Shown here piece after piece: positions 1 through 64,000 of a stretch of 64,000 nt of DNA. This DNA comes from Candidatus Undinarchaeales archaeon (lineage in GTDB: Archaea; SpSt-1190; JASMDC01). Location: contig JASMDC010000016.1 of assembly GCA_030753015.1 (NCBI GenBank), positions 10,773 to 74,772 of the forward strand, read 5' to 3'. The translations under genes and the position numbers were made by a program. The notes below the pieces were generated by a model, which saw only the letters and a list, made by a program, of their open reading frames with translations, was not told the DNA's origin and did not search any database. Positions within the stretch are counted from its first letter, which is position 1. Every line of letters starts with the position of its first letter.

Positions 1-2
1 AC

Positions 3-1154
3 GAGCGGAGGACCGAGAACGTCACTGCTTTTGAGTCGATGGTCGCGATGGACCTCATCGTTGATAGAGGACGCTGTATCGGCGTCATGTGCCTCGATCG
101 CGAGAACGGAAATGTTGAGGCTTTCTTTGCCAAAGCGGTCGTGCTCGCGACCGGTGGTCTCGGCCAGGTATATGTCAACACCACGAACCCACGCATTGCC
201 TCCGGGGACGGCATTGCCATGGCGTACCGCGCTGGTGCTGTGATGCAGGATATGGAGTTCGTCCAGTTCCACCCCACAACACTTGATAAAAGGTACAAAC
301 CACACTTTCTCATTTCAGAAGCGGTACGTGGTGAGGGGGGAGTGCTCATCAATTCCAAGGGCGAGCGTTTCATGCACAGGTACCATCCATCCAAAGACCT
401 CGCTCCACGAGATGTCGTTGCACGTGCCATCCTTGGCGAGCGTAAGTCCGGCCCTGTCTACCTCGATATCTCCAAACGTCCCTCAAGGTTCATCAGGGAA
501 CGCTTCGCCTCAATCTTCGACCAATTATGGTGGTACGGCGTACGAATGGACAGGGAGCCGATACCCGTCTCACCTGCCGCGCATTACTGTTGTGGTGGAG
601 TACGTGTCGACGATCATGGGCGTACTTCACTAGAAGGGCTCTATGCCCTTGGTGAGACCGCGTGTACAGGCGTTCACGGAGCGAACAGGCTCGCGTCGAA
701 CTCCCTCCTAGAATGTCTGGTTTATAGCGCTCGTGCGGTGAGCGTCGTTACCGAGGACATGCGCAAGACCCAATCTCATGAAACAGAGGTCCCCAAGCGT
801 CCAATATCTCCTGAACGAGCGGATGTACGGCGGATTCGTCGAAGTGTCCGCTCCATGATGTGGCGGAACGTTGGAATCGTGAGGTCCGTACCCGGGATGA
901 AGAGGACGATAAAGACGCTGAACGATTTGAATGAACGCGTGCAGTCCCTGCTGAAAGAAGGTGTGAACGTACCTCTCCTCGAACTGAGAAACATAGTGGA
1001 GGCTGCACGTCTAATCACGACGGCAGCAATAATGAGGCGAGAGAGCAGAGGCGTACATTACGTGAAGGAGCTCCCGGAACGCAATGATGAACGATGGCGA
1101 TGCCACATTCTCCTTAGGCAAGACTATGATCCCATATGCCAACCGGTCGAGTAG
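3..1154 (+). CDS. nadB: L-aspartate oxidase, 5'-truncated by window edge
   Basis: Frame open from base 3. Motifs VVLATGG, MEFVQFHPT, LISEAVRGEG, LAPRDVVAR, HYCCGG, GVHGANRLASNSLLE and ESRGVH are typical of NadB. Confidence 0.93.
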   Translation, partial: ERRTENVTAFESMVAMDLIVDRGRCIGVMCLDRENGNVEAFFAKAVVLATGGLGQVYVNTTNPRIASGDGIAMAYRAGAVMQDMEFVQFHPTTLDKRYKPHFLISEAVRGEGGVLINSKGERFMHRYHPSKDLAPRDVVARAILGERKSGPVYLDISKRPSRFIRERFASIFDQLWWYGVRMDREPIPVSPAAHYCCGGVRVDDHGRTSLEGLYALGETACTGVHGANRLASNSLLECLVYSARAVSVVTEDMRKTQSHETEVPKRPISPERADVRRIRRSVRSMMWRNVGIVRSVPGMKRTIKTLNDLNERVQSLLKEGVNVPLLELRNIVEAARLITTAAIMRRESRGVHYVKELPERNDERWRCHILLRQDYDPICQPVE

Positions 1155-1162
1155 ATAGAGCC

Positions 1163-1882
1163 CTAATCACGAGAGAATATGCTCACACGCTGGTTAACCT
1201 CGACCTCGTCCAAGGCGTCGGACATGTCCTCGAGGACGGTACCGATGTCCTTGATGAAAGTGTAATCTGGGACTGAGAGCTCATCATGGAGCATGAGCGC
1301 CTCAATGAACTCAATATAGAGCTCATCGATCAGTTCCTCGAAACCTGAGACCTTCTTGCTCAACTCCTCCATGGTCGAAAGTTGCTCATGCTCCTTGAGC
1401 TCCAAGTAGAGCGTATCGGTCGTTTGTGTGAGCACTTCGACCATGCTTATGATCTTTTCTTGGACTTCTGGAGGGAAGTGTACGTTCTTTCCCACCTTGA
1501 GGAGTCTCGCGACGAACTCTACGTAATCCACAACCTCCTCCATCTTGAACAGAAGGCGCAGGAGATCTTCCTTCTCGTTGGCGGCGACGTCATCTAACGA
1601 TCTAATATCATCATGGATACGGTTGAAGAGTCGGTCAACTTCCTTCTCGATCGCTAGGATACGGTCCATTTCATTGTCTATACTCTTTCCCTCGAAGTAG
1701 TGAGAGAAGAGTGGTCTTAGGAGAGTGACGGTCTGGTCCAGTCGTTCAGCGAAACTGTCAAAGTCGTTTCTGAGTGTTGAATAGGTACTCTTGTTCATCC
1801 AGAAGAAGATCGAGTTGGGATTGATGAGCTTGACAGCACGCCGCATTTCATTTGCAGATACATTTTCCTTTATAAATTGCAT
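1163..1882 (-). CDS. DUF47/PhoU-like phosphate transport regulator family protein
   Basis: All-helical acidic protein with repeated ExExD-type motifs (IEKEVDRL, FEELIDEL, LEDMSDALDE). Start set at MQFIKE. Confidence 0.65.
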   Translation of the reverse strand: MQFIKENVSANEMRRAVKLINPNSIFFWMNKSTYSTLRNDFDSFAERLDQTVTLLRPLFSHYFEGKSIDNEMDRILAIEKEVDRLFNRIHDDIRSLDDVAANEKEDLLRLLFKMEEVVDYVEFVARLLKVGKNVHFPPEVQEKIISMVEVLTQTTDTLYLELKEHEQLSTMEELSKKVSGFEELIDELYIEFIEALMLHDELSVPDYTFIKDIGTVLEDMSDALDEVEVNQRVSIFSRD

Positions 1883-1909
1883 CCTTGCCCCACCAGGCAA
1901 CCTAAAGAT

Positions 1910-2215
1910 TCACTCTATATCATTGACCTCTTTTAGCACGAGAGGGGTTGATGGTAGGTTCTGCCCAACGACCTTCTTAGCAATCTTGACGGCATGGTCC
2001 TCGCTCATCGCATTGAAAACCTTCAGTGAGAAATTGATAGCTACTAGTCCCGTATTAGCGACGATAACAGGCTCGCCCTCAATGGACACCTCCACGAAGC
2101 TGGCACTCTTGTTCAGAAGCCTCGATGTAAGCGAAAGCGCCTTGTTGATGGTCTCCTCCTCTCCATCAACACCCCGCACCACGATGGCGCCTTGTAGTAT
2201 AACGTGATAGTTCAT
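1910..2215 (-). CDS. UPF0212 (DUF555) family archaeal protein
   Basis: MNYHVILQGAIVVR...ANTGLV...KVFNAMSEDHAVKIAK matches the family pattern as recalled. Confidence 0.8.
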   Translation of the reverse strand: MNYHVILQGAIVVRGVDGEEETINKALSLTSRLLNKSASFVEVSIEGEPVIVANTGLVAINFSLKVFNAMSEDHAVKIAKKVVGQNLPSTPLVLKEVNDIE

Positions 2216-2317
2216 CTCGTCACGCCTCCCCCAAGGGAACCCCTCGCAGTATAATTAAGGTCTCGGACCCATAAAAACATTACTCTTTACTACGCCCCTC
2301 ATTCCTTATCGCGGTCA

Positions 2318-2698
2318 TTACGGTGTGTTCTTTTCCCGTTTACCCTCTTCGTTCTCATCATTATCGTCCTTCTCAGCGATATCGGCCTTAAGGCCGAATC
2401 CGCCCTTGAGGAAGAACAGGGCACCGAGCATGTATGACACAAGGGCAAGGAAGGCAAAGACGGTCCCGAGGAATGCATCCTCAGCATATAGGATATTGAG
2501 ATAGGCGAAGACAGGGATGACGAGCATGCATCCTGCCCCGAGGGTTATCCAGAAGTACCGTCCATAGTACTCCTTCCATACCTGATAGTAATAGACGATG
2601 ACGACGACCCAGCTGAACATACCAAGAAGGAGCGTAAGAGTGAATAGGAAGAGACTGTCGCTTTGAGTTATCATATTGGCTGGGAGCACCATGAACAT
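2318..2698 (-). CDS. Small hypothetical membrane protein (about 3 TM)
   Basis: Hydrophobic segments and a charged C-tail; TTTATAAA box at 2719-2726. Start codon uncertain. Confidence 0.65.
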   Translation of the reverse strand: MFMVLPANMITQSDSLFLFTLTLLLGMFSWVVVIVYYYQVWKEYYGRYFWITLGAGCMLVIPVFAYLNILYAEDAFLGTVFAFLALVSYMLGALFFLKGGFGLKADIAEKDDNDENEEGKREKNTP

Positions 2699-2746
2699 GA
2701 CCACGATTGCATTCAATATTTATAAACCCGTATTCTATGGACCAAT

Positions 2747-3301
2747 TCATCCGCCCTTCTTCGAAGGTTTCTCGACCGGCTTCTTCTCTGTAGAGGACGT
2801 CTTCTTACTCTCCGCTTTCTTCTTGGGCGCCACTTCCTTAGCAGGGGCCTCTTCCTTCTTCGTACCTTGAGGAACCGCTTTCTTGGAGATGAAGTAGATT
2901 GGTACCTCGGGTGTCATGACTTCCTCTCCGATAACATGGCAATCGAAGGCCTTGAGCGCATCAGGGGTCACTATGAACCATAGAGCTTTTCTCTTGTTCT
3001 TCAGCAGCACCCGGTCAGTTGTGGTTATCTTACAGAGCTTGCGGTGAGTGTGATATTCACCGACGACGTCCAGCTCACGTTGCTCGGCCATTTGGATTGC
3101 ACGCTCAGTGCCCTCTTTCTCCGGGATGAGATGATGATGCCACTGATCGGCAGTGTTCCGAATGTTGATTATATCATTGATGATGATCCGGTTCTCGGTC
3201 TCCTTCCCAACGACAATCCCGCACCGCACTTTACGCCGCATTTTATCAGCTTCTTCAAGCATCTTAGCAGCGGCCTGCTTATGCATGTACAGGGTCTTCA
3301 T
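2747..3301 (-). CDS. JAB1/MPN (Mov34) domain protein with Lys/Glu/Pro-rich tail
   Basis: CGIVVG and VVGEYHTH...TTTD resemble the JAMM motif. Confidence 0.7.
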   Translation of the reverse strand: MKTLYMHKQAAAKMLEEADKMRRKVRCGIVVGKETENRIIINDIINIRNTADQWHHHLIPEKEGTERAIQMAEQRELDVVGEYHTHRKLCKITTTDRVLLKNKRKALWFIVTPDALKAFDCHVIGEEVMTPEVPIYFISKKAVPQGTKKEEAPAKEVAPKKKAESKKTSSTEKKPVEKPSKKGG

Positions 3302-3337
3302 CCTGTACGTGTAGGACTCTTTGTTGCATTATAAAGG

Positions 3338-5215
3338 TTACGGCTTTCCCGGAATCGTGGAACGAGGACACAGGACAGCGAACACACGGTAGCCGTTCTG
3401 TTGGTAGACTTCTTCGAACACGGGAGCGGGGGTGCCATCCTGCGGCCGAAGGTAGGCATAATCTACATTGTACCGGTTGAGGATATCACAGTCCCCTGCG
3501 AGCATGCTCTTGGTATCTCGCCACTCCTGATCATAATCAAGACCATGACTGGAGAGCCACCCATTGTAGCCAATGAACGTTCGTCGGCCAGCCAGCGAAG
3601 TAATGGCATTATTGTGGTGGATATGCCCTTTGAAGCCCGCGTCGGCGCAGAACACGGCATCTGGTGGAGTGTTATCCCGGACCCACTCAGCTACCGCAAT
3701 GGCATCATCAGAGAAAAGGAGGGATGTACTCCCGAACATCGGTGTGAGGAAGAGTACGCTCGAGGCGAACAATGGAATTAGAATAAGACCCCCCAAGGGG
3801 CTCCATCGCATCGGGCGCTCAGCTCCCGCACAGATGGCAGGGAGAGATCCAATAAGCCAACAGAGCACTAGCTTGGAATTATCCCATTCCCATGGTTGGA
3901 GGATAACGACGTTGGTGATGAGCAACAGCGGTGCTGTCGCGACAACAAGGATGAGCGCTTTACGCGGAAGATGATAGAGACCGATGAGATACGTCAAGAG
4001 GATGACTCCGAGGTTCTTGCACCAGAACCAGATGACATCATTGGCCGTAGCCCCTTCGTCGACCATCCACCACCATTGCTGACGAATAAAACCCTCCTGT
4101 GAGAACTGACCTGACATAGAGACTACCTGAGGTGTCGCTAGTAGAATGACTGGCAAGACGAACAACAGAGCATCCTCCATCCCGCTGCGGTCCCGCACAT
4201 GGATCAATGCGAATCCGACGGCGACCACGGATATGGAGAGGAATGAGTGTGCATGGAAGAGCGGGAGGAGTCCGGCCATCAATCCTGCAAGCGCAAAGTG
4301 TCGTCGACGATTGTACCGGGTCAGAGAAATCCCCCGCACCAAGAGGAGGAGGACCGCTGAGAATACTGAGAGACCGATGAGAGTCGTACGCTGCGGAAGG
4401 AGGAACGCCCAGGTCGTATTATGAAGATGGTAGCCCGCTTGACCGAGCTCACCATCCGAGAAGGTCTTGAACATGATGGCGTGAAGGAACTGGAGACCTC
4501 CCGCGAAGAAGAACACGGGCGGGGCAAGGTCTGCGGCTCTGTTCTCACCGAGAGCCTCACGTACCAAGGCATAGACCAAGGTGGCAAGACATGCATAGAG
4601 GAGGATGTTCGGCAAAAGAACGGCAGACCGTAGGGAGGCTCCGAGATTCACGAGCACTGCTGAGACAAAATCGATCATGAATGGATAGTGGGCCGGTACC
4701 GAAGGCATAATGGGGTATACGGGCGGCAGGTTCGCTCCGTGGGCGATCGACGTAATGAACGCTAAATGGATGGGAAGGTCACCCCAGACTGGATGAATTG
4801 AATGGAGACCTCCGGATCCCTGACTGAGGAACACCCTTGACGAGATAAAATATAGCGGTGCGAGCACGACAAAGAGAGAGACACGGTAGGATAACGGGTA
4901 TGACGGAGCGTCATTCGTCCATCGCGAAAAGCGTAGGGAGATAAGGGCGAGCACGGACACGGTAAGGAAGGACAAACCGGGTGCGAGTCCCTCGTTCACA
5001 AGGGCGACGATGTAGATGACCGGACCAACAACAAGTACTCCGAGCACGAAGGCGAGGCAGCCACGGGCCTCCGAAGTCAGACCGTCCAACCGCGAGACTG
5101 GTCCGAATCCAACGACCATCACGAATGCAAGGAACAGCACATCGACGAGCACAGAACGGACTCGTGGATTAACAATAAAAATGGATGGTGAGCGCTTCAG
5201 AGCTCCCCCGACCAT
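3338..5215 (-). CDS. Polytopic membrane protein, probable GT-C-fold glycosyltransferase with C-terminal extracellular domain
   Basis: More than 10 TM segments, WGDLPIH loop, C-terminal AEWVRDNTPPDAVF...YNVDY...EEVY domain typical of archaeal GT-C/AglB-like proteins. Confidence 0.65.
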   Translation of the reverse strand: MVGGALKRSPSIFIVNPRVRSVLVDVLFLAFVMVVGFGPVSRLDGLTSEARGCLAFVLGVLVVGPVIYIVALVNEGLAPGLSFLTVSVLALISLRFSRWTNDAPSYPLSYRVSLFVVLAPLYFISSRVFLSQGSGGLHSIHPVWGDLPIHLAFITSIAHGANLPPVYPIMPSVPAHYPFMIDFVSAVLVNLGASLRSAVLLPNILLYACLATLVYALVREALGENRAADLAPPVFFFAGGLQFLHAIMFKTFSDGELGQAGYHLHNTTWAFLLPQRTTLIGLSVFSAVLLLLVRGISLTRYNRRRHFALAGLMAGLLPLFHAHSFLSISVVAVGFALIHVRDRSGMEDALLFVLPVILLATPQVVSMSGQFSQEGFIRQQWWWMVDEGATANDVIWFWCKNLGVILLTYLIGLYHLPRKALILVVATAPLLLITNVVILQPWEWDNSKLVLCWLIGSLPAICAGAERPMRWSPLGGLILIPLFASSVLFLTPMFGSTSLLFSDDAIAVAEWVRDNTPPDAVFCADAGFKGHIHHNNAITSLAGRRTFIGYNGWLSSHGLDYDQEWRDTKSMLAGDCDILNRYNVDYAYLRPQDGTPAPVFEEVYQQNGYRVFAVLCPRSTIPGKP

Positions 5216-5862
5216 TCCTTGGAGAGGCGTTCGAGAAATGATCCCATGTAGTTATGTCGTTCGAGCGCTAGTCGCTGAGCGGATCGTGTGCGGATATCGT
5301 CCTTCAACTTGAGGAGCTTCTCATGGAAATGGGCCACTGCTGAGCCATCCTGTTGAGTAGGATCGTAGGGCCCGGCCCTGCCACGGTCCCCGGGCTCACC
5401 CATGGGCGTATCGTGAGCACCGCTGAACATGAAGCACCGAGCTACACCAATAGCACCCATGGCGTCGAGGTTGTCAGCATCCTGGATGATGATCGCTTCG
5501 ATGGGGAGCGAGGACCGGATCCCCCGTTTCGTGAACGAATAGTCCTCGTGATGTGCGATGCAGTACAGCACGTCATCAACATGCTCTATCGGGAATCCCA
5601 CTTGCTCCAGGATACTGCGTGCCAATGGGAGCGATTCCTTAGCAGAATGGTAGTGCCCGCTCTCGAGTTCCATGAGCCGGTGGAGGTCGTGAAGGAGCGC
5701 TGCTGCCCCCACTATCCTTATGTCCGCGCCCTCCTCCTCGGCCAACCTTAGCGCGAGCGATGTCACGCGCCTCAGGTGATGGAGGTCATGCCCGGTCGCA
5801 TCCTGAGCGAACCGTTGGGCGACGATCTCTTCGATGTCATCGAGGGATTGAGGACGGTCCAT
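5197..5862 (-). CDS. HD-domain phosphohydrolase
   Basis: GHDLHHLRRV, AALLHD, QDADNLDAMGAIGVAR, HFHEKLLKL. Confidence 0.9.
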   Translation of the reverse strand: MDRPQSLDDIEEIVAQRFAQDATGHDLHHLRRVTSLALRLAEEEGADIRIVGAAALLHDLHRLMELESGHYHSAKESLPLARSILEQVGFPIEHVDDVLYCIAHHEDYSFTKRGIRSSLPIEAIIIQDADNLDAMGAIGVARCFMFSGAHDTPMGEPGDRGRAGPYDPTQQDGSAVAHFHEKLLKLKDDIRTRSAQRLALERHNYMGSFLERLSKEWSGEL

Positions 5863-5885
5863 GGACCTCCACCTTCCCCAATCAC

Positions 5886-5893
5886 TTTTTATA
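5886..5893. promoter_or_regulatory. TATA box between divergent genes, likely shared
   Basis: TTTTTATA lies about 24 nt from both the ATG at 5862 (-) and the ATG at 5917 (+). Confidence 0.55.
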
Positions 5894-5916
5894 GTTTGGT
5901 GAACCGGTTCGCGTCG

Positions 5917-6543
5917 ATGCAAGGGAGAGAGGTCCGTCTTGCTATCAAGGTCTTACTTGTGACGATCGTGCTCTATCTTGCAGTGTTCTACGGTATGAGG
6001 GACGCGTACAACAAGAGCAGGCCATGGCTCGGTGCCGTCGTCAAGCCGGCCGAGATCGACGCGGCACGATGGATGGGTGAGCATCTTCCTGAGAACACCA
6101 TCGTCAACGGTGACATATTCGGCGGTGAGATGTACATGGCCGTCGCAGGTGTGCGTAACGGTGTGGGTGGTGATTGGTTCCTCGTGAACGAATCGGATAA
6201 ATGGATGTGGGACTGCCAGCATATCTTCACTACTCATGATGCAAAGAATGCCTGGGAACTGGCCAAGAAACGTCAAATGGCCTACATCGTAGTTCCACCG
6301 AATGACCGGGCCATCCATTGTGGATTCGGGTGGAAGTCCCACTGCCCCCCCGCCAAGGAAGGAGAGGAATGTGTCGATCGGAAGAAATTCTCGGATCCTC
6401 AGTTTTTCCAACGTGTCTATGCACGTGACGAAGTAGAGATCTTCCGTGTTATCGGTGTCGATGAGGACGCCTGGCCGTTCAAGGAGGGACGCGATCTCGT
6501 ACCATGGTTTATCGTTCCTGGTGAAGGGGGCGACCAAATATGA
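5917..6543 (+). CDS. Membrane-anchored protein resembling the C-terminal extracellular domain of GT-C/AglB-like proteins
   Basis: One N-terminal TM, then AARWMGEHLPENTIV...AYIVV...FQRVY...EIFRV. Confidence 0.65.
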   Translation: MQGREVRLAIKVLLVTIVLYLAVFYGMRDAYNKSRPWLGAVVKPAEIDAARWMGEHLPENTIVNGDIFGGEMYMAVAGVRNGVGGDWFLVNESDKWMWDCQHIFTTHDAKNAWELAKKRQMAYIVVPPNDRAIHCGFGWKSHCPPAKEGEECVDRKKFSDPQFFQRVYARDEVEIFRVIGVDEDAWPFKEGRDLVPWFIVPGEGGDQI

Positions 6544-7799
6544 GGCCCGCTGACATTTTCGATCATCTCCGGGTTAATTTCGGATCCCTCAAGGGCACAT
6601 TGGAGCAGTTTTTTGACATGACTGCCGAATCCTTGCTCGTTGAAGCCCTCCTTATAGCGACCATCCTGCTCCTCCTACGGACGCTTCTCAATAGCGATAG
6701 GAAGGATGTCTCCCTAGAGGACGCTATAGCCCGTTCCCTCATACCTCTCATCCTTCTCGGTAGCATATGGATGAACTACCAGGGAGTAACCCAGTTCATA
6801 CTCCCCAACTATGGTAACACTATGTACCAGCTCGCGTTCTCACGCTTCATCATGGAGCACGGTGAACGTGTGCCCCTTGCACTTGAGTACGGAGGGCTCT
6901 CCCGTAACTACTATGTGCCGGGCTTCCGCGTTCTCATAGGCGTGATGGGTATCGTCCTTTCACAAGATATCGTACCTACTGCACAGATCTTCATGATCCT
7001 ATTCTCACTTATATTCCCCCTGGTGTTCTATTCGGTCGGAAAACGGTTGACAGGCCGACCGGCAGGTGGGCTGGCCGTGGCGCTCATGTTCCTCACGGCA
7101 CCCGAGCTCCAGATCTACGTGGTCCGACCGCTCCCTCAGATGCTCGGGCTCTTCTTCATCCCGCTCATAATCTACGCATTCACCCTTTCCTATCCCCTTA
7201 TGGCCCTCTTCGGATTCATGGTTGGAATGATCCATCCACAGTCCATGGCATCTGTCTGCTTCACCCTGGGAATGGCCGCCCTTCTCTACGGTGTCGTGAT
7301 CATGCGCTCCATTCTCTTTCTCCGTCGTCCCGTGAGCGGACGTGAGCTCTTCATGTTGATAGGTATCGCTCTGCTTGTCGGAGGACCGTACCTATTGTGG
7401 CACCGGCTCCAGGCAGGCACGTTCTCTCTCGATGTGCTCGCACCGGCCAAGTTCAAGGAGTTCGGTAAATCGCTGGGGATCAGTGACTACCTCGGGACCG
7501 GTGAGTTCGTGTTCGCGTTCGGGATCGTGGGAGCGTACCTTCTCGCACTGGATACTCGTTACGCTCACCCGCGAGGACGTATGCTCGTGCTCGGGTGGGT
7601 GCTGGGGACCTTCCTCCTGACAAAGAACGAGGTTCTAGGCGTGGGTTCACATACTGAGCGTTTCCTTGCCTTTCTCCAAGAGGCACTGGCAGTGACCTCA
7701 GGACTCGTTGCGTATTACCTATGGCGCCTGCTCGATGACGATGTCGGGCCGGGGCCCACCGAAAAAGGCTTAAAAGGTATAGGACGACCTTCGTTCTAG
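6540..7799 (+). CDS. Polytopic membrane protein, GT-C-like membrane domain
   Basis: About 11 TM segments, YYVPGF and ERFL motifs; ATGA overlap with the upstream gene. Confidence 0.65.
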   Translation: MRPADIFDHLRVNFGSLKGTLEQFFDMTAESLLVEALLIATILLLLRTLLNSDRKDVSLEDAIARSLIPLILLGSIWMNYQGVTQFILPNYGNTMYQLAFSRFIMEHGERVPLALEYGGLSRNYYVPGFRVLIGVMGIVLSQDIVPTAQIFMILFSLIFPLVFYSVGKRLTGRPAGGLAVALMFLTAPELQIYVVRPLPQMLGLFFIPLIIYAFTLSYPLMALFGFMVGMIHPQSMASVCFTLGMAALLYGVVIMRSILFLRRPVSGRELFMLIGIALLVGGPYLLWHRLQAGTFSLDVLAPAKFKEFGKSLGISDYLGTGEFVFAFGIVGAYLLALDTRYAHPRGRMLVLGWVLGTFLLTKNEVLGVGSHTERFLAFLQEALAVTSGLVAYYLWRLLDDDVGPGPTEKGLKGIGRPSF

Positions 7800-7812
7800 G
7801 TAGGATCAGGCC

Positions 7813-9351
7813 ATGAAAGGCGTTATCAGCTCCGGCCATCAGATCACAAGCGAGGTCGGTGCTCGGATTCTCAAGAACGGAGGGAATACCTTCGATGCCG
7901 CTGTCGCCGCATGCACCGCCAGCTGCATTACGGAGCCCACCCTTACAAGCCTCGGCGGTGGTGGCTTCGCCATCGTCCACGACGGTCCTACTAGCGAGGA
8001 TTGGATGCTTGACTTCTTTGTCGATATGCCCGGACTTGGAGGGGATGGCATCTCCATGGAAGGATTTGAGGATGTCACCGTCGACTTCGGTGGGAGCTTG
8101 GAGCACTACCACGCGGGCATCGGCTCGGCAACGCTTCCCGGGGTGCTCCCCGGGCTCCTCCACCTCCACGAAAGGGGAGGTACTCTTCCGCTGTGCGATG
8201 TCCTCGCTCCAGCGATCGAACTGGCAAAGCACGGGATCACGCTCACCCCGCATCAGGCCTCGTTCATCAAGCTCCTCTCGAACATCCTCGTCCTCACCCC
8301 CGAGAGCAGGAAGTTGTTCTTCTCGGACGGTAGCCCGAAGTCCGCTGGAGAGCTCTTCGTCAATCCGGACACGGGGCGTTTCCTCGAACTTTTCACGCAC
8401 GGTGACTGGCGAAGGACCCTTGAGGACGAGTTCTTCGGGAGAATCCTCGACCACATGGAACATGCTCCCGGGCTCATCACGTCCAAGGACGTTGAACACT
8501 ATACTCCCCTTTATACAGAACCCCTCTCCGCCTCGTTCCTGGACCAGCAGCTCATATCCAATCCGCCACCATCAATCGGTGGTCTCCTCATCGCGTTCAT
8601 CCTCAAGAGCATCGAACGACACGACCTGACGTCCCTTGAGCGCCTTGGCCCCGAGTACATCACCTATTTCGCCAATGCGCAGATCGCGTCGGTCGCCATG
8701 CGGCGGGAGATGATGGACGGGCATATCCACGACGAGGGCTTGGTCGAACGGGTGCTCGCGGCCGAGAGCATCGATCGTTTTACCAATGCGACACCCGTCA
8801 CGAACAACTCCCCCATGCTCGGTAACACGACCCATCTTTCTGTCACAGATGCGCATGGAACCGCGATAAGCCTCACCTCCTCCAACGGTGAGAACGCAGG
8901 CACCGTCATCCCCGGTACCGGCATCCAGTACAACAACATGCTCGGTGAGGGTGACCTCAATCCTGAAGGATGCCAGTCACATCCGGTGGGTAAAAGGCTT
9001 CCGTCATCCATGTCACCATCCATCGTCCTCCGCGATGGTAATGTGGTCGCGGTCCTTGGGAGCGGCGGCTCGGAACGCATCATCAGCGCCATCGCCCAGG
9101 TCATCCTCAACCACGTCGTGTTCGGGCTTGACGCCGCAAGTTCCGTGGAGGCCCCACGGGTCCACTACCACAGGGACATCCTCCAAATGGAACCCGGCTT
9201 CCCCGACACGACCATCAAGGCCCTCAGTAAACGGTTCGAAGTAAGTTCCTGGAAGGAGATGAACCTCTTCTTCGGAGGTGTCCATATGACCACGGGGAAC
9301 ACTGGTGGTGGCGATTCGAGACGAGCGGGTGCTGTTGTCCGTGTGGACTGA
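7813..9351 (+). CDS. ggt: Gamma-glutamyltransferase
   Basis: GGNTFDAAVA, SLGGGGF, autocatalytic NTTHLSV, SSMSP, LGSGG, GDSRR. Confidence 0.92.
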   Translation: MKGVISSGHQITSEVGARILKNGGNTFDAAVAACTASCITEPTLTSLGGGGFAIVHDGPTSEDWMLDFFVDMPGLGGDGISMEGFEDVTVDFGGSLEHYHAGIGSATLPGVLPGLLHLHERGGTLPLCDVLAPAIELAKHGITLTPHQASFIKLLSNILVLTPESRKLFFSDGSPKSAGELFVNPDTGRFLELFTHGDWRRTLEDEFFGRILDHMEHAPGLITSKDVEHYTPLYTEPLSASFLDQQLISNPPPSIGGLLIAFILKSIERHDLTSLERLGPEYITYFANAQIASVAMRREMMDGHIHDEGLVERVLAAESIDRFTNATPVTNNSPMLGNTTHLSVTDAHGTAISLTSSNGENAGTVIPGTGIQYNNMLGEGDLNPEGCQSHPVGKRLPSSMSPSIVLRDGNVVAVLGSGGSERIISAIAQVILNHVVFGLDAASSVEAPRVHYHRDILQMEPGFPDTTIKALSKRFEVSSWKEMNLFFGGVHMTTGNTGGGDSRRAGAVVRVD

Positions 9352-9398
9352 GCTCCCGTCGGCAAGGTTTATCAGATTGCGTACAATTCTCCCTATAC

Positions 9399-10061
9399 AT
9401 GAGAGTGGACGACCATTGCCTTACCATAGTGGGCCAAGGATTCGACTCGAACGTGCATGTCGTCCATGACGAGGGACATCATCTCATCATCGATGCAGGT
9501 ACGGGGCGTTACCACGACCGCATCATGCGAGCACTGGACGAGGTGGGTGTGCGCCCCGGTAATGTCACAGCCATCCTAATCACCCATACGCACGCGGACC
9601 ACGCCGGTGGAGTGAGCGCACTTCGGGACGCGCTGGACACCGATGTGCTCTGCCATGAGGACGAGGCGGACTTCTTACGCGAGGGATCAGTCCCCGACCT
9701 CTTCGGGATGCTTGAAGGACCTGCGCAATCAGTCGAGGTCATCGAGCTCACCGAGCATAAGGTGGTGAGGGTCGGCGGGCTCAGGTTCAAGGTGCTCCAT
9801 ACGCCCGGGCATAGCCCTGGATCGATTTGCCTTTTCGAAGAGAATGCAGGACTTCTTGTATCGGGTGACACCGTTTTCCCGGGCGGTTCCTTCGGTAGGA
9901 CCGACCTCGATGGAGGCAACACCAAACAGCTGATCGATTCATTGAATCGACTGTCGAAGCTGGACGCAGAGGTCATGCTGCCCGGCCACATGCCATCTGT
10001 CCCGCGCGATGCCAAGTCCCAGATACAGGCATCCTACCGGAACGCTCGCTTGATGCGGTAG
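9399..10061 (+). CDS. MBL-fold metallo-hydrolase (glyoxalase II-like)
   Basis: THTHADHAGG, HTPGHSPGS, SGDT, PGH. Confidence 0.92.
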   Translation: MRVDDHCLTIVGQGFDSNVHVVHDEGHHLIIDAGTGRYHDRIMRALDEVGVRPGNVTAILITHTHADHAGGVSALRDALDTDVLCHEDEADFLREGSVPDLFGMLEGPAQSVEVIELTEHKVVRVGGLRFKVLHTPGHSPGSICLFEENAGLLVSGDTVFPGGSFGRTDLDGGNTKQLIDSLNRLSKLDAEVMLPGHMPSVPRDAKSQIQASYRNARLMR

Positions 10062-10073
10062 TCCGGCCCAGGA

Positions 10074-10937
10074 TCAGAAGTAACCCGCATCGTTCAGGTA
10101 ATCGACCGAACGCTCGAGCTCTTCTGCACACTCATCGTACGAACCCTTGAGATGGATCTCAAGTGTATGTGTAGTATCCGGGAGCCTGCCGAGCTCCTCG
10201 ATAGCACTTCGATAATCCTTCACTGCCCCGTGAGACGTTTCGGGTCCAAGGGGTGCGTGAGCGTCCGTATCACCATCGTTGTAGTGCAGGTGCGTGTGCA
10301 CGATTTCTTCTCCATACCGTTCGATGAGGCTCTCTACATTCCTTCCTCGGATGTTGAAGTGCCCCAGATCGAGCGTCATACGTGCGTAGGACAGGTCAGG
10401 ATTCGTGGATCGGTCACGTTCCACGAGCGCGAGTAGACGCTCCATATCGGTGCTACCTATGAAGTTGAGGTTCTCGAAGGCCACGATCACTCCTTTCTCA
10501 GCAGCGTAGGACGCGACCTCGCACACGGATCGATAAGCAATGTCCAGACGTCCTCTGTCAGTGATGCCGAACGCCTCCTCCCATTCCGGATCGCAGAACT
10601 CATAGCCGGGATGAACGATGACTGTCCGTGCCCCGAGTTCGTTCGCCAGGTCTATGGCTTCATGTGTCTCGCGCAGACCTTTGTCGACCAGCGTCTGGTC
10701 CTCCGAAGAGAGGTTGTTCCACATGGGGGCGTGTATGCTGCCCACGTCAAGTCCTTGCTCATCGAACTGTTCCTTGTACTCGTTGATGTGGTCGCGGACC
10801 TCGTCAACGTGAACGGACGATATCTCGAGGCCCAGATGAAGTCCTTTTCGTTCGTTGAGCTCGTTCACTGCCCGGGCCGTTTCTTCAAGTGCCTTGTTGA
10901 CGGCTCCTGATGAAACGTAAACATTATACCGTCCCAC
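10074..10937 (-). CDS. Sugar phosphate isomerase/epimerase (xylose isomerase-like TIM barrel)
   Basis: SIHAP, IVHPG, FENL, LDLGH, HLH, DAHAPLG, LEI. Confidence 0.85.
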   Translation of the reverse strand: MGRYNVYVSSGAVNKALEETARAVNELNERKGLHLGLEISSVHVDEVRDHINEYKEQFDEQGLDVGSIHAPMWNNLSSEDQTLVDKGLRETHEAIDLANELGARTVIVHPGYEFCDPEWEEAFGITDRGRLDIAYRSVCEVASYAAEKGVIVAFENLNFIGSTDMERLLALVERDRSTNPDLSYARMTLDLGHFNIRGRNVESLIERYGEEIVHTHLHYNDGDTDAHAPLGPETSHGAVKDYRSAIEELGRLPDTTHTLEIHLKGSYDECAEELERSVDYLNDAGYF

Positions 10938-10990
10938 TGGACCGTACCGCTTGGCCGTCGGTTCTTATAGCTTCCCTTTCCGCTGACCGA

Positions 10991-11824
10991 TCACTTGCAT
11001 GTAAAGCTAGTTAGCGTCTTCTGACCCTTTGGTATAGATCCAAGACCGATATCCAACAATGACGCGAACTGTCGGCAGTTGGCCGGAGCGCTCCCACGCG
11101 GATGATTGTTGAAGTACCCAAGAACGACCTCGGCCTCTGAGCACAGTGCTCGAATGGGATCGACCCACGTCGCCAGCTCATCGGGTGAGTAATGGTAGGT
11201 GTACCAGTGACGAGGATTCAGGCCATGCCACCGCACATAGGCAAGATCGGATGTCACCTCGGGTGCTGTCCTTAGCCCCGGCTCGTCCACAACACAAACC
11301 GCGGTGTTCCGACTGACGAGAACCTCCCTGACATCGGGGTGGAGCCTGCTTTCATCGTACCAGCTCTTATGGCGGAACTCTACAGCGAACCGTGGACTGG
11401 GCGGGATGAGGTCGAGGAACGTGGCCAGCGTATCGATGGATTTTCGTGTGAAGGAAGGCGGGAGCTGGACGAGCACAGCTGCCAATAATCCTGCATCCTC
11501 CAACGGTCCCATCCGGGCCATGTACTCCTCAAGGAGACCTTCGCATCCTTCCAGCCTATGCTCGTGTGTAATGCTTTGATGTAACTTGGCGGCGTATCGG
11601 AAGCCGTCCGGAGCACGATCACACCAGCGTGTTACCATGGAAGCTGCCGGCAGTCGATAGAAGGTCGAGTTCACCTCGACCGTGGGGAACACCCGAGCGT
11701 ACAATGGAAGCATACGTGTCGGATCCGTCCCCTGAGGATAGAAAGGGCCGTTCCACTCACGGTAGCTCCACCCACTGCATCCAAGGAGGAGGTTCGAGGG
11801 CGCTGATTCGTCCTTGATGGACAC
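10991..11824 (-). CDS. DUF72 family protein
   Basis: GCSGWSYREW, TVEVNSTFY, QLPPSF, AVEFRH, YVRWHG, YFNNH. Start (GTG) inferred. Confidence 0.9.
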   Translation of the reverse strand: MSIKDESAPSNLLLGCSGWSYREWNGPFYPQGTDPTRMLPLYARVFPTVEVNSTFYRLPAASMVTRWCDRAPDGFRYAAKLHQSITHEHRLEGCEGLLEEYMARMGPLEDAGLLAAVLVQLPPSFTRKSIDTLATFLDLIPPSPRFAVEFRHKSWYDESRLHPDVREVLVSRNTAVCVVDEPGLRTAPEVTSDLAYVRWHGLNPRHWYTYHYSPDELATWVDPIRALCSEAEVVLGYFNNHPRGSAPANCRQFASLLDIGLGSIPKGQKTLTSFTCK

Positions 11825-11876
11825 GATGCCGCCTCCGAGGCAAAGCTTTATTACGCTAACCGCGGTCTCTTCGGCC

Positions 11877-12434
11877 ATGGCCCAGGACATCCTCGACCTC
11901 CTGAACGAGACCACCCTTCAGCTTCTCATGACGCTGGACGGTGTCGGTGACCGGGGCGCCACACGATCCGACCTCCTGGTCACTGCTCTCCCCTCAACGA
12001 CAGTCAGACGTTACCTTGAGCTCTTCTACGAGCTGAGGATGGTCACCATGGTATCGAACGAAGGTACCGAACCTCGATACGTACTGGACCATGATAGCAC
12101 CGTGCTCATTTTGCTCCTGGGTATTATCGAAGCGAACAACAACCGATTGTTCCTCAAGCGAACGAACGACGATTCCGAACAGGCCGCTCTTGCCGAGGAC
12201 CTCGACACCATCTGTGCTGATGGTGCTAACGATATAGTCATCTACAAGCCCTTGGAGAAGCGGTTCCTCGTCGTCAAGAGCTTCAAGCGAGCTGACGAAT
12301 CATTCGCCTATATACCGCACCATCCAGTCTCGGTCGTGGACATGGACACCGTGCAAACAATAAGGGACAAGGTCCACATCATCAAGGGTTATCGCAAGGT
12401 CATCGCTGCTATGCTCCTCAATGAGGAAGAGTGA
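11877..12434 (+). CDS. Hypothetical protein with probable N-terminal winged helix-turn-helix
   Basis: TRSDL...LPSTTVRRYLELFYELRMV...PRYVL has an ArsR-like wHTH pattern. Confidence 0.55.
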   Translation: MAQDILDLLNETTLQLLMTLDGVGDRGATRSDLLVTALPSTTVRRYLELFYELRMVTMVSNEGTEPRYVLDHDSTVLILLLGIIEANNNRLFLKRTNDDSEQAALAEDLDTICADGANDIVIYKPLEKRFLVVKSFKRADESFAYIPHHPVSVVDMDTVQTIRDKVHIIKGYRKVIAAMLLNEEE

Positions 12435-12438
12435 TAGG

Positions 12439-13761
12439 ATGGACCTTATCGTCAAGGGAGGGCGTCTAGTAACTCCCCTCTCGGTTTTTGAGGGCGATAT
12501 CGGTATCACTGACGGTCGCATAGAAAGGATCGCGCGTAGCATCTCCGATAGTCCTGATGAGGTCCTCAATGCCAAGGGTATGCTGGTGTTTCCCGGGATG
12601 ATCGACCCCCATGTCCACGTTCATGATCCCTTACCTCCGTTCATAGACAGGGAGGACTTCGGCTCGGCCACGGTGGCTGCAGCCTGCGGAGGTCTGACCA
12701 CGATCATCGAGATGCCCACGGACACTCCGCTCCTAGAGTCTGCTGCGATCCGCGAGAAGATCGCGGCCGGCAAGGACCTGGCGAACATCGACTTCGCCCT
12801 TCATGCGGGGAATATGACACCAGATGCCATCAGTTCCATCGGTGACATGGTACGAGAGGGTATCACTTCTTTCAAGGGATTCCTCAGCCCTCCTTACAAG
12901 CTCAATGACGGACAGGTGCTCGAGTTCCTCAGGGAGGTCGAGCGCCACGATTGCACCGCTCTCTTCCACTGCGAGAACGGGGAGATCATTGACAATGAGA
13001 CCGAACTGCGTATGAAGGAGGGTGACGACCCTGTGCTTCACAGCCTCGGTCGACCCAACATCGCAGAGGAGGAGGCTGTGGCCCGTATGTGCCGGTTCGC
13101 CAGTCACACGGACACTAAGCTCCACGTCGTGCACGTCTCTACACGCGAGGGTGCACAGGAGGTCGCTCGTTGGCGTTCGGATCACGCGGTCACCGGCGAG
13201 GTGTGCACACATCACCTCGTGTTCACTCGCGATGCCATGCATGAGCAGGGTCCATTCCTCAAGATGAATCCACCGCTGCGTGGAGTGGACGATGTCCATG
13301 CGCTGTGGACGGCACTTGCCGATGGCACTCTCGATATGGTGGCGACCGACCACTTCTCCTGCTTCCGCAAGGAAAAGGAAGCGGGTATCTGGGAAGCGCC
13401 ATCGGGTGTCCCCGGTATCGAGACAATGGTGCCTCTCGTGCTCTCTTTGGGCGTGAACGAGGGTCGCCTCACCCTCAGACGGGCGTGCGAGGTGCTATCA
13501 ACAAACGCTGCGAAGGTGTTCGGTCTCTACCCGAACAAGGGCTCGCTCCAGGTGGGGACCGACGCGGACCTCACAATCGTCGACCTCAAGGCCACCAAGC
13601 GCATCACCGCCGACGACCTCCACTACCGCGTCGGATGGACACCGTACGAGGGGATGACCGTTCGGGGCCTGCCCGTGGCCACGGTCGTCCGGGGGAAGAT
13701 CGTGGCTAGGGACGGCGAGTTCATCGGTCGGAACGGACCAGCGGTCTACATTAAACGCTGA
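12439..13761 (+). CDS. Cyclic amidohydrolase (dihydroorotase/allantoinase/dihydropyrimidinase family)
   Basis: PGMIDPHVH, SFK, HCEN, HVVHVST, KMNPPLR, ATDH, GVPGIE. Substrate not determinable. Confidence 0.88.
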   Translation: MDLIVKGGRLVTPLSVFEGDIGITDGRIERIARSISDSPDEVLNAKGMLVFPGMIDPHVHVHDPLPPFIDREDFGSATVAAACGGLTTIIEMPTDTPLLESAAIREKIAAGKDLANIDFALHAGNMTPDAISSIGDMVREGITSFKGFLSPPYKLNDGQVLEFLREVERHDCTALFHCENGEIIDNETELRMKEGDDPVLHSLGRPNIAEEEAVARMCRFASHTDTKLHVVHVSTREGAQEVARWRSDHAVTGEVCTHHLVFTRDAMHEQGPFLKMNPPLRGVDDVHALWTALADGTLDMVATDHFSCFRKEKEAGIWEAPSGVPGIETMVPLVLSLGVNEGRLTLRRACEVLSTNAAKVFGLYPNKGSLQVGTDADLTIVDLKATKRITADDLHYRVGWTPYEGMTVRGLPVATVVRGKIVARDGEFIGRNGPAVYIKR

Positions 13762-13764
13762 GCG

Positions 13765-14808
13765 TCACTCCCCCATCGAGAGGGTCCGAGCCCATTCCAC
13801 GATTCGTTCCATCCCTTCCCGTGGTCCAATCTTCGGAGTCCATCCGAGGGTGTCCCTGATACGGGAGAGGTCAGAGATGTACACCTTCTGGTCCGAAGGA
13901 CGCCAGTCAGCGAACGACAGCTCGCTCTGTATCCCGGTGAGCTCCTTGAGGATGTCTAGAAGCTCAAGCAAAGATAGCGTATTGTCTGGCCCTCCTCCGG
14001 TATTGAAGACTCCCTGGCGGAGCGTACTGTTGTAGAACGCATCATACGCCTCCACGAGATCGGTGACATACAGAACGTCACGCACCTGCTTCCCGTCTCC
14101 AAAGATCGTCAGGGGCTGTCCACTGAGCGTTGCCAAGGTGAACCACATCACCCATCCCTGGTCAGCCACTCCGAGCTGTCGTGTCCCGTAGATGCACGAC
14201 ATGCGGAACACGCCTGTGCGTAGTCCGTAGAGGTGGCCATAATCCTGGACATAGAGGTCGCCGGTGAGCTTCGAGCAGCCGTAGGGCGTATGCTCGCATC
14301 GGTCGATAGAGAACACCTCGGTTATCCCGGCTCGGTCGGCGAAGCGGTATCGTGTGTCCTCCTCACTAACCGGGACAGTATTGACGTTGTCCCCGTACAC
14401 CTTGTTGGTGGAGCAGTAGACAATAGCAGGATTGGAGTCCGAACGACGCGCTGCTTCAAGCACGTTGAATGTGCCCTGGGCGTTGACAGTGAAGTCCTGC
14501 CCGGGATCGGTGACAGAAGTCGTCACTGCCGTCTGTGCCGCAGTATGGACGATGAGGTCCACGTCCTGCATGAGCGGAAGCAGTGCTCCGAAATCACGGA
14601 CGTCCTGCTTGATGAGCTTGACCGATGGGAAGTTACGCTCGAGATAATCATGATTGTAGATCGGATTCACTACGCTCTGGCGCTTGAGGAGCTCGGCTCG
14701 GGATAGGTTGTCCACGCAGACCACCTCTGCTCCCCTCTTAGCATAGAACTCAGCCACGTGGGAACCGATGAATCCCATGCCGCCGGTGACGAGTACCTTC
14801 ATTGTCAT
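13765..14808 (-). CDS. NAD-dependent nucleotide-sugar epimerase (RfbE/CDP-paratose epimerase-like)
   Basis: TGGMGFIGS, AAQTAVTTS, STNKVYG, PYGCSK, RMSCIYG, GKQVRDVL. Confidence 0.85.
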   Translation of the reverse strand: MTMKVLVTGGMGFIGSHVAEFYAKRGAEVVCVDNLSRAELLKRQSVVNPIYNHDYLERNFPSVKLIKQDVRDFGALLPLMQDVDLIVHTAAQTAVTTSVTDPGQDFTVNAQGTFNVLEAARRSDSNPAIVYCSTNKVYGDNVNTVPVSEEDTRYRFADRAGITEVFSIDRCEHTPYGCSKLTGDLYVQDYGHLYGLRTGVFRMSCIYGTRQLGVADQGWVMWFTLATLSGQPLTIFGDGKQVRDVLYVTDLVEAYDAFYNSTLRQGVFNTGGGPDNTLSLLELLDILKELTGIQSELSFADWRPSDQKVYISDLSRIRDTLGWTPKIGPREGMERIVEWARTLSMGE

Positions 14809-14835
14809 ATTCTCCTTCATTCTAGCTCGATCACT

Positions 14836-15948
14836 CTAAATAAGACCCTTCTCCTCAAGCTCACGCTCGGCCTGGTCGAAACCGTCTTTCGCTTCGACAT
14901 CAGCACCCCAGCCGACGAGGTCGCGCATACCGTCAGCAAGCCCAATGGAAGGCTCGAAACCGAGGGACCGAATACGCGACATATCCGCGTAGCAGTGGCG
15001 GACGTCCCCCTTTCGGAACTCCTCTGTGATCCGTGGCCTCACGTCCGAACCATAGAGTTCTGCGAGGGTGCTAGCGATCTCTTTAATGGTCACGGGCGTA
15101 CCGCTACCAACGTTGAACACCTTCCCGTTGGCTTCGGGGCGCTCCATGCACAGGAGATTTGCGCGGACCACATCGTGAACGGAGATGAAGTCACGTGTCT
15201 GGAGGCCGTCCTCGAAGATAACGACAGGATTCCCGTTCTTGATACGTGAGGAGAATATCGCGCACACTCCTGTATAAGGATTCGAGAGCGACTGTCGAGG
15301 ACCGTACACGTTGAAGAACCGAAGGGCCGTAGCTCCGAAACCATAGGTCCTTCCGAGCATGAGCACCATATGCTCTTGGTCACGCTTGCCTAGAGCGTAC
15401 ACCGAGTTAGGATGCTGCTGCGCGTCCTCAGGTGTGGGTATCGGGCGACAAGCACCACCACAAGATGGACATACAGGTTCCCATTGCTTGAGACGCATCT
15501 GCTCCTTTCCACGGAGCGGTGGTCTGACGGTCCCACACCTGTCGCACGAGTACGCTCCCTCGCCGTACGTCGCCATCGACGAAGCGACGATGACCTTGCG
15601 CACGTCAGTCTCACGGTTGACGATCTCATTCATGAGCACGGCCGTACCCAATGAGTTGGACCGTACATAGTGTCCTATACGGTACATCGACTGCCCTACA
15701 CCGACCGCTGACGCAAAGTGGAAGACGACCGAGACGCCGCCCAGTGATGCACGTACATCATCTGGCTCGCACACGTCACCGATTATGTACTCGGCCCCCG
15801 GATTTAGGTAATCCGGCTTCTTTCCACCATGGACCTGTTCGTCCAGAGTATCGAGAACGCGTACAGTGTGCCCACCTGAGACCAAGGAGTCCACGAGGTG
15901 AGAGCCTATGAAGCCCGCTCCACCGGTGACGAGGACATGCTCGCTCAT
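14836..15948 (-). CDS. NAD-dependent epimerase/dehydratase
   Basis: TGGAGFIGS, VGVGQSMY, YALGK, RFFNVYGPRQ, RDFISV. Confidence 0.88.
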   Translation of the reverse strand: MSEHVLVTGGAGFIGSHLVDSLVSGGHTVRVLDTLDEQVHGGKKPDYLNPGAEYIIGDVCEPDDVRASLGGVSVVFHFASAVGVGQSMYRIGHYVRSNSLGTAVLMNEIVNRETDVRKVIVASSMATYGEGAYSCDRCGTVRPPLRGKEQMRLKQWEPVCPSCGGACRPIPTPEDAQQHPNSVYALGKRDQEHMVLMLGRTYGFGATALRFFNVYGPRQSLSNPYTGVCAIFSSRIKNGNPVVIFEDGLQTRDFISVHDVVRANLLCMERPEANGKVFNVGSGTPVTIKEIASTLAELYGSDVRPRITEEFRKGDVRHCYADMSRIRSLGFEPSIGLADGMRDLVGWGADVEAKDGFDQAERELEEKGLI

Positions 15949-16862
15949 CGTCCTTCCCTCGAACACTTTCGGATGTAGCCACATGCCTTTGTCGCTGCGA
16001 CAGCCCCCTGTGCGCAGGCCATCACCACTTGTGCCCAGCGACCCGTTACATCCCCTGCAGCATAGAGCCCTTGCACGTTGGTGCTCTGGTTATCGTCGAC
16101 GACGACGAAGGAGCGGTCCGTATCTGCTCCCAGTGAAGAGGCGATCTCGGTAGCGGGCATGGAGCCGACCTCGACGAACACGCCTTCCACTGCCAGCTCG
16201 CGAGTGCCGTCAGCGTCCTCTATGCTCACTGCTTCGACGAGAGGATCTCCCTTGATGGAGGTGATCCTGCTACCCTCGAGCACCTCGACCTTCTCTTTGT
16301 CCAGTCGTGCCACGAGGGACTCGTCAGCGGAGATGGCCCCTGAAGAGATGAGGATCACATGAGAGGCGACCTCAGAAAGGAGAAGAGCAGCATCGACCGC
16401 ACGGTTCCCATCGCCAGCGACGGCAACGGTCCGGTCGCGGAAGAGCGGACCGTCACAGGTCGCACAGTAGGAAACGCCCCGCCCACTCATTTCCTTCTCA
16501 CCGGGTACACCTAGACGCTGGACCTCGGTACCCGTGGCCAGTACTAAAGATGTCGAACTGTGCTCCACACCCGAAGCGCACCGGACGGTGAAGCCATCAT
16601 CGGACCGTGTCGCCTTGAGCACCTCGTCCACCTCGACTCCGACCTCGAACCCGCGCAGCTGTTTCTCCATGGTCTCCATGAGCTCTAGACCTGTAGTGGC
16701 GAGGACTCCCGGATAGTTCTCGATGAGATGGGCAGTCGCTGCTGTTCCGCCAGGCGCCCTACCGATGACGAGGGTCTTCATGCGACGGCGTGCTGCGTAG
16801 ATACCCGCAGCCATCCCAGCCGGGCCAAGTCCTATGACGATGAGGTCGTACCGCTCTCCCAT
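15945..16862 (-). CDS. trxB: Thioredoxin-disulfide reductase
   Basis: GLGPAG, IENYPG, GVSYCATCDG, AAGDVTG. Confidence 0.88.
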   Translation of the reverse strand: MGERYDLIVIGLGPAGMAAGIYAARRRMKTLVIGRAPGGTAATAHLIENYPGVLATTGLELMETMEKQLRGFEVGVEVDEVLKATRSDDGFTVRCASGVEHSSTSLVLATGTEVQRLGVPGEKEMSGRGVSYCATCDGPLFRDRTVAVAGDGNRAVDAALLLSEVASHVILISSGAISADESLVARLDKEKVEVLEGSRITSIKGDPLVEAVSIEDADGTRELAVEGVFVEVGSMPATEIASSLGADTDRSFVVVDDNQSTNVQGLYAAGDVTGRWAQVVMACAQGAVAATKACGYIRKCSREGR

Positions 16863-16948
16863 GTGCACACGGGATTCGGTGAACGTTAAAAAACTAGGGT
16901 AGGCGCCCATCCAGATAGGCGAGGACGGGTCCGCCACCGGCCCAAGTT

Positions 16949-17185
16949 TTAAAAGGGATGGTGATGTTCTCCCATTCTCCTAAACCGCCATTTGTCACAT
17001 AGGTTATCTTCTTTCATTTTCAGTGACATCGGCGCCGTGTCCTCTTCTTGAATGATATTGGACAAGCAGGAGCCACCACAACTTTCATGAAGTTGGATGA
17101 GCCCCTGCCGTCCGAGTTTGTCTCCGGGCAAGTATCCAGTAGTGTCGCAGCTGATAAAAGCATTTCGTTGGTCGATGGTCATCAT
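16949..17185 (-). pseudogene. Short ORF coupled to the DUF1670-like gene, possible remnant of a deleted third gene
   Basis: ATGA overlap at 17182-17185; the ORF runs through the left inverted repeat; no recognisable motif. Confidence 0.3.
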
Positions 17186-17946
17186 TCGTTTATCCCCCCA
17201 TTCTCGTACTCCTCGTAGAGCTTCAGGTAGTCGCGGACGAGGGGTCGGCTCATCTCAAGTGTCCTGGCGATCTCCTTGAGTGTCATCCCCTTCCGTGCGA
17301 GCAGCCTCACACGTTTGTAATCCTTGATGTACCGATCACACGACTCGATGGTGTGATCCGTTCTCTTTGAGATGTCGGGCGTCTGATATCCGTCGAGGTG
17401 GAGGCGGACGATGATGCTCTTGTGTGTGGTCGACCGACCAAGGTCATGAATGATGCCACGCGTCGGGACGATCTTGCCCTCGCGCTTCATGTAGCTCCTG
17501 ACATAGTTGCCGACGGTGAATCTTGAGATCTTCAGGATGGCCGCAACATCGTTCTGCGTGAGGAGGCCGCCTTGGTCGAAGGCGTCCTTGAAGAAGCGAA
17601 CGATGCACCTCTCCCGGACCTCGTAGATCGAGGCACCGGCCAAGAGCGCGTCTATGTCCTCCTTCGATACAAGCGTGAGCATCACAGGCACGCACCGCGT
17701 GTTCCTGGCGTTCTGTCCGTAGTACGGCTTGTCCCCCACACTGGCAGCGAGCCATGAGAATTGGCCCGGCATCCCCGGCTCCATGTCCTTGAGTTGCTTC
17801 TTGAAAACTCCCACGATATCCGAGGCGAACATATCCTGCACCTTGCTCCCGGACACGAACGGATAGTCCTCGTTCAGAAGATTCACAACAGCCTGGTGGA
17901 GGCCATACTCTACCTTCAACCTCACGGCCTCGGAGACCTTACCCAT
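17182..17946 (-). CDS. DUF1670-like protein (HTH-containing)
   Basis: AFDQGGLLTQNDVA, VPTRGIIHDLGRSTTHK, TDHTIESCDRYIKDY. Confidence 0.8.
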   Translation of the reverse strand: MGKVSEAVRLKVEYGLHQAVVNLLNEDYPFVSGSKVQDMFASDIVGVFKKQLKDMEPGMPGQFSWLAASVGDKPYYGQNARNTRCVPVMLTLVSKEDIDALLAGASIYEVRERCIVRFFKDAFDQGGLLTQNDVAAILKISRFTVGNYVRSYMKREGKIVPTRGIIHDLGRSTTHKSIIVRLHLDGYQTPDISKRTDHTIESCDRYIKDYKRVRLLARKGMTLKEIARTLEMSRPLVRDYLKLYEEYENGGINE

Positions 17947-18817
17947 GTGATCGCCCCGGAACGGTAAAGGTGGACTTCCCCTCAGGATCGGGAGTGTCGG
18001 AGGGACTCCATTTTTCCCCCCCAAACTCCGAGGCAGCGATCCTGTCGATCTTCTCTTTCATCTCCTCGTCCTCCGAATACCTCTCGTACAGCTCGAGGTA
18101 GTCGCGCACCACCCGATCCGAGTTACCCGTGATGATGCGGATCTCGCGGAGCGTGTGGCCGCCACGATGGAGAATGACCACACGGGAGAAATCCTTGATA
18201 TATCGCATGATCGAGGTCGGGGAGTGCTTTGTCCTGAGCTCTATCTCGGAGTACTCGTAATCCTGGAGGTGGAGCTCCACGATCTTGGCCTTGTGGCTGG
18301 TACCGGAACCCATATCCCTCATGGTGCCGCGGGTGGGGACCGTGATGCACTCTGTCTTCTGTATCTCCCTGATGTGACGCCCAATGGTGCGTGTGCTCTC
18401 ACCAAGGATGAGCGCGAGGTCTGCCTGCGTCAACAGGCCACCCTGCTCGAATGCCTCGTTCGCGAGTCGCTTGATACGAGATTTAAGGAGGTCACCCTGC
18501 GATCGCGAAGCGGTCGCTGCGTCAGCTTCGAGGTCCAGAACGGTGAGGTGGACGGCTACGAGCCTCGCGTCCGTGATCTTCACGCCGGCAGGGACATCCT
18601 TGGAGACTGCATGGAATACGATCTGCTCTCCACTTCGCTGCCCGCCCATGTACACGTCGAGGTAGGTGAGGATGTCTCGGGTCAGTCCACGGCAGATGGC
18701 CCTCGGGAACTGATAGTCCTCGATGAACATCGTGTAGATCTGATTTTTCAGGCTCTTGTCCACAATGCTGCGATATTCACTGTCGATCAATTCCGTACTC
18801 TCAGTAAGGTAAGGCAT
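17939..18817 (-). CDS. DUF1670-like protein (HTH-containing), paralog of the neighbouring gene
   Basis: AFEQGGLLTQADLA, VPTRGTMRDMGSGTSHK, TKHSPTSIMRYIKDF; GGTGA upstream of the ATG at 18817. Confidence 0.8.
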   Translation of the reverse strand: MPYLTESTELIDSEYRSIVDKSLKNQIYTMFIEDYQFPRAICRGLTRDILTYLDVYMGGQRSGEQIVFHAVSKDVPAGVKITDARLVAVHLTVLDLEADAATASRSQGDLLKSRIKRLANEAFEQGGLLTQADLALILGESTRTIGRHIREIQKTECITVPTRGTMRDMGSGTSHKAKIVELHLQDYEYSEIELRTKHSPTSIMRYIKDFSRVVILHRGGHTLREIRIITGNSDRVVRDYLELYERYSEDEEMKEKIDRIAASEFGGEKWSPSDTPDPEGKSTFTVPGRSHG

Positions 18818-18893
18818 CTCTGTCACCATCAAGCAAGAACGGGAGACGGAAGAGCAATCACTTAAGTATTCCGACATTTGGCGGTATCTGAGA

Positions 18894-20888
18894 ATGTTAC
18901 ATAGAGCTCGTTTGCTCATGGTAGTCGTCATGGTCGCGTGCGTCCTGTCGGTCGCACCCAATTACGGGGACAACGACTTTCCCGTCGCACCGTTCACGGA
19001 ACAGCCGACCTGTGGTAAGGAGCTCTGTATCGTATGGAATTGCGCTTCGACCAAGCTCCCTGCAACCAACGATTACCTCACATGTTCAGAGTGGGCCTGC
19101 ACGAAGATGAACGATCGGGTATGCGCACGATGGGAGTGCCTCACCGTTGATGTTCCCGGCTCGGACGACCAGACCTGTGCTTCGTTCAACTGCACGGAGT
19201 CCAAGGATGGACGATGTGTCGATTGGGATTGCACCGACACCGACCTCCCATCGACAAACGACCGCGATACATGCAGCGAGTACCGGTGCGAACGGATCAT
19301 CGACGGTACCTGCAGGGTATGGAGATGCACAGTCGCGCCCTTTCCCGTGGACATCGAGGCCCCGCCCAACAGGCGCCCCAACTCACGACAAGCATGCTCT
19401 CGGTTCGATTGCACTGTCTGGGACGGTGACCGATGCTTTTCGTGGACCTGCACTTACTCTATCGGATATCAATCCTGTTCCAAGCTTGACTGCGTCTCCC
19501 GTCATGGGACCTCCTGTGATGCCTGGAACTGTACCGAGATGGATGTGCCGGGCCATGGTGGATACGAGGCGTGCGCCACATGGGAATGCGGGGCATGGGA
19601 CCGTATCACCTTGAACACCACATGCTCGGGCTGCACCGAGCACAACCACTGCGAATCAGGCTGCTGCCTTCTCGGCGAGTGCATCGATAAGGTCGCCGAT
19701 CCGGACAAGGACCGTTCCACATGCATCTGCTCAGGAGGTACGTGGAAGGACGAGAAGTGTTGCGGTGACGATCCCGGGGAGAGCTGGTGCTCCAGCGAGG
19801 GTGCATGCATCTCAGCGAACTGGGTCCCCGGAACGGACAGCGAGTTCTATTGCTCTCAGTGCAAGAAGGGCTCATGGAACGAGGACCGATGCTGCGTCGA
19901 TGACGAGAGCTGGTGCGGGCGTTGGGGGCGATGCCTGTACGGGACATGGCTGCCGTTGTGCAAGCAGTGCTACAGTTGCAAGAACGGAGTATGCATCTAT
20001 ACCTGCAAACCGACGGTCCAGAACGGCGACAAGAAACCTGATGATTGCATCTCCCTTGGCGGTATCTGGCGTGATGGGAAGTGCTGTGGCGACGACAAGG
20101 ACGCGGACGGGTACGGTGAGAGCTGGATCGGAACGACCGGTGAGTGTCGTGGTGGGTTCTGGTTCGAGCTCTCTGACAACCAGTTAAAGGGCCGCCTTGA
20201 AGAGGAGCGGGATAAGGAGGAGGCATCACGCAAGTTCTCAGTCCCTGAGAGCGTGCTCGTGCTCCTCGTAGTCGTGGGTTGCGGTAGCTTCCTCTACTTC
20301 TTCAATAAGCGATCGGATGACGCGGAACCCCCACCAGAACCGGGTCTCCTACCCACGCTCGAGGACGAGGGAACACCGAGCGAAGAGGCCGCGATCGATG
20401 ACGAGGACATCATTGATATGGACGAGTTCGAGGAGGAGTTCGGCGATGGTGCCGGTGGAGAAGACCAGGAACTCGAGAAAGAGGGCCAGCCTGAATCCGA
20501 AGAGGGTGAGCGCGATCTCAGCACTGACGAGATGCTCGGCGAGTTCGAATCAGAGGTTACAGAGGATGAGGATGAACTCCTCAAGGATGTAGATGAGCTC
20601 GAAGAAGGTGAAAAGCCTGAAGGGAAAGCGCCCTCATCAGCAGAGGAGGATGCGGCCACTAAGGATCCCGACGAGGACCTCTTCGCAGACCTGGGCTTCG
20701 ACGGCTACGGAAACGAGGGAGGAAGGCCTTCTCCGCGCGCTACCCGAGGATACACTGATCCCCGCGTATCGGAGCTGCAAGCCAAGCTAGACAAACTCGA
20801 CACACAGCTGGCGAAGGGGAAACTGAGCCCGGAACTCCACAATAAGATGCGGGAACGGGCCGAGAAAGAGCTCTCTGACCTTTCCTAG
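18894..20888 (+). CDS. Cysteine-rich single-pass membrane protein with acidic cytoplasmic tail and SHOCT-like C-terminus
   Basis: Signal peptide, 12 CxxWxC-type motifs, CCGDD-type repeats, TM (VLVLLVVVGCGSFLYFF), D/E-rich tail, LDKLDTQLAKGKLSPE. Confidence 0.85.
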   Translation: MLHRARLLMVVVMVACVLSVAPNYGDNDFPVAPFTEQPTCGKELCIVWNCASTKLPATNDYLTCSEWACTKMNDRVCARWECLTVDVPGSDDQTCASFNCTESKDGRCVDWDCTDTDLPSTNDRDTCSEYRCERIIDGTCRVWRCTVAPFPVDIEAPPNRRPNSRQACSRFDCTVWDGDRCFSWTCTYSIGYQSCSKLDCVSRHGTSCDAWNCTEMDVPGHGGYEACATWECGAWDRITLNTTCSGCTEHNHCESGCCLLGECIDKVADPDKDRSTCICSGGTWKDEKCCGDDPGESWCSSEGACISANWVPGTDSEFYCSQCKKGSWNEDRCCVDDESWCGRWGRCLYGTWLPLCKQCYSCKNGVCIYTCKPTVQNGDKKPDDCISLGGIWRDGKCCGDDKDADGYGESWIGTTGECRGGFWFELSDNQLKGRLEEERDKEEASRKFSVPESVLVLLVVVGCGSFLYFFNKRSDDAEPPPEPGLLPTLEDEGTPSEEAAIDDEDIIDMDEFEEEFGDGAGGEDQELEKEGQPESEEGERDLSTDEMLGEFESEVTEDEDELLKDVDELEEGEKPEGKAPSSAEEDAATKDPDEDLFADLGFDGYGNEGGRPSPRATRGYTDPRVSELQAKLDKLDTQLAKGKLSPELHNKMRERAEKELSDLS

Positions 20889-20957
20889 GTACGGAAGACG
20901 CGGTCTTAGGTTCATTTTATAAAATATACCCCCGGATACTTGTATCGGTGGTATGCA

Positions 20958-21323
20958 ATGGCTGAGACCGTTAAATTATCGATACTCTACAGCGTTGTCG
21001 TGAGCGGTATCCTTGTACTGGCCTTCGTCATCGCTTCGTTCTACGTCCCGCTCCTCGAGCTGGACCCTGAGAAGTTCATCGTGAACCTGCAGACGAACCA
21101 GTTCATCATCTCGTTCATCTTCGACTTCGTTTCGCTGGCTGCAGTGGCTCTCGGATTCGCCTCCCTCCTCCAGATCATGGAGAACGTGGAGACCGAGCTC
21201 GTCGATGGTCTTCTCGCGATCGCCCGGACAACGGCCCGGACCGCGGAGAACATCAAGGAGATCAAGGCCAAGAGCGAGGCACCGGAAAAGAAGGATAAAC
21301 CGAAGAAGGACAAGAAGGAGTAA
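20958..21323 (+). CDS. Small 2-TM membrane protein
   Basis: Two hydrophobic helices and a Lys-rich tail; TTTTATAAAA upstream. Confidence 0.75.
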   Translation: MAETVKLSILYSVVVSGILVLAFVIASFYVPLLELDPEKFIVNLQTNQFIISFIFDFVSLAAVALGFASLLQIMENVETELVDGLLAIARTTARTAENIKEIKAKSEAPEKKDKPKKDKKE

Positions 21324-21346
21324 CAACTCCTACGGTTGGTGGTGGC

Positions 21347-21664
21347 ATGGCAACACGGACTAAACTCTCCTACCTCTACAGTATCGCCGTGAGCGCAATG
21401 CTCATATTCGCCGCTGTGATAGCGTCGAGCTTCCTCTCGTTCTCCGGTACTGACGTTGAATCCTTCATAACCGAGCTCTACTCCAACGCGCTCATCCTCA
21501 TCCTCATCGGGATCATCGCCGCTATTGCGGTGATCTCCCTTGGTTTCTCGTCAATGATCACGCAGTCGGAGCGCTCAAACGGCGACCTCTGCGCTCGCCT
21601 CGATGCGATCGAGCACCAGCTCGAGAAGATGAACGAACCGGAAGAGGACGCCAAAAAGGATTAA
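21347..21664 (+). CDS. Small 2-TM membrane protein, paralog of the preceding gene
   Basis: KLSYLYSIAVS versus KLSILYSVVVS; LGFSS versus LGFAS. Confidence 0.75.
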   Translation: MATRTKLSYLYSIAVSAMLIFAAVIASSFLSFSGTDVESFITELYSNALILILIGIIAAIAVISLGFSSMITQSERSNGDLCARLDAIEHQLEKMNEPEEDAKKD

Positions 21665-21689
21665 AGCTCTAACCTCTGCATCACTTGCG

Positions 21690-23882
21690 ATGTACAGGAG
21701 AGAAGCGCTCTTCATCATGCTTCTCCTATCGATGCTCATTTCAGCGACCGAGATCGACGTCGTTGATCCTGAGCCCGTCGAGACAGGCGTCATCATCGCT
21801 CAGGAAGGCGAATATCTGGATGTGAGGGAAGTAGTCACCGTCCATGGATCGGCCGGCAAAAAGGTCGCGTTCACGGTCCCGTCCCTCATCTCAGAGGGAC
21901 CCGACCTTGTACTCGATCCAACTGCGCTGCCCGCCAACACATCCTCGCTCGTCACGCTCGAGGCCTACTCTTGTCCCACTGCGCCCGTACACTCCTTCCG
22001 CACACTCGACGGTTGCCGACGTCGTGATCCCACGAGGGTCACGGGCAGGCTCCTTAGCGTCGGTGACGGGACGGTCGTGGAAGAGAACGATACTGGTGAT
22101 AGGTTCCTCCTACTCACGACGGAAGAGGAGAGCCTGGTGTTCAGGTACCGTGTGCTCCTTGACCCGCTCGTCACGGACCTCGACCCTTCGTTCCAGTTCG
22201 TGAAGCCCTATCTCAAGAGCGCCGATACCTTCGACCTTCGGTTCGAGAACACACCTTGCTCCACATGGACCCTTCTCACCCATACGGTGGCTTCGGAGGA
22301 CGATGTCGCAACGGAGGACGGTCCGGGACTTCTCCGGCTCTACGGCACAAGGATGACCGGGGGCTATCTGGTCAAGCTCGGTCTTATCTCATGCGCGACG
22401 CTACAGGAGTACTTCAAGCAGCAGTACCTCGTCCATGTCGACGAGCCCGCCGTCCGCGAGCTCGCCACGACCATCGCTACCAACGCCAACTCATCCAGTA
22501 TCGAGCGCCAGGCCGAGGAGCTCTTCTACTATGTGCGGGACACGATCAACTACAAGAGGGACCGCTTCGCTCCCGGACAGGACTTCCCGGAGAGTCCCCG
22601 TCAGACGCTCGAGACGAAGCTTGGCGACTGTGAGGACATGTCCATCCTTCTTATCTCGATGCTCCGTACGATCGGGCTCGATGCTAGATTGGTGCTCATG
22701 GACCTAGACCGTTCAGGCACGGACTTCACGATACGGGAACTGATGGAAGGGAACTCGCTCACCTTCAACCATGTGGCAGTCATGGCGAGCTTCGGGCCCG
22801 ATGGCCGGTTCGACAGGTCATCGGCCAAGATCATGGACGCCACCTGTAAGGAGTGTCTGTTCGGCGAAGCTACGGTCGAAGGTGTGCCATCCCTCGTCAT
22901 CGACAGCGATGATGTGATATTCCCCATCCGCTCTTCCGGAGAGTGCGAGGGTATGAAGTGCGGTACCCGATGCTACTCCGGGCTCGGCCGGTGCTGTTCG
23001 GACTGGGACGGTGAGGAATGGCGTCCTAACCAAGAGTGCTGTAATTCAGCCGATTGCCTGGGCAACTCCCTCTGCGAGAACGGTCAATGTGCGGTATGCG
23101 ACGGACGCATCTGCGGTGGAGTGTGCTACTCACGAAAGGACCACAAGCGTCCCTGCTGCTCGCACCTCGACTGCGGTACCTTCGAATGGTGTGAGCAGTA
23201 CAGCTGTACGCTCGACAACTCGCGGCTCACGACCGTCGGTGCGGGACTGCTCGGGTTCATCGTCCTTTTCCTTGTGTACAGGCTTCTCAGGCGGACCACG
23301 TGCCCACATTGCGGTGCGCACATACCCGCCCGCTCGAGCTTCTGCACAGCATGCGGTGACGAGATACTCTCATCTGAGGAAGAGGAGCGTCGTGCAGAGG
23401 TTGACGCCATCAAGCGATACGCTGTACAGGCCCGCAAGCGGGGAGCGTCCTTCGACACGATCGCCGACCGCCTCCTGGAACGGGAGTACGAAACGGACGT
23501 GGTCGACCTCGTCCTCGGCGATGTACGTAATGAGGAAAGCCGCCCCAAACGCAAGCCGAAAAAGAAGAGCAATAGCGGCCTCGACGAGGCCATGCAGTAC
23601 GTGCTCGCCCGGCGTGAGGAGGGTTTCTCCGACGAGGCGATCCTGCACTCCCTCGAGCAGCGAGGCTATCAACCGGACGTCGTGTCCAAGGCCATGTCAG
23701 ACGAAGGCCAGGTGGATCGGATCCGTCGCTACATCGCTTCTCGCAGGGAGGAAGGCTTCTCGGAACGCGAGATCCAGGAGGCGCTCGCACACGCCGGCTA
23801 CGCCGCCCATGATGTAAGGGAGGCACTCGCTCCACTCACCAAGGGACCGAGCACCGACGACACCTTCAACGAACTTTCGTGA
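21690..23882 (+). CDS. Exported transglutaminase-like domain protein with Cys-rich region, TM, zinc ribbon and C-terminal helical repeats
   Basis: Signal peptide; GDCED / NHVAV / MDAT triad motifs; TM; CPHCG...CTACG; three YxxxxRxxGxS repeats. Confidence 0.85.
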   Translation: MYRREALFIMLLLSMLISATEIDVVDPEPVETGVIIAQEGEYLDVREVVTVHGSAGKKVAFTVPSLISEGPDLVLDPTALPANTSSLVTLEAYSCPTAPVHSFRTLDGCRRRDPTRVTGRLLSVGDGTVVEENDTGDRFLLLTTEEESLVFRYRVLLDPLVTDLDPSFQFVKPYLKSADTFDLRFENTPCSTWTLLTHTVASEDDVATEDGPGLLRLYGTRMTGGYLVKLGLISCATLQEYFKQQYLVHVDEPAVRELATTIATNANSSSIERQAEELFYYVRDTINYKRDRFAPGQDFPESPRQTLETKLGDCEDMSILLISMLRTIGLDARLVLMDLDRSGTDFTIRELMEGNSLTFNHVAVMASFGPDGRFDRSSAKIMDATCKECLFGEATVEGVPSLVIDSDDVIFPIRSSGECEGMKCGTRCYSGLGRCCSDWDGEEWRPNQECCNSADCLGNSLCENGQCAVCDGRICGGVCYSRKDHKRPCCSHLDCGTFEWCEQYSCTLDNSRLTTVGAGLLGFIVLFLVYRLLRRTTCPHCGAHIPARSSFCTACGDEILSSEEEERRAEVDAIKRYAVQARKRGASFDTIADRLLEREYETDVVDLVLGDVRNEESRPKRKPKKKSNSGLDEAMQYVLARREEGFSDEAILHSLEQRGYQPDVVSKAMSDEGQVDRIRRYIASRREEGFSEREIQEALAHAGYAAHDVREALAPLTKGPSTDDTFNELS

Positions 23883-23889
23883 GCAAGCC

Positions 23890-25161
23890 ATGCGCGTCGC
23901 CATCGAGACATTCGGGTGCACTGTCAATCAGGCGGACAGCGAGATGATCGCACGTCTTCTTGAGGAGGCAGGTCACAAGCTCGTGGACCTTGCGTCCGCG
24001 GATGCCGTCGTCGTGAACACGTGCTGCGTCAAGTCCGCTACCGAGCGAAAGGTGCTCAAGCGTCTTGCTGCCATCCCGGTCCCAGTCGTCGTCACCGGGT
24101 GCCTTCCCAAAGCGGACTCCGAGGCGGTCCTTGCCGTACGGCCGGACGCTGCCCTTGTAGGTCCCCGTGAGCTCGACCTGGTACCTGCAGCCCTCGCCTC
24201 ACTGGGTACTTCGTCCCCTTCGCGTGCGCTGGAGCATCGTCGCTTGGACAAGGCGGGGCTCGGCAAACGTCGGACACCCGGCATCACGGCACGCATCCCC
24301 ATCGCCGAGGGATGCCTGGGCGCCTGCACCTATTGCCAGACCCGGATCGCCCGTGGACCGCTCTTCAGTTTCCCGCACGATGGACTTGTCGAGGAGGCCC
24401 GTCGCGCCGTTGAGGCAGGATGCCGTGAGCTCTGGATCACCGCGCAGGACACGGCCGCCTATGGTGCCGACACAGACGACTCTCTAGCGAGCCTTATTGC
24501 AGACATCGCGGCCATCGATGGCGAGTTCCGCATCCGCATCGGCATGTGCAATCCCGATCTCATCGCCTCACAGCTCGAGGATATCCTCAAGTGCATGAGC
24601 GGGACCAAGGTCTACCGTTTCCTACACCTCCCAGTACAGTCCGGGAGCGACCGGGTACTCGCCCATATGGGCCGCAGGTACACCCGTGAAGGGTATCTCG
24701 ACATCGTCAGGAGATGCCGGGAGACCGTCCCCGACATCCTGCTCGCCACCGACGTCATCGTGGGCTATCCGACCGAGAGCGAGGACGACTTCGATGACAC
24801 GCTCGACCTGCTCCGCCTCGCACGACCCGATATCGTCAACATCACTCGTTTCAGCCCTCGTAGAGGCACGCCCGCAGCAGAGCTCAGAGCGCTTCATGGT
24901 CGCATCCTCAAGAGTCGTTCACGCCGTACCGCCGAGCTGTTCCAACAGATGCAACGTGAGGCGAACAAGGGCAGAGTAGGGACCACTGTACGGGCTCTCG
25001 TGCGTGAAGAAGGCAGGAAAGGAGGTATGCTCGCTCGGACCGACAGCTACCGTCTCGTGGCCGTCCCTTACGGTACGCTCGGTACCTGGACGGTGGTCCG
25101 TGTCACCGGCTCGACGCCCACGTACCTCATAGGCGAGCCCCTCGAGGATGAAAAGCCTTAA
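23890..25161 (+). CDS. mtaB: tRNA t6A37 methylthiotransferase (archaeal MtaB/CDKAL1-type radical SAM)
   Basis: ETFGCTVNQADSE, NTCCVK, GCLGACTYC, HLPVQSGS, C-terminal TRAM domain. Confidence 0.85.
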   Translation: MRVAIETFGCTVNQADSEMIARLLEEAGHKLVDLASADAVVVNTCCVKSATERKVLKRLAAIPVPVVVTGCLPKADSEAVLAVRPDAALVGPRELDLVPAALASLGTSSPSRALEHRRLDKAGLGKRRTPGITARIPIAEGCLGACTYCQTRIARGPLFSFPHDGLVEEARRAVEAGCRELWITAQDTAAYGADTDDSLASLIADIAAIDGEFRIRIGMCNPDLIASQLEDILKCMSGTKVYRFLHLPVQSGSDRVLAHMGRRYTREGYLDIVRRCRETVPDILLATDVIVGYPTESEDDFDDTLDLLRLARPDIVNITRFSPRRGTPAAELRALHGRILKSRSRRTAELFQQMQREANKGRVGTTVRALVREEGRKGGMLARTDSYRLVAVPYGTLGTWTVVRVTGSTPTYLIGEPLEDEKP

Positions 25162-25191
25162 AAGCGCAGCAGGCTCGCCAGTCATACCGAG

Positions 25192-26010
25192 ATGTCGCGC
25201 GAACGCACGTCCTCCAAGCGTCGGAAACGTACTAGGTCCGGAAAGAGTACCGGCAAGGTGTACGAACACACACTCATCTTCGTCATCCGGGACGTGCATG
25301 GCTACATCGACCGATTAAGACAGGTGCTTGAGCTGGCCGGGGCCGAGGGCGCCAACGTGCTCGACATAGGTGGCGACTTCACGAACTTCGGTGACCGATC
25401 AACGCTCGAGGACGTCCTCGCGTCCATTCCCAGTGATCGCAGTGTCGTCGTTGTCCACGGGAACCACGATCCACCCGACCTCGTCGAGACCGTCCCACGG
25501 TATCTTCACGGGACCGCACGCAGCATCCGTGGGCTCTGGTTTCTGGGCCTGGGCGGTAGCAATCCTATCGGTTTCTTCCCCGCTGAGCACACGGAGGAGG
25601 ACCTCGCCGGATTACTCACCGGTGGGCTGGAGAAGGTACCGAACGATGCACCACTGGTGGTAGTGTCCCATGTACCCCCACACGAGGTCCATGACTACGT
25701 TCCTTTCGTCGCCCGACACGTGGGCTCCACCGCCCTGCGGCAGTTCATCGCTGAGCGTCGGCCGATGCTGGTCACCTGTGGCCACATCCACGAGTCGTTC
25801 GGTTGGACGGCGTTCCACATCACGAAGAAAGGCCTCAAGGACGTCGAAACGGGCACATCGGTCCGGATCGGCAAGGAGGCGGACACCGTGGTCATAAACG
25901 CCGGCAGCCTCCGTGACCGGCGCTACGGCGTGGTGCTCATCGAAAGGACCGCCGAGGGGATCAGGGTCACACCCGAGGTCCGGCTGTTGCCCGATGACGG
26001 CCGGTTCTAG
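25192..26010 (+). CDS. Calcineurin-like metallophosphoesterase
   Basis: DVHG, GGDFT, GNHD, SHVPP, CGHIHE. Confidence 0.88.
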   Translation: MSRERTSSKRRKRTRSGKSTGKVYEHTLIFVIRDVHGYIDRLRQVLELAGAEGANVLDIGGDFTNFGDRSTLEDVLASIPSDRSVVVVHGNHDPPDLVETVPRYLHGTARSIRGLWFLGLGGSNPIGFFPAEHTEEDLAGLLTGGLEKVPNDAPLVVVSHVPPHEVHDYVPFVARHVGSTALRQFIAERRPMLVTCGHIHESFGWTAFHITKKGLKDVETGTSVRIGKEADTVVINAGSLRDRRYGVVLIERTAEGIRVTPEVRLLPDDGRF

Positions 26011-29000
26011 CGCTGCCAGCCACTACGGCCCTGTTGCTGATAACCTTCACCGTAGTACTGGCCATGGCCGTACCGTCCCATGGCGGCCTGCTGGCCTGGC
26101 GCCGTCTGCTGCGGGACACTCCCGTACTGGTCGGTGAGCCGTTTCTCCTCCTTCCGACGCTTGTACAGGTCCAGACCCTTGTACAGGGTCCCCACGAGCA
26201 CGATTGGGAGGAACAGGATCTCCAAGAGGTCCTTGAAGGTTGACATCCAGAGCATCGTGTCGAGCATGGACCTGGCCTCGACCTCGACGACCAAGGTACG
26301 CACCACCTCGGGCCCCTGCTCTCGCTTAATACGGACCGTCACGGTGTGATTGCCCGGTTCCTTGGCCCGGACAGTGAAGCTGTAGGGGAAGGGCGTGTCC
26401 GGTTTGAGGAGCACGCGCGGCAGGTCGGTGGCCGCGACCACTCCCGCAGGCCCCTCGACCGAGATCGAGACGTACTCGTCGGCCTCCCCCACGTTGCCCA
26501 CGAAGATGGAGACGCTCTCTTCACCCTTGCCGCCCTCTCTCTGTGAGAGCGTGACGACCTCATTATCCTCTCCCAGCTTGATACTGACATCGCACGAGCA
26601 GTCCGGTGAGTTGGAGCAGTGCTCGCCCACCTCGGTGTCGCACCGCCCGTTCTTCGCGCACTGGTCGACGGTGCAGTCCTGGCGACAGATGGCGCACTCG
26701 TTCAATTTATCGCTCTGCTCGCACGTCCCGTCACCGCACGCGGGAACGCACTTCAAGGTGTCCCGTTTGCACCGTTGGCCCTCTGTGCATCCACAGTCCA
26801 CGCAGCATGCGTCGCCGCTCTCGTAGCTCGTGCAAACACCATCGCCGCAGATTGGGATGCATACACCCGCCGGGCACTCGTAGCTACCGAGGCAACCGCA
26901 GTCGATACAGCAGTCCTCCCAACCCTCGTCATCAGTGCACACGCCATCACCGCACCTTGAGACGCATCCGTCCTCGGTGCATGTGTAGCCGTCGGGGCAC
27001 CCGATGTCCTCGCAGCAGGTCTCTACCGTCTCCCCTGCAACGATCATCCCGTCGTCGCACACGGGACCGCACCTTCTTCCCGTGCAGGCGAACCCGTCGT
27101 CGCACCCACAGTCGTCGCAGCAGGTGACGCTGTCCTCACCCGCCTCGCACGCGTCGTCCCCGCAGAAGGGCGCCACGCAGCCGACGAGATCGGCCCCCTC
27201 GCGCTCCGGTCCACAGATCAGACCGGTCGTGCACGAGCAGTCCCCGGGTGCCGAGGCACAGGTCTCCCGGTGGAACACCGAGCACTCACCGTCACCGACA
27301 CAGTCGCCCTCGCCGCAGTCCAGGCATCTACCGGCGCACTCGCCCTCGCCAGGCTCGCACACGCCGTTGCCGCACTTCTCGTTGTAGCACCCCGTCTCGG
27401 TGGCCTCCTCGTGGTCGGGCCGGCACTCCCAGCCTGCAGGACATGCGCACTGCCCGGCGGTGTTCTCGCAGTTCTCTCCCACAGGGACGTTGCACTCAAT
27501 GTCCTGCAGACAGGTCGTGATGTTGCAGTCCATGCAGCCGGCGGTGCATTCTCCCTGGGATATGTCGCACACACCGTCACCGCACCGGCGGACGTAGCAC
27601 CCGGCGTCGTTCGCACGCGGATCGAAAGGACCGCACACCTCACCCTCACCGCACCGGCAGTCTAGCGAGATGGTACAGTCCTCACCCGAGAGGATGTTGC
27701 ACCCGGGATCAGCAGAGCATACCATTGCGTTGCATCCGTCGCACCCGAGAACGCACTCGTTCAGTAGTACGTTCTTCTTGGTAGCGGCGTCGGTGAGGTT
27801 CATGTCGCAGACGCTGTCGTCGCAGGTCGGTTTGACGCATCCGCTGCCGTCGGTCGAGCGCGGATCGCCGGGCATGCAGACCTCGTCCAGGGCGCAAGCA
27901 CAGTCGGCTGACGTGTCGCACCGCTCACCGGACGCAGGGGTGCAGGTATCGTCCTGCCCGCACAACTCTAGTGTGCATCCCTTGCAACCCCTAGCGCACT
28001 CGTCGAATGTCAGATCCTTCCCAAGGAAGATGTCCTGGACGGTCATGTCACAGTAGGTGTCGTTGCAGCTCACCGCAAAGCATCCCCGGTAGTCAGCTCT
28101 CGGGTCCTGGGGATTGCACACCTCGCCCTCATCGGTGGAACAGGTGCAATCGTCCGAGCTGTCACAGTACTCGTCCAGAGCGTTCTCGCAGACACCGTCT
28201 CCCTTGGTATCATCGCACACTCTATTGCGGCAGACGAAGCTCTTTCCGAACATGGAGCGGCACTCCGTGGCGTTGTCACAGCCTCGGCACCCGGCTGCCG
28301 TCGAGCAGAACGGGATCGAACCTCCGCAGGGGATACCATGGGGGACGCACGCCTCGTTCTCACAGGAATAGGTCACATGGGAGTAGAACCCGCCCACGGA
28401 GTTATAGTCGCACAGCCCACCGCAGTCATCATCCTTCGTGCAGGACACGCAGCCCTTTGCTGGCATGCACGAGTGCCCCTTCGCACTGCAATCGCTCCAC
28501 TCGGCCTCCTCGCACGCACCCGCCCTGCACGTGAAGGTGACGAACTTGTCGCTCTTCTCCCCCAGGCATTTCGGGGCGCATGCTCCACCGGGCGATATCT
28601 GACAAACACCATCCGCGTCACAGGTGCCGGGGACATCGCCCTCGCAGCATCCTGCCACGGACGAAGCGCAGTACAATGATGCCTTGGTCGCGTTGCATGC
28701 AAGCGTACCAGCGCATTGCCCCGCGCCGCACGGATCATCGGGCGCGCCCTCGGTGAGGCAGGACCCGCCGCAGCATGTGCCGGCAAGGATGCTGTCCGCA
28801 TGGACGACACGGCATGAGTCCCCATCTATCAGTTCGGTGCATGAAGGGCAGTCGCCAGCGAGGCATTCAGTCGTGACTATGGAGACCTCTACTCCACCGA
28901 CGGACAGACAGGCCCCGACATCCTCGGGAGAGATGGTCAGTGTGGTGCCCGTGTAGTTCAACGTACGGGTCGTTGCGCCGCAGGTTACAGTGGATGTATC

Positions 29001-30716
29001 TGCTCTGACCTTTGAGGGATCAAGGCCTAGGTCCGCGGTCACCCAGGCGCCATCGTCCCCCTCTTTGAGCTCGATGGTCAGCGAATAGCGCATTACATTG
29101 GCCACCGCGTCATATGAGACCTTCATGGGGACCGTTTCTGTGCGGTTGCCCAGGAGGGTGACCGATACGTCCGCGGTCCCGGCGCGGTCGGCAGTGATCT
29201 TGAGCGAGGATTCGTAGGGGATTATGTGTTGTCCGGGTACGAGCGTCAGTTCGTTCACAGTGAAGGACGTGGGTGTCGAGGTAAGTGAGCATGATACATC
29301 CATGGACACATTTCCACCGTGAGATGTGACGGAAAGCTTGCGGCCATCGAGCTCGCTTGCAGAATAGGTCTTTGTGAATCCCGATGACGGTGGGCATTCG
29401 CTGATCCCGGTGACGCCGATGCACCAACCGTAACTAAGAGCGCTTGGTATCTCGTTGAAAACGAGTCCCTTTGACAACGCGTCGTACGGATCGGTCACTC
29501 CATCTGTACCAGTTATATGCGCCGAGAAGAATGAGGGGACGAATGGTACTGAGGCAGCTGTTTGTGCGCTAGGGTAATAACCGATAGTTGATCCCGGATC
29601 ACCTTCTATGGTGATACTATTAAACGCGGAGCCTTCAGGAAAAGCGAGAGACGTTCCATTAAGTTCGCCTTCATGCAACATTTCATTGTTCAACCATGCT
29701 TTTCCTGATGGCATGCTGGGTATGTTCAAGAGAGCCGCGTTGGCATCATTTCCACAGCTATCGATTATTGGTGTATAGAAAATTGATGCTGTGCCGGAAG
29801 TCAGACTACCTAGTGAGAATGATGAAGATGTTCGAATGCCACCCAACTCCGTACAACCGAATGAAAAATCTCTCGATGATGCTCTGTTGTTAAGTGTAGT
29901 AAGAGAGTCTGTTGTGATTGTGTTTTCTGTTGAAAGTAGATGAATTGGTATGGTTATAGATACAATGTAGCTAAGGCTCCCTACGACTCCGTATTCTTCG
30001 GGCTTTAGGATTGGTAAATAGAATCTAGGACCCTTTGAAGGGTCCAGATGCACTTGACAGAAGCTATTGTCACTATTGTCGGAAGGATCAATCATTATTG
30101 AATTTATCCCCTTTCTTAATACCTTTGATGGAAAATTGAATACAGCTTCACCATCGATACAATCTACAGTATCTGTAGTATGATCATCAGTTCCTCTCTG
30201 AATAGTGAATGTGACTTTCCCATTGATGGGGAACTCATTTGATGTCCACCAACACTTGACAGCCACTTTGGCCACACCATCTCTGGGTTCATGTTCCAGA
30301 ATGAATTCATAGAGTAGTTCTTGCTTTGAAAAGGAGTAGCAATTCATATCATCAAATAATGCTAATAGCAAATCATCGTCCACAGCTTCATTCCCAACTA
30401 CGACATCACACGAACCGGTCTCATGACTAGGAAGTTCAAGGATCTGATTGTTCGTTCCGTCAGTTGTAGCCAATTCCATCCCACGGGTGAGCGATACATC
30501 TCCCGCTTCAACGCCCACCTGAAGTCTACACGTTCCCATTTCACATTCTTGTACTGCCAGGGAGCTACCCGATACTACAGAACCATCTGTGGAGAACTCA
30601 AATTGCTCTCCCGGAAGTTCCGTTGTCACACGATAATTAACAGTTATATCGCCTGCTGAAAGCACTAACGACATGATAATGAGCGCCGCAACAGACCTCC
30701 AATTGCTCATTGACAT
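26007..30716 (-). CDS. Large cysteine-rich single-pass surface protein (1569 aa)
   Basis: Signal peptide, beta-rich N-terminal part, about 750 aa of CGDGxC-type repeats, Ig-like domain, TM, Q/G/Y-rich tail. Confidence 0.85.
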   Translation of the reverse strand: MSMSNWRSVAALIIMSLVLSAGDITVNYRVTTELPGEQFEFSTDGSVVSGSSLAVQECEMGTCRLQVGVEAGDVSLTRGMELATTDGTNNQILELPSHETGSCDVVVGNEAVDDDLLLALFDDMNCYSFSKQELLYEFILEHEPRDGVAKVAVKCWWTSNEFPINGKVTFTIQRGTDDHTTDTVDCIDGEAVFNFPSKVLRKGINSIMIDPSDNSDNSFCQVHLDPSKGPRFYLPILKPEEYGVVGSLSYIVSITIPIHLLSTENTITTDSLTTLNNRASSRDFSFGCTELGGIRTSSSFSLGSLTSGTASIFYTPIIDSCGNDANAALLNIPSMPSGKAWLNNEMLHEGELNGTSLAFPEGSAFNSITIEGDPGSTIGYYPSAQTAASVPFVPSFFSAHITGTDGVTDPYDALSKGLVFNEIPSALSYGWCIGVTGISECPPSSGFTKTYSASELDGRKLSVTSHGGNVSMDVSCSLTSTPTSFTVNELTLVPGQHIIPYESSLKITADRAGTADVSVTLLGNRTETVPMKVSYDAVANVMRYSLTIELKEGDDGAWVTADLGLDPSKVRADTSTVTCGATTRTLNYTGTTLTISPEDVGACLSVGGVEVSIVTTECLAGDCPSCTELIDGDSCRVVHADSILAGTCCGGSCLTEGAPDDPCGAGQCAGTLACNATKASLYCASSVAGCCEGDVPGTCDADGVCQISPGGACAPKCLGEKSDKFVTFTCRAGACEEAEWSDCSAKGHSCMPAKGCVSCTKDDDCGGLCDYNSVGGFYSHVTYSCENEACVPHGIPCGGSIPFCSTAAGCRGCDNATECRSMFGKSFVCRNRVCDDTKGDGVCENALDEYCDSSDDCTCSTDEGEVCNPQDPRADYRGCFAVSCNDTYCDMTVQDIFLGKDLTFDECARGCKGCTLELCGQDDTCTPASGERCDTSADCACALDEVCMPGDPRSTDGSGCVKPTCDDSVCDMNLTDAATKKNVLLNECVLGCDGCNAMVCSADPGCNILSGEDCTISLDCRCGEGEVCGPFDPRANDAGCYVRRCGDGVCDISQGECTAGCMDCNITTCLQDIECNVPVGENCENTAGQCACPAGWECRPDHEEATETGCYNEKCGNGVCEPGEGECAGRCLDCGEGDCVGDGECSVFHRETCASAPGDCSCTTGLICGPEREGADLVGCVAPFCGDDACEAGEDSVTCCDDCGCDDGFACTGRRCGPVCDDGMIVAGETVETCCEDIGCPDGYTCTEDGCVSRCGDGVCTDDEGWEDCCIDCGCLGSYECPAGVCIPICGDGVCTSYESGDACCVDCGCTEGQRCKRDTLKCVPACGDGTCEQSDKLNECAICRQDCTVDQCAKNGRCDTEVGEHCSNSPDCSCDVSIKLGEDNEVVTLSQREGGKGEESVSIFVGNVGEADEYVSISVEGPAGVVAATDLPRVLLKPDTPFPYSFTVRAKEPGNHTVTVRIKREQGPEVVRTLVVEVEARSMLDTMLWMSTFKDLLEILFLPIVLVGTLYKGLDLYKRRKEEKRLTDQYGSVPQQTAPGQQAAMGRYGHGQYYGEGYQQQGRSGWQR

Positions 30717-30777
30717 CTAGGGCGCGCTCATCCTTTTAATCTATAGCTAGCGGTAGCAGCATCCCTATTTACTGAAG

Positions 30778-30828
30778 AAAACAAAAAAAAGGAAAAGAAT
30801 TCCCCCCGCGCCGAAGCGCGGAGGGAAT
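30778..30828 (-). terminator. Hairpin plus T-tract terminator of the S-layer gene
   Basis: GC stem at 30799-30828 with a C-TTCG-G loop on the minus strand, followed by a long T-rich tract. Confidence 0.8.
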
Positions 30829-30843
30829 CCTTAATCTCCTGTC

Positions 30844-33588
30844 TTACGCGAAGGAGATGTCTGCGGCCTCGATGGGCAGAGCCACGGACGCAGCCGTCTT
30901 GAACTTCAGGCTGGTTCCAGTTAGCTTGTCCTCGTAGTCGTAGTAGTGCTGAAGGATGTAGCACGCCGCACGGGTGTGCTCAGCCTCCCAGCCAGCTGCC
31001 ACGATAGCCTTCTTGCCGACGGTGAAGGCATCCTCCTTGAGCTCGATCAGGGCGATCGGAGCGTCACAGGGGAGCGCCTGGTCAGCGTCGTCACAGAAGT
31101 CCCACTTGGTGAAGCCGAGCTCCTGCACAAGGGCGTTGGCCGAAGGCCCGCCCACGAGGACGAAGTCCCCGTACATGGCAGAGGTCGGGTCCGAGACCTC
31201 GGAGTCAAGCAGGGCCACGGGCACAGCAATGTTGCTGTAGGTGTAGTAGTCGCCGCTGGGGACATCGGGAATGATGTCCTTAACGGTGTACTCGCCCACC
31301 TGGTCGCCCTTCTTGAGCTCTTGGACGTCCTCAGTAACACCGGAGTTTATCGACACAAGACCTCGGATGTCCTTCTTGGCCATCTTCAGGATCACGTCGC
31401 CAGCCTCGAGAGCGTCCTCGGGGGACTTGGCGATGATACCGTAGTTACCAATCTGGTCCTCCTTCTGGGTACCGAGCGTGTCGCCGATACCGCCGGTGGT
31501 CTTGTAGAGGTTGACCTCCTCTATAGAGGTCTCGTCCTTGCCGGCCGTGTGCGCGAAGTCGAAACCCACGAGGAACTGAATCTTCGCGGAGCCCTCCTCC
31601 TCACTGGCGATGTAGAGCGTACCCTCGTCCTGAGCCAATTCGTCAGTCACAAGGGCTGATCCCTTGGACTCGATCTGCGTAATACCGAGCTGGTAGATCG
31701 CAGTACCGTAGTACATCTTGGCCAGAAGCCTCACAGCGGGTCCGTCGGATCCGGCAGCACCGTCGTTCGTGACAGCGCCAAGGTTCGAGTTGGACGTCAT
31801 GTACGCAGTTCCAGTGAAGCCGCTGAGCAGCTTGTAGAACTTGTAGTCGTCGTCATCAGCGTTCTCCTTGTAGTTGATGAACGTACACATGTAGTCCGGT
31901 CGTGGCGGGTTAGCCTCGGAAGCCTCGGTCCAGGAGTCGTTCTTGCTGAACTGACCGACATCGTCACAGTCGAGACCGTGCTCACTTGTGGTCAAAGCGT
32001 CCTGAGATATGCCGACGAAGATCTCGGCGACAGGCTTCTTGTTGTCCAGCAGGAAGGTCGCACCTTCCGGCGGAACGAGGCGGTATCCGTTCATGTACTC
32101 GAAGTCCTCGCCCTTCTTGTCGAAGGGAGAGTTGACCGAGGTGGCCCAGATGACCTTGAAGTCACCCATGGCGCTCTCGTCCACATTGATACCGTGGAAC
32201 TGGAGCCTCCACTTGTCGTCTGGCGAGCTGATGAACTCGTCCTTGGCCAGACCCTTGCTTGAGCCCTTCTTGTCCTTGCTGTACTTGTACTCAATGATAC
32301 AGGTACGGGCGTCGTCGGTCCCGAGACCCTCGGAGCCGTAGGAGGAACAACCAGATGTACCCTTAATGGCAGTCGAGCTGACCTCACAGCAGATGTTCTC
32401 GAGCTCCCAGTCGGTCTCCTTGTTAGCGTTGTCCTTCCACTTCTTGCCGTCAGTGACGGTGCGCTCGATGTCACCAAAGCCCATCCAGACCTCAGCGGTG
32501 GAGAGCGAGTTCCAGGTGTCAGGCCTGATCTCGATGGTGAACTCACTGATCTTCTTGCTGATGGTGGCAGGCGTGGTCTTGTGCACGTCGTCGTAGTTGG
32601 GCGAGAACATGTGTGTCTGCCCGGAGGGGTCCACGATCTCGAAGAACGCAGTGTTGGAGCCAGAGGCAACGTCGTTCAGGGTGATCTTGTAACCCTTGTA
32701 CTCGGTTGTCTTGCCCTTGTGGATGACCTTCTTGTCACCCATAAGGATAACGAACTTCGGGGTCGCAGCGTTGTCGTCGTTGTCAATGGCGTCGAAGTCC
32801 GACAGGCGCACGTCGTGCCCGAAGATCTTCACGGGGAGGTAGTTGTCCACACCGAGACCGCCGTTGGTCGCATCTCCCTTTCCGGAGAGCGTGAAGTTGG
32901 CGTAGTCGTCGATGTTGTCGTCTCCCTCTGTGGAGCCTGCGCCATAGTCGGCGTCCGTAGGCGCCTCGATGAACACCTTGTACTTAAGGGTGCTCGCGGC
33001 AATAGAGAACCTCAGCACCTCCTTGTCGATGGTGAATCCCATGTTACCAGCGCTACCGAGCTTCGTGGTGTCCAAGGTGATGATGTCGAACACACGGAAC
33101 GAGTCATCAGGCTCACCGGCCGGGCTCACATAAACATCCTGAAGCATAGGCAGGCCGTGGTAGTCGTGGAGACCCTCGATAAGGTTCGTCGTCTCCTCAA
33201 GGAAACCTTCCTTGAAGTCGGCGAAGGCGATGTCCACCTTCTCATCGTCGGTACCCTTACCGTCAGCGGCAAGAGCGAAGTCGTGGATAAGACCAGCGAC
33301 ATCCGTCTTGGTCAGTACCGCGGTACCAGCACCTCCGCCGGAGATGGTGGCCTTCTTGTGCGTCGCCTGGGCCATGGCGGCCGCGATATTCACGGCACCC
33401 ACGACGTCGGCGGGGGCTGCGACCTTACCGACCACAATAGTGGACTTGAGCTCGCCGTCCTTGATAAACATCCCGGGGAAGTCCGAGAGGTTCGCAGAGA
33501 GGGCGGGAGCCGCAATGGTAGATCCCAGCATTAGAGCGCTGCCCGCGAGGGCGGCCATGCGCTTGATTCCTTTCTTAATGGTCTGCAT
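30844..33588 (-). CDS. S-layer protein
   Basis: IKRMAALAGSALMLG signal; LSDFPGMF...IVVG...DVVGAVNIA (S-layer N-type); VALLDSEV, LVGGPSANALV, AAGWEAEHTRAA (S-layer C-type); AAGGAG ribosome-binding site; strongly biased codons. Confidence 0.9.
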   Translation of the reverse strand: MQTIKKGIKRMAALAGSALMLGSTIAAPALSANLSDFPGMFIKDGELKSTIVVGKVAAPADVVGAVNIAAAMAQATHKKATISGGGAGTAVLTKTDVAGLIHDFALAADGKGTDDEKVDIAFADFKEGFLEETTNLIEGLHDYHGLPMLQDVYVSPAGEPDDSFRVFDIITLDTTKLGSAGNMGFTIDKEVLRFSIAASTLKYKVFIEAPTDADYGAGSTEGDDNIDDYANFTLSGKGDATNGGLGVDNYLPVKIFGHDVRLSDFDAIDNDDNAATPKFVILMGDKKVIHKGKTTEYKGYKITLNDVASGSNTAFFEIVDPSGQTHMFSPNYDDVHKTTPATISKKISEFTIEIRPDTWNSLSTAEVWMGFGDIERTVTDGKKWKDNANKETDWELENICCEVSSTAIKGTSGCSSYGSEGLGTDDARTCIIEYKYSKDKKGSSKGLAKDEFISSPDDKWRLQFHGINVDESAMGDFKVIWATSVNSPFDKKGEDFEYMNGYRLVPPEGATFLLDNKKPVAEIFVGISQDALTTSEHGLDCDDVGQFSKNDSWTEASEANPPRPDYMCTFINYKENADDDDYKFYKLLSGFTGTAYMTSNSNLGAVTNDGAAGSDGPAVRLLAKMYYGTAIYQLGITQIESKGSALVTDELAQDEGTLYIASEEEGSAKIQFLVGFDFAHTAGKDETSIEEVNLYKTTGGIGDTLGTQKEDQIGNYGIIAKSPEDALEAGDVILKMAKKDIRGLVSINSGVTEDVQELKKGDQVGEYTVKDIIPDVPSGDYYTYSNIAVPVALLDSEVSDPTSAMYGDFVLVGGPSANALVQELGFTKWDFCDDADQALPCDAPIALIELKEDAFTVGKKAIVAAGWEAEHTRAACYILQHYYDYEDKLTGTSLKFKTAASVALPIEAADISFA

Positions 33589-33642
33589 TTTAATGCACAC
33601 TCCTTTCAGCATTACGCTTGGGACAGACAAGTCCGAACCTGA

Positions 33643-33651
33643 TTTATAAAA
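33643..33651 (-). promoter_or_regulatory. TATA box of the S-layer gene
   Basis: TTTTATAAA on the minus strand about 55 nt upstream of the ATG at 33588. Confidence 0.65.
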
Positions 33652-33835
33652 GTTTGGTAAAACTGGTCTTACTTGCGAGTAGTAACACGTCATTCGTCGA
33701 ACATCGCTACGTCAATCTTGTGTAACTCATGAATGTTAATAATCCTTAATAAGTGACCTGTGAAACGTGGTACATGCACTGTATCTATGGTCGCGAGCAA
33801 GTGTCCTGAGCCCGGTAAAGTAGCCATCATCACGC

Positions 33836-34612
33836 TCACACGTCACCGAAGATCTCCGCCGAGGGATAGACCTTGATGCCCCCGGGGGCCGCTATCTTGA
33901 ACGGATAGATCTTCGTGCTGTGGTTCGTCGAGCGCATCTTACGCACGGCCAGTGCCCGCATGAACATGTTCTTCTCCTTGATGAAGTAGAGGACGATGAC
34001 ACCGTCGACGACGAACTCCTCGACACCGTAGACCGAGTACTTGTTGGCCCCCTCCTCCCTTTCCGAGATCATGAAGGTCGTGCAGTTGACCCTTCGCAGG
34101 ATGCGCGACAGGTCCATGAAGGAACGACGGATCTTGTACTGGTCGTTGAAGTACATCCCAAGGATGGTCGCAGAGTCGAGGACGAGCCGCTTGGCCCCGA
34201 TCTCCATCACCGAATCCTCGATGGTGGTGACCAGAGATTCCCACTTGTAGAGCTCGGGCTCGACGACATTGAGCTTCTTGTCCTTGATTAGACCGCGAAC
34301 GTCCCAGCCGAAGTGACAGGCATTCTCTATGATCTGTTTGGGTGGCTCCTCGAGAGTAAGGTAGATACCGGGTTCTTCTTCGTACTGGGCCCCATGGCAG
34401 AGGAACTGCATCCCGATCGTCGACTTCCCGTTCCCGCACGAACCTGTGATGAGAACAAGGTTGTTGCGTGGGATACCCCCCTGGAGCAGGTCGTCGAGGC
34501 CAGGGACCCCCGACCTCACGCGTGTGACCTGTGACGGCTTCCCGAGCTCCTCGCCGTCGGTCAGCTGGGTCGTCGTCTCTTCTTCTTCCTCCTCGATCTC
34601 ACCAAAGGCCAT
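33836..34612 (-). CDS. Single-domain KaiC-like (RecA-superfamily) ATPase
   Basis: SGVPGLDDLLQGGIP, Walker A GSCGNGKS, TLEE, RLVLDS, VEEFVVDGVI, VRKMRSTNH. Confidence 0.9.
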   Translation of the reverse strand: MAFGEIEEEEEETTTQLTDGEELGKPSQVTRVRSGVPGLDDLLQGGIPRNNLVLITGSCGNGKSTIGMQFLCHGAQYEEEPGIYLTLEEPPKQIIENACHFGWDVRGLIKDKKLNVVEPELYKWESLVTTIEDSVMEIGAKRLVLDSATILGMYFNDQYKIRRSFMDLSRILRRVNCTTFMISEREEGANKYSVYGVEEFVVDGVIVLYFIKEKNMFMRALAVRKMRSTNHSTKIYPFKIAAPGGIKVYPSAEIFGDV

Positions 34613-34911
34613 ACTGGGCTTATTCTTGTGGTGTAGTATTAAAAAAGTGACATCGGGGCACCCTTGCATTACTTACGGACCGATGGTCCTTTGACCGGTG
34701 AAATGATATCATTATCCGGCCTGCCGAAAAAGGACACCACAAGGGCGCTATCGACAACTGACGAAGGGCGAATCGACGATAAACACTCGTAAATACGCCA
34801 ATCCTTGCCCCGCTCCGATAGAAAATGCCGATCACAAGTCTCGGAACGGTCCGGAACCGTAATATAGGCCCGTTCGGACCGCATAGTGGAAATACTGGCC
34901 ATTTCAGGGTA

Positions 34912-34945
34912 GGCCCTTTATAAAACCGTCACGGGGCCCTTTATA
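34912..34945. promoter_or_regulatory. Two tandem TATA-like boxes within an 11-bp direct repeat
   Basis: GGCCCTTTATA at 34912-34922 and 34935-34945. Confidence 0.5.
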
Positions 34946-35011
34946 TATGGGCAGAGGTTCCGCCTTAGAAGGACACTACACGTTGTCATGTCCTGAGGAA
35001 GGTCTATTCAT

Positions 35012-38000
35012 ATGGTGAACGAACGATTGCACAGAACCATTTTTATGGCATTGATCTGCGTATTCTTGCTGGCGGCGATGGGAACTAGCGTAAATGCTCG
35101 TTTCCAAAATGACTATTCCACGACCGCAAATATCCGCTATTATTGTAACGGAGCGAAGATCACCTCAACAGACTCAGATTCCGATAGCATGCGGGATTGT
35201 TTCTCCACGTATCCAAAAGGCACGAAAGATGGCAATGACATCCAAGAAGGATCCCATCCATCGGTAGTAAACAAGATCATAACAAGGTGCAAGAGTGACA
35301 TCATCGGCGAAAATGTCTACGACCAGGATTCCAGGTGCGACAACTGTCGCTATGTCTCCCATGTCTACTACTCCCTCGTCCAACCCACCAACGCTGGTTT
35401 CGGCGGCGATGAGGTGAAGTGTACCCAGGTCAAGTTCCGTAAGTGCTCGATGTCCGGCTATACCGGAAGCAAGTCATGCATCATTGAGAACGATGGCAAG
35501 AAGGCCGGACGGAATTGCGAGGCGGACGGGAAGATTACAGCGTGTGTCGACAAGTGTTGTCCTCAGGGTACGGGCTGCTCCGGTGGAAAGTGTGTGCCGA
35601 AGAACACCGGTACGGGAACAGGCACTGGTACCGGTACTGGCACCGGCACGGGAACGGGTACCGGCACTGGTACCGGCACGGGAACAGGTACTGGTACGAG
35701 CAGTGAGCAGGTCTTCCACATCTGCAAGGTTGCTTCAGGTTCGACGATAAGTTACGCGTGCCAATCAGGATGTACCGATAAGGTTGTTCCACACGGATTC
35801 TCCAAGCAAACTGAATGCACGGCCGCGATGAATCTTGCAAAGAATACCTGCCCCTATCAAAAGGAAGGTAAGACCCTAGCGATCAAGCTCGGCGAGTGCG
35901 CTGTCGATGGAGAAAACCACTATGAGGCCCGATGCCTCCTTACAAGGGTGACCGATAAAGCAGTGAAGTCCTTAATGTTCCCTGATAAAAAATGCTCGAA
36001 GTCCGCCAAGGACGCAGCTACCAATAACCAGGACCAGACGAACGCAGCTGCTAACTTCGACGATAGTGCCGAAAATACACGCAAAGATGCAAACAAATAC
36101 ACTGAAGCAAATAATGCCCTCGAAGCGTGCAGGAAGAAGTACCCCGGGCAGGAGGCGGAAAAATGCACGAAAGAGCAGGAGGCTGTAGCCAACGCCAAAG
36201 GGAAGGTGGACACTGCATACAAAGAGCTCAAAGGAAAGTACGATACGGAATGCAAGGAGCCGATCCCCGAGGATAAAAAGGCCACTTGTGCGAGCATGAA
36301 AGACGAGCTCGATAAGACCAAGAGCGAACTGCTCGACGCCGGCCTTAACAAGTGCTGCAAGAAGGAAAATACCTATTCCATAGAAGGCGCGTGCAAGGAC
36401 GGTGCGACCGAGGAGTCCGACACGACGAAATGCAAGCAAGAAGAGAGCGTCTGCTGCCAGGAGACAAAGGATGGCACAAAGTCGTTCCTGACCATCGCGA
36501 GGAAGGAATGCAAGGACGGCAAGGACAAGAACGAAAAGGCGTACACACGCACCGTCGAATCGTCGGCCACGGCCCAGAAGAAGGGGGACCCCGAGCTGAT
36601 CAAGGTGGACGGCGCGACCACGCCCGCCCAGCTCAATCCAGCGTCGATCGACTGTTCAAATATCGGAGAGAGCGACTACAACCGCAAGAAGGACCCCGTC
36701 CTCAACCTGTGCGATCACATGAAGAAGATGCGCACGGCCTTCAACAACATCGACGCGTTCTACTTCGGGAAGAAAGGCCAGGTCTCGGGCCTGCTCGATT
36801 ATCTCAAGATCCTCAAGGACGCCTTCAAGGACCAGTGCGATGAATGCAACAAGGCGTTCAATACCTTCAAGGGTGCTGAATACCCGAACTGCGGTAACGC
36901 CGACGTCAAAGAGCGTGCGACCATCATGAAGCTGCAGTACTCGATCGATCAGATCGCTGCGGCCGGGAAGGATGACTTCGGCCCGAAGCTCTGTGATACC
37001 GCAGCCGAGAACGTCTGCCTGGGCGATGAGGCCCGTAAGTGCGCGTTCGACGGTGAGAAGGCCGGTGTTCATAAGAAAGCGATCGAGCAGGCCAAGGCAT
37101 GCGGAGTCTGCGTCGTCATGTCGTGCTGCGCTGGCAAGGACGTGAAGGCCGGCGGGTTCGACGATGCGGATTGCTCGGAGAAGAAGATCAATCCCCCGGA
37201 AGGACCCTGCGGCTCCAAAAAGAACGGTAATGGGATAACCCTCTCTGGTACATGGCAATGCAGAAGGGACGAGGTCCAGATCAAGAAGGTGAGGTCCTAT
37301 GACCTTGGTATCACAGCCCTCAAGCATGATGCGCTCAAGGACGAGATGTGCGATGGTGGCGAATCCGACTATGTTGAATGCAATGTGGATGGAGCGGGCG
37401 GCAAGCCCAAAGAATGCGCAACAGCGGGCACAAGCTCACCGACAAGCGCTTGCAAGGATATCCCGGACATCGTTGACAAGGGACTGTATCCTGATCAGGA
37501 TTGCACCGACACGGTCTGGGACGATCCCGATAGCGATGATAAAGGCAAGATCGCCGACAACAAGAAGATGAAGTGGTGCAAAGCCCTCACCAAGAAGAAC
37601 GAGAACAGGGGAATGCTCTGCAAGTACAAGGAGAAGTTCGACTGCCAGAAGGAGCTCTCGGACTGTGACTGGGAAAAAGGCGGCAATTACGAGAAGGATA
37701 GCAATGGGTACGCCGCCAACGTCATCGAGTGCTACGGCTACCCCGAGAACAAGGAAGAGCCGGGTTGCGACGACTACAAGCCCGAGAAGAGGAAAGAGAT
37801 CAAGGCGGAGTCGCTCAAGAAGTACACCTACTGTACCTACAACACGGGCGATAACCAAGGCTTCTTCTGTCAGTATGAAGGACAAGACAAGAAGTCAAGG
37901 TGCCAGGACTGGGACGCTAAGGGAGCCGTCATCGAGGTCGGCATCTCCGAGAACGCGGCGGTCCTCGAATCCGCGCTGCTCGACTGTCAGACGCAGGCCG

Positions 38001-41000
38001 CTCAGCTCAAGGACGTGTGCACGCTCTCCGGGTCCAAAGTGCTCAACGACAACAAGGGAGACCTCAGTCCGTGCGCCATGGAGAAGATGATCGACGACAT
38101 GATCGACTTCGTCGAGAACTTCCACTACAGGTACGCGGGCAAGAACGGCACCCTGCAACAGATCACGAATATCATGAAGAAGACCCAGGGATGCAACGCC
38201 GACAGTACCTTCGTACCGGATGCCGAGGAGTTCACGTCAGAGGCCAAGCCGAAGTCCAACGATGACATCATCGACTCCTATAAATACAAGGGCGCCTCCA
38301 AGAAGGGGGAGACCAAGCCTTCCGCTCAGAACGACGTGGTCATCGTCTACGAGATGAAGGCCATCCACGCGCTCCGGACGGACCAGGAGAACTATGGCAT
38401 AGGGCTCAAGAAATTCCAGGCCCAAGTCAAGGCCCTCCTGCAGATGTTCCAGGCCGAAAAGGGATTCATGGATGACATCGAGAGCGCACAGAAGTTCGAC
38501 TATAAGGTCTTCATCCCTGCCGATTTCGCGCTCGGTCCTACAAAGACGGGCGACGCCCCCATGTATGATGGGTACGCCTGGAAGGTCTTCGAAGATAACA
38601 AGGACGTCTGCACGACCGTGGGCTCCAAATGCACGGATATGCAGGACATCAAGGATGAGAAGAAGAAGCTTGAGACGAATACCAAGACCGCGATGGCTAT
38701 GTGCAAAGGATGCTTCGTGCTCCCGCAAGTGATCGGCAAATGCAAGAACCAGGGCGATGAATGCAGCCAATGGAGCGTCTGGATGAGCGGGATAACAGGT
38801 AAGGACTGCACAATCAAGGGAACGTCTTCTGCGGAGGACTTCGACTCGCGTGACAATAAAAACGCCGATGCATGGGACGAGCCGATCAAGGGTGCTGCGA
38901 AGAACCTCGCCGACAAGACGGTCATGGATCCCGAGGCTCTCTTCAACAAGATCGATGGGTGTTTCGACTACTCGATCCAATCCGTTGACGCGCTCGAGGA
39001 GTGCAAGAGCAAGAGCGACGGTGATTCATGCCGCGGCGGCATCTGCTGCTTCAAGGAATGCACCGACGCCACGGCCTGCCACCCCTATGACCTGAAGTGC
39101 AAGTGGAGCAAACAGGACCAGCTCCCCGAGTCCCAGGGCCACAAGTGCGGCGGCACAGAGGTCGAAGGCAGGTGCTGCTGGGGCCAGTGCATCCCAGGCG
39201 AGGGCAACTGCGGCCAGGAGTCTCCGTTGTGCAATGGCCGCCCCGACGGGAGTGAGTGCGCTCAGCAGGGCACGCAGGGCATCTCCAAGTGCTGCACCAT
39301 TAGTAACAAGAACTACTGCATCCCGACCGTACAGTGCAGCGTCACCGATACGTGCTATGGCAAGAACGTCGGCGATTCCTGCAACAACGGGCAGGGCATC
39401 TGCTGCGCTGGCATGGGTATTCTAGGTACCAACCACATCCCGTACTGCGAGCAGAACAGTAACGTGATAGGGAGCTCCGGTAAGGAGTGGCAGAAGTTGG
39501 GGCAGAGAGTCAATATCTTCAAGAACTGCGGCTCACAGTACCAGCAGCACGACAGTTGCCGGTACGAGGGCCAGCCGTGCGATCCCTTCGGCGGCTCCGG
39601 CGGTGGCTATCAAGGCGGCTACAGCAGTGGCAATCAACAACAGGGCGGCGGCTGGCGCAACTATAATAACAACGACCAGTACCGCTACTCCAGCTACCCT
39701 GGTAGCGGCGGCACCTGCTGCAAGATGTGGGGCGGTGCCACGGTCGCCAAGGTGGACCTCGTCCAGGTGTTCACCTGCTCGCGCACCGCGTGTCGGAAGG
39801 AGGAACCCCCAGCCGAGGAAACTCCTGAGGAAGAGGAGGAGGAAAAGAAGGACGAGGAAGCTGAAGATCCCGAAGCTCGCGAGATCTGCGAGGAGAAGGA
39901 GAGCGGCGACTTCTGCAAGTACGGCGAGGACGACAACAAGGGTCTGTGCTGCACCAAGGACGGCGAGCTCTACTGCAACACCCAGGTCGACGAGTGCCCC
40001 GAGGACTGGGGCGACATGACCTGCGAGGACAAGGAACTGGGCGATGCCTGCCTGCGGAACACCGAGAACGAGGGTAAGTGCTGCGAGCGCGAGGGATCCG
40101 ATACTCTCTTATGCTGGCCCGGCGCTACCAAGTGCAAGACCGAGATCGACGATCTTGATACAGATCCCGATAATCCCGCCGTGTGCAACGAGGTCTGCAA
40201 GACCTGCGCGGATGCCGAGAACTCGCACTGCCATGCCCAGACCGGCAACTGTGTTTGCGAGCGGGGCAACGAGTGGAGGCTCACGAGTCAGAAGTGCAAC
40301 CAGAACGTCCAGGAACCGTCGAACTCGAAGTACCTCGGCTGCTGCCGTGCAATGTTCGAGGTCGACCTGAGCATCGAGGAGCCTGCCAACACGGACGAAC
40401 CATATATCGACGGCAGTTCCACGCACAGCCTGGATACGAACATCGTCTTCGAGCTCAAGAATCCCACCGAGTCACAGGTGTTCGTGTGCGAGGAGTGGTG
40501 GAAGATCTACAAGAGCTCCGGCGGCTGGAAGAACGTCGACCAGGTCATGCAGGAGGCTCCGACCGGGTGCAAGGGCGTCTCCTCGAAGGAGAGTATCTAC
40601 TGGGACCAAAAGGGTGTCCTGGACGATGACATCGAGGACATGGAGGCCGGCAGCTACAAGGTCGAGGCCTGCTACTGCACCAAGGTCGAAGGGACCTCAT
40701 GCGCATCCGGTCACAAGAAGTGCATAGACCGCAAGTTCCGTATCGTGGACCCGTCGTCCCAATCGGGCGACGACCAGGACTTCAGCATGTGTATCGCTCC
40801 AGCGAGCATCACAACTACCGTGAGCTTCGACAAGTGCCAGACCATCACTTCCGAGACGGGTTACTGCTGCAAGTACGGGTTCAAGGAGGAGCCGATCTCG
40901 CTATCGTGCTCCACCGACTCCTGCGCCACCCGCCCCGATGGCACCGAGTGCCAGGGCGGCAATGGCATCTGCAAGGACGGAGTGTGCGCCGATATACTCG

Positions 41001-43549
41001 ATCCCGACGACGACGAGTGCGCCGACAAGGAGGACGGCGAGTCCTGTGATGACGGCAATGGCGCCTGCAACGAAGGACGATGCACAGAGCTCACCGATCC
41101 CGACGAGTGTGCCGACAGAGAGGACGGTGCTAGCTGCAACGGCGGCAAGGACGTGTGCGTCGACCACCGGTGCGTTGATGTGCTAGATCCCGTGGACGAA
41201 TGCTTCGACCCCACGGTGCCTCTCAAGAAGGAGGACGGTACTCCCTGCAACGGCGGCAATGATATCTGCAAGGAAGGTAAGTGTGTCGACGTCATCCCCA
41301 GCGGGAACTGCACGGGTGCTGCGAACGGCGACACCTGCAAGAACGGCATGGGCATCTGCACCGACGGAAAGTGCGTCGAGAAGATCCCCAACAACGACGA
41401 GTGCGAGTCCCTTGTAGATGGCGAGCCGTGCAATAACAACGGTGGCGTCTGCACCGAGAGCAAGTGTGTCGATATCATCCTGCCCCCGCCGCAGTGCTAC
41501 GACAAGACGAACGGCGAGTCCTGCAACGATGGCGCTGGCGCCTGCAATGAGGGCGAATGTGTCGATATAATCGAGGACAACACCGAGTGTGGTTCAAAGG
41601 AGGACGGTCTCCCGTGCGCAGCGGGCGCAGGTATATGCGAGGCCAATAACTGTGTCGAGGTAGTATCGCCCGATGAGTGCCGCGACAAGAGCGATGCCAC
41701 CTCGTGTGACAATGGAAACGGCATGTGCGAGGAGTATCGGTGCCTCGAGATCATTCCTGGCGATGAGTGCGACGGCATGCCCGAAGGCACCTCGTGCGGT
41801 GTCGGACGGGGCGCGTGCATAGAAGGCCAGTGCTTCAAGGTCACCTCGGGTGCGAACGAGTGCGTCGGCAAGGTCGACGGCGCGGCATGCAAGGATGGCA
41901 TCGGCTCCTGTCTGAACGGCAAATGCGCAAAGGTCACAAGCCCCATCAGGGAGGAGTGCCTGCGCAAGCTCAAGGACAACGAGCGGCTGGCTGCCCGGTG
42001 CGAAGAGGCCGCCCGCGAGGTGGACATCACCTGCGAGACCGACTGCATGGCCGAGTACATCGAGAGCAACCTGCAGAAGGACTGCCTGAAGAGCTGCAAC
42101 GAGAATCCTGTCCTCAACGACAAGGTCGTCGCCTGCGGCATGGACGAGTCCTGTCTGCGGGTCGAAAAGGCGCTGTCACCAGAACTCCATGTCACCCTGC
42201 GCATGATGCGCGGCGATGACTACTCCAACACGTTCTATATCGGAGAGGAGACGCAGATCGATGTCATCATCGACAACGCGGGTGAGTTCACCTTCAGCGG
42301 TGCCGTCGAGGTCAAGCTCAAGACCGTCGAGGACTGCGACTGCCCCGAATGTCCGACCGGCTACACCTGTGACTGTGTGTGCGAGGAGAAGGTGTCACCC
42401 GTAACGACCAGGGAAATCGCACTCCTGCGACCCGGTGAGACCTTCAGGTACAGGACCAATGCGATGGTCCTTGACGAGAGCTACACGGGCAAGTCCGTGC
42501 AGCCCTACGCCGTGGTCACAAAGAGCAACAAGGCCATCTACTCTGCAGAGGGCGAGCTCGTGAACTTCATCGAGATGGGTTCTCTAGAGCTCACCGACGC
42601 CTACTTCGAAGTGAACGGAGAGAGCACCACGTCGGCCTACCCCGGCGTTACCGCTGATGGTAAGTTGAAGATAACCTCCGAATGGTTCCCGCTCAACGTG
42701 AGCGTGTTCCTAGCGGTCGAGCAAATCGAGATCGAGGGATCCCGGGCGACGTATACTATTACGGAACCGGTAAGAGACCTCGTGCTCGCTGCCGAGGCCT
42801 ATGAGGTTACCACTCGACAGATGGACGTTATCATCCGCATCGGGGTCGAGGTCAAGGCCCCCGATGGCACGGTCGTGCTACGAGATATCCTGATGGAGCA
42901 AGGTGCGGGTACCGCATCCTGCTCAGGTAAGGTCATGACCACCAAGTGCGAGACGGACAAGACAACGATAGAGATGTCCTACCCGTCAGCGTACCTGGAG
43001 GTCAAGGCCCTGAAGCTCCGTGTGGTGGACGCCCTCTTCAAGGACATGGAGGGCAAGGCCGTGAACGCCCGGTTCGAGGACACACAGGTCATCGCGACCT
43101 TGGAGGTCCAGAACATCGTTCCGTTCTCGTTCGACGGGAACATCGAACTGCTGGTGATGAAGGACGATGGCAGCGAGGTGGCCGAGGCACACACCACGGT
43201 CATCGCGAACCTGGCCGAGCGTGGCGCCAAGCGGACGATCCAGACCCAGCCGTTCGTGGCCGCCATGGGCAGCACCTACAGGATCTTCCTGCTGGCCAAG
43301 GCTGATGATGGCACTGTATGGAACGAAGAGTCCGTGAGCGAGTACCTCTTCCCCTATGGCTCGCTGAAGGTCCAGGACGCCGGGCAGATGTCGGGCGACA
43401 GGCAGGACATCAAGACGAACCTTATCTTCGCGTCCTGCCAGCTGAACGTCGAGTGCCGTGAGTGCCTGCCGGTGTGCGAGCTCCATGTGGATCCGAACAC
43501 CTGTCGGCTGACGACCGAGCACTGCGGGTGCACCTGCGACGCACGGTAA
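35012..43549 (+). CDS. Giant secreted cysteine-rich protein (2845 aa)
   Basis: Signal peptide, TG linker, several Cys-module types, C-terminal Ig-like beta domains; no C-terminal TM. Confidence 0.88.
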   Translation: MVNERLHRTIFMALICVFLLAAMGTSVNARFQNDYSTTANIRYYCNGAKITSTDSDSDSMRDCFSTYPKGTKDGNDIQEGSHPSVVNKIITRCKSDIIGENVYDQDSRCDNCRYVSHVYYSLVQPTNAGFGGDEVKCTQVKFRKCSMSGYTGSKSCIIENDGKKAGRNCEADGKITACVDKCCPQGTGCSGGKCVPKNTGTGTGTGTGTGTGTGTGTGTGTGTGTGTGTSSEQVFHICKVASGSTISYACQSGCTDKVVPHGFSKQTECTAAMNLAKNTCPYQKEGKTLAIKLGECAVDGENHYEARCLLTRVTDKAVKSLMFPDKKCSKSAKDAATNNQDQTNAAANFDDSAENTRKDANKYTEANNALEACRKKYPGQEAEKCTKEQEAVANAKGKVDTAYKELKGKYDTECKEPIPEDKKATCASMKDELDKTKSELLDAGLNKCCKKENTYSIEGACKDGATEESDTTKCKQEESVCCQETKDGTKSFLTIARKECKDGKDKNEKAYTRTVESSATAQKKGDPELIKVDGATTPAQLNPASIDCSNIGESDYNRKKDPVLNLCDHMKKMRTAFNNIDAFYFGKKGQVSGLLDYLKILKDAFKDQCDECNKAFNTFKGAEYPNCGNADVKERATIMKLQYSIDQIAAAGKDDFGPKLCDTAAENVCLGDEARKCAFDGEKAGVHKKAIEQAKACGVCVVMSCCAGKDVKAGGFDDADCSEKKINPPEGPCGSKKNGNGITLSGTWQCRRDEVQIKKVRSYDLGITALKHDALKDEMCDGGESDYVECNVDGAGGKPKECATAGTSSPTSACKDIPDIVDKGLYPDQDCTDTVWDDPDSDDKGKIADNKKMKWCKALTKKNENRGMLCKYKEKFDCQKELSDCDWEKGGNYEKDSNGYAANVIECYGYPENKEEPGCDDYKPEKRKEIKAESLKKYTYCTYNTGDNQGFFCQYEGQDKKSRCQDWDAKGAVIEVGISENAAVLESALLDCQTQAAQLKDVCTLSGSKVLNDNKGDLSPCAMEKMIDDMIDFVENFHYRYAGKNGTLQQITNIMKKTQGCNADSTFVPDAEEFTSEAKPKSNDDIIDSYKYKGASKKGETKPSAQNDVVIVYEMKAIHALRTDQENYGIGLKKFQAQVKALLQMFQAEKGFMDDIESAQKFDYKVFIPADFALGPTKTGDAPMYDGYAWKVFEDNKDVCTTVGSKCTDMQDIKDEKKKLETNTKTAMAMCKGCFVLPQVIGKCKNQGDECSQWSVWMSGITGKDCTIKGTSSAEDFDSRDNKNADAWDEPIKGAAKNLADKTVMDPEALFNKIDGCFDYSIQSVDALEECKSKSDGDSCRGGICCFKECTDATACHPYDLKCKWSKQDQLPESQGHKCGGTEVEGRCCWGQCIPGEGNCGQESPLCNGRPDGSECAQQGTQGISKCCTISNKNYCIPTVQCSVTDTCYGKNVGDSCNNGQGICCAGMGILGTNHIPYCEQNSNVIGSSGKEWQKLGQRVNIFKNCGSQYQQHDSCRYEGQPCDPFGGSGGGYQGGYSSGNQQQGGGWRNYNNNDQYRYSSYPGSGGTCCKMWGGATVAKVDLVQVFTCSRTACRKEEPPAEETPEEEEEEKKDEEAEDPEAREICEEKESGDFCKYGEDDNKGLCCTKDGELYCNTQVDECPEDWGDMTCEDKELGDACLRNTENEGKCCEREGSDTLLCWPGATKCKTEIDDLDTDPDNPAVCNEVCKTCADAENSHCHAQTGNCVCERGNEWRLTSQKCNQNVQEPSNSKYLGCCRAMFEVDLSIEEPANTDEPYIDGSSTHSLDTNIVFELKNPTESQVFVCEEWWKIYKSSGGWKNVDQVMQEAPTGCKGVSSKESIYWDQKGVLDDDIEDMEAGSYKVEACYCTKVEGTSCASGHKKCIDRKFRIVDPSSQSGDDQDFSMCIAPASITTTVSFDKCQTITSETGYCCKYGFKEEPISLSCSTDSCATRPDGTECQGGNGICKDGVCADILDPDDDECADKEDGESCDDGNGACNEGRCTELTDPDECADREDGASCNGGKDVCVDHRCVDVLDPVDECFDPTVPLKKEDGTPCNGGNDICKEGKCVDVIPSGNCTGAANGDTCKNGMGICTDGKCVEKIPNNDECESLVDGEPCNNNGGVCTESKCVDIILPPPQCYDKTNGESCNDGAGACNEGECVDIIEDNTECGSKEDGLPCAAGAGICEANNCVEVVSPDECRDKSDATSCDNGNGMCEEYRCLEIIPGDECDGMPEGTSCGVGRGACIEGQCFKVTSGANECVGKVDGAACKDGIGSCLNGKCAKVTSPIREECLRKLKDNERLAARCEEAAREVDITCETDCMAEYIESNLQKDCLKSCNENPVLNDKVVACGMDESCLRVEKALSPELHVTLRMMRGDDYSNTFYIGEETQIDVIIDNAGEFTFSGAVEVKLKTVEDCDCPECPTGYTCDCVCEEKVSPVTTREIALLRPGETFRYRTNAMVLDESYTGKSVQPYAVVTKSNKAIYSAEGELVNFIEMGSLELTDAYFEVNGESTTSAYPGVTADGKLKITSEWFPLNVSVFLAVEQIEIEGSRATYTITEPVRDLVLAAEAYEVTTRQMDVIIRIGVEVKAPDGTVVLRDILMEQGAGTASCSGKVMTTKCETDKTTIEMSYPSAYLEVKALKLRVVDALFKDMEGKAVNARFEDTQVIATLEVQNIVPFSFDGNIELLVMKDDGSEVAEAHTTVIANLAERGAKRTIQTQPFVAAMGSTYRIFLLAKADDGTVWNEESVSEYLFPYGSLKVQDAGQMSGDRQDIKTNLIFASCQLNVECRECLPVCELHVDPNTCRLTTEHCGCTCDAR
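35606..35698 (+). repeat. (Thr-Gly)15-Thr coding repeat
   Basis: ACN-GGN hexamer array. Confidence 0.95.
40922..41940 (+). repeat. Eleven tandem ~31-aa 4-Cys modules (C-x4-DG-x2-C-x2-G-x-G-x-C-x2-G-x-C)
   Basis: Examples: CADKEDGESCDDGNGACNEGRC and CVGKVDGAACKDGIGSCLNGKC. Confidence 0.92.
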
Positions 43550-43571
43550 GGAAAGAGGAACGGGATAAGAC

Positions 43572-43596
43572 GGGAGGGGGGCAGAGCCTCCCTCCC
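43572..43596. terminator. GC hairpin between the convergent giant gene and tRNA
   Basis: GGGAGGGGGGC-AGA-GCCTCCCTCCC, with a pyrimidine tract following on the minus strand. Confidence 0.55.
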
Positions 43597-43639
43597 CCCC
43601 ACCCCGGGACCGGTCCAACTATCTCTAGGCGATAATGTA

Positions 43640-43755
43640 TGCCGGGGGCGTGACTCGAACACGCGGCTTCCAGATGGCTCAGTGCCCACAGGGTAATGAC
43701 TTAGGCCCTCCGGGCCTTATGAGTCTGGCACTCTAACCAACTGAGTTACCCCGGC
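43640..43755 (-). tRNA. tRNA-Met(CAT), elongator type, with 42-nt intron at 37/38 (43676-43717)
   Basis: Acceptor stem GCCGGGG/CCCCGGC-A, anticodon stem CCAGA/TCTGG, loop CTCATA|A, T-arm GCGTG-TTCGAGT-CACGC; CTCA/TGAG central helix with TAA and CCA bulges; CCA end not encoded. Confidence 0.93.
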
Positions 43756-43805
43756 GTTTGGGCGGGGTACCATCAAGTCTTAAAAAGCTATCTTTGAGCG
43801 TCGCC

Positions 43806-44486
43806 TTACCGCGTTATCACGTCAACACCATCGTTCGTACCGCAGTACACGATATCCACATGGCCGGTGAACAGCCCGCTCCCGATAACCCCGGGAATGA
43901 TAGCAAGTCTACGCTCCAGTGCTTCAGGATCATCTATCAGGCCGAACCTCGTGTCGAGGATGAGATTACCATTGTCGGTGACAACAGGCCCGTCCTTCGC
44001 CGTACCTTCACGCAGGTCCCACTGGCCCCCCAGCTCATCGATCTCCCGGGCAACTGCCGCCCAAGCAAAAGGGAGCACTTCGATCGGTACGGGCACCTGC
44101 TCACCCAATTGCTTGACGCGCTTTGGACCATCGGCAAGGATGACCAGGCGCTTTGCGGCATAGTCAACGACCTTCTCCCGGACCATGGCCCCACCTCGCC
44201 CCTTGATGAGGTCGAGGTTGGCGTCGAACTCGTCACACCCGTCAACTGCCAGGTCCACGACGTCCACTTCATTGAGCGCTACGAGACGGATACCCAGTTG
44301 AGTGGCAAGATGCGCCGACTGTATCGAGGTGGGCACCCCGCACAACTCCAGATTCTCATCGCGGGCCCTTTCGGCAAGGCGTTCAAGAAAGAACGCGGTC
44401 GTCGAACCCGTCCCAATCCCGAGCACCATCCCGTCCCGTACCTCCTCCAGAGCGGCCGATGCGGCGTTCTCCTTGTTCTGTGTCAT
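43806..44486 (-). CDS. rpiA: Ribose-5-phosphate isomerase A
   Basis: GIGTGST, VDGCDE, IKGRGGA, PIEV, TDNGNLILD. Confidence 0.95.
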   Translation of the reverse strand: MTQNKENAASAALEEVRDGMVLGIGTGSTTAFFLERLAERARDENLELCGVPTSIQSAHLATQLGIRLVALNEVDVVDLAVDGCDEFDANLDLIKGRGGAMVREKVVDYAAKRLVILADGPKRVKQLGEQVPVPIEVLPFAWAAVAREIDELGGQWDLREGTAKDGPVVTDNGNLILDTRFGLIDDPEALERRLAIIPGVIGSGLFTGHVDIVYCGTNDGVDVITR

Positions 44487-44592
44487 CAAGGTCACCTCGT
44501 TAGCACTGCAGAGAGCAATACAGAATAGAGATAAAAGGATGTGGCTCGGCCCCGTGTATAGGGGCAGGCCAGTTCCGACCTGGGACGTCGGC

Positions 44593-44778
44593 TCAGTCGA
44601 AGGTCGCCATCATAGGGTCCTCACTGCACTCCTTGCAGTAGCGATCTCTCCCCTTGATGACCTTGCCGCATCGCTCGCATGTCTTGATGAGCGTTGCTGG
44701 CTTGCCGTGTTCATCGGACCAGTCGAAATCCCCGTCACGCGGGTCCATGATCTGTGCTATGTTCGAAAGCACGACCAT
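44593..44778 (-). CDS. Small CxxC-CxxC zinc-ribbon protein
   Basis: CERCG...YCKEC; purine-rich GGAG and AT-rich element upstream. Confidence 0.5.
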   Translation of the reverse strand: MVVLSNIAQIMDPRDGDFDWSDEHGKPATLIKTCERCGKVIKGRDRYCKECSEDPMMATFD

Positions 44779-44935
44779 GTAGTGTCCTTGCTCCTATTAA
44801 TACGTTTCCGCTTTTTTGACCATATTCTGTCGAATCTGGCGCCTCTATTCTCGCAGGGAAGCTATATCCATGCCAATCCTTGCTCCGCTTTGAATGCATG
44901 AGGTCCTATCTGCAATCTGGGACGAACGGCTCCAC

Positions 44936-45448
44936 TTACCGGAACATCGGTAGCTCTTCGTCCGAGGGAGTGTTGCCTACCTTGCGACCTCGCTCTGCTC
45001 CGCATGCACGTTGGACCGCGGAAATGAGCCACATCAGGATCGAATAGCTGTCCCGCATGGCCTCAAGGAACGATGGCCGGTCTAGGTCATCGAAGAAGAG
45101 CTCACGCTGGAACTGTATCCGTGTGAGTATGCCCTCTGTTCGATGAAAGGAAGAGAACACACCTCTGGAAACGAGGAACATGTACAGGTCCCATACCAGG
45201 TCCTGACGCGTCGAGGCGTTCATTGCATTGAGGACGTCCACCTGACCTTGTGCAAAATGCACCCCGGTGAAAAGGATCAGGACACCCGAGCGGTCCTTCG
45301 GACGGAGCACGTCGATCCTCTTCGGATTGGAGGGCGGGTATCGTAAATGGAGACCCCATGCAACGGCATCGTCCTCGAACCTCTCGACCGTGATCGATTC
45401 GTCGGCACACCAGCCCTCGATGCGCGCTAGCAGCGGATCCTCACCCAT
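44936..45448 (-). CDS. DUF2299-like archaeal protein
   Basis: IEGW..DE, YPP, LFFDDLDRPSFLEAM pattern recalled for this family. Confidence 0.6.
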   Translation of the reverse strand: MGEDPLLARIEGWCADESITVERFEDDAVAWGLHLRYPPSNPKRIDVLRPKDRSGVLILFTGVHFAQGQVDVLNAMNASTRQDLVWDLYMFLVSRGVFSSFHRTEGILTRIQFQRELFFDDLDRPSFLEAMRDSYSILMWLISAVQRACGAERGRKVGNTPSDEELPMFR

Positions 45449-45453
45449 GGGGC

Positions 45454-46170
45454 TCACAGTCGCTTGATCAGCCACTTCAGGGTGTTGAGCGCCAGCTGGG
45501 CGTTCCCCATGTTGATGATGTACTCGTTCGAGAGCCAGGAGAGGTCGCCCACGGCAGCGACGCGTCCATTGCCATAGGTGGCCACGGCGAACACTGGGAC
45601 GTACTGGCCAGTCTCGAAGGCGTCCAGCTCGCTATCGAAGTCGAGGTCTGAAAAGGACTCCTGGCTCCCCCATGCGATTATGTTGTCATAGGGTGCCGTG
45701 AGCGAGCAGGCGGAGACGATACGGAAGGATTTTACACCCTCCGTGATAGCGTGCGGCCTGAGATTGAAAACAGGAACATCGAACACCTTTCCCTTGAGAC
45801 CCTTGCGAATGTAGTAAGTCGGATCACAGATGCGGTCACCGTTGAAGGCGATACTGAAGTTATGCGCGATCGTGTTGAGGGTATCGGCGTTCTCGTGGAC
45901 GTTCCCCCATTCTCCGACGAGGAAGATACCCCCTCCCTCATTGACGAATTTCAGCATGGCCTCGATCTCGTCGCCACTGTACGATTCTGTCGGATACGCG
46001 ACGATGATGACGTCCGGCTCCTCGAGAACACTGGAATCGACCGTGCCCACGTATTTCTCGACCTCCCACCCGCGGCATTTGAGGAGCTCGGCTAGCACCG
46101 TGACACCATTGGCAGTGGAGGCCATGATATCCTCCTTCTCGCATCGGTCGATGAACTTGAGAAACGGCAT
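45454..46170 (-). CDS. Class I glutamine-amidotransferase-like / DUF4350 (GIFT-like) domain protein
   Basis: EIEAMLKFVNEGGGIFLVGE, HAITEGV, GNGRVAAVGD, NAQLALNTLKWL. Confidence 0.65.
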   Translation of the reverse strand: MPFLKFIDRCEKEDIMASTANGVTVLAELLKCRGWEVEKYVGTVDSSVLEEPDVIIVAYPTESYSGDEIEAMLKFVNEGGGIFLVGEWGNVHENADTLNTIAHNFSIAFNGDRICDPTYYIRKGLKGKVFDVPVFNLRPHAITEGVKSFRIVSACSLTAPYDNIIAWGSQESFSDLDFDSELDAFETGQYVPVFAVATYGNGRVAAVGDLSWLSNEYIINMGNAQLALNTLKWLIKRL

Positions 46171-46380
46171 TTATGTCCGATTGGATGGTCTGCTTTAAAT
46201 CTATTTGGGAGCAGCGGGCCGACTCTTCTTCAACTACTCGCGCGTGCCCCAGTTCGTTCCGGATCATAGTAATGGGAACAGGACGACGGCCCCTCAGATT
46301 AACGTAAACGCACAAGGGAATGTATAAAAGGAGCCCGCCATGGAGTCGTCACCATCGAATAGCAACAGGTGATGGGGCGG

Positions 46381-46569
46381 ATGTATCTTAACGACCTTGA
46401 AACGATCGATTACGGCCATGCGGATGGCGTGGAATCGACCGCAGAGGTCTACGATATGAAACCCAACCATTACTGTCGCATCGTGCTGGTCGGCGCTGCG
46501 CTCGCCGGTGCGGGCGGACTGGCCTTTGCCGCCATAGCCTATGCTGATGACCACGGTTACATTGAGTGA
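46381..46569 (+). CDS. Small single-TM hypothetical protein
   Basis: AGGTGA ribosome-binding site; hydrophobic IVLVGAALAGAGGLAFAAIAY; abuts the next gene. Confidence 0.5.
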   Translation: MYLNDLETIDYGHADGVESTAEVYDMKPNHYCRIVLVGAALAGAGGLAFAAIAYADDHGYIE

Positions 46570-46574
46570 ACCTT

Positions 46575-47315
46575 ATGTACGACCTTGATCCAGCCATTGA
46601 GCAAGAAGGCACCGACTTGGTAGCGGACGCCACCTACAAGGTGGACGACCTTACAATGATCTACGGCGTCACCCGGGGATTCCTCTTCAAGAAGAAGGCG
46701 TTCGAGGGAGAGAAGGTCCGCGACAATGTGGACAGCATCCGCGACTATTTCCTCGAGAACGGCCATGGAGAGCTCGCCATCACATCGTACATGTTCGAGA
46801 TCGAGTACGCCGATCGCACAAGCGTCATTGTCAAGGACGCGAGCAGCGGTTACGTCAACGTGATCGACAAGGACGCGGACCACAACGATGTAGGACACTA
46901 CGATCACCACACATCCACCTACTCATCGCCCACCGTGTGCTCGATCGATGACATAAAGGAGATCGTCGATTTCGAGGGCGCCAAGATAAAGGAGATGCAG
47001 ATCAAGTTCGACACGGCCGACGGACAGGTCCACGGGCAGACCGAGGTGCACGAGCACAGCTATATGAACGAAGCGTTGCTCGGGGTCGTGGAGCTCCAGG
47101 GAGCGGGCATCCTCGCCCTCACGGGCAATCCCATCATCGGTGGTCTTCTCGCAGCCGACGCTGCCCGTCGCGTCTACAACACATATTCCAAGAACCAGAA
47201 ACTCTACCTCCAGTTCGAGGAGACGGACGACCCCGAGATCGCGGCCATGCAGCAGCAGGTACGTGACGACCTGGGCGATAAAACCCTCAGGAACCTCTTC
47301 CTCAATACGATCTAG
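46575..47315 (+). CDS. Hypothetical acidic protein
   Basis: Long ORF with coding-like composition; hydrophobic Gly-rich segment near the C-terminus. Confidence 0.7.
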   Translation: MYDLDPAIEQEGTDLVADATYKVDDLTMIYGVTRGFLFKKKAFEGEKVRDNVDSIRDYFLENGHGELAITSYMFEIEYADRTSVIVKDASSGYVNVIDKDADHNDVGHYDHHTSTYSSPTVCSIDDIKEIVDFEGAKIKEMQIKFDTADGQVHGQTEVHEHSYMNEALLGVVELQGAGILALTGNPIIGGLLAADAARRVYNTYSKNQKLYLQFEETDDPEIAAMQQQVRDDLGDKTLRNLFLNTI

Positions 47316-47324
47316 GTGACGATA

Positions 47325-48368
47325 ATGACAATGTACATGGTCGAGCCCCAACTCATGGCGTCGGTGAACGTCATGATCCTGGACGATGCGGTCGGGGAGA
47401 TACGGGACCGTTACGGGGACGAGGCCATCAAGGCCGTGATGTTCTACGGCTCAAGGGTCAATGGGTACGAGAAATACGGCTCAGACCTCGACTGCTTTGT
47501 TGTCCTCAATGAGGGCTACGAGCAGGACGTCGGTATGGAGATTAGCTACGTGGACGACACCGAGCTCCACGTCATCGCCCATACACCCGAACGATTCGAG
47601 CGCAATCTCAAGGATTCTCTTGCCAAGACCTCGGAGCACATCAACACGACGGTGTTCAGGTACGATGCCCCCATCGGGAGCGAATACATCGCCCAGGTTG
47701 ACGCTGAGAACAAGCACGATCTTACCTGTGACATACTCGATGACATCGCCTACCTCGCGCGTGACGTCGAATCGGACACTCCCGTGTACTTCCATCGCAA
47801 TGATGTGGCCGACACGAAGCTCGTCCAGCACGTGCTCGCCCTACCCGTGCTCACCGAGCGTTTGGAGCGTGTGCGTGAACGGGGTAATCTCCCCTCGATG
47901 CTCGACAGCATCCGGGATTCGTACCAACCGGCCCTTGACCGACTTGAGGAGGAGGGTGTGGTACGCAAGGTCGAAGAGGGAGAGAATCCGCTCTATGAGT
48001 ACACCGGCCATAGGGGAGGTAGCATCTTCCACAATCCTATAATGAAGGGCTTCGGCCGTAAGATCGTCACACCCTTCCTCAACGTCTATCGGAGCATCGA
48101 GAAACGAGGCTCTGGTGATTTCACGATCGCGAACCTCGGACGCGCTCTCAAACACGGCCCACGCTATGTCGAGAGCATCCTGGAAGAGTCCGTCTTCAAT
48201 CTCGACTATGCAAAGAAGCATCGAGAGATACTCGTCCCGTACCAGGACGAGGGTCTCCTCTTCCAAGGGATGTCCGTCGACGACCTAATCGATGTGAACG
48301 ACAGGCTCCAAAGGCTTCGGCGTGAGCGGAACGCTCTCAAGGAGAAGATCCGCGGCGATCCTTGCTGA
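47325..48368 (+). CDS. Pol-beta-superfamily nucleotidyltransferase domain protein
   Basis: FYGSRVNG...SDLDCFVV (hGS...DxD). Start 47325 or 47331. Confidence 0.8.
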   Translation: MTMYMVEPQLMASVNVMILDDAVGEIRDRYGDEAIKAVMFYGSRVNGYEKYGSDLDCFVVLNEGYEQDVGMEISYVDDTELHVIAHTPERFERNLKDSLAKTSEHINTTVFRYDAPIGSEYIAQVDAENKHDLTCDILDDIAYLARDVESDTPVYFHRNDVADTKLVQHVLALPVLTERLERVRERGNLPSMLDSIRDSYQPALDRLEEEGVVRKVEEGENPLYEYTGHRGGSIFHNPIMKGFGRKIVTPFLNVYRSIEKRGSGDFTIANLGRALKHGPRYVESILEESVFNLDYAKKHREILVPYQDEGLLFQGMSVDDLIDVNDRLQRLRRERNALKEKIRGDPC

Positions 48369-48389
48369 TCGATGCGATAGTGAGGTCCC

Positions 48390-49172
48390 ATGTTCCGTGA
48401 GATGGTCCGACAGGAGACAGAATCACTCAGGGATGAGTACTCGGTCTTCGAGCTCCACTCTCATACGTACTGCTCGGACGGTCTCAGGAGCCCCGAGGCG
48501 GTAGTCCGAGAAGCTTATCTTCGTGGATTGTCCGGTATCGCCATCACTGACCACGACAACCTCGACGGTTACGAGCGTGCAGCAAAGGAGGCCGAGAAGT
48601 ACCCAGGGTTCATCGTTGTACCGGGAATGGAAGTGTCGACGACACAGGGGCACGTTCTCGCTCTGGGTGTGTACGAACCCATCGAGCCGGGGCGTTCATG
48701 GGCGGAGACCGTGGACGATATCCATGACAAGGGCGGTGTGGCCGTTCTCGCCCACCCCTATGTGTACGGTTCCGTGGCAGATGGACTGCTCGAATCCTAT
48801 GACGGTGAGGGATCCATTCCTTTCGACGCGATCGAGGCCTACAATGCCCGCTTGACCCTGCCTGTGAACGGTAACAAACGGGGAGAGGAACTTGTTGACG
48901 CTCTCGGCTACCCGTCCACAGGAGGTTCCGATGCCCACGAGCCCTGGGGTCTCGGCCTGGGGATGACACTGCTCCCGAAGGAAGTCGGCTCCATCGACGA
49001 TGTGCTCGACGCGATCAGGGAGGGTAGATGTGAACCGTACAGAACTCGGGAAAAGGAGAGTCTTTTCAACAAGTCCGTCTTCATGGCAGGCCGATATGGC
49101 GGCATTATACCCCATTTCCTGGTACGTCAGTGGCACAAGCTCGAAGGATTGGGTGACGACCGGCAGGAGTAG
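48390..49172 (+). CDS. PHP-domain phosphoesterase
   Basis: LHSHT..SDG, AITDHD, PGMEVST..GH, LAHP, GGSDAH. Confidence 0.92.
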   Translation: MFREMVRQETESLRDEYSVFELHSHTYCSDGLRSPEAVVREAYLRGLSGIAITDHDNLDGYERAAKEAEKYPGFIVVPGMEVSTTQGHVLALGVYEPIEPGRSWAETVDDIHDKGGVAVLAHPYVYGSVADGLLESYDGEGSIPFDAIEAYNARLTLPVNGNKRGEELVDALGYPSTGGSDAHEPWGLGLGMTLLPKEVGSIDDVLDAIREGRCEPYRTREKESLFNKSVFMAGRYGGIIPHFLVRQWHKLEGLGDDRQE

Positions 49173-49276
49173 CCCCCTCTGTGCACCATTTTGACACGTC
49201 GAACGCCCTAGGGAACATTTAAATAGCGGCCAGGCCCGCCGACAGTCACACAAAAGTAGTAACATAGGCGATTACC

Positions 49277-50278
49277 ATGTACGATCTCGACCGGGAACCG
49301 ACAATGGATGCGGGCGACCTCACATATGCGGGGTACTTCGCAGGCATAAAGGATCCTGTCGAAAGGGACTCGGCTCTCGCCGGCTACATCAAGAAGGAAG
49401 GGCTCTATGGCAGCCCCAAGAATGGCGGCGGTATGAGCACGACCCTCCTCTGTGCGTTCACACGCTATCTCCCGACGAGCTGGCAGGACGCCTGCCTCAA
49501 CGGCGCCGAGAAGTTGGCCACGTACATCGATAACAAGCGGGAGGCCACGTCATCGAGCGGATCCTCGGGATCGCCCCTGGACGACATAGATATCCCCCAG
49601 GACTACATCATGGTCTTCCAGGCCTCGTACAACATCCCTAGCGGCGCCAAGGTTGAGAAGTCCTTCACCAAGACCCACAAGATCATCAACTACAAGGGCA
49701 CTCGAATGGGCCTCGTGGCGGCTCCCCGGGGCCAGGAGGAGACCGCGATCCTCACGGACGCGCTCTGCAGGGGCGGTGCGCGTAATTTCTACTACATCGG
49801 CTCGGCCGGAGGTATCAGTGATCAGGTGAAACCCGGCGAGCTGTTCTACACCGAGGGCGAGGTCGGGACCCAGTCACCGATCCCCGACATCTACCAGTCC
49901 GATACGCATGTGAGCCAAGAGCTCAACCGCGCGCTACTGGACGCGTCCAACCAGCTCGATATAAAGCTCAACTACGGCCGGGTATACGACGCCAGCGGGT
50001 TCATCCGAGAGGAGACGCCGGAGCATGTGGACCAGCTCCTCGAACAGGGATACGACGCCATCGAGATGGAGCTGGGTGCAATCACGTCCGTCGCCAACAG
50101 CTACGGTGGCGGTGCGACGGGCATCATGCGCGTGCTCGACCACCTCCGGGACGACGAGGGCGAAAGGCTGAACTCGGGCAAGATGGCACACTATGTCTCG
50201 TCCGTGCGAAATGCGGTCCTCGGCACACGTCTGGCCGCAGAAGCGATCCATATCAAGGACAAAGGGTCCGATGAATAG
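49277..50278 (+). CDS. Purine/uridine nucleoside phosphorylase-fold protein with N-terminal extension
   Basis: YIGSAGGI, FIREET, AIEMELGA, VLD. Confidence 0.75.
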   Translation: MYDLDREPTMDAGDLTYAGYFAGIKDPVERDSALAGYIKKEGLYGSPKNGGGMSTTLLCAFTRYLPTSWQDACLNGAEKLATYIDNKREATSSSGSSGSPLDDIDIPQDYIMVFQASYNIPSGAKVEKSFTKTHKIINYKGTRMGLVAAPRGQEETAILTDALCRGGARNFYYIGSAGGISDQVKPGELFYTEGEVGTQSPIPDIYQSDTHVSQELNRALLDASNQLDIKLNYGRVYDASGFIREETPEHVDQLLEQGYDAIEMELGAITSVANSYGGGATGIMRVLDHLRDDEGERLNSGKMAHYVSSVRNAVLGTRLAAEAIHIKDKGSDE

Positions 50279-50294
50279 GGACGGCACTCCCGGC

Positions 50295-51188
50295 TTATGC
50301 GGTCGTGACGATCGGATCGTCGAGCACGACGACCGTGTGTTCCGCCTGCGTCACGATACCGTTCCCATGCTCCTTGAGGATCGAATAGTTATGGAGCGCG
50401 CGTGATACCACCAATTGCTTGAGAGCTATCGTTGTCTGCGCAAGACCGAACCTCTTCACGAGCATTCGCCGTGCGAACGGCAAGGTCCGGTACTCTTTTA
50501 GCACGGTGTCCAAGATCTGGCGGGCAGTACGCATACGGACCTTTCCCGGGCCGACGATGCGGTAGATGTCCGATAAACTGCTGTCCCCGACCCGGCCCTC
50601 GCCATTGGTCGCGAAGGGTTCGATGGCGACGACCTCGCCTTTCTCGAGCACGGCGCTCCCAGAGCGTCTGACATTGTACACGGACTTGCCTGCATGGAGC
50701 TCCCATGAACGCATTGTGTGCCCCGTGAGGTTGATGATCGGTGAGAAGCCTGCATCACGGATGGTATCCTCGATGACCTTACCGACGTGCTCGAGGCGGA
50801 CCCCCGGCTGGACCAGTTCGATGGCGGCCCGGAGCGCTTCCCGAGAGGCGTTGACCATCGGAGTGTTATCATTAGTGCCCACCTCGACCGTCGTCGCGGT
50901 GTCAGCAATGCAACCGTCGACATGTGCACCCAGGTCGAGCTTGACGACCTGTCCACGCTCGAACACCTTCGGATCGTCAGGGATCGGCGTGTAGTGAGCG
51001 GCGATGGCGTCGATCGAGATGTTCATCGGGAAGGCTACACCGGCACCGGAGTCCTTGATGATCCCCTCTGCCTCCGCGACCACATCCGCCAGCTTGACGC
51101 CCTCGACCACGCGTCCGGCCGCTGCGTCCAGTGCCTTCCGTGCTATCACTCCGGCCCTGACGTACCTTTCCAGTGTCGTTTCATCCAT
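50295..51188 (-). CDS. map: Type II methionine aminopeptidase
   Basis: AFPMNIS, AAHYTP, KLDLGAHVDGCIADTA, NLTGH, AIEPFAT, QAEHT. Confidence 0.95.
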   Translation of the reverse strand: MDETTLERYVRAGVIARKALDAAAGRVVEGVKLADVVAEAEGIIKDSGAGVAFPMNISIDAIAAHYTPIPDDPKVFERGQVVKLDLGAHVDGCIADTATTVEVGTNDNTPMVNASREALRAAIELVQPGVRLEHVGKVIEDTIRDAGFSPIINLTGHTMRSWELHAGKSVYNVRRSGSAVLEKGEVVAIEPFATNGEGRVGDSSLSDIYRIVGPGKVRMRTARQILDTVLKEYRTLPFARRMLVKRFGLAQTTIALKQLVVSRALHNYSILKEHGNGIVTQAEHTVVVLDDPIVTTA

Positions 51189-51757
51189 TCCCGGACCTCC
51201 GATGCAGCTGCGCCCTCCCTGAGGATGGTCCCGTTGACCAGGTCCACGACGGTGGAGGGTAGGTTCTCCCCACAGGGGCCGCCATCGATATAAATATCTA
51301 CCGCCGAGCCCAGTTGCCGCCGCGCTTCCTCGCACGTGGTCGCTGCGGACATCCCTGACTTGTTCGCTGATGTGGCGACGAGAGGGCCTGCCCGCCGGAC
51401 CAGTTCGAGAGCAAGAGGATGGTCAGGGACCCGGACAGCAATCGTGGTCCCTCCTGCGGTCACCCGGTCCGGGACGATGTCGGTACGCGGCAGCACTACC
51501 GTGACGGCACCGGGGAGCAGGCCCTCGAGGGTATCGACGTTCACGAGCATTGCATAGCGTGCGATGTCCTCCACTCGGTGGACAGCTATGGACATGGGCT
51601 TGCCCTCTTCGCGTCCCTTGGCCTCGTACACCCTCTCCACCGCGTCATCGTCCAGAACGCAGCCGATACCGTACACTGTATCGGTGGGGTATACGACCAC
51701 GGCACCGGCGCGGATGCGGGCCACAATCTTGTCCGTTATCGCTCCAACCTCGCTCAT
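51146..51757 (-). CDS. sua5: L-threonylcarbamoyladenylate synthase (Sua5/YrdC domain only)
   Basis: YPTDTVYG, KGR..KP, VRVPD, TSANKSG, STVVD. Confidence 0.9.
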   Translation of the reverse strand: MSEVGAITDKIVARIRAGAVVVYPTDTVYGIGCVLDDDAVERVYEAKGREEGKPMSIAVHRVEDIARYAMLVNVDTLEGLLPGAVTVVLPRTDIVPDRVTAGGTTIAVRVPDHPLALELVRRAGPLVATSANKSGMSAATTCEEARRQLGSAVDIYIDGGPCGENLPSTVVDLVNGTILREGAAASEVREWMKRHWKGTSGPE

Positions 51758-51780
51758 CGCAGCATCTCATGTCAGCATTG

Positions 51781-52941
51781 TTAATAAATCCCTCGGCCGA
51801 GCAGTGATACGGCCACCGGCACCATTATGCACCCCATACAGAGCGACCGCTTGACGCCGATCGTCGGCGGTACGACACCAAGTGCCGTCGATGCTGCCAG
51901 AAGTGCAAGCCCTGCAGGACCGCACCTCCATGCAACTGCGAGTGTGACCAGAGAGACTATCGAAAGAGTGAGGATCCGGTAATCGAGCCTCCCCACTATA
52001 CGCACGAACTGGGAGAATATGGTAAGCGAGACCGCTGCAGCAAGGGACGCCGCGAGCACCATCGACACCAACGAAGTGCGGAACACGTCAGCCCCGGCAG
52101 CGGCCTCCTGAACAGCGATGGCCACTCCCGAGCGTGCCTTCCCGACGAGCGAGAGCGTGACCATGTTGAAGATGAAGTTGGCGGTGTTCACAGCCCCCAT
52201 AGAGACGAGGAGGGTCCGGTCGTTCCCGCCCACGAGCAGTGACGAGACAAGACAGGCTTGGGAGTTACCTACTCCTGGGACCATCCCGACGAGCGCACCG
52301 GAAAGGGTACCTGCAACAGTACCGCGGGTGACATCTCCCCAACCAACGCTCACCCCCCCGCTCGTCTCCTGGTGGGGCATGCCCCCCGCATCGACCAGCG
52401 AGAGGAGAAGTGTCGACACCCCGAACATCCCGGAAAGCATGGGGAATAGAGACTCCGGGACGTCACTTGCGACCTGCCCGAGGAACGCAGCGAGGAGCAG
52501 GACAGCTAACGCACCTCGTCGGTTCTGCTCCGTGAGGATCAGAACGAGGATCGTGCCCACGACCAGTACGGTCGCGATCCAGGGTCTGGCATAGAACGCT
52601 GGTACCACCATGAAGAACACAGGGAGGAGCAACAGTGAGAGTAGGAGGGCACTGAAACCGCCCACAACGGTGAGGAAGTATGCTTCGACAGCCCGCCCCT
52701 CGAGCGCGTACTTGTGGGCCGGTAGCACTGATAGCGCCGTAGCCTCGTCGGGGATGCCGAGGAGCACAGAGGGGATGAAATCGAGGAACGTGTGGACGGT
52801 GGCCATGGCCACGAGCACAGGTACGGCAGAATCACCTGCGAGCCGGTCGTTCACCATGAGCGAGACAAGGTTCACATGGATCCCTGGAACGAGCCCTGTG
52901 ACCGTTCCCAGGGCAAGCCCTAAGGCTATGGCCCAGAGCAC
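51781..52941 (-). CDS. TctA-like tripartite tricarboxylate transporter permease (archaeal DUF112)
   Basis: GLVPGIHVN, HTFLDFIPS, SVLPAH, GKARSG. Confidence 0.85.
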   Translation of the reverse strand: MLWAIALGLALGTVTGLVPGIHVNLVSLMVNDRLAGDSAVPVLVAMATVHTFLDFIPSVLLGIPDEATALSVLPAHKYALEGRAVEAYFLTVVGGFSALLLSLLLLPVFFMVVPAFYARPWIATVLVVGTILVLILTEQNRRGALAVLLLAAFLGQVASDVPESLFPMLSGMFGVSTLLLSLVDAGGMPHQETSGGVSVGWGDVTRGTVAGTLSGALVGMVPGVGNSQACLVSSLLVGGNDRTLLVSMGAVNTANFIFNMVTLSLVGKARSGVAIAVQEAAAGADVFRTSLVSMVLAASLAAAVSLTIFSQFVRIVGRLDYRILTLSIVSLVTLAVAWRCGPAGLALLAASTALGVVPPTIGVKRSLCMGCIMVPVAVSLLGRGIY

Positions 52942-53258
52942 CGCACATCACCTGCGACCACTTCCTTCTGCTTTCCCCTGATCCGGACTCGACCTTCCAA
53001 GGTCACGACCACGCCCGTGGAGATCATGCATCCTCCGTACTCGGCCACAACGGCCGCTTCACCGGTCGTATCCCGTAGGACGAATAGGAAGCCCGAACCC
53101 CGCTCACGGACCGAGGTCACGACACCATGCAGGCGCACAGGACCAGCATCCGGAAGATCCGCGATGGCGATGTCACGGGGGCCATCGAGCAGTACCACTG
53201 CACACAGTCCTACAAAGAAGGTCGTTGCAGCCAGCTTTAGGAGGAGCCGGTCGTCCAT
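52926..53258 (-). CDS. Membrane-anchored OB-fold protein
   Basis: N-terminal TM; VRLHGVV...LRDTTG...VTLEGRV. Confidence 0.7.
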   Translation of the reverse strand: MDDRLLLKLAATTFFVGLCAVVLLDGPRDIAIADLPDAGPVRLHGVVTSVRERGSGFLFVLRDTTGEAAVVAEYGGCMISTGVVVTLEGRVRIRGKQKEVVAGDVRCSGP

Positions 53259-53314
53259 GGCCAACGAGTGGGTCCCCTTTATTAAGTTGTTTAATGAGGA
53301 CCGAGAGTCGTACT

Positions 53315-54580
53315 ATGCCCAATTCGGCCATTGATCCTCCCGAGCTCGAACGTCGCGTCGGTATCCGCTGCTACCGCTCCTCAGTCCCCGGTATCGGAGG
53401 GAGCATCAAGACACAGCCCGAGGACTTCATGGTCTCCGAGGTGTCCGACATCCCGGCCGATCCCGAGGGCCCGCACGTGGTGTTCACTCTACGCAAACGA
53501 CGTTGGGACACGATGGGCGCCCTCATCCGACTGGGACGGGAACTCGGGGTCGCGATGCAAGCCTTCGGGTTCGCGGGGAACAAGGACCGTCAGGCAGTGA
53601 CTGAGCAGAAGGTCTCGCTCATGGGTGTCGAACCGGACAAGCTCCTCGCCCTCAGCATCCCCGGTATCAAGGTGGTCGATGTATATCGGACACGGCGCAA
53701 GATCAAGCTCGGTATGCTCAGGGGTAACCGGTTCACCATCGTCCTACGCGATATCCCCGAGCCGGAGGGGCTTGGTGAACGCCTCGACACTATAGAAGAA
53801 CAGCTCGGAGGAGTTGCGCCCAACTACCTTGGCATCCAAAGGTTCGGCGCCTCCCGCCCCAACAACCACTTGGTGGGGAAAGCCCTCGTGAAGGGTGACC
53901 TAGAAGGAGCGCTTGCCGAGTTCCTATGGGCCGACCATCCCAACGAGGCCCCCCGGTCCCGGGAAGCACGGGCAGAACTGGCAAAGGACCGCGACTTTGA
54001 GGGCGCGCTCGAGAGATTCCCCTACGGCCTCACGTACGAACGGGCCATGCTACGTGAGCTCTCCCGCGGACGTCCCCCGGCAGCAGCGTTCAGGGTCATC
54101 CCCAAGAAGCTCCTTCGCCTACTGATACATGCATATCAAGGCCTTTTGTTCAATCGTATCCTCTCCCTGCGAATCGAGCAGGGCATGCCCTTGGACGAAC
54201 CGGTCAAAGGCGATATCCTCCTCATCGGATGGAAGACGATTCCAGTGGACGATGAGAACATCGACAGGCTCACCCGGATCTGTCATGCAGGAAAGGCATC
54301 CGTCTCGCTCCCATTACCGGGATCCAAGACTACCCTCGCCACCGGTGAGCCCGGAGAACTGGAGCGCAAGGTCATCGAGGAGGAAGGGACCGACCTCTCA
54401 CTGTTCTCATCCTGCATCTCGTCGTCGGAGGGTACGCGCCGGGCCGCGATAGTCCGGTACGAGGATCTCTCCAGCGAGCTAGATCCCGATGAGCGCACTG
54501 TGACCCTCAAGTTCTTCCTGACCAAGGGGGCGTACGCGACCAACGTTGTGCGCGAGTTCATTAAGGGGCCGGTATGGTAG
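53315..54580 (+). CDS. truD: tRNA pseudouridine(13) synthase
   Basis: PEDFMVSE, AGNKDRQAVTEQ, GNRFTI, NYLGIQRFG, GAYATNVVRE. Confidence 0.95.
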   Translation: MPNSAIDPPELERRVGIRCYRSSVPGIGGSIKTQPEDFMVSEVSDIPADPEGPHVVFTLRKRRWDTMGALIRLGRELGVAMQAFGFAGNKDRQAVTEQKVSLMGVEPDKLLALSIPGIKVVDVYRTRRKIKLGMLRGNRFTIVLRDIPEPEGLGERLDTIEEQLGGVAPNYLGIQRFGASRPNNHLVGKALVKGDLEGALAEFLWADHPNEAPRSREARAELAKDRDFEGALERFPYGLTYERAMLRELSRGRPPAAAFRVIPKKLLRLLIHAYQGLLFNRILSLRIEQGMPLDEPVKGDILLIGWKTIPVDDENIDRLTRICHAGKASVSLPLPGSKTTLATGEPGELERKVIEEEGTDLSLFSSCISSSEGTRRAAIVRYEDLSSELDPDERTVTLKFFLTKGAYATNVVREFIKGPVW

Positions 54581-54644
54581 CTGGCTTGCGGTCCGGCGAG
54601 CTCTGCACAAAAACGTAAAAAGCACGCGTGTCTAATGAGTCCCT

Positions 54645-57600
54645 ATGCGTAGATGGACGGCGGTGCTACTAGCGCTCGCACTGATGCTTGCGCCCGTCCT
54701 CGCAACGCTCACTGTGAGCAATCCTAAGCTCTATAACGTAGGCGACGAGGCCACCGTCATCACCTTCGATGCAGATGGCGTCGTGCTCCCCATCCCGGGC
54801 GCCTCGCCCGAGCTGTGCACGATCGAAGGCGACCTTTGTCATTTCATTGACTACAGCACTCGACTGGTCCTCGCCGGTACACGTGCCATGATGCTCCCGG
54901 GGCAAGGATCGGTCATCGAGGGGATCACGCTCATAGCCACCCCGTCCTGTCCCAACGTGACAATCTCGCTTGACTTCGGTGAAGGTGTCAAGGACACAGT
55001 AATCCTCGACTACGATGCAGGTCAGGGACGGGTCGTGCGCAACGTCACGCTCGAACCCGTGGAGGGAGGATGCACGGCCGCCGCCGTCACGCTCAACGTC
55101 AATGAGACTACTCCGCTCCTTTCTTCCACTGGGAAGACCATGGCCGCCTGGCTCCCGGGAGTGCGGGACAGTGTACCCGCGACCATCCAGGTCGGGATGC
55201 GAGCGGGGAGCGAATCCATCTATCATAATTTCGTCGGCCCATATGCTGTGCTACCTTCCTCGGAACCTGCCAAGGCGATCTGTCTCACCTCGGTGGCAGA
55301 GCCCACGCTCGCCGTGAACCTCACCATGGACCCGACGCCCGAACGTGCCCTTCTCCTTATCAGTAGCCCTGACCGCTCCAGGCTCCATCAGGTTGAGAAC
55401 GACAACGTCACACATGAGAGGCACTGGGACTGCACGCTCCCTGTGAGGGTACGCTACATCGCCACTTCACCCACCCGGTTCGCTGTAGGCGACGTGGAGG
55501 CCGTGTCCGAACCCTTCTACCTTGTGTCCGCATCCGGTGTCCAGACGGCAAGCTCAGCGCTCTTCGACGGCAAGGCGATCAACCTCACCATCGAACGTGA
55601 TACCGGCGCTTTCTCGAACCTTGTCGCCCAGGTACGCGTCACACGAAAGGACACTCTCCAGTCCCGCGGGGCGCTCGAAAAGACTTGCACATGCACCGAC
55701 CCCCCATGCACATGCACGTTCCATGCACCCGTGACGGGGAGCGGTGAACGCGACATCTGGATCAATGCGACTGACAATACCGCATCAATGCTGATCACCT
55801 TTACCTACACCGAGGCCCCTGCAGAAGTGAACGTCTCCATCGAATCCGTCGATCCGACGGAGCGCAATCGAATCTGGATGTACGCCAACGTGAGCTCGAA
55901 CTACCACATCGACAGCTGCACACTACGAATGACAACGCCTGCAGGAGCCGACCTCGAGGACGAGACCATGGACCTGGACCTCGAGGAATGGCAGCGGACC
56001 GGGCTCGCAAAGGTCAGGGCAGACCTACCGGAGAGCGGTGAGCACAACGCGTTAATAACGTGCTCTGATATCGACGGGAAGACTGGCGAGGGCCGCATCA
56101 CCATCGTTCGGGACACAGATCCCCCCACGACCAACATCAGAGACATGACCATCCCGTCCGGGACCTTCGCACTTAACTTGAACATTACAGATCCCTATGC
56201 AGGACCGCGCGACTGTGGGCTGGACATCGACGGCGTTTCGAAGAAGTGGCGGGATGCAAGGAACGGCACGGTCGGCTGGGAGCTGGAGCTCGATCCCGCG
56301 AACCATACCGTTCGCATCTGCTGCAGGGATAAGCTTGAGAACTTTGGATGCTCGTTCGCCTACCTCGTCGCTTACGTCGCGGCAACGCCCACACCGACAC
56401 CCATCCCCACACCGGAGGCCACGCCCAACGCCACCGCTACGCCGACTCCGAACGCTACGACGACGCCAGCACCGACTCCCAACGCTACCACCACACCTGC
56501 GCCGACACCGAACGCTACAGCGACACCCGCGCCGACACCGAACGCCACTGCAACGCCTACTCCAGGTCCCGATGTTACCGCATCGGTGGCACCTACACCC
56601 ACGCCAACACCGCCGCCCGACCCACAGCTCCAAGAGGCCCAGGATAAGCTCGAGGTGCTCCGTGCTATCATCGAGCATGTGGACAGCCAGTACAAGAGGG
56701 AGAAGCTCAATCTCACGGTAAGGCAGGTCGAGAGCATGATCAATCAAGGATCATACAAGGATGCCATGGAGCTGGCCGACCGTGCCATCCAGATGGCCAC
56801 CGATATAGACCGGACCGACTACAGCGCGACCGTCGCGGCCGTTGCTACCGAGGAGCCGAATCAGGTGATGCCTGGTCAGGTTGTGAGCGCCGCACCCATC
56901 GTCCTACGTGAGGACCCTCCCTGGATGCTCATCGCTGCAGTGTTCGTGGTCATTCTCTTCCTGTCCTCCATAATGCTCTATCGCCTCGTTGCCGGAGGCG
57001 AGGATGTGGGACCGGGATTGGAGCTCCCCCAGGATCCCACGCCGCCCCAGGGAGTGTATGACATGACAGGGTACATCTCCCAGCATGCAGCAGAGACCGC
57101 GGTTCCCGAGCAGGTCCAGCTCCCCCCTTCAGGTCCCACACCGTTGGAGTCGCTCTCCAAGGCCCTATCACCTCTCCCATCGAGCATCCATGATGCATCC
57201 TCAATGGGCCTCGATCAGGCCACTGTTGTGACCATGGCCAACTCCGCTCGCACCTATGCATCACGAGCGGGCGAGCTCGATACTGAGATGCAGCTCCGGG
57301 TGGGTAACGCCCTCTATCTTGCAGGGGATCCAGCGAGCGCCCTTGCGTGGTACGGGATGGTGCTCCAGAAGGACGAGAGTAACGTGCAGGCCATGCTCAA
57401 TGCCGGGAAGGCCTATGACGATACTGGCGACCCTGTACACTCCAAGCGATATTACAACCGTGTGTTGTCAACGGACCCGTTCAACACCATCGCCCTGGAG
57501 GGTCTGGCCGTGAGCTACAAGGCCGAAGGACTCGCTCATAAGGCCATCGAGCACTACGTCCGGCTCGCTGAGGTCGACCATTCACGTTTGGACGCCTGGC

Positions 57601-57986
57601 TGCACGCAGGCGAGCTCTATGAACAGGACGGGTTCGACGACAAGGCCTTGGACGCCTATGACAGTGCGTCCGGCACTGTGGGCGACAATGTACCAGCCCT
57701 GGTGGCCATGGCCAATCTATTCTCACGGACCAAGCGCGAAGAGCAGGCCCAGGAGACCTTTGAGAAGGTCCTTACACTCCAACCGAAGAACAAAGAGGCA
57801 CAAGATTTCCTTATCAACCGTTACGAACATTTGGGCAACCAGTTCCTCGGCATCGACACAGAGGACCGGGATCAGAGGGAGAAGGCACGGTTCTACTTTA
57901 CCAAGGCAATGGACCTGGCCAAGCGTGGGACGGACGAGCATATCCGGCTCAAGCAGAAGGTCAGGCACGTGGTAGAGCTCGACTAG
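54645..57986 (+). CDS. Single-pass surface protein: Ig-like ectodomain, Pro/Thr linker, TM, cytoplasmic TPR repeats
   Basis: Signal peptide, DTDPP Ig-junction motif, PT repeats, TM (WMLIAAVFVVILFLSSIMLY), about 6 TPR-like repeats. Confidence 0.85.
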   Translation: MRRWTAVLLALALMLAPVLATLTVSNPKLYNVGDEATVITFDADGVVLPIPGASPELCTIEGDLCHFIDYSTRLVLAGTRAMMLPGQGSVIEGITLIATPSCPNVTISLDFGEGVKDTVILDYDAGQGRVVRNVTLEPVEGGCTAAAVTLNVNETTPLLSSTGKTMAAWLPGVRDSVPATIQVGMRAGSESIYHNFVGPYAVLPSSEPAKAICLTSVAEPTLAVNLTMDPTPERALLLISSPDRSRLHQVENDNVTHERHWDCTLPVRVRYIATSPTRFAVGDVEAVSEPFYLVSASGVQTASSALFDGKAINLTIERDTGAFSNLVAQVRVTRKDTLQSRGALEKTCTCTDPPCTCTFHAPVTGSGERDIWINATDNTASMLITFTYTEAPAEVNVSIESVDPTERNRIWMYANVSSNYHIDSCTLRMTTPAGADLEDETMDLDLEEWQRTGLAKVRADLPESGEHNALITCSDIDGKTGEGRITIVRDTDPPTTNIRDMTIPSGTFALNLNITDPYAGPRDCGLDIDGVSKKWRDARNGTVGWELELDPANHTVRICCRDKLENFGCSFAYLVAYVAATPTPTPIPTPEATPNATATPTPNATTTPAPTPNATTTPAPTPNATATPAPTPNATATPTPGPDVTASVAPTPTPTPPPDPQLQEAQDKLEVLRAIIEHVDSQYKREKLNLTVRQVESMINQGSYKDAMELADRAIQMATDIDRTDYSATVAAVATEEPNQVMPGQVVSAAPIVLREDPPWMLIAAVFVVILFLSSIMLYRLVAGGEDVGPGLELPQDPTPPQGVYDMTGYISQHAAETAVPEQVQLPPSGPTPLESLSKALSPLPSSIHDASSMGLDQATVVTMANSARTYASRAGELDTEMQLRVGNALYLAGDPASALAWYGMVLQKDESNVQAMLNAGKAYDDTGDPVHSKRYYNRVLSTDPFNTIALEGLAVSYKAEGLAHKAIEHYVRLAEVDHSRLDAWLHAGELYEQDGFDDKALDAYDSASGTVGDNVPALVAMANLFSRTKREEQAQETFEKVLTLQPKNKEAQDFLINRYEHLGNQFLGIDTEDRDQREKARFYFTKAMDLAKRGTDEHIRLKQKVRHVVELD
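56385..56620 (+). repeat. Pro/Thr-rich repeat with a 30-bp unit (TPAPTPNATx)
   Basis: NAT codons at 56427, 56451, 56481, 56511 and 56541. Confidence 0.9.
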
Positions 57987-58055
57987 CGAAAGGCAGCTTA
58001 CGGCAACCAAACCTTTATATACCTCGCATGCACCCTTACCGAAGGGGTTTGTAGC

Positions 58056-60866
58056 TTGTCACGTATCTCCTACATCGTTCCCATCATGCTTATCGCCATC
58101 CTGTTGGCGGTACTGGTCACAGCTCTTCCGACCGTGGACGAGGTGGTGGAGGAGGTCGATATCCGTGGTTTCAAGTACGCCAAGAGCCGTATCGCTCTCA
58201 CTATCCCATCCTCCTACCTCCGCGAGCGGCGTATCAACGAGGACACCCTACGCCAGTTGTGCCGTAAGCAGTTCGCTACTGGCGGTGACACGACCTTCCT
58301 CAACTGCGAGGTACGCATCTCCGATAAGGAGGGTGGACGGAGCGAGGTGTCTTTCACGGTTTTCGATCAGCCACAGTTCACCTTCAAGGATCTCACCTTC
58401 CTCGGGGACAGGCTCAAGCTCGATGTGCTCTTTGAGCACAAACCCAAACAATTCGCGTTCACACGAGGCTATCGGGTGCTCTCTCGCCAGCTCGATGTAG
58501 TGTATCCGACGCACAGGACCGTGCTGGAGAACGTGGGAGAATCCACTTATTCCTCATCCTTCTCCCTTGTTGGTGAGCCGGGTTCGCTCGCATTCTCACC
58601 GGAACAGGACTCTTTTATGCTCGGCCAGTTCATCGCCATCCCCAAATTGGAGGGCGAGCTGTGCGCGGCCGCGCTCGTGAAGGACGATGTCGTCGTGGCA
58701 AAGCAGCTATCGGTCCTCTGCCGCCCCACGGCCTTGGCCACATCCGCGTTCCTGGAACCTGGAGAATACGAACTATTGGTAGTATCCTATCGGTTGGGGA
58801 AGCTCTCCCTGGCCAGATCTCGCATCAGGCTCTCAGATCCTTCCCTCTCGCTCACCGTCACGGTGAACAAGCCTCAGGTCTTTCTGGGTAAGATCTTCAC
58901 TCTAGAGGTCACCGCCGATAGAAGCCTTGACGCGTGTGACGTGTCCGTCCAGAACATGGGGGGTTTCAAGGTTACTGATGGCTTCTACCGCGGATGTACT
59001 GACGTGGTGGTCGGGACTTCGACATCCTGGGTACCGGGCGACCACATGGTGCAGGTAAAGGCCAGTGCGAGTGGCGTAGAGGGCTCGGCCGGCGTCCTGG
59101 TCAACTTCATGGGCTCCGGATATCTTGGTGGAGAGGAACCTCTTATCGAGCCTGAGCAAGTGATGCCAGGTAACGAGGTGTACATCCACCCCGATCCATC
59201 AGCCACGTGTGATTTCACACGTACCGAGCTCTACGATAAGAACGGGGTACGTATCGCCGAGCAGGACACTCCCGGATGTGACACGGTGATATCCGTCCCG
59301 GTCCCCGCCTCCACACCACCAGGACCCGTCCGGATGGATGTGAAACAGGTCGAGGACGGTAGGATCAAGGGCGTCTCCTCCAAGGTGTTCTCCGTCATGG
59401 AGTGGCAACCCATTCAGCGCACACAGCGCTATGAGCTCTGTCATGAGGGAGTCATGCGGGTGAGCCAGCACACACTCCCCTGCATCGGTAGCGAGGACCG
59501 GTGCTTCCCCACGACATCCTCTCTTCCACTGTGCGTTTGCTTTGATACGGACGATAACGCTGCAGCTGTGTGTGAGTACGGCCAGCGCTGTTCAGGAGGC
59601 CAGTGCGTCGATACCGAGCTCACCAAGAGCCCATATATCATAGTGCACGAGGACGGCCAGTGCCTCGCCAAGCGAGGCCTGAACACGATGGACTGCCTCC
59701 AAGTGGGCGAGATGTGCGCTAGCTCATGCGTCTGTCTGGACCACACGTCACGACCCATCTCCTCCTGCACTTTCGGCGAGACCTGCACACCTGATGGTTG
59801 CCGGAAGGTCGAGCTCGTGCTCAGGATCGAGGATCCGCCAATGGACCACGTGCGGGCCGACGAGCTGCGCGACGGTATCCGTCTCACGTGGTATGGTCAC
59901 CTGAAATCCGAGGGCAGTTTCCTAAGGGAGGACGTGCAGGACGCGCTCGAGGTCCGGGCCCTTATCGGGGACGTGGAGGGTTCCGACGTGAGCGCCAGAT
60001 ACCTCGATGAGGAGAAAGGCTGGGAGTTCACTGCAAAGTTCGCCCCCGATCTCGCACCCGGTCGGTACGACGCCTTCCTTCTCGTAACATACCGCGAGGC
60101 CATGCAGCTCGCCCGCAGTCCCTTCTACGTGTGGTATCCGGAGCACCTTTCCAAGCTTGACCTCGTCATCAAGAACGTAAATCCCACATCAGTAAGCGCC
60201 AAGCAGCTACGGACCGGTGTGTCCGTGAAGGCTATGGTACGTGTTCAAGATGCGCAGGGGAACGATGTCGACGACCTTCCTCAAGAGTCGTTCGAGATGC
60301 TCGCCGGTGAACTGAATGCAGTGGCTGAAGCCGCCAAGTACCAACCCATTTCAGGTTTATGGGAGGTCGTGGGCACGTTCCGGAGCATCCAGACCGCGGG
60401 CTCGGGAACGCTCACCGTCCGGGTTTCCCGTCTCGGTCGCGAGGGTCAGGCCGTCGATGCGTTCTCCATCGTGGACCGGGTACCCCTTGACCTCCAGATA
60501 GTCAAAGTTAGCCCTGGTACTACGGACGAACCGCTCTTCTACGCTCTCGTGGCCATGGGCTTCACGATGGACGTGTTCATGCAGCTCAGGGGTGGCGACA
60601 CTCTCACCCCGGATTCGTTCACGGTCAAGATCCATGATAAGCAACTGCCGCCCGAGAATCTGGTCGACATGATCAGCACTGCCGAAGGTATACAGTTGAA
60701 GCTCGGCCAAGTGGACCTCTGCCCTGATGTTCCACCCCCGGACACCCCCGTCCCCATCGAAGTGACTGCTGCTACCTCTGATGAGACGGCAACTGACAGG
60801 TTCCTCATCTATCTGGAGGGGAATCCGGGCGACTGGAACAACCTTGAGGAGGCGGGTTGCTTATGA
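58056..60866 (+). CDS. Secreted multi-Ig-like protein with central duplicated Cys-rich module
   Basis: TTG start, signal peptide, beta-rich domains, two CVC.D....C..G..C modules. Confidence 0.8.
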   Translation: MSRISYIVPIMLIAILLAVLVTALPTVDEVVEEVDIRGFKYAKSRIALTIPSSYLRERRINEDTLRQLCRKQFATGGDTTFLNCEVRISDKEGGRSEVSFTVFDQPQFTFKDLTFLGDRLKLDVLFEHKPKQFAFTRGYRVLSRQLDVVYPTHRTVLENVGESTYSSSFSLVGEPGSLAFSPEQDSFMLGQFIAIPKLEGELCAAALVKDDVVVAKQLSVLCRPTALATSAFLEPGEYELLVVSYRLGKLSLARSRIRLSDPSLSLTVTVNKPQVFLGKIFTLEVTADRSLDACDVSVQNMGGFKVTDGFYRGCTDVVVGTSTSWVPGDHMVQVKASASGVEGSAGVLVNFMGSGYLGGEEPLIEPEQVMPGNEVYIHPDPSATCDFTRTELYDKNGVRIAEQDTPGCDTVISVPVPASTPPGPVRMDVKQVEDGRIKGVSSKVFSVMEWQPIQRTQRYELCHEGVMRVSQHTLPCIGSEDRCFPTTSSLPLCVCFDTDDNAAAVCEYGQRCSGGQCVDTELTKSPYIIVHEDGQCLAKRGLNTMDCLQVGEMCASSCVCLDHTSRPISSCTFGETCTPDGCRKVELVLRIEDPPMDHVRADELRDGIRLTWYGHLKSEGSFLREDVQDALEVRALIGDVEGSDVSARYLDEEKGWEFTAKFAPDLAPGRYDAFLLVTYREAMQLARSPFYVWYPEHLSKLDLVIKNVNPTSVSAKQLRTGVSVKAMVRVQDAQGNDVDDLPQESFEMLAGELNAVAEAAKYQPISGLWEVVGTFRSIQTAGSGTLTVRVSRLGREGQAVDAFSIVDRVPLDLQIVKVSPGTTDEPLFYALVAMGFTMDVFMQLRGGDTLTPDSFTVKIHDKQLPPENLVDMISTAEGIQLKLGQVDLCPDVPPPDTPVPIEVTAATSDETATDRFLIYLEGNPGDWNNLEEAGCL

Positions 60867-62704
60867 GAAGGACTATTATCAACCGCCAACATCGCGGTCA
60901 GCTCTCTATGATAGCGCTGATCGCCCTTTCGGTCCTCATCATCGGCACGCTCTATATGTTCTTTACACGAGGCCAGCAGGACCGTGATCTGGCGGACGAC
61001 CGCCGGCAGGCCGAAACGGTCAAGGAAGAGCAGGTCAAGATTGAACAGGCGATATCGTCCATCCTCGAGAGGGCCATCCATCAGTCCGCCGAGGAGATGG
61101 CATTACATGCGGGTTTCACCGAGGAGAACGCGCCCCTTGGCCACCCGCGAGGCGTACCCTATCTCTTCGACAGGGGTAAGAAAGTGAACGTGCCTACCGT
61201 CGAGGTCATGCAGATCATGATGTCCGAGGAGGTGTCCCGTCGAGTAGCGGAGGAACGGGACAAACTCAAGCGCACACTATCCCTCAACCACATCACCATG
61301 GGGGAACCGAACGCTACTGTCGAGCTCTACAATGAGAGCATCCGCACGACACTCGCGCTCCCGCTGATCGTGCTCGACGATAAGGGCGTGACGGTCACGA
61401 CCGCGATCAAGTTCGATAAGAACGTGCCTCTACGACTGAAGACATTACGAGACCGTGCTGTCGCGTACATAGACGCGTACATCGAACGACGTGAGATCGA
61501 GGACAACCTGCTCATGACTATCACACAGGACTCCCGCATCTGGGGGCCGAACATGGGCATGCGAGGCCTCACATCCTGCGGTGTGGCCAAGAAGGTCCAC
61601 CGGTCGGAGATGGTCCAGCCATTCCGCCAGAACGCACAGCTAGCCGTCGCACTGGAGCTCGATACGGTACGCAGTAAACAACCTGCAAACGACCTCGTTG
61701 CCTGGACCGCCGAGGTGGACCGTCAGGCCCTCAATTTCACGCTCTTGGCTAACAAGGGAACTGATAAGGAGAGCACCGATGTTGTAGAGGAAATCGCTGT
61801 ACCGACCATTATCGCATCGCAATCATGCTTCAAGCGTTTTTCCGTTGTGTACAATGTGACATTCCCTGTTGAGATGCGCATTAGGGACCTCATGAAGAGC
61901 ACAAAGGTCGTCGGTGGCGAAGGGAGCGTCGAGGTAAAGCCCCTCGAGTTCGTGTTCTATATGCGACCGTTCCTCCGTGAGGATGACATCAAGGGGATAG
62001 ACGAGAGCGTCTCCGATCCGGAAGAGATATCTCATGTCTGCCAGGGCTCGTGCACGCTCGATATCGGGATGGCCGACTCGTCGGGGACTAAGGTCCGCTC
62101 CGGCACTGTGTATATCGACTCCTGTCCCTATGTCTACCCTACAGAGGGATCTGACCAGCTCCACGTCGACAACGCTCCGTGCAATATCCATACCCTTGTC
62201 GCCGAGTCAACGGATCCTGCAGGGAAGGCGCGGTACGTGGAGCGAGTGAACATCCTGGCTACGTTCTCACGTGACATCTCTATCCTCGACCACGGCACAG
62301 TAAAGGGAACTGTCGCGATGCGCAACCGAGTGTTCTGTATCAATTCTCGACGTGTGGACGATAGGGGGACCGTCCCTCTCGGCTACGTCGACGGAAAGCC
62401 ACCCACCTTCATCGAGATCGTCCTATCGCCCCTCAATCCAAGGATGAGCGAATCCCTCACATCCATTGTTGACGAGAACGGGCAGTTCACCATCGAGGGT
62501 GTCGTACCGGGACGATATCTGGCACTCTACGTACCCTCCATGGACCGGGATGGAAGGCCAGGATGGAAGGTCCTCCCCCATGGGGAGGTTCTCACCGTTA
62601 CCGAGGGAACCAACGATCTAGGGACCGTCACGCTCGACCCGATGCTCGTGGAACCGGTCGGAGACGGCGGGTACGAGCGCATCGCCCGGAAGGAGAGCTG
62701 CTAG
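60863..62704 (+). CDS. Large protein with class III (pilin-like) signal peptide
   Basis: MRR...HRG|QLSMIALIALSVLIIG; ATGA overlap; GAGGAGG upstream; C-terminal GQFTIEGVVPGRY beta domain. Confidence 0.7.
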   Translation: MRRTIINRQHRGQLSMIALIALSVLIIGTLYMFFTRGQQDRDLADDRRQAETVKEEQVKIEQAISSILERAIHQSAEEMALHAGFTEENAPLGHPRGVPYLFDRGKKVNVPTVEVMQIMMSEEVSRRVAEERDKLKRTLSLNHITMGEPNATVELYNESIRTTLALPLIVLDDKGVTVTTAIKFDKNVPLRLKTLRDRAVAYIDAYIERREIEDNLLMTITQDSRIWGPNMGMRGLTSCGVAKKVHRSEMVQPFRQNAQLAVALELDTVRSKQPANDLVAWTAEVDRQALNFTLLANKGTDKESTDVVEEIAVPTIIASQSCFKRFSVVYNVTFPVEMRIRDLMKSTKVVGGEGSVEVKPLEFVFYMRPFLREDDIKGIDESVSDPEEISHVCQGSCTLDIGMADSSGTKVRSGTVYIDSCPYVYPTEGSDQLHVDNAPCNIHTLVAESTDPAGKARYVERVNILATFSRDISILDHGTVKGTVAMRNRVFCINSRRVDDRGTVPLGYVDGKPPTFIEIVLSPLNPRMSESLTSIVDENGQFTIEGVVPGRYLALYVPSMDRDGRPGWKVLPHGEVLTVTEGTNDLGTVTLDPMLVEPVGDGGYERIARKESC

Positions 62705-62760
62705 AGCGCCCCGACTACGTCCACGCAACACTCTTAAAACATCTTGCGCGACCGTGACCT

Positions 62761-63510
62761 ATGAAGCTCCTCTCCTGGAACGTCAATGGCATCCGCGCGG
62801 CCATCCGCAAGGGATTCATCGAGGCAATCTCCGAGGTCGGCCCCGACATCATCTGTGTCCAGGAGACCAAAGCCCGGTCGGAGGACGTCAACCTGGACCT
62901 CCCCGGATACGAGCAGTACTGGAACAGTGCCCAGAAGAAAGGCTATTCAGGAACGGCGGTGTTCACGCGTATCAAGCCCTTGGCCGTTCTCTACGGCATG
63001 GGGAAGGAGGAGCACGACACCGAGGGACGTCTCATCACGCTCGAGTTCTCCGACCACTTCCTCGTGTGCGTGTACACACCGAACGCCCAACACGGGCTCA
63101 AGCGCCTGCCATACCGGATCGAATGGGACCGGGACTTCCTCGACTTCGTCAAGCACCTCGATTCCATGAAGCCGGTCATCATCACCGGTGACCTGAACGT
63201 CGCCCACGAGGAGATCGACCTGGCCAACCCGGACCGCAATCATGAGAACCCGGGATTCTCCGATGAAGAGCGTCGCGACTTCACCGCGATCCTCGAGGCC
63301 GGGTTCGTGGACACCTTCCGACACTTCACGAAGGATCCAGGGCACTATACATGGTGGTCGTACAGGTTCAATTCCCGTGCTAGGAACATCGGATGGCGCA
63401 TTGATTATGTATGTGTGTCCCAGAAGCTCCTGCCCAAGGTCCAGGATGCCTTCATACTTCCAGAGGTCATGGGCTCCGACCATTGCCCTGTGGTCATCCT
63501 GTACTCATGA
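62761..63510 (+). CDS. xth: Exodeoxyribonuclease III / AP endonuclease
   Basis: SWNVNGIRA, VQETK, GYSGT, GDLNVAH, GWRIDY, GSDHCP. Confidence 0.96.
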   Translation: MKLLSWNVNGIRAAIRKGFIEAISEVGPDIICVQETKARSEDVNLDLPGYEQYWNSAQKKGYSGTAVFTRIKPLAVLYGMGKEEHDTEGRLITLEFSDHFLVCVYTPNAQHGLKRLPYRIEWDRDFLDFVKHLDSMKPVIITGDLNVAHEEIDLANPDRNHENPGFSDEERRDFTAILEAGFVDTFRHFTKDPGHYTWWSYRFNSRARNIGWRIDYVCVSQKLLPKVQDAFILPEVMGSDHCPVVILYS

Positions 63511-63514
63511 CTCA

Positions 63515-64000
63515 TCAAACGGTGAGCGTTCGCCACAGCTGACGAAGGGTCGGTCGTGTCCCGTACATGAGGATGGTCGCACGGAAGATACGACCGAAAA
63601 CACGCGACGCAATTATCGTAGAGATCACCAGGACCAGGGAGAAGAAGAAGACCTCACCAATAGAGGGTGCGTGCGAGAATATCCGGATGATCATCACCAT
63701 GGGAGTGAAGAATGGGAAGAGGGCCAATAGACGTGCGAGAGCCACGTTCTCCTGAATTGCTGGTAAGAGGATGAAAGGCACAAGGGCGAACCACGAAACC
63801 GTCATGCTGATGTACTGCGACTCGCGAAGCGATGAGCCCATCGCACCGAGGCCTGCCAGCACCATGCCGTAGAACAGGTAGCCGAGGAGGAAGAATAGCA
63901 GTGACAGGGCGATGGTCGATGCGGTGATCTGGACCGTTGTCGATGCCAGTGCAAAAGCTGCACCACCGAACCATATTGTCATCTGTATGAGCCCAAGAAG
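63515..64000 (-). CDS. ABC-2 type transporter permease, 5'-truncated by window edge
   Basis: FLLGYLFYG..LAGLGA, PFFTPMVMIIR, IFRATILMYG. Confidence 0.85.
   Translation of the reverse strand, partial: LLGLIQMTIWFGGAAFALASTTVQITASTIALSLLFFLLGYLFYGMVLAGLGAMGSSLRESQYISMTVSWFALVPFILLPAIQENVALARLLALFPFFTPMVMIIRIFSHAPSIGEVFFFSLVLVISTIIASRVFGRIFRATILMYGTRPTLRQLWRTLTV

Follow-up and report, generated by a model that had tools for sequence, protein, structure and literature searches.

A pair of overlapping DUF1670 genes and a conserved 3′ region

In the 64,000-nucleotide stretch of DNA from a marine archaeon analysed here (the window), a mobile element of 1909 bp occupies positions 16979-18887, with both of its genes on the minus strand. 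Gene A (17939-18829, minus strand; alternative ATG at 18817) encodes an upstream-type DUF1670 protein of 296 aa, gene B (17182-17946, minus strand) a downstream-type DUF1670 protein of 254 aa, and the two genes overlap by 8 nt. Both proteins span nearly the whole 220-position Pfam model PF07900, which has a gathering score of 25 bits: A scores 226.6 bits (E 3.2e-67) and B 245.1 bits (E 6.9e-73), and gene B also matches HTH_23, HTH_28 and HTH_29. A and B share 45% identity over 171 aa, in agreement with a preliminary description of this DNA, which had recognised two overlapping paralogous DUF1670 genes. The conserved VPTRG...D.G...HK motif named there likewise holds: alignments of both paralogue types show P-T-R-G, D, G and H-K to be invariant or almost invariant. 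Relative to L215, a related element (62% identity) that measures exactly 1909 bp when delimited in the same way, dN/dS is 0.23 for A and 0.33 for B, and by this comparison both genes are under purifying selection. The AlphaFold2 model of B has a pLDDT of 82.6; a prediction of the A + B complex scored 0.07, a value that carries no weight either way. Two 151-nt contigs from an RNA library fall inside gene B, which is weak evidence.

From gene B to the end of the element runs a conserved 3′ region (16997-17181, minus strand). No other part of the element is as well conserved as these ∼200 bp, which are 85-87% identical to L215, with the genes at about 70%. The region holds an inner inverted copy of the terminal repeat, GTGACATCGGCGCC (17023-17036), and most of a 78-codon open reading frame (16949-17185, minus strand) that crosses the repeat and continues into host DNA. 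The element had been described as carrying only a gene pair; A and B are indeed there, and the 3′ region with its small ORF has to be added. We considered the ORF, which is 69% identical in L215, as a third protein-coding gene and rejected it, because pN (0.146) is about equal to pS (0.145), that is, dN/dS is about 1. Its one database match is 82% identical and ends in the same host-encoded tail, so the same site seems to be occupied in a diverged relative, and the copy in the window may therefore be old. Folding of the 3′ region gave a z-score of -2.5 with one compensatory pair, from two sequences only, and an Rfam scan of 16700-19100 returned a single chance row (E 0.06).

The element ends lie inside the inverted repeat

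The arms at 16973-16996 and 18873-18896 are complementary at 19 of 24 positions; when the two flanking regions were shuffled 300 times, no shuffle reached this value (maximum 18). The 24-bp imperfect repeats first reported are thus real as a complementarity, although their outer 7 bp, the perfect CATTCTC taken for the element end, are not element DNA. In a genome of the same genus (G001), the element is missing and both flanks, 86% identical to those in the window, stand 2 nt apart. There the uninterrupted site reads CCCATT-AC-GAGAATGG and contains both halves of the host target, CATT (16973-16976 in the window) and GAGAATG (18890-18896), neither of which is assigned a strand. The remaining CT of CATTCTC (16977-16978 and 18888-18889) belongs to the target duplication. 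The repeat that the element itself owns is therefore CCTAAACCGCCATTTGTC versus ATACCGCCAAATGTC.

At the gene-distal (3′) end the terminal inverted repeat is CCTAAACCGCCATTTGTCAC (16979-16998), with its core CATTTGTC at 16989-16996; at the gene-proximal (5′) end it is GACATTTGGCGGTAT (18873-18887), with the core at 18873-18880. This inner, element-owned part is built on a CAWWTGWC core, which is found again at the termini of DUF1670 pairs from many archaea and from Chloroflexota. Searched for at 36 loci that have both genes, the core turned up on the upstream side of 19 and the downstream side of 23, with 12 loci having it on both. The termini can be aligned between hosts, and the repeat at 16979-16998 is homologous to the ...TTTAG(A/T) termini of five other loci (L010, L012, L016, L024 and L043). 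DUF1670 pairs elsewhere thus do not lack such termini, and the element has the terminal inverted repeats of a generic insertion sequence. No second copy of the termini is present in the host genome, which is 98.9% complete. A 14-mer scan of genome contigs gave at least 120 matches, mostly chance, with 4 relevant loci among the matches listed.

The right half of the target contains the start codon of a host gene (18894-20888; an ORF of 664 aa starting at 18894). A TATA-like box, TTTTAAAA (16947-16954, no strand assigned), precedes the host ATG by 28 nt in G001, where its role is probably that of a promoter. The element is placed between box and start codon, which in the window are 1.9 kb apart after the insertion. 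We also considered an excision footprint in G001 and rejected it, since GAGAATG is host DNA with the host start codon.

The element moves and duplicates 2 bp of its target

A copy >99% identical to the element interrupts a TnpB-like gene, with both junctions seen in contigs from three public runs and in one metagenome contig. Assembled contigs aligned to the element showed no joint of a skipped or circular form, which has no bearing on excision. The metagenome contigs depart from the window sequence at the element ends, 16979 and 18887, into another flank. One of them, X13, matches through 18889 and continues with CAACATGG..., which is tnpB sequence. The TnpB-like gene is uninterrupted in G001 and in another genome, G000. 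A joint solution over the window site, the tnpB site and the uninterrupted tnpB copies gives a duplication of 1-2 bp, of which 2 bp fits every site, and places a CT, without strand, on the left (16977-16978) and on the right (18888-18889) of the element. CT fits both insertions. At the window site we deduce the duplication rather than observe it, as the uninterrupted sites read AC (G001, where the window has CT) and CT (tnpB paralogue). We discarded a 3-bp TCT duplication, since one side of the tnpB junction reads CCT and a length of 2 bp suits every site.

Related loci behave in the same way. In another genome, L012 and L013 are 99.94% identical over 1703 bp and have unrelated flanks. The filled site of L012 has two copies of AAATA, and all six uninterrupted target copies have one. 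The duplication is AA at L012, L013 and L215, and L215 has AA on both sides. Targets of the present element follow CAT(T/C)-CT-(G/C)A..ATG, and those of the relatives are A-rich AA sites. Hairpin targets were rejected, as the uninterrupted targets fold no better than shuffles (z 0.06, -1.41 and -0.22); the likeness of targets is claimed for their sequence only. Presence and absence at a site, copies at different sites and target-site duplication are thus all found, as in a generic insertion sequence. Together, these data demonstrate that the element moves, duplicates 2 bp of its target and has conserved ends. The mobile-element reading of the preliminary description is borne out by the empty site in G001 and the >99% identical second-site copy; a relative without the insertion, the absence of which would have spoken against mobility, exists within the genus.

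Four other genomes have 5-18 Pfam DUF1670 matches each and a fifth has 4; some matches in these genomes are fragments or contain stop codons. Among 63 related loci, 19 lie on contigs of ≤2.5 kb. The host genome contains no further DUF1670 genes at 98.9% completeness, and a search of a plasmid collection gave no match.

DUF1670 genes form a widespread paralogous pair

At nearly all intact loci the genes stand in tandem, in most of them with the second gene beginning before the first has ended. In a tree of 20 + 20 sequences, upstream and downstream genes split with support of 100/99 and show mirrored topology; gene A groups in the upstream clade (100/99). Fused DUF1670 proteins measure 526-546 aa and 930-952 aa; of 12 long ones, 11 match DUF1670 or helix-turn-helix models only, and the twelfth carries a CHC2 zinc finger. 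On this evidence, the DUF1670 pair is an ancient unit whose members co-evolve. A profile search (E ≤0.001) gathered 1780 clusters at 50% identity, with hosts that include methanogens, ANME archaea, Thermoplasmatota and Chloroflexota; a single-protein scan of genome contigs found no relatives, and an alignment query was needed to retrieve them. Our literature search found no paper on DUF1670, PF07900 or IPR012872 and no description of such an element, and Pfam gives no function.

Searches for a catalytic domain and comparison with known elements

The preliminary description had recognised no recombinase motif, and database searches agree: Pfam, NCBIfam, PHROGs and PADLOC gave helix-turn-helix matches only and no recombinase or transposase catalytic family, and a profile search of PDB sequences gave nothing below E 0.06. 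Foldseek, run with the whole B model and with residues 1-175, found no match at E ≤0.001. The best VIA-align hits (Z 7.0-7.2) correspond to a plain helical hairpin, with single helix-turn-helix domains at Z 5-6. No catalytic fold was among the listed rows of these fold searches for either query, and absence from such rows does not exclude a family. The best Foldseek row was Cbp1 (PDB 2lvs; E 0.064, probability 0.97), a multi-helix-turn-helix protein that binds CRISPR repeats and resembles the DUF1670 proteins in its tandem array of helix-turn-helix modules for reading a repeated DNA motif; its TM-score by query is low (0.14), and the resemblance is one of helix-turn-helix arrays in general, not family kinship.

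IS630/Tc1-mariner elements are small, with short inverted repeats, a TA target duplication, a helix-turn-helix pair and a DDE/D domain. The present element resembles them in its size, its short terminal inverted repeats, its 2-bp target duplication and the paired helix-turn-helix modules with a basic arm in its proteins. B residues 212-251 match the NCBIfam IS630 model NF033545 (E 4e-6), covering only positions 4-43 of 299 and scoring 26.5 bits where the cut-off is 100; Pfam HTH_Tnp_Tc3_1 also matches (E 7e-4). However, neither A nor B has a Pfam DDE match, the duplication is CT (window, tnpB) or AA (L012, L013, L215) instead of TA, and a pair of paralogous genes takes the place of a single gene. 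IS21, with its coupled neighbours istA and istB inside short inverted repeats, is similar in layout, but the DDE domain of IstA and the AAA+ domain of IstB were not found here, and A and B, unlike the IS21 genes, are paralogues of each other; the IS21 model NF033546 matches only B residues 214-243 (22.4 bits, cut-off 160). The invariant R, H, K, H, R and Y recall tyrosine recombinases. In DUF1670 this set spans only ∼45 residues and, in the model, lies on the recognition helix and at the beginning of a helix-turn-helix. Phage_integrase (PF00589) gave no Pfam match at E ≤0.01, no integrase was among the listed fold-search rows, and the present element leaves a target duplication. DNA recognition suffices to account for the invariant polar residues.

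An insertion sequence probably moved by its DUF1670 pair

Could the repeat be a chance pairing beside an ordinary insertion or deletion, with no defined element? Its outer 7 bp are host DNA, and 22 short inverted pairs of similar quality are listed in the region. However, the failure of every shuffle to reach the observed complementarity, the homology of the inner repeat to element termini in other phyla and the sharp junctions at two sites make this reading hardly credible. An immobile resident, possibly a domesticated pair of transcription regulators left by an old insertion that now supplies the promoter of the host gene, is improbable too. It would accommodate both the ORF relative with its shared host-encoded tail and the separation of the TATA-like box from the host start codon, but the >99% identical copy at a second site in other samples shows that this very element has moved recently.

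The origin of the catalytic activity is harder to assign. As A and B show DNA-binding modules only and their invariant residues sit on helix-turn-helix parts, they might recognise and pair the ends and leave cutting and joining to a recruited enzyme whose gene lies elsewhere, be it a nuclease, topoisomerase or recombinase of the host or the transposase of another element. We regard such a mobile but not catalytically autonomous element as rather unlikely, though a serious competitor. With a family that spans many archaeal and bacterial phyla, the recruited helper would need to be universal; moreover, the host genome has neither another element with these ends nor an IS630 transposase above cut-off, and the 12 long fused proteins bring no extra enzyme domain. 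That A and B are accessory proteins of a lost transposase, one of two options raised in the preliminary description, is disfavoured: elements of 1.65-1.9 kb leave no space for a third gene, the termini have no other copy in the genome and both genes are under purifying selection. The other option, that the pair are themselves a recombination enzyme, is the best reading left, even though the conserved proteins within the ends are A and B only and no catalytic domain or fold was found.

On balance, we therefore favour an autonomous insertion sequence of a family undescribed in the literature, with the DUF1670 pair as its probable transposase. A bolder version, to which we give somewhat less than an even chance, is that an A/B heteromer forms a transposase of a new mechanistic class, made of helix-turn-helix modules and a small N-terminal domain with no RNase-H (DDE), tyrosine, serine, HUH or Cas1 fold, and drives insertion sequences across archaea and bacteria. 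In the model that we favour, translation of A and B would be coupled and the two proteins would act together, both folding into a helical hairpin, a beta-hairpin and some three helix-turn-helix modules. On or beside the second helix-turn-helix lie the invariant residues (PTRG arm, H-K, H and R-Y), which may read the conserved, partly palindromic core GnCAWWTGnC near each end, a motif that has extra inner copies at the 3′ end. The A/B complex would then bring the two ends together and insert the element, duplicating 2 bp and favouring related targets. Most tentatively, the pair might also cut and join DNA by a hidden active site.

To our knowledge, every well-studied prokaryotic transposon relies on one of a few catalytic folds. 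Although the DUF1670 family has the behaviour of an insertion sequence, its sole proteins resemble DNA binders, and as they contain no recognisable DNA-cutting enzyme, the element may move by an undescribed type of transposase. DUF1670 elements also break metagenome assemblies, and their insertions go unseen because the genes are annotated as being of 'unknown function'. Either A and B conceal a new enzyme that cleaves and joins DNA, or the family has a new way to borrow a host enzyme, and both options are directly testable with a two-gene, 1.9-kb system.

Boundaries of the element and its target sites

There is good support for reading the 1909-bp element at 16979–18887 as a mobile insertion sequence. 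A genome of the same genus, G001, aligns at 86% to window positions 14800–16976 and 18890–21400 with only 2 nt between the two blocks, and its empty site reads ...CCCATT-AC-GAGAATGG... When contigs of four public runs were aligned to window positions 16400–19500, one tracked the element up to 18889 and then read CAACATGGTG..., and two further contigs joined at 16973, coming from ...CACCTTCGAGAAACTCAA. The flanks of this second site are a TnpB-like gene, which is intact in two contigs of the source genome and in G001 (...AAACTCAACATCCTCAACATGGTG...), and the junction itself is directly visible in the metagenome contig L214 (...CAACAT-C-CT-CCTAAACC...). The sole boundaries compatible with both sites are 16979–18887 with CT on either side, giving CCCATT-CT-E-CT-GAGAATG in the window and AACATC-CT-E-CT-CAACATGG in tnpB (E, element); the two targets are identical at 10 of 13 positions. 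A duplication of 1 bp is also compatible with these two sites, and 2 bp suits every site. As G001 has AC where CT is expected, the target duplication at the window site is reconstructed.

The preliminary description had proposed a 24-bp inverted repeat with a perfect outer CATTCTC. This repeat is present, with 19 of 24 positions complementary; none of 300 shuffles of both flanking regions equalled this value (maximum 18), and just two arms were found in the whole source genome (3.85 Mb, 117 contigs). However, the joint boundary solution of the two sites assigns only its inner part to the element, and the 'perfect' CATTCTC is therefore host target plus duplication.

In contig L214 (1–2140), the element and the upstream flank that it has in the window run on into the tnpB sequence that borders the second site; the contig is either a chimera formed at the repeat during assembly or a genuine recombinant of two copies. 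The TnpB-like genes (G000:C31:49681-49698, L192, and G000:C117:26613-26630, L194, in the source genome; G001:C6, L193) encode the motif ...ITFEKLNILNMV.NHHLAKSI.DASWN... and seemingly come from an IS200/IS605-type element. At least two copies are present in the source genome, and the second insertion site in other samples is one allele of this gene.

Just beyond the right end of the element lies a host gene (18894–20888, plus strand); its 664-aa cysteine-rich product has an N-terminus resembling a signal sequence and an acidic tail, and gave no match in Pfam. The start codon of this gene sits within GAGAATG, and in G001 a TATA-like TTTTAAAA box is found 28 nt upstream of this codon; the window insertion therefore likely falls between promoter and start codon, separating the host gene from its likely promoter. 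An AT-rich box in the element end (about 18860–18870), about 29 nt ahead of the host ATG, could act as a substitute promoter.

Related elements and conserved ends

A word-index search returned 23 relatives of gene B, the downstream gene of the element, many on contigs of 1–3.6 kb. Scanning species-representative genomes by alignment yielded 63 loci (19 on contigs of ≤2.5 kb) in Methanophagales, Methanoperedens, Methanosarcinales, Methanoregula, Methanothrix, Thermoplasmatota, Syntrophoarchaeum, Chloroflexota and a few other bacterial bins. Four genomes reached via these loci hold 5–18 Pfam matches each and a fifth holds 4, some of them fragments or with stop codons. Two copies in one genome (L012 and L013) are 99.94% identical across 1703 bp and have unrelated flanks. 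The L012 target is a host repeat, six uninterrupted copies of which read ...TTCATTCCC-AAATA-TTTGC..., and in the filled site the element has an AAATA at either end, directly demonstrating target duplication in the DUF1670 element family. This short repeat (L012:3000–3112 and 4798–4916; L208–L213) occurs in many copies in several related Methanosarcinales-group genomes, with adjacent matches at query positions 1202–1324 and 2999–3116. The related element L215, 62% identical to that of the window, sits in a different context, is exactly 1909 bp long and is flanked by AA on either side.

Element ends across hosts share the core CAWWTGWC, often inside a 10-bp near-palindrome such as GACATATGTC, and are homologous. 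In the window subfamily they share longer blocks, the 3' end reading ...ACCTAT-nG-TCAAATGGGAGTTTAG(A/T). Of 36 two-gene loci, 19 showed the core upstream, 23 downstream and 12 on both sides; many of the remaining loci are truncated by contig ends or have variant cores. In L015, on a Candidatus Scotarchaeum contig, the end types TTTTCTAAT... and ATGTAAATAC... seem to lie on the opposite sides of the genes from those they occupy in L010.

Between gene B and the element end, the window subfamily has about 200 bp of DNA, including a 78-codon ORF that runs through the repeat into host DNA. The single database relative of this ORF is 82% identical and has the same host-encoded tail, which suggests that a diverged relative has this site filled as well; the insertion could be old, or a preferred target could have been hit more than once. 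The 3' region is 85–87% identical to L215, compared with about 70% for the genes. The ORF has pN 0.146 and pS 0.145 against L215, so the constraint acts on DNA or RNA rather than on protein. An inner copy of the inverted repeat (17023–17036) can pair with the terminal repeat; the fold z-score of the region (−2.5) and one compensatory pair across two sequences are too little for an RNA claim.

The DUF1670 gene pair

Both genes lie on the minus strand, overlap by 8 nt and match Pfam DUF1670 over its full length (A, 17939–18829, E 3.2e-67; B, 17182–17946, E 6.9e-73); B also exceeds the Pfam cut-offs for the helix-turn-helix families HTH_23, HTH_28 and HTH_29. The proteins are 45% identical over 171 aa, and theirs is the only such pair in the source genome (98.9% complete). 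Two 151-nt metatranscriptome contigs fall inside B (17523–17836), a weak hint of transcription for which DNA carry-over is possible. A literature library yielded no paper for DUF1670, PF07900 or IPR012872; the search for ISA1214 gave unrelated material only and broader searches nothing relevant among the matches listed.

In nearly all intact loci (six-frame ORFs, profile-scored), an upstream-type gene is followed by a downstream-type gene, whose start mostly overlaps the stop codon of its upstream neighbour. In a maximum-likelihood tree built from 20 proteins of each type, upstream and downstream forms split at 100/99, and the topologies within the two clades mirror each other and do not follow host taxonomy. 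The pair is one ancient unit. Searching 1.84 billion representatives with a profile gave 1780 clusters at E ≤0.001 and 1033 at ≤1e-10, among them proteins of 526–546 aa with two DUF1670 stretches and single proteins of 930–952 aa with three (P0026, P0028, P0029 and P0030). Eleven of 12 long proteins scanned had DUF1670 or helix-turn-helix matches only, and one had an added CHC2 zinc finger, of the DnaG type (P0133, 400 aa; E 3e-8). Compared with L215, the window genes have dN/dS values of 0.23 (A) and 0.33 (B).

For B, the AlphaFold2 model (pLDDT 82.6) shows two long helices and a beta-hairpin, then helices forming about three helix-turn-helix modules. Residues common to both paralogue types (P-T-R-G, D168, H175-K176, H198 and R205-Y206) map to the arm before the second module, to its start and to its third helix. 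We propose that they read the equally conserved DNA core rather than form an active site. Profile searches, and fold searches with the B model, returned no catalytic fold.

Because A and B are the sole conserved genes within the ends, and show co-evolution, fusion and selection, it follows that they are the transposition proteins of the element. The main alternative for catalysis is that they recruit an enzyme encoded elsewhere. However, the source genome contains no second element with these ends and no IS630 transposase above cut-off, and the host range of the DUF1670 family is very wide. Our preferred, tentative reading is that A and B also catalyse transposition.

Follow-up and report, generated by a model that had tools for sequence, protein, structure and literature searches.

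The locus examined here probably does not encode a single machine. Our preferred reading is that it is an ordinary piece of a marine-archaeon chromosome, in which a separately transcribed S-layer gene is surrounded by three giant proteins of different families and by a single transglutaminase-like ecto-enzyme with a membrane anchor. The window, meaning the whole analysed stretch of 64,000 nt, contains this locus at positions 18,894 to 43,549. An earlier note had proposed a dedicated S-layer-centred system of Cys-rich proteins matured by the enzyme; its observation of the genes is confirmed and its system-level interpretation partly supported. The result is in this respect a correction: judged from gene neighbourhood alone, the locus looked like a coat-maturation system, for which the rest of the genome gives no support.

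An ORF check, Pfam and NCBIfam searches and a hydropathy scan recovered all ten genes first described, with the same coordinates, sizes and Cys contents. They are listed here together with two genes of the window that lay outside the original finding.

18894..20888, + strand: p664, 664 aa; signal peptide, Cys-rich ectodomain, TM helix 448-466, acidic cytoplasmic tail
20940..21323, + strand: tm127, small 2-TM protein; likely start ATG 20958
21347..21664, + strand: tm105, small 2-TM paralog of tm127
21690..23882, + strand: tg730, 730 aa, exported transglutaminase-like domain (Pfam, alignment, model)
23890..25161, + strand: MtaB-type tRNA methylthiotransferase (housekeeping), 7 nt after tg730
25192..26010, + strand: calcineurin-like metallophosphoesterase (PF00149, Metallophos, E 6.5e-13)
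26007..30716, - strand: p1569, 1569 aa; Cys repeats, beta-sandwich, TM helix 1493-1511
30844..33693, - strand: S-layer protein gene, 949-aa ORF; likely start 33588 (PF05124, TIGR01564)
33836..34669, - strand: single-domain KaiC/RadA-like ATPase, 277 aa (PF06745)
35012..43549, + strand: p2845, 2845 aa, secreted giant; signal peptide, no C-terminal TM helix
58056..60866, + strand: 'A' protein, 936 aa; signal anchor, 2.8% Cys (outside the original finding)
60857..62704, + strand: 'B' protein, 615 aa; pilin-like N-terminus (outside the original finding)

Each of the four exported proteins (664, 730, 1569 and 2845 aa) begins with an N-terminal hydrophobic stretch, and three of them, p664, tg730 (TM 511-529) and p1569, are single-pass as the note had said, the stretches and helices being called by Kyte-Doolittle scan only. 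Against a genome median of 1.33%, Cys makes up 8.1% of p664 (54/664), 4.0% of tg730 (29/730), 9.05% of p1569 (142/1569) and 7.2% of p2845 (205/2845). Profile matches bear out the two genes that interrupt the region, the housekeeping MtaB (TIGR01578 in NCBIfam, 398.4 bits versus a cut-off of 314.7) and the metallophosphoesterase. The KaiC-like ATPase is equally clear (PF06745, 221.9 bits, E 9.4e-66); a circadian double-domain KaiC was considered and rejected, since the protein has 277 aa and one domain and reached 135 bits for TIGR02655 versus a cut-off of 546. The two small membrane proteins are indeed paralogous, at 35-39% identity. In addition, an intron-bearing tRNA was found by Rfam and missed by ARAGORN.

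A dedicated system is not supported. A crude census, which took the longest ORFs with no gene caller and used hydropathy only, counted 64 strict giants (ORFs of at least 600 aa with at least 5% Cys) on 39 of 117 contigs, occupying 7.5% of the 3.85-Mb genome; among 108 ORFs with 1000 aa or more, 48 are Cys-rich. Scatter of such proteins through the genome was what the earlier note had named as telling against its own reading, and because they are spread over the whole genome, that reading fails its own test. The 24.7 kb of the locus hold three strict giants versus 0.41 expected from 64 in 3.85 Mb, and at least one triple this tight appeared in 53% of 2000 random placements of the giant labels. 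Giants do cluster as a class (four such triples observed, P=0.0145), and sliding windows with at least three giants (17 of 4353) all fell on contig C36, on a 500-bp grid that passes over the triple of this locus. At the same time, p664, p1569 and p2845 match disjoint paralog sets, and so represent three different families, and the set of genes seen here does not come back at the paralogous loci. The genome holds 12 transglutaminase-like genes, 4 of which lie within 10 kb of a giant versus 20.6% expected (P=0.22, no enrichment); the seven KaiC paralogs are set among housekeeping genes, none adjoining a giant; and paralogs of the small membrane proteins occur at five other loci, also among housekeeping genes. 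Apart from one small-TM gene on C21, the loci of p664 and small-TM paralogs are without transglutaminase-like genes and giants.

Conservation between genomes points the same way. The block is kept in G001, a genome of the same genus at about 89% identity (tm127 is 96% and tm105 95% identical there), and is absent from eight more distant relatives, so that synteny appears to end at the genus; no homolog of KaiC, the transglutaminase-like protein, p664, p1569 or p2845 was found in any of the eight S-layer neighbourhoods of these relatives. The lineage is represented by two genomes only in the species set compared. Between these two species of the genus, Cys was kept at 142/142 (p1569), 177/180 and 34/34 aligned positions (98-100%) versus 67-83% for other residues, a retention which supports the earlier view of these proteins as exported, Cys-rich surface or secreted proteins, probably of the disulfide type. 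Values of dN/dS were 0.04-0.30 for every gene, with the highest dN in the giants (dN/dS against G001 of 0.13 for p664, with 0.14 for p1569 and 0.30 for p2845), and all genes are therefore constrained. The genome was searched for disulfide machinery of the DsbA-like, DsbD_TM and VKOR kinds: there are nine DsbA-like matches, membrane-anchored and with CPFC/CPYC motifs, and five DsbD_TM matches, both groups encoded elsewhere in the genome, and no VKOR match in a genome that is 98.9% complete. The lineage itself is an odd one, its genomes of 3.6-3.85 Mb being large ones classed among genomes of 0.6-1.2 Mb. At least half of the sampled words of the stretch were present in 12 of 24 listed sequencing-run rows, all of them marine or seawater metagenomes; one of these 12 is a possible source.

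Among the giants, p2845 consists of a (GT)n linker, a Lys/Glu-rich Cys-helical region, a Cys-repeat head with about ten 4-Cys units at 1966-2300 and a C-terminal module of 560 aa. The note had called the protein unanchored; it has no C-terminal TM helix and ends in this conserved module, which is common to about 20 paralogs. In a model with pLDDT 88.3 the module forms helical hairpins, four beta-sandwiches and an 8-Cys tail, and Foldseek matched it to a mastigoneme protein, alpha-2-macroglobulin, C3, integrin legs, antigen I/II and PrgB (E 3e-9 to 5e-7); considering that the TM-scores were only 0.15-0.26, this is a match to an Ig/MG-like stalk at the level of domains. The four predicted sandwiches in a row resemble the tandem Ig/MG-like stalks of adhesins, alpha-2-macroglobulin and complement, but there is no thioester region, and nothing named corresponds to the Cys-stapled helical hairpins that precede the sandwiches or to the 8-Cys tail that follows them. 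In G000 and in G001 the family numbers about 21 members each, against none in 15 other genomes of the class. Among 19 paralogs in the same genome, six carry M23 and/or NlpC/P60 domains, one FG-GAP, one a C-type lectin and one a Kazal-like domain, while ten gave nothing; p2845 itself has neither an M23 nor an NlpC/P60 domain by Pfam. The p2845 family joins an Ig-like stalk to exchangeable heads.

The other two giants are built along different lines. In p1569, a unique N-terminal region of 600 aa is followed by about 770 aa of CGDG-type Cys repeats, the beta-sandwich, the TM helix and a Q/G/Y-rich tail; its repeat and C-terminal modules are common to 21 other ORFs, and relatives bear CARDB/NEW3, FixG_C Ig-like and Laminin_G_3 domains. 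A DUF4215/Myxococcus-type Cys repeat was rejected for p1569 (15.4 bits versus a cut-off of 27, E 0.024). The ectodomain of p664 is Cys-rich with two repeat types, and the protein is matched over its full length by two paralogs, one of 687 aa on C50 and one of 883 aa on C81. The C81 paralog keeps the ectodomain and has the cytoplasmic tail swapped for TPR repeats, which supports the proposed receptor-like single-pass architecture for some of these proteins. The helix pattern that had been labelled SHOCT-like at the C-terminus of p664 was seen by eye only; Pfam gave no match to this tail, nor any to p664 as a whole at E<=0.01, and NCBIfam gave none for any of the giants. Nine pieces of the giants searched against Pfam at E<=1 returned only the sub-threshold DUF4215 match and noise. 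Sequence searches of the PDB yielded no match for p1569 or tg730, only (GT)n-linker noise for p2845 and two weak YadA matches for p664 (E 0.24-0.88); the ESM Atlas held no usable match to p664, and a word-indexed, length-limited search of 5.8e9 proteins for relatives of p664 found only the protein itself and one other at 30% identity. These families are not described in the literature searched on Cys-rich giant archaeal proteins and large-genome Undinarchaeota, which covered few subscription journals.

On our reading, the 64 or more giants would be Sec-exported mosaics drawn from several lineage-specific families and stabilised by disulfides. After export, the DsbA-like/CcdA-type machinery, whose genes lie in other parts of the genome, would fold them oxidatively. 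One C-terminal helix would hold p664 and p1569 in the membrane, with cytoplasmic tails that vary, and p2845 may be released, or held non-covalently through its conserved Ig-like stalk and 8-Cys tail, so as to display a variable head; in its paralogs such heads bear M23 or NlpC/P60 peptidases, a C-type lectin or FG-GAP repeats. The transglutaminase-like protein tg730 would be an enzyme of the Cys-His-Asp kind, working at the outer face. In common, these proteins may serve to make contact with other cells or particles and in part to attack them.

A unit that does recur with giants lies outside the locus. An A protein of about 930 aa, a pilin-like B protein of about 610 aa and a giant make up this unit, present as 19 cassettes; A and B stand directly beside a Cys-rich giant in 10 of the 19, or in 12 if two proteins of 2.7-2.8 kaa with 3.0% Cys are counted. 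The cassette of the window (58056-62704) is without a giant. Its A protein is one of 19 paralogs that usually adjoin giants, its B protein one of 20, and neither has a Pfam match at E<=0.5. With RGQ ahead of a hydrophobic stretch, the N-terminus of this B protein looks like a class III (type IV prepilin-like) signal, a [KR]GQ plus hydrophobic run was seen by eye at 14 of 20 B N-termini, and the genome has four Peptidase_A24 genes. Matches to B number 25 in G000 and 26 in G001, with none in 39 other genomes. One could propose a modular display, in which the 19 A+B cassettes build type-IV-filament-like anchors that bear some 60 giants (p2845, p1569 and perhaps p664 among them, served in trans from the 58056-62704 cassette), with M23, NlpC/P60, lectin, FG-GAP and new Cys-repeat heads that seize and open bacteria and with tg730 as a LapG-like release protease; we consider this bolder scheme rather unlikely.

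The S-layer gene itself is secure (S_layer_C, PF05124, 67.2 bits versus a cut-off of 23.9, E 1.9e-18; TIGR01564, 59.1 bits versus 25), and its ORF is the best of three S_layer_C genes in the genome. Its most likely start is M36, at window position 33588, where a TATA box and an RBS precede a signal-like N-terminus. Like S-layer proteins of the Methanococcales/Thermococcales type, the product has N- and C-terminal family domains above their cut-offs and a signal peptide; it differs in a long central insert, the Pfam match over 69-914 leaving the middle mostly unaligned. The gene has its own strong-looking promoter, with an upstream TATA box, and its stop codon is followed by a terminator-like stem-loop and a T-run; it reads as its own transcription unit, monocistronic by these sequence signals. 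RNA-library contigs run over it at 30931-33611, 30935-33611 and 30868-33572, and others contain parts of p2845 and p1569. None bridges the S-layer gene to a neighbour, and p664, tm127, tm105, mtaB and KaiC are uncovered; as these are assembled contigs, lack of cover says nothing on silence or operon structure, and their depths (50-111 for the S-layer gene, 2-11 for the giant fragments) cannot rank expression.

Of the links between the partners, that of S-layer-type genes with giants alone recurs. Each of the three S_layer_C genes has a strict giant within 5 kb, versus 345 of 3033 other ORFs (11.4%), and the S-layer ORF is one of only three among 3033 non-giant ORFs that are flanked on both sides by a giant within 1.5 kb. 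Its central segment (about 310-409) is common to other large proteins, including the giants C31_34019 and C73_111281. Together with the RNA-library contigs, in which pieces of p2845 and p1569 are represented alongside the S-layer gene, this would fit an envelope island, in which p1569 and p2845 are inserted in or docked on the S-layer lattice and their position is functional, with the transglutaminase-like protein, KaiC and the small membrane proteins excluded. On the other hand, the proximity test was post hoc with n=3, two of the three genes perhaps being one duplicated block, and a fourth family, none of the three in the window, supplies the giants adjoining the other two S-layer-type genes. 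None of the eight distant relatives has giants near its S-layer gene, about 20 p2845 paralogs are located elsewhere, and separate promoters and a terminator lie between the genes. We regard such an island as unlikely and prefer a chromosome region whose S-layer gene is probably transcribed on its own.

The Transglut_core domain of tg730 (PF01841, residues 258-340, 48.5 bits versus a cut-off of 23, E 1.2e-12) sits in a core of about 245-416, which is followed by a Cys-rich stalk, the TM helix and a cytoplasmic tail with zinc ribbon and helical repeats. The zinc ribbon of this tail was borne out (PF13240, Zn_Ribbon_1, 538-557, E 7.1e-6), while the helical repeats returned only a sub-threshold RecX_HTH1 match. 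That the domain is extracellular and keeps its Cys-His-Asp columns was upheld: in an alignment of 14 sequences C314 is invariant, H361 is conserved in at least 90%, and D384 stands in a shared Asp column (by eye). The model of the core (pLDDT 60-94) matches the papain-like transglutaminase core fold; outside it the model is unreliable, with a mean pLDDT of 44.9 and values below 50 at 363 of 486 residues. The best matches of the core were the putative cysteine proteases 3isr (VIA Z 11.9, rmsd 3.2, 120 aa) and 3kd4 (Z 11.8), followed by TglA (Z 10.4), a transglutaminase (9.8), LapG (4fgo; Z 9.3, rmsd 4.4 over 126 residues), factor XIII (8.8) and PeiW/PeiP (8.3). This list mixes proteases (LapG, PeiW/PeiP) with cross-linkers (factor XIII, TG2/3), and since other transglutaminase-fold enzymes score similarly, the fold does not choose among activities. 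We consider tg730 more likely to be a bacterial-type transglutaminase-like protease or isopeptidase, a putative one, than a cross-linker. Word-indexed homolog searches with tg730 and with its core, limited by length and word, returned only the protein itself, its G001 ortholog (the sole full-length relative found) and one weak match each.

Under a LapG-like control of the giants, tm127, tm105 and tg730 would form an operon, and tg730 would trim or release giants such as p664 on an internal signal read by its zinc-ribbon and helical sensor tail. The three genes run in one direction, 23-25 nt apart, and a TATA-like box stands in front of tm127 only, in the gap after p664; tm127, tm105, tg730, mtaB and the phosphoesterase are all co-directional with gaps of 7-30 nt, so a small operon including tg730 is possible. 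The conserved triad, the matches to LapG and to the putative proteases and the 89-96% identity of the whole set in G001 fit this scheme as well, as does the fact that tg730 is the only one of the 12 transglutaminase-like proteins with a Cys-rich stalk, a TM helix and a zinc ribbon. However, TglA, factor XIII and PeiW score much like LapG, the tg730 model is unreliable beyond its core, the small-TM paralogs stand among housekeeping genes, the p664 paralogs are without such neighbours, and the gene run continues into mtaB after 7 nt. All in all, this control seems to us distinctly improbable.

The note's own model, an S-layer-centred coat or contact apparatus of four Cys-rich proteins cross-linked by the transglutaminase-like enzyme, with KaiC included, is very improbable, even though every part is there and exported in the way the note had it, the enzyme domain is extracellular with its triad intact and the block is kept in G001, for giants occur genome-wide, neither transglutaminase-like genes nor KaiC paralogs gather near them, nothing is conserved beyond the genus, the S-layer gene appears monocistronic and mtaB is joined to tg730 more tightly than any giant.

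These results suggest that a widespread marine archaeon spends about 7.5% of its genome on undescribed families of giant Cys-rich exported proteins. The giants and the A+B cassettes offer testable candidates for the means by which these archaea contact or attack the cells around them, and if the modular display were true, a marine archaeon with a large genome, related to the tiny DPANN archaea, could seize and open bacterial cells.

Several known systems can be compared. In Pseudomonas, LapA, LapG and LapD combine a giant surface adhesin with an extracytoplasmic transglutaminase-like cysteine protease that releases it; the present locus is similar in having giant surface-type proteins and a transglutaminase-like protease fold, but tg730 is itself membrane-anchored with a zinc-ribbon tail, and the linkage of such enzymes to giants is not recurrent. 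Large exported proteins, some of them Cys-rich, have been proposed for cell contact in the DPANN archaeon Ca. Huberarchaeum crystalense, in the parts of the source considered here (PMC6792436). The window's lineage is classed with such small-genome archaea and shares large, partly Cys-rich exported proteins with that case, a likeness by description; it differs in a 3.85-Mb genome, at least 64 copies, several families, a conserved C-terminal module and enzyme heads. The giant genes of predatory bacteria, as presented in part of one preprint (bioRxiv 10.1101/2023.11.21.568195), encode very long exported proteins tied to cell-wall degradation, and are again alike by description; those are bacterial and much longer. 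Finally, archaeal peptidoglycan hydrolases that kill bacteria are portrayed in the main text of PMC12352652, where 'Undinarchae' does not occur, as small modular enzymes with PG-binding domains from Halobacteriales and Nanoarchaeia. Like some members of the p2845 family, they are exported archaeal proteins bearing murein peptidase domains of the M23 type, but in contrast to those small enzymes as portrayed there, the domains here are inserts in Cys-rich giants of 1.9-2.2 kaa built on a common stalk.

Ten ORFs make up the locus, and they lie where the earlier note had placed them:

18894–20888 (+), p664, a giant Cys-rich protein
20940–21323 (+), tm127, a small membrane protein
21347–21664 (+), tm105, a small membrane protein
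21690–23882 (+), tg730, a transglutaminase-like enzyme
23890–25161 (+), mtaB
25192–26010 (+), phosphoesterase gene
26007–30716 (−), p1569, a giant
30844–33693 (−), S-layer gene
33836–34669 (−), KaiC-like gene
35012–43549 (+), p2845, a giant

Translation reproduced the dense cysteine content reported for four of the products, with 54 residues in p664 (664 aa), 29 in tg730 (730 aa), 142 in p1569 (1569 aa) and 205 in p2845 (2845 aa); the crude ORFs of the source genome (n = 3097) have a median of 1.33% Cys. Searches of Pfam and NCBIfam found both Transglut_core and a zinc ribbon in tg730 (730 aa), S_layer_C and TIGR01564 in the S-layer protein (949 aa, probably starting at M36), one KaiC domain only in the KaiC-like protein (277 aa), TIGR01578 above cut-off in MtaB and a calcineurin-like phosphoesterase next to it, while the three giants gave no family match even at E ≤ 1 with pieces searched, and no profile backed the label ‘SHOCT-like’. 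The two small membrane proteins are paralogs, as proposed (35–39% identity). A hydropathy scan placed a C-terminal helix in p664, tg730 and p1569, in keeping with their description as single-pass proteins, and none in p2845, yet ‘unanchored’ is too simple a word for the latter because a conserved module forms its end. With these small corrections, the observation is confirmed. Divergent from p664 and upstream of it are two HTH-containing DUF1670 proteins in tandem (17182–18961, −; E 1e-72 and 5e-67), which could be regulators or mobile-element remnants, and directly past the p2845 stop is a CAU-anticodon tRNA whose sequence includes an intron-like insert of ~44 nt (43640–43755, −; 58.9 bits in Rfam, missed by ARAGORN). 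Further upstream (7813–9351, +; 13765–15984, −; 15945–16937, −), a gamma-glutamyltranspeptidase gene, two NDP-sugar epimerase/dehydratase genes and a thioredoxin-reductase-like flavoprotein gene could bear on envelope thiol or glycan chemistry.

The earlier note read these genes as one S-layer-centred system; proteins of this kind are instead scattered through the genome, a result that the note itself had named as one that would refute its reading. In a crude census of longest non-overlapping ORFs, taken without a gene caller, 182 ORFs of at least 250 aa had at least 3.5% Cys, and 48 of the 108 ORFs of at least 1000 aa were Cys-rich. Strict giants (at least 600 aa and at least 5% Cys) numbered 64, on 39 of 117 contigs and 7.5% of the DNA, with an N-terminal hydrophobic stretch in 48 and a TM-like stretch near the C-terminus in 21. 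The expected number per 24.7 kb is 0.41. Random reassignment of the giant labels among all ORFs (2000 trials) yielded one or more triples packed as closely as that of the window in 53% of cases. Four such triples exist in the real genome (P = 0.0145), most of them made up of tandem paralogs on two other contigs (C53 and C36); the window’s three giants belong to three separate families. The last ~550 aa of p2845 are common to about 20 other giants, and the repeats and anchor module of p1569 to 21 ORFs, its relatives carrying CARDB/NEW3, FixG_C Ig-like and ConA-like lectin domains, which are typical of archaeal surface proteins. Two full-length paralogs of p664 exist; in one of them the ectodomain is retained and the acidic tail is replaced by a TPR tail, a swap that fits the suggested receptor-like plan.

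Nor do the partner genes follow the giants. Neither a transglutaminase gene nor the small membrane proteins were present at the p664-paralog loci; among the small-membrane-protein paralogs only the copy on contig C21 touches a giant, the others adjoining housekeeping genes, and by coordinates none of seven KaiC paralogs is adjacent to one. Four of the 12 Transglut_core genes lie within 10 kb of a giant, compared with 20.6% expected (P = 0.22), and tg730 alone among them combines a Cys-rich stalk with a zinc ribbon. After p664 comes a TATA-like box, followed by tm127, tm105, tg730, mtaB and the phosphoesterase gene with gaps of 7–30 nt, and therefore tg730 is most tightly joined to a housekeeping gene. 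The S-layer gene has a TTTATAAA box and a GGAG-type site upstream of M36 and a GC hairpin directly past its stop, then a T-run; contigs from RNA libraries span it as one piece (30931–33611 and 30935–33611 in two runs of one study, 30868–33572 in another).

The species set contained one same-genus genome only (G001, 3.6 Mb), in which all genes of the locus are kept in the same order, over two contig ends. Identity there is 96–92% for the small proteins, KaiC and phosphoesterase, 89–87% for tg730, the S-layer protein and MtaB, and 85%, 76% and 68% for p664, p1569 and p2845. The p664 ortholog appears as two match pieces abutting in different frames near residue 188 (G001 contig C7, about 6627–6628), possibly a frameshift or an assembly error. 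Values of dN/dS against G001 (0.04–0.30 across all ten genes) indicate purifying selection, the highest being those of p2845 (0.30, dN 0.218) and the S-layer gene (0.25). Cysteines were retained far beyond other residues (142/142 vs 74% in p1569, 177/180 vs 67% in p2845, 34/34 vs 83% in p664), a pattern that fits structural disulfides or metal sites. Extracytoplasmic disulfide machinery is encoded elsewhere in the source genome: Thioredoxin_4 (DsbA-like) domains gave nine matches, the proteins being anchored at the N-terminus and bearing CPFC/CPYC motifs, DsbD_TM gave five, and VKOR gave none. Synteny is lost in the eight more distant genomes compared: around their S-layer homologs, the other nine proteins were missing, bar one weak repeat match, and no ORF of at least 250 aa exceeded 5.5% Cys.

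The source assembly (3.85 Mb, 117 contigs, 60% GC, 98.9% complete, 5% contaminated) and G001, both about 99% complete at 5% contamination, are large compared with the 15 other genomes of the class (0.6–1.2 Mb). They may represent either a large-genome member or sister of this DPANN-type class, or a misplacement, or a mixed bin. At least half of the window’s sampled words were present in 12 of 24 sequencing runs among the rows listed, all marine or seawater metagenomes, with one run flagged as a possible source.

The S-layer genes do keep company with giants. All three S_layer_C genes (C25, the window’s contig, C35 and C64) have a strict giant no more than 5 kb away (128, 4446 and 1823 bp), compared with 345 of 3033 other ORFs, and the window’s S-layer ORF has giants at 1.5 kb or less to either side, as only two others of the 3033 do; the test was post hoc. 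The giants at C35 and C64 are members of the same fourth family and may therefore represent one duplicated block; those of the window are different. That family has a ~470-aa domain (36–72% identity) on C35 (38009–50564), C64 (98–4282), C21, C50 and C102. Separately, central residues about 310–409 of the S-layer protein are common to five other large proteins (26–74% identity), two of them Cys-rich giants (C31_34019 and C73_111281). Proximity hints at a weak but real tendency of envelope genes to cluster, not at a defined system.

Maturation by tg730 was the other part of the proposal. Across tg730 and 13 aligned relatives, C314 is invariant, and H361 and the Asp column at D384 are kept. The model is poor overall (mean pLDDT 44.9) with a confident core, which matched putative cysteine proteases best (3isr, Z 11.9; 3kd4, Z 11.8), then TglA (10.4), a transglutaminase (9.8), LapG (9.3), factor XIII (8.8) and the pseudomurein endoisopeptidases PeiW and PeiP (8.3). 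The predicted fold would be compatible with cutting and cross-linking alike and does not decide between them. Because prokaryotic transglutaminase-like members are mostly proteases and LapG cleaves a giant adhesin, we tentatively consider tg730 more likely to trim or release proteins than to cross-link them. Overall, extracellular contact proteins survive from the earlier interpretation and an S-layer-centred, enzyme-matured system does not; on balance the locus is probably a loose neighbourhood of envelope genes that includes a few members of a genome-wide expansion of giants.

Its value lies mostly in what it reveals about the giant families. Seeking neighbours common to p2845-family genes, we found two proteins, A (about 930 aa, exported) and B (about 610 aa), encoded with overlapping stop and start directly beside giants on seven contigs. 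A is encoded 19 times in the source genome and B 20 times. Of the 19 cassettes, 10 adjoin a Cys-rich giant, a number that rises to 12 once two proteins of 2.7–2.8 kaa and 3.0% Cys are included, and 7 adjoin none. One copy lies in the window:

58056–62704 (+), A–B cassette, 14.5 kb past p2845, no giant adjoining, B reading RGQ followed by hydrophobic residues

Neither protein has a Pfam family. In 14 of 20 B proteins the N-terminus reads [KR]GQ and then about 20 hydrophobic residues, by eye a putative class III, prepilin-like signal, and four Peptidase_A24 genes are present. With a single query, B had 25 matches in the source genome and 26 in G001, whereas 39 other genomes gave none.

For the p2845 family, a profile built from 20 C-terminal modules matched just 51 of 1.84 billion representative proteins, 27 of them at E ≤ 1e-30. 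Among 33 fetched representatives matching a source-genome ORF, nine were at least 99% identical and the others 21–92%, with AT-rich-like and very GC-rich-like compositions alike; given this spread, the family therefore occurs in other uncultured lineages as well. Within the species set there are about 21 copies each in the source genome and G001 and none in the 15 other class genomes. Heads vary: among 19 paralogs, six have M23 and/or NlpC/P60 domains, one FG-GAP, one a Kazal-like domain, one three C-type lectin domains, and ten nothing known, while a C39-like peptidase also occurs among cluster representatives. At the head position p2845 itself has about ten 4-Cys units (1966–2300) and other Cys modules without family. 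Murein peptidases in an archaeon would point at bacterial targets, a reading that p2845 itself borrows from its paralogs.

The giant families, the stalk-and-tail module and the A–B–giant cassette had no description in the literature covered, mostly outside subscription journals. Published work already covers large, Cys-rich surface proteins in DPANN archaea (PMC6792436) and archaeal murein hydrolases, the small peptidoglycan hydrolases among them being shown to target bacteria (PMC12352652). The model of the p2845 C-terminal module (pLDDT 88.3) shows helical hairpins stapled by Cys, then four beta-sandwiches, and a small beta domain in which the 8-Cys tail lies. By Foldseek it resembles, at TM 0.15–0.26, the tandem Ig/MG-like stalks of mastigoneme, alpha-2-macroglobulin, complement C3, integrin legs, antigen I/II and PrgB, and a conserved stalk with exchangeable heads is how surface adhesins and displayed enzymes are built.
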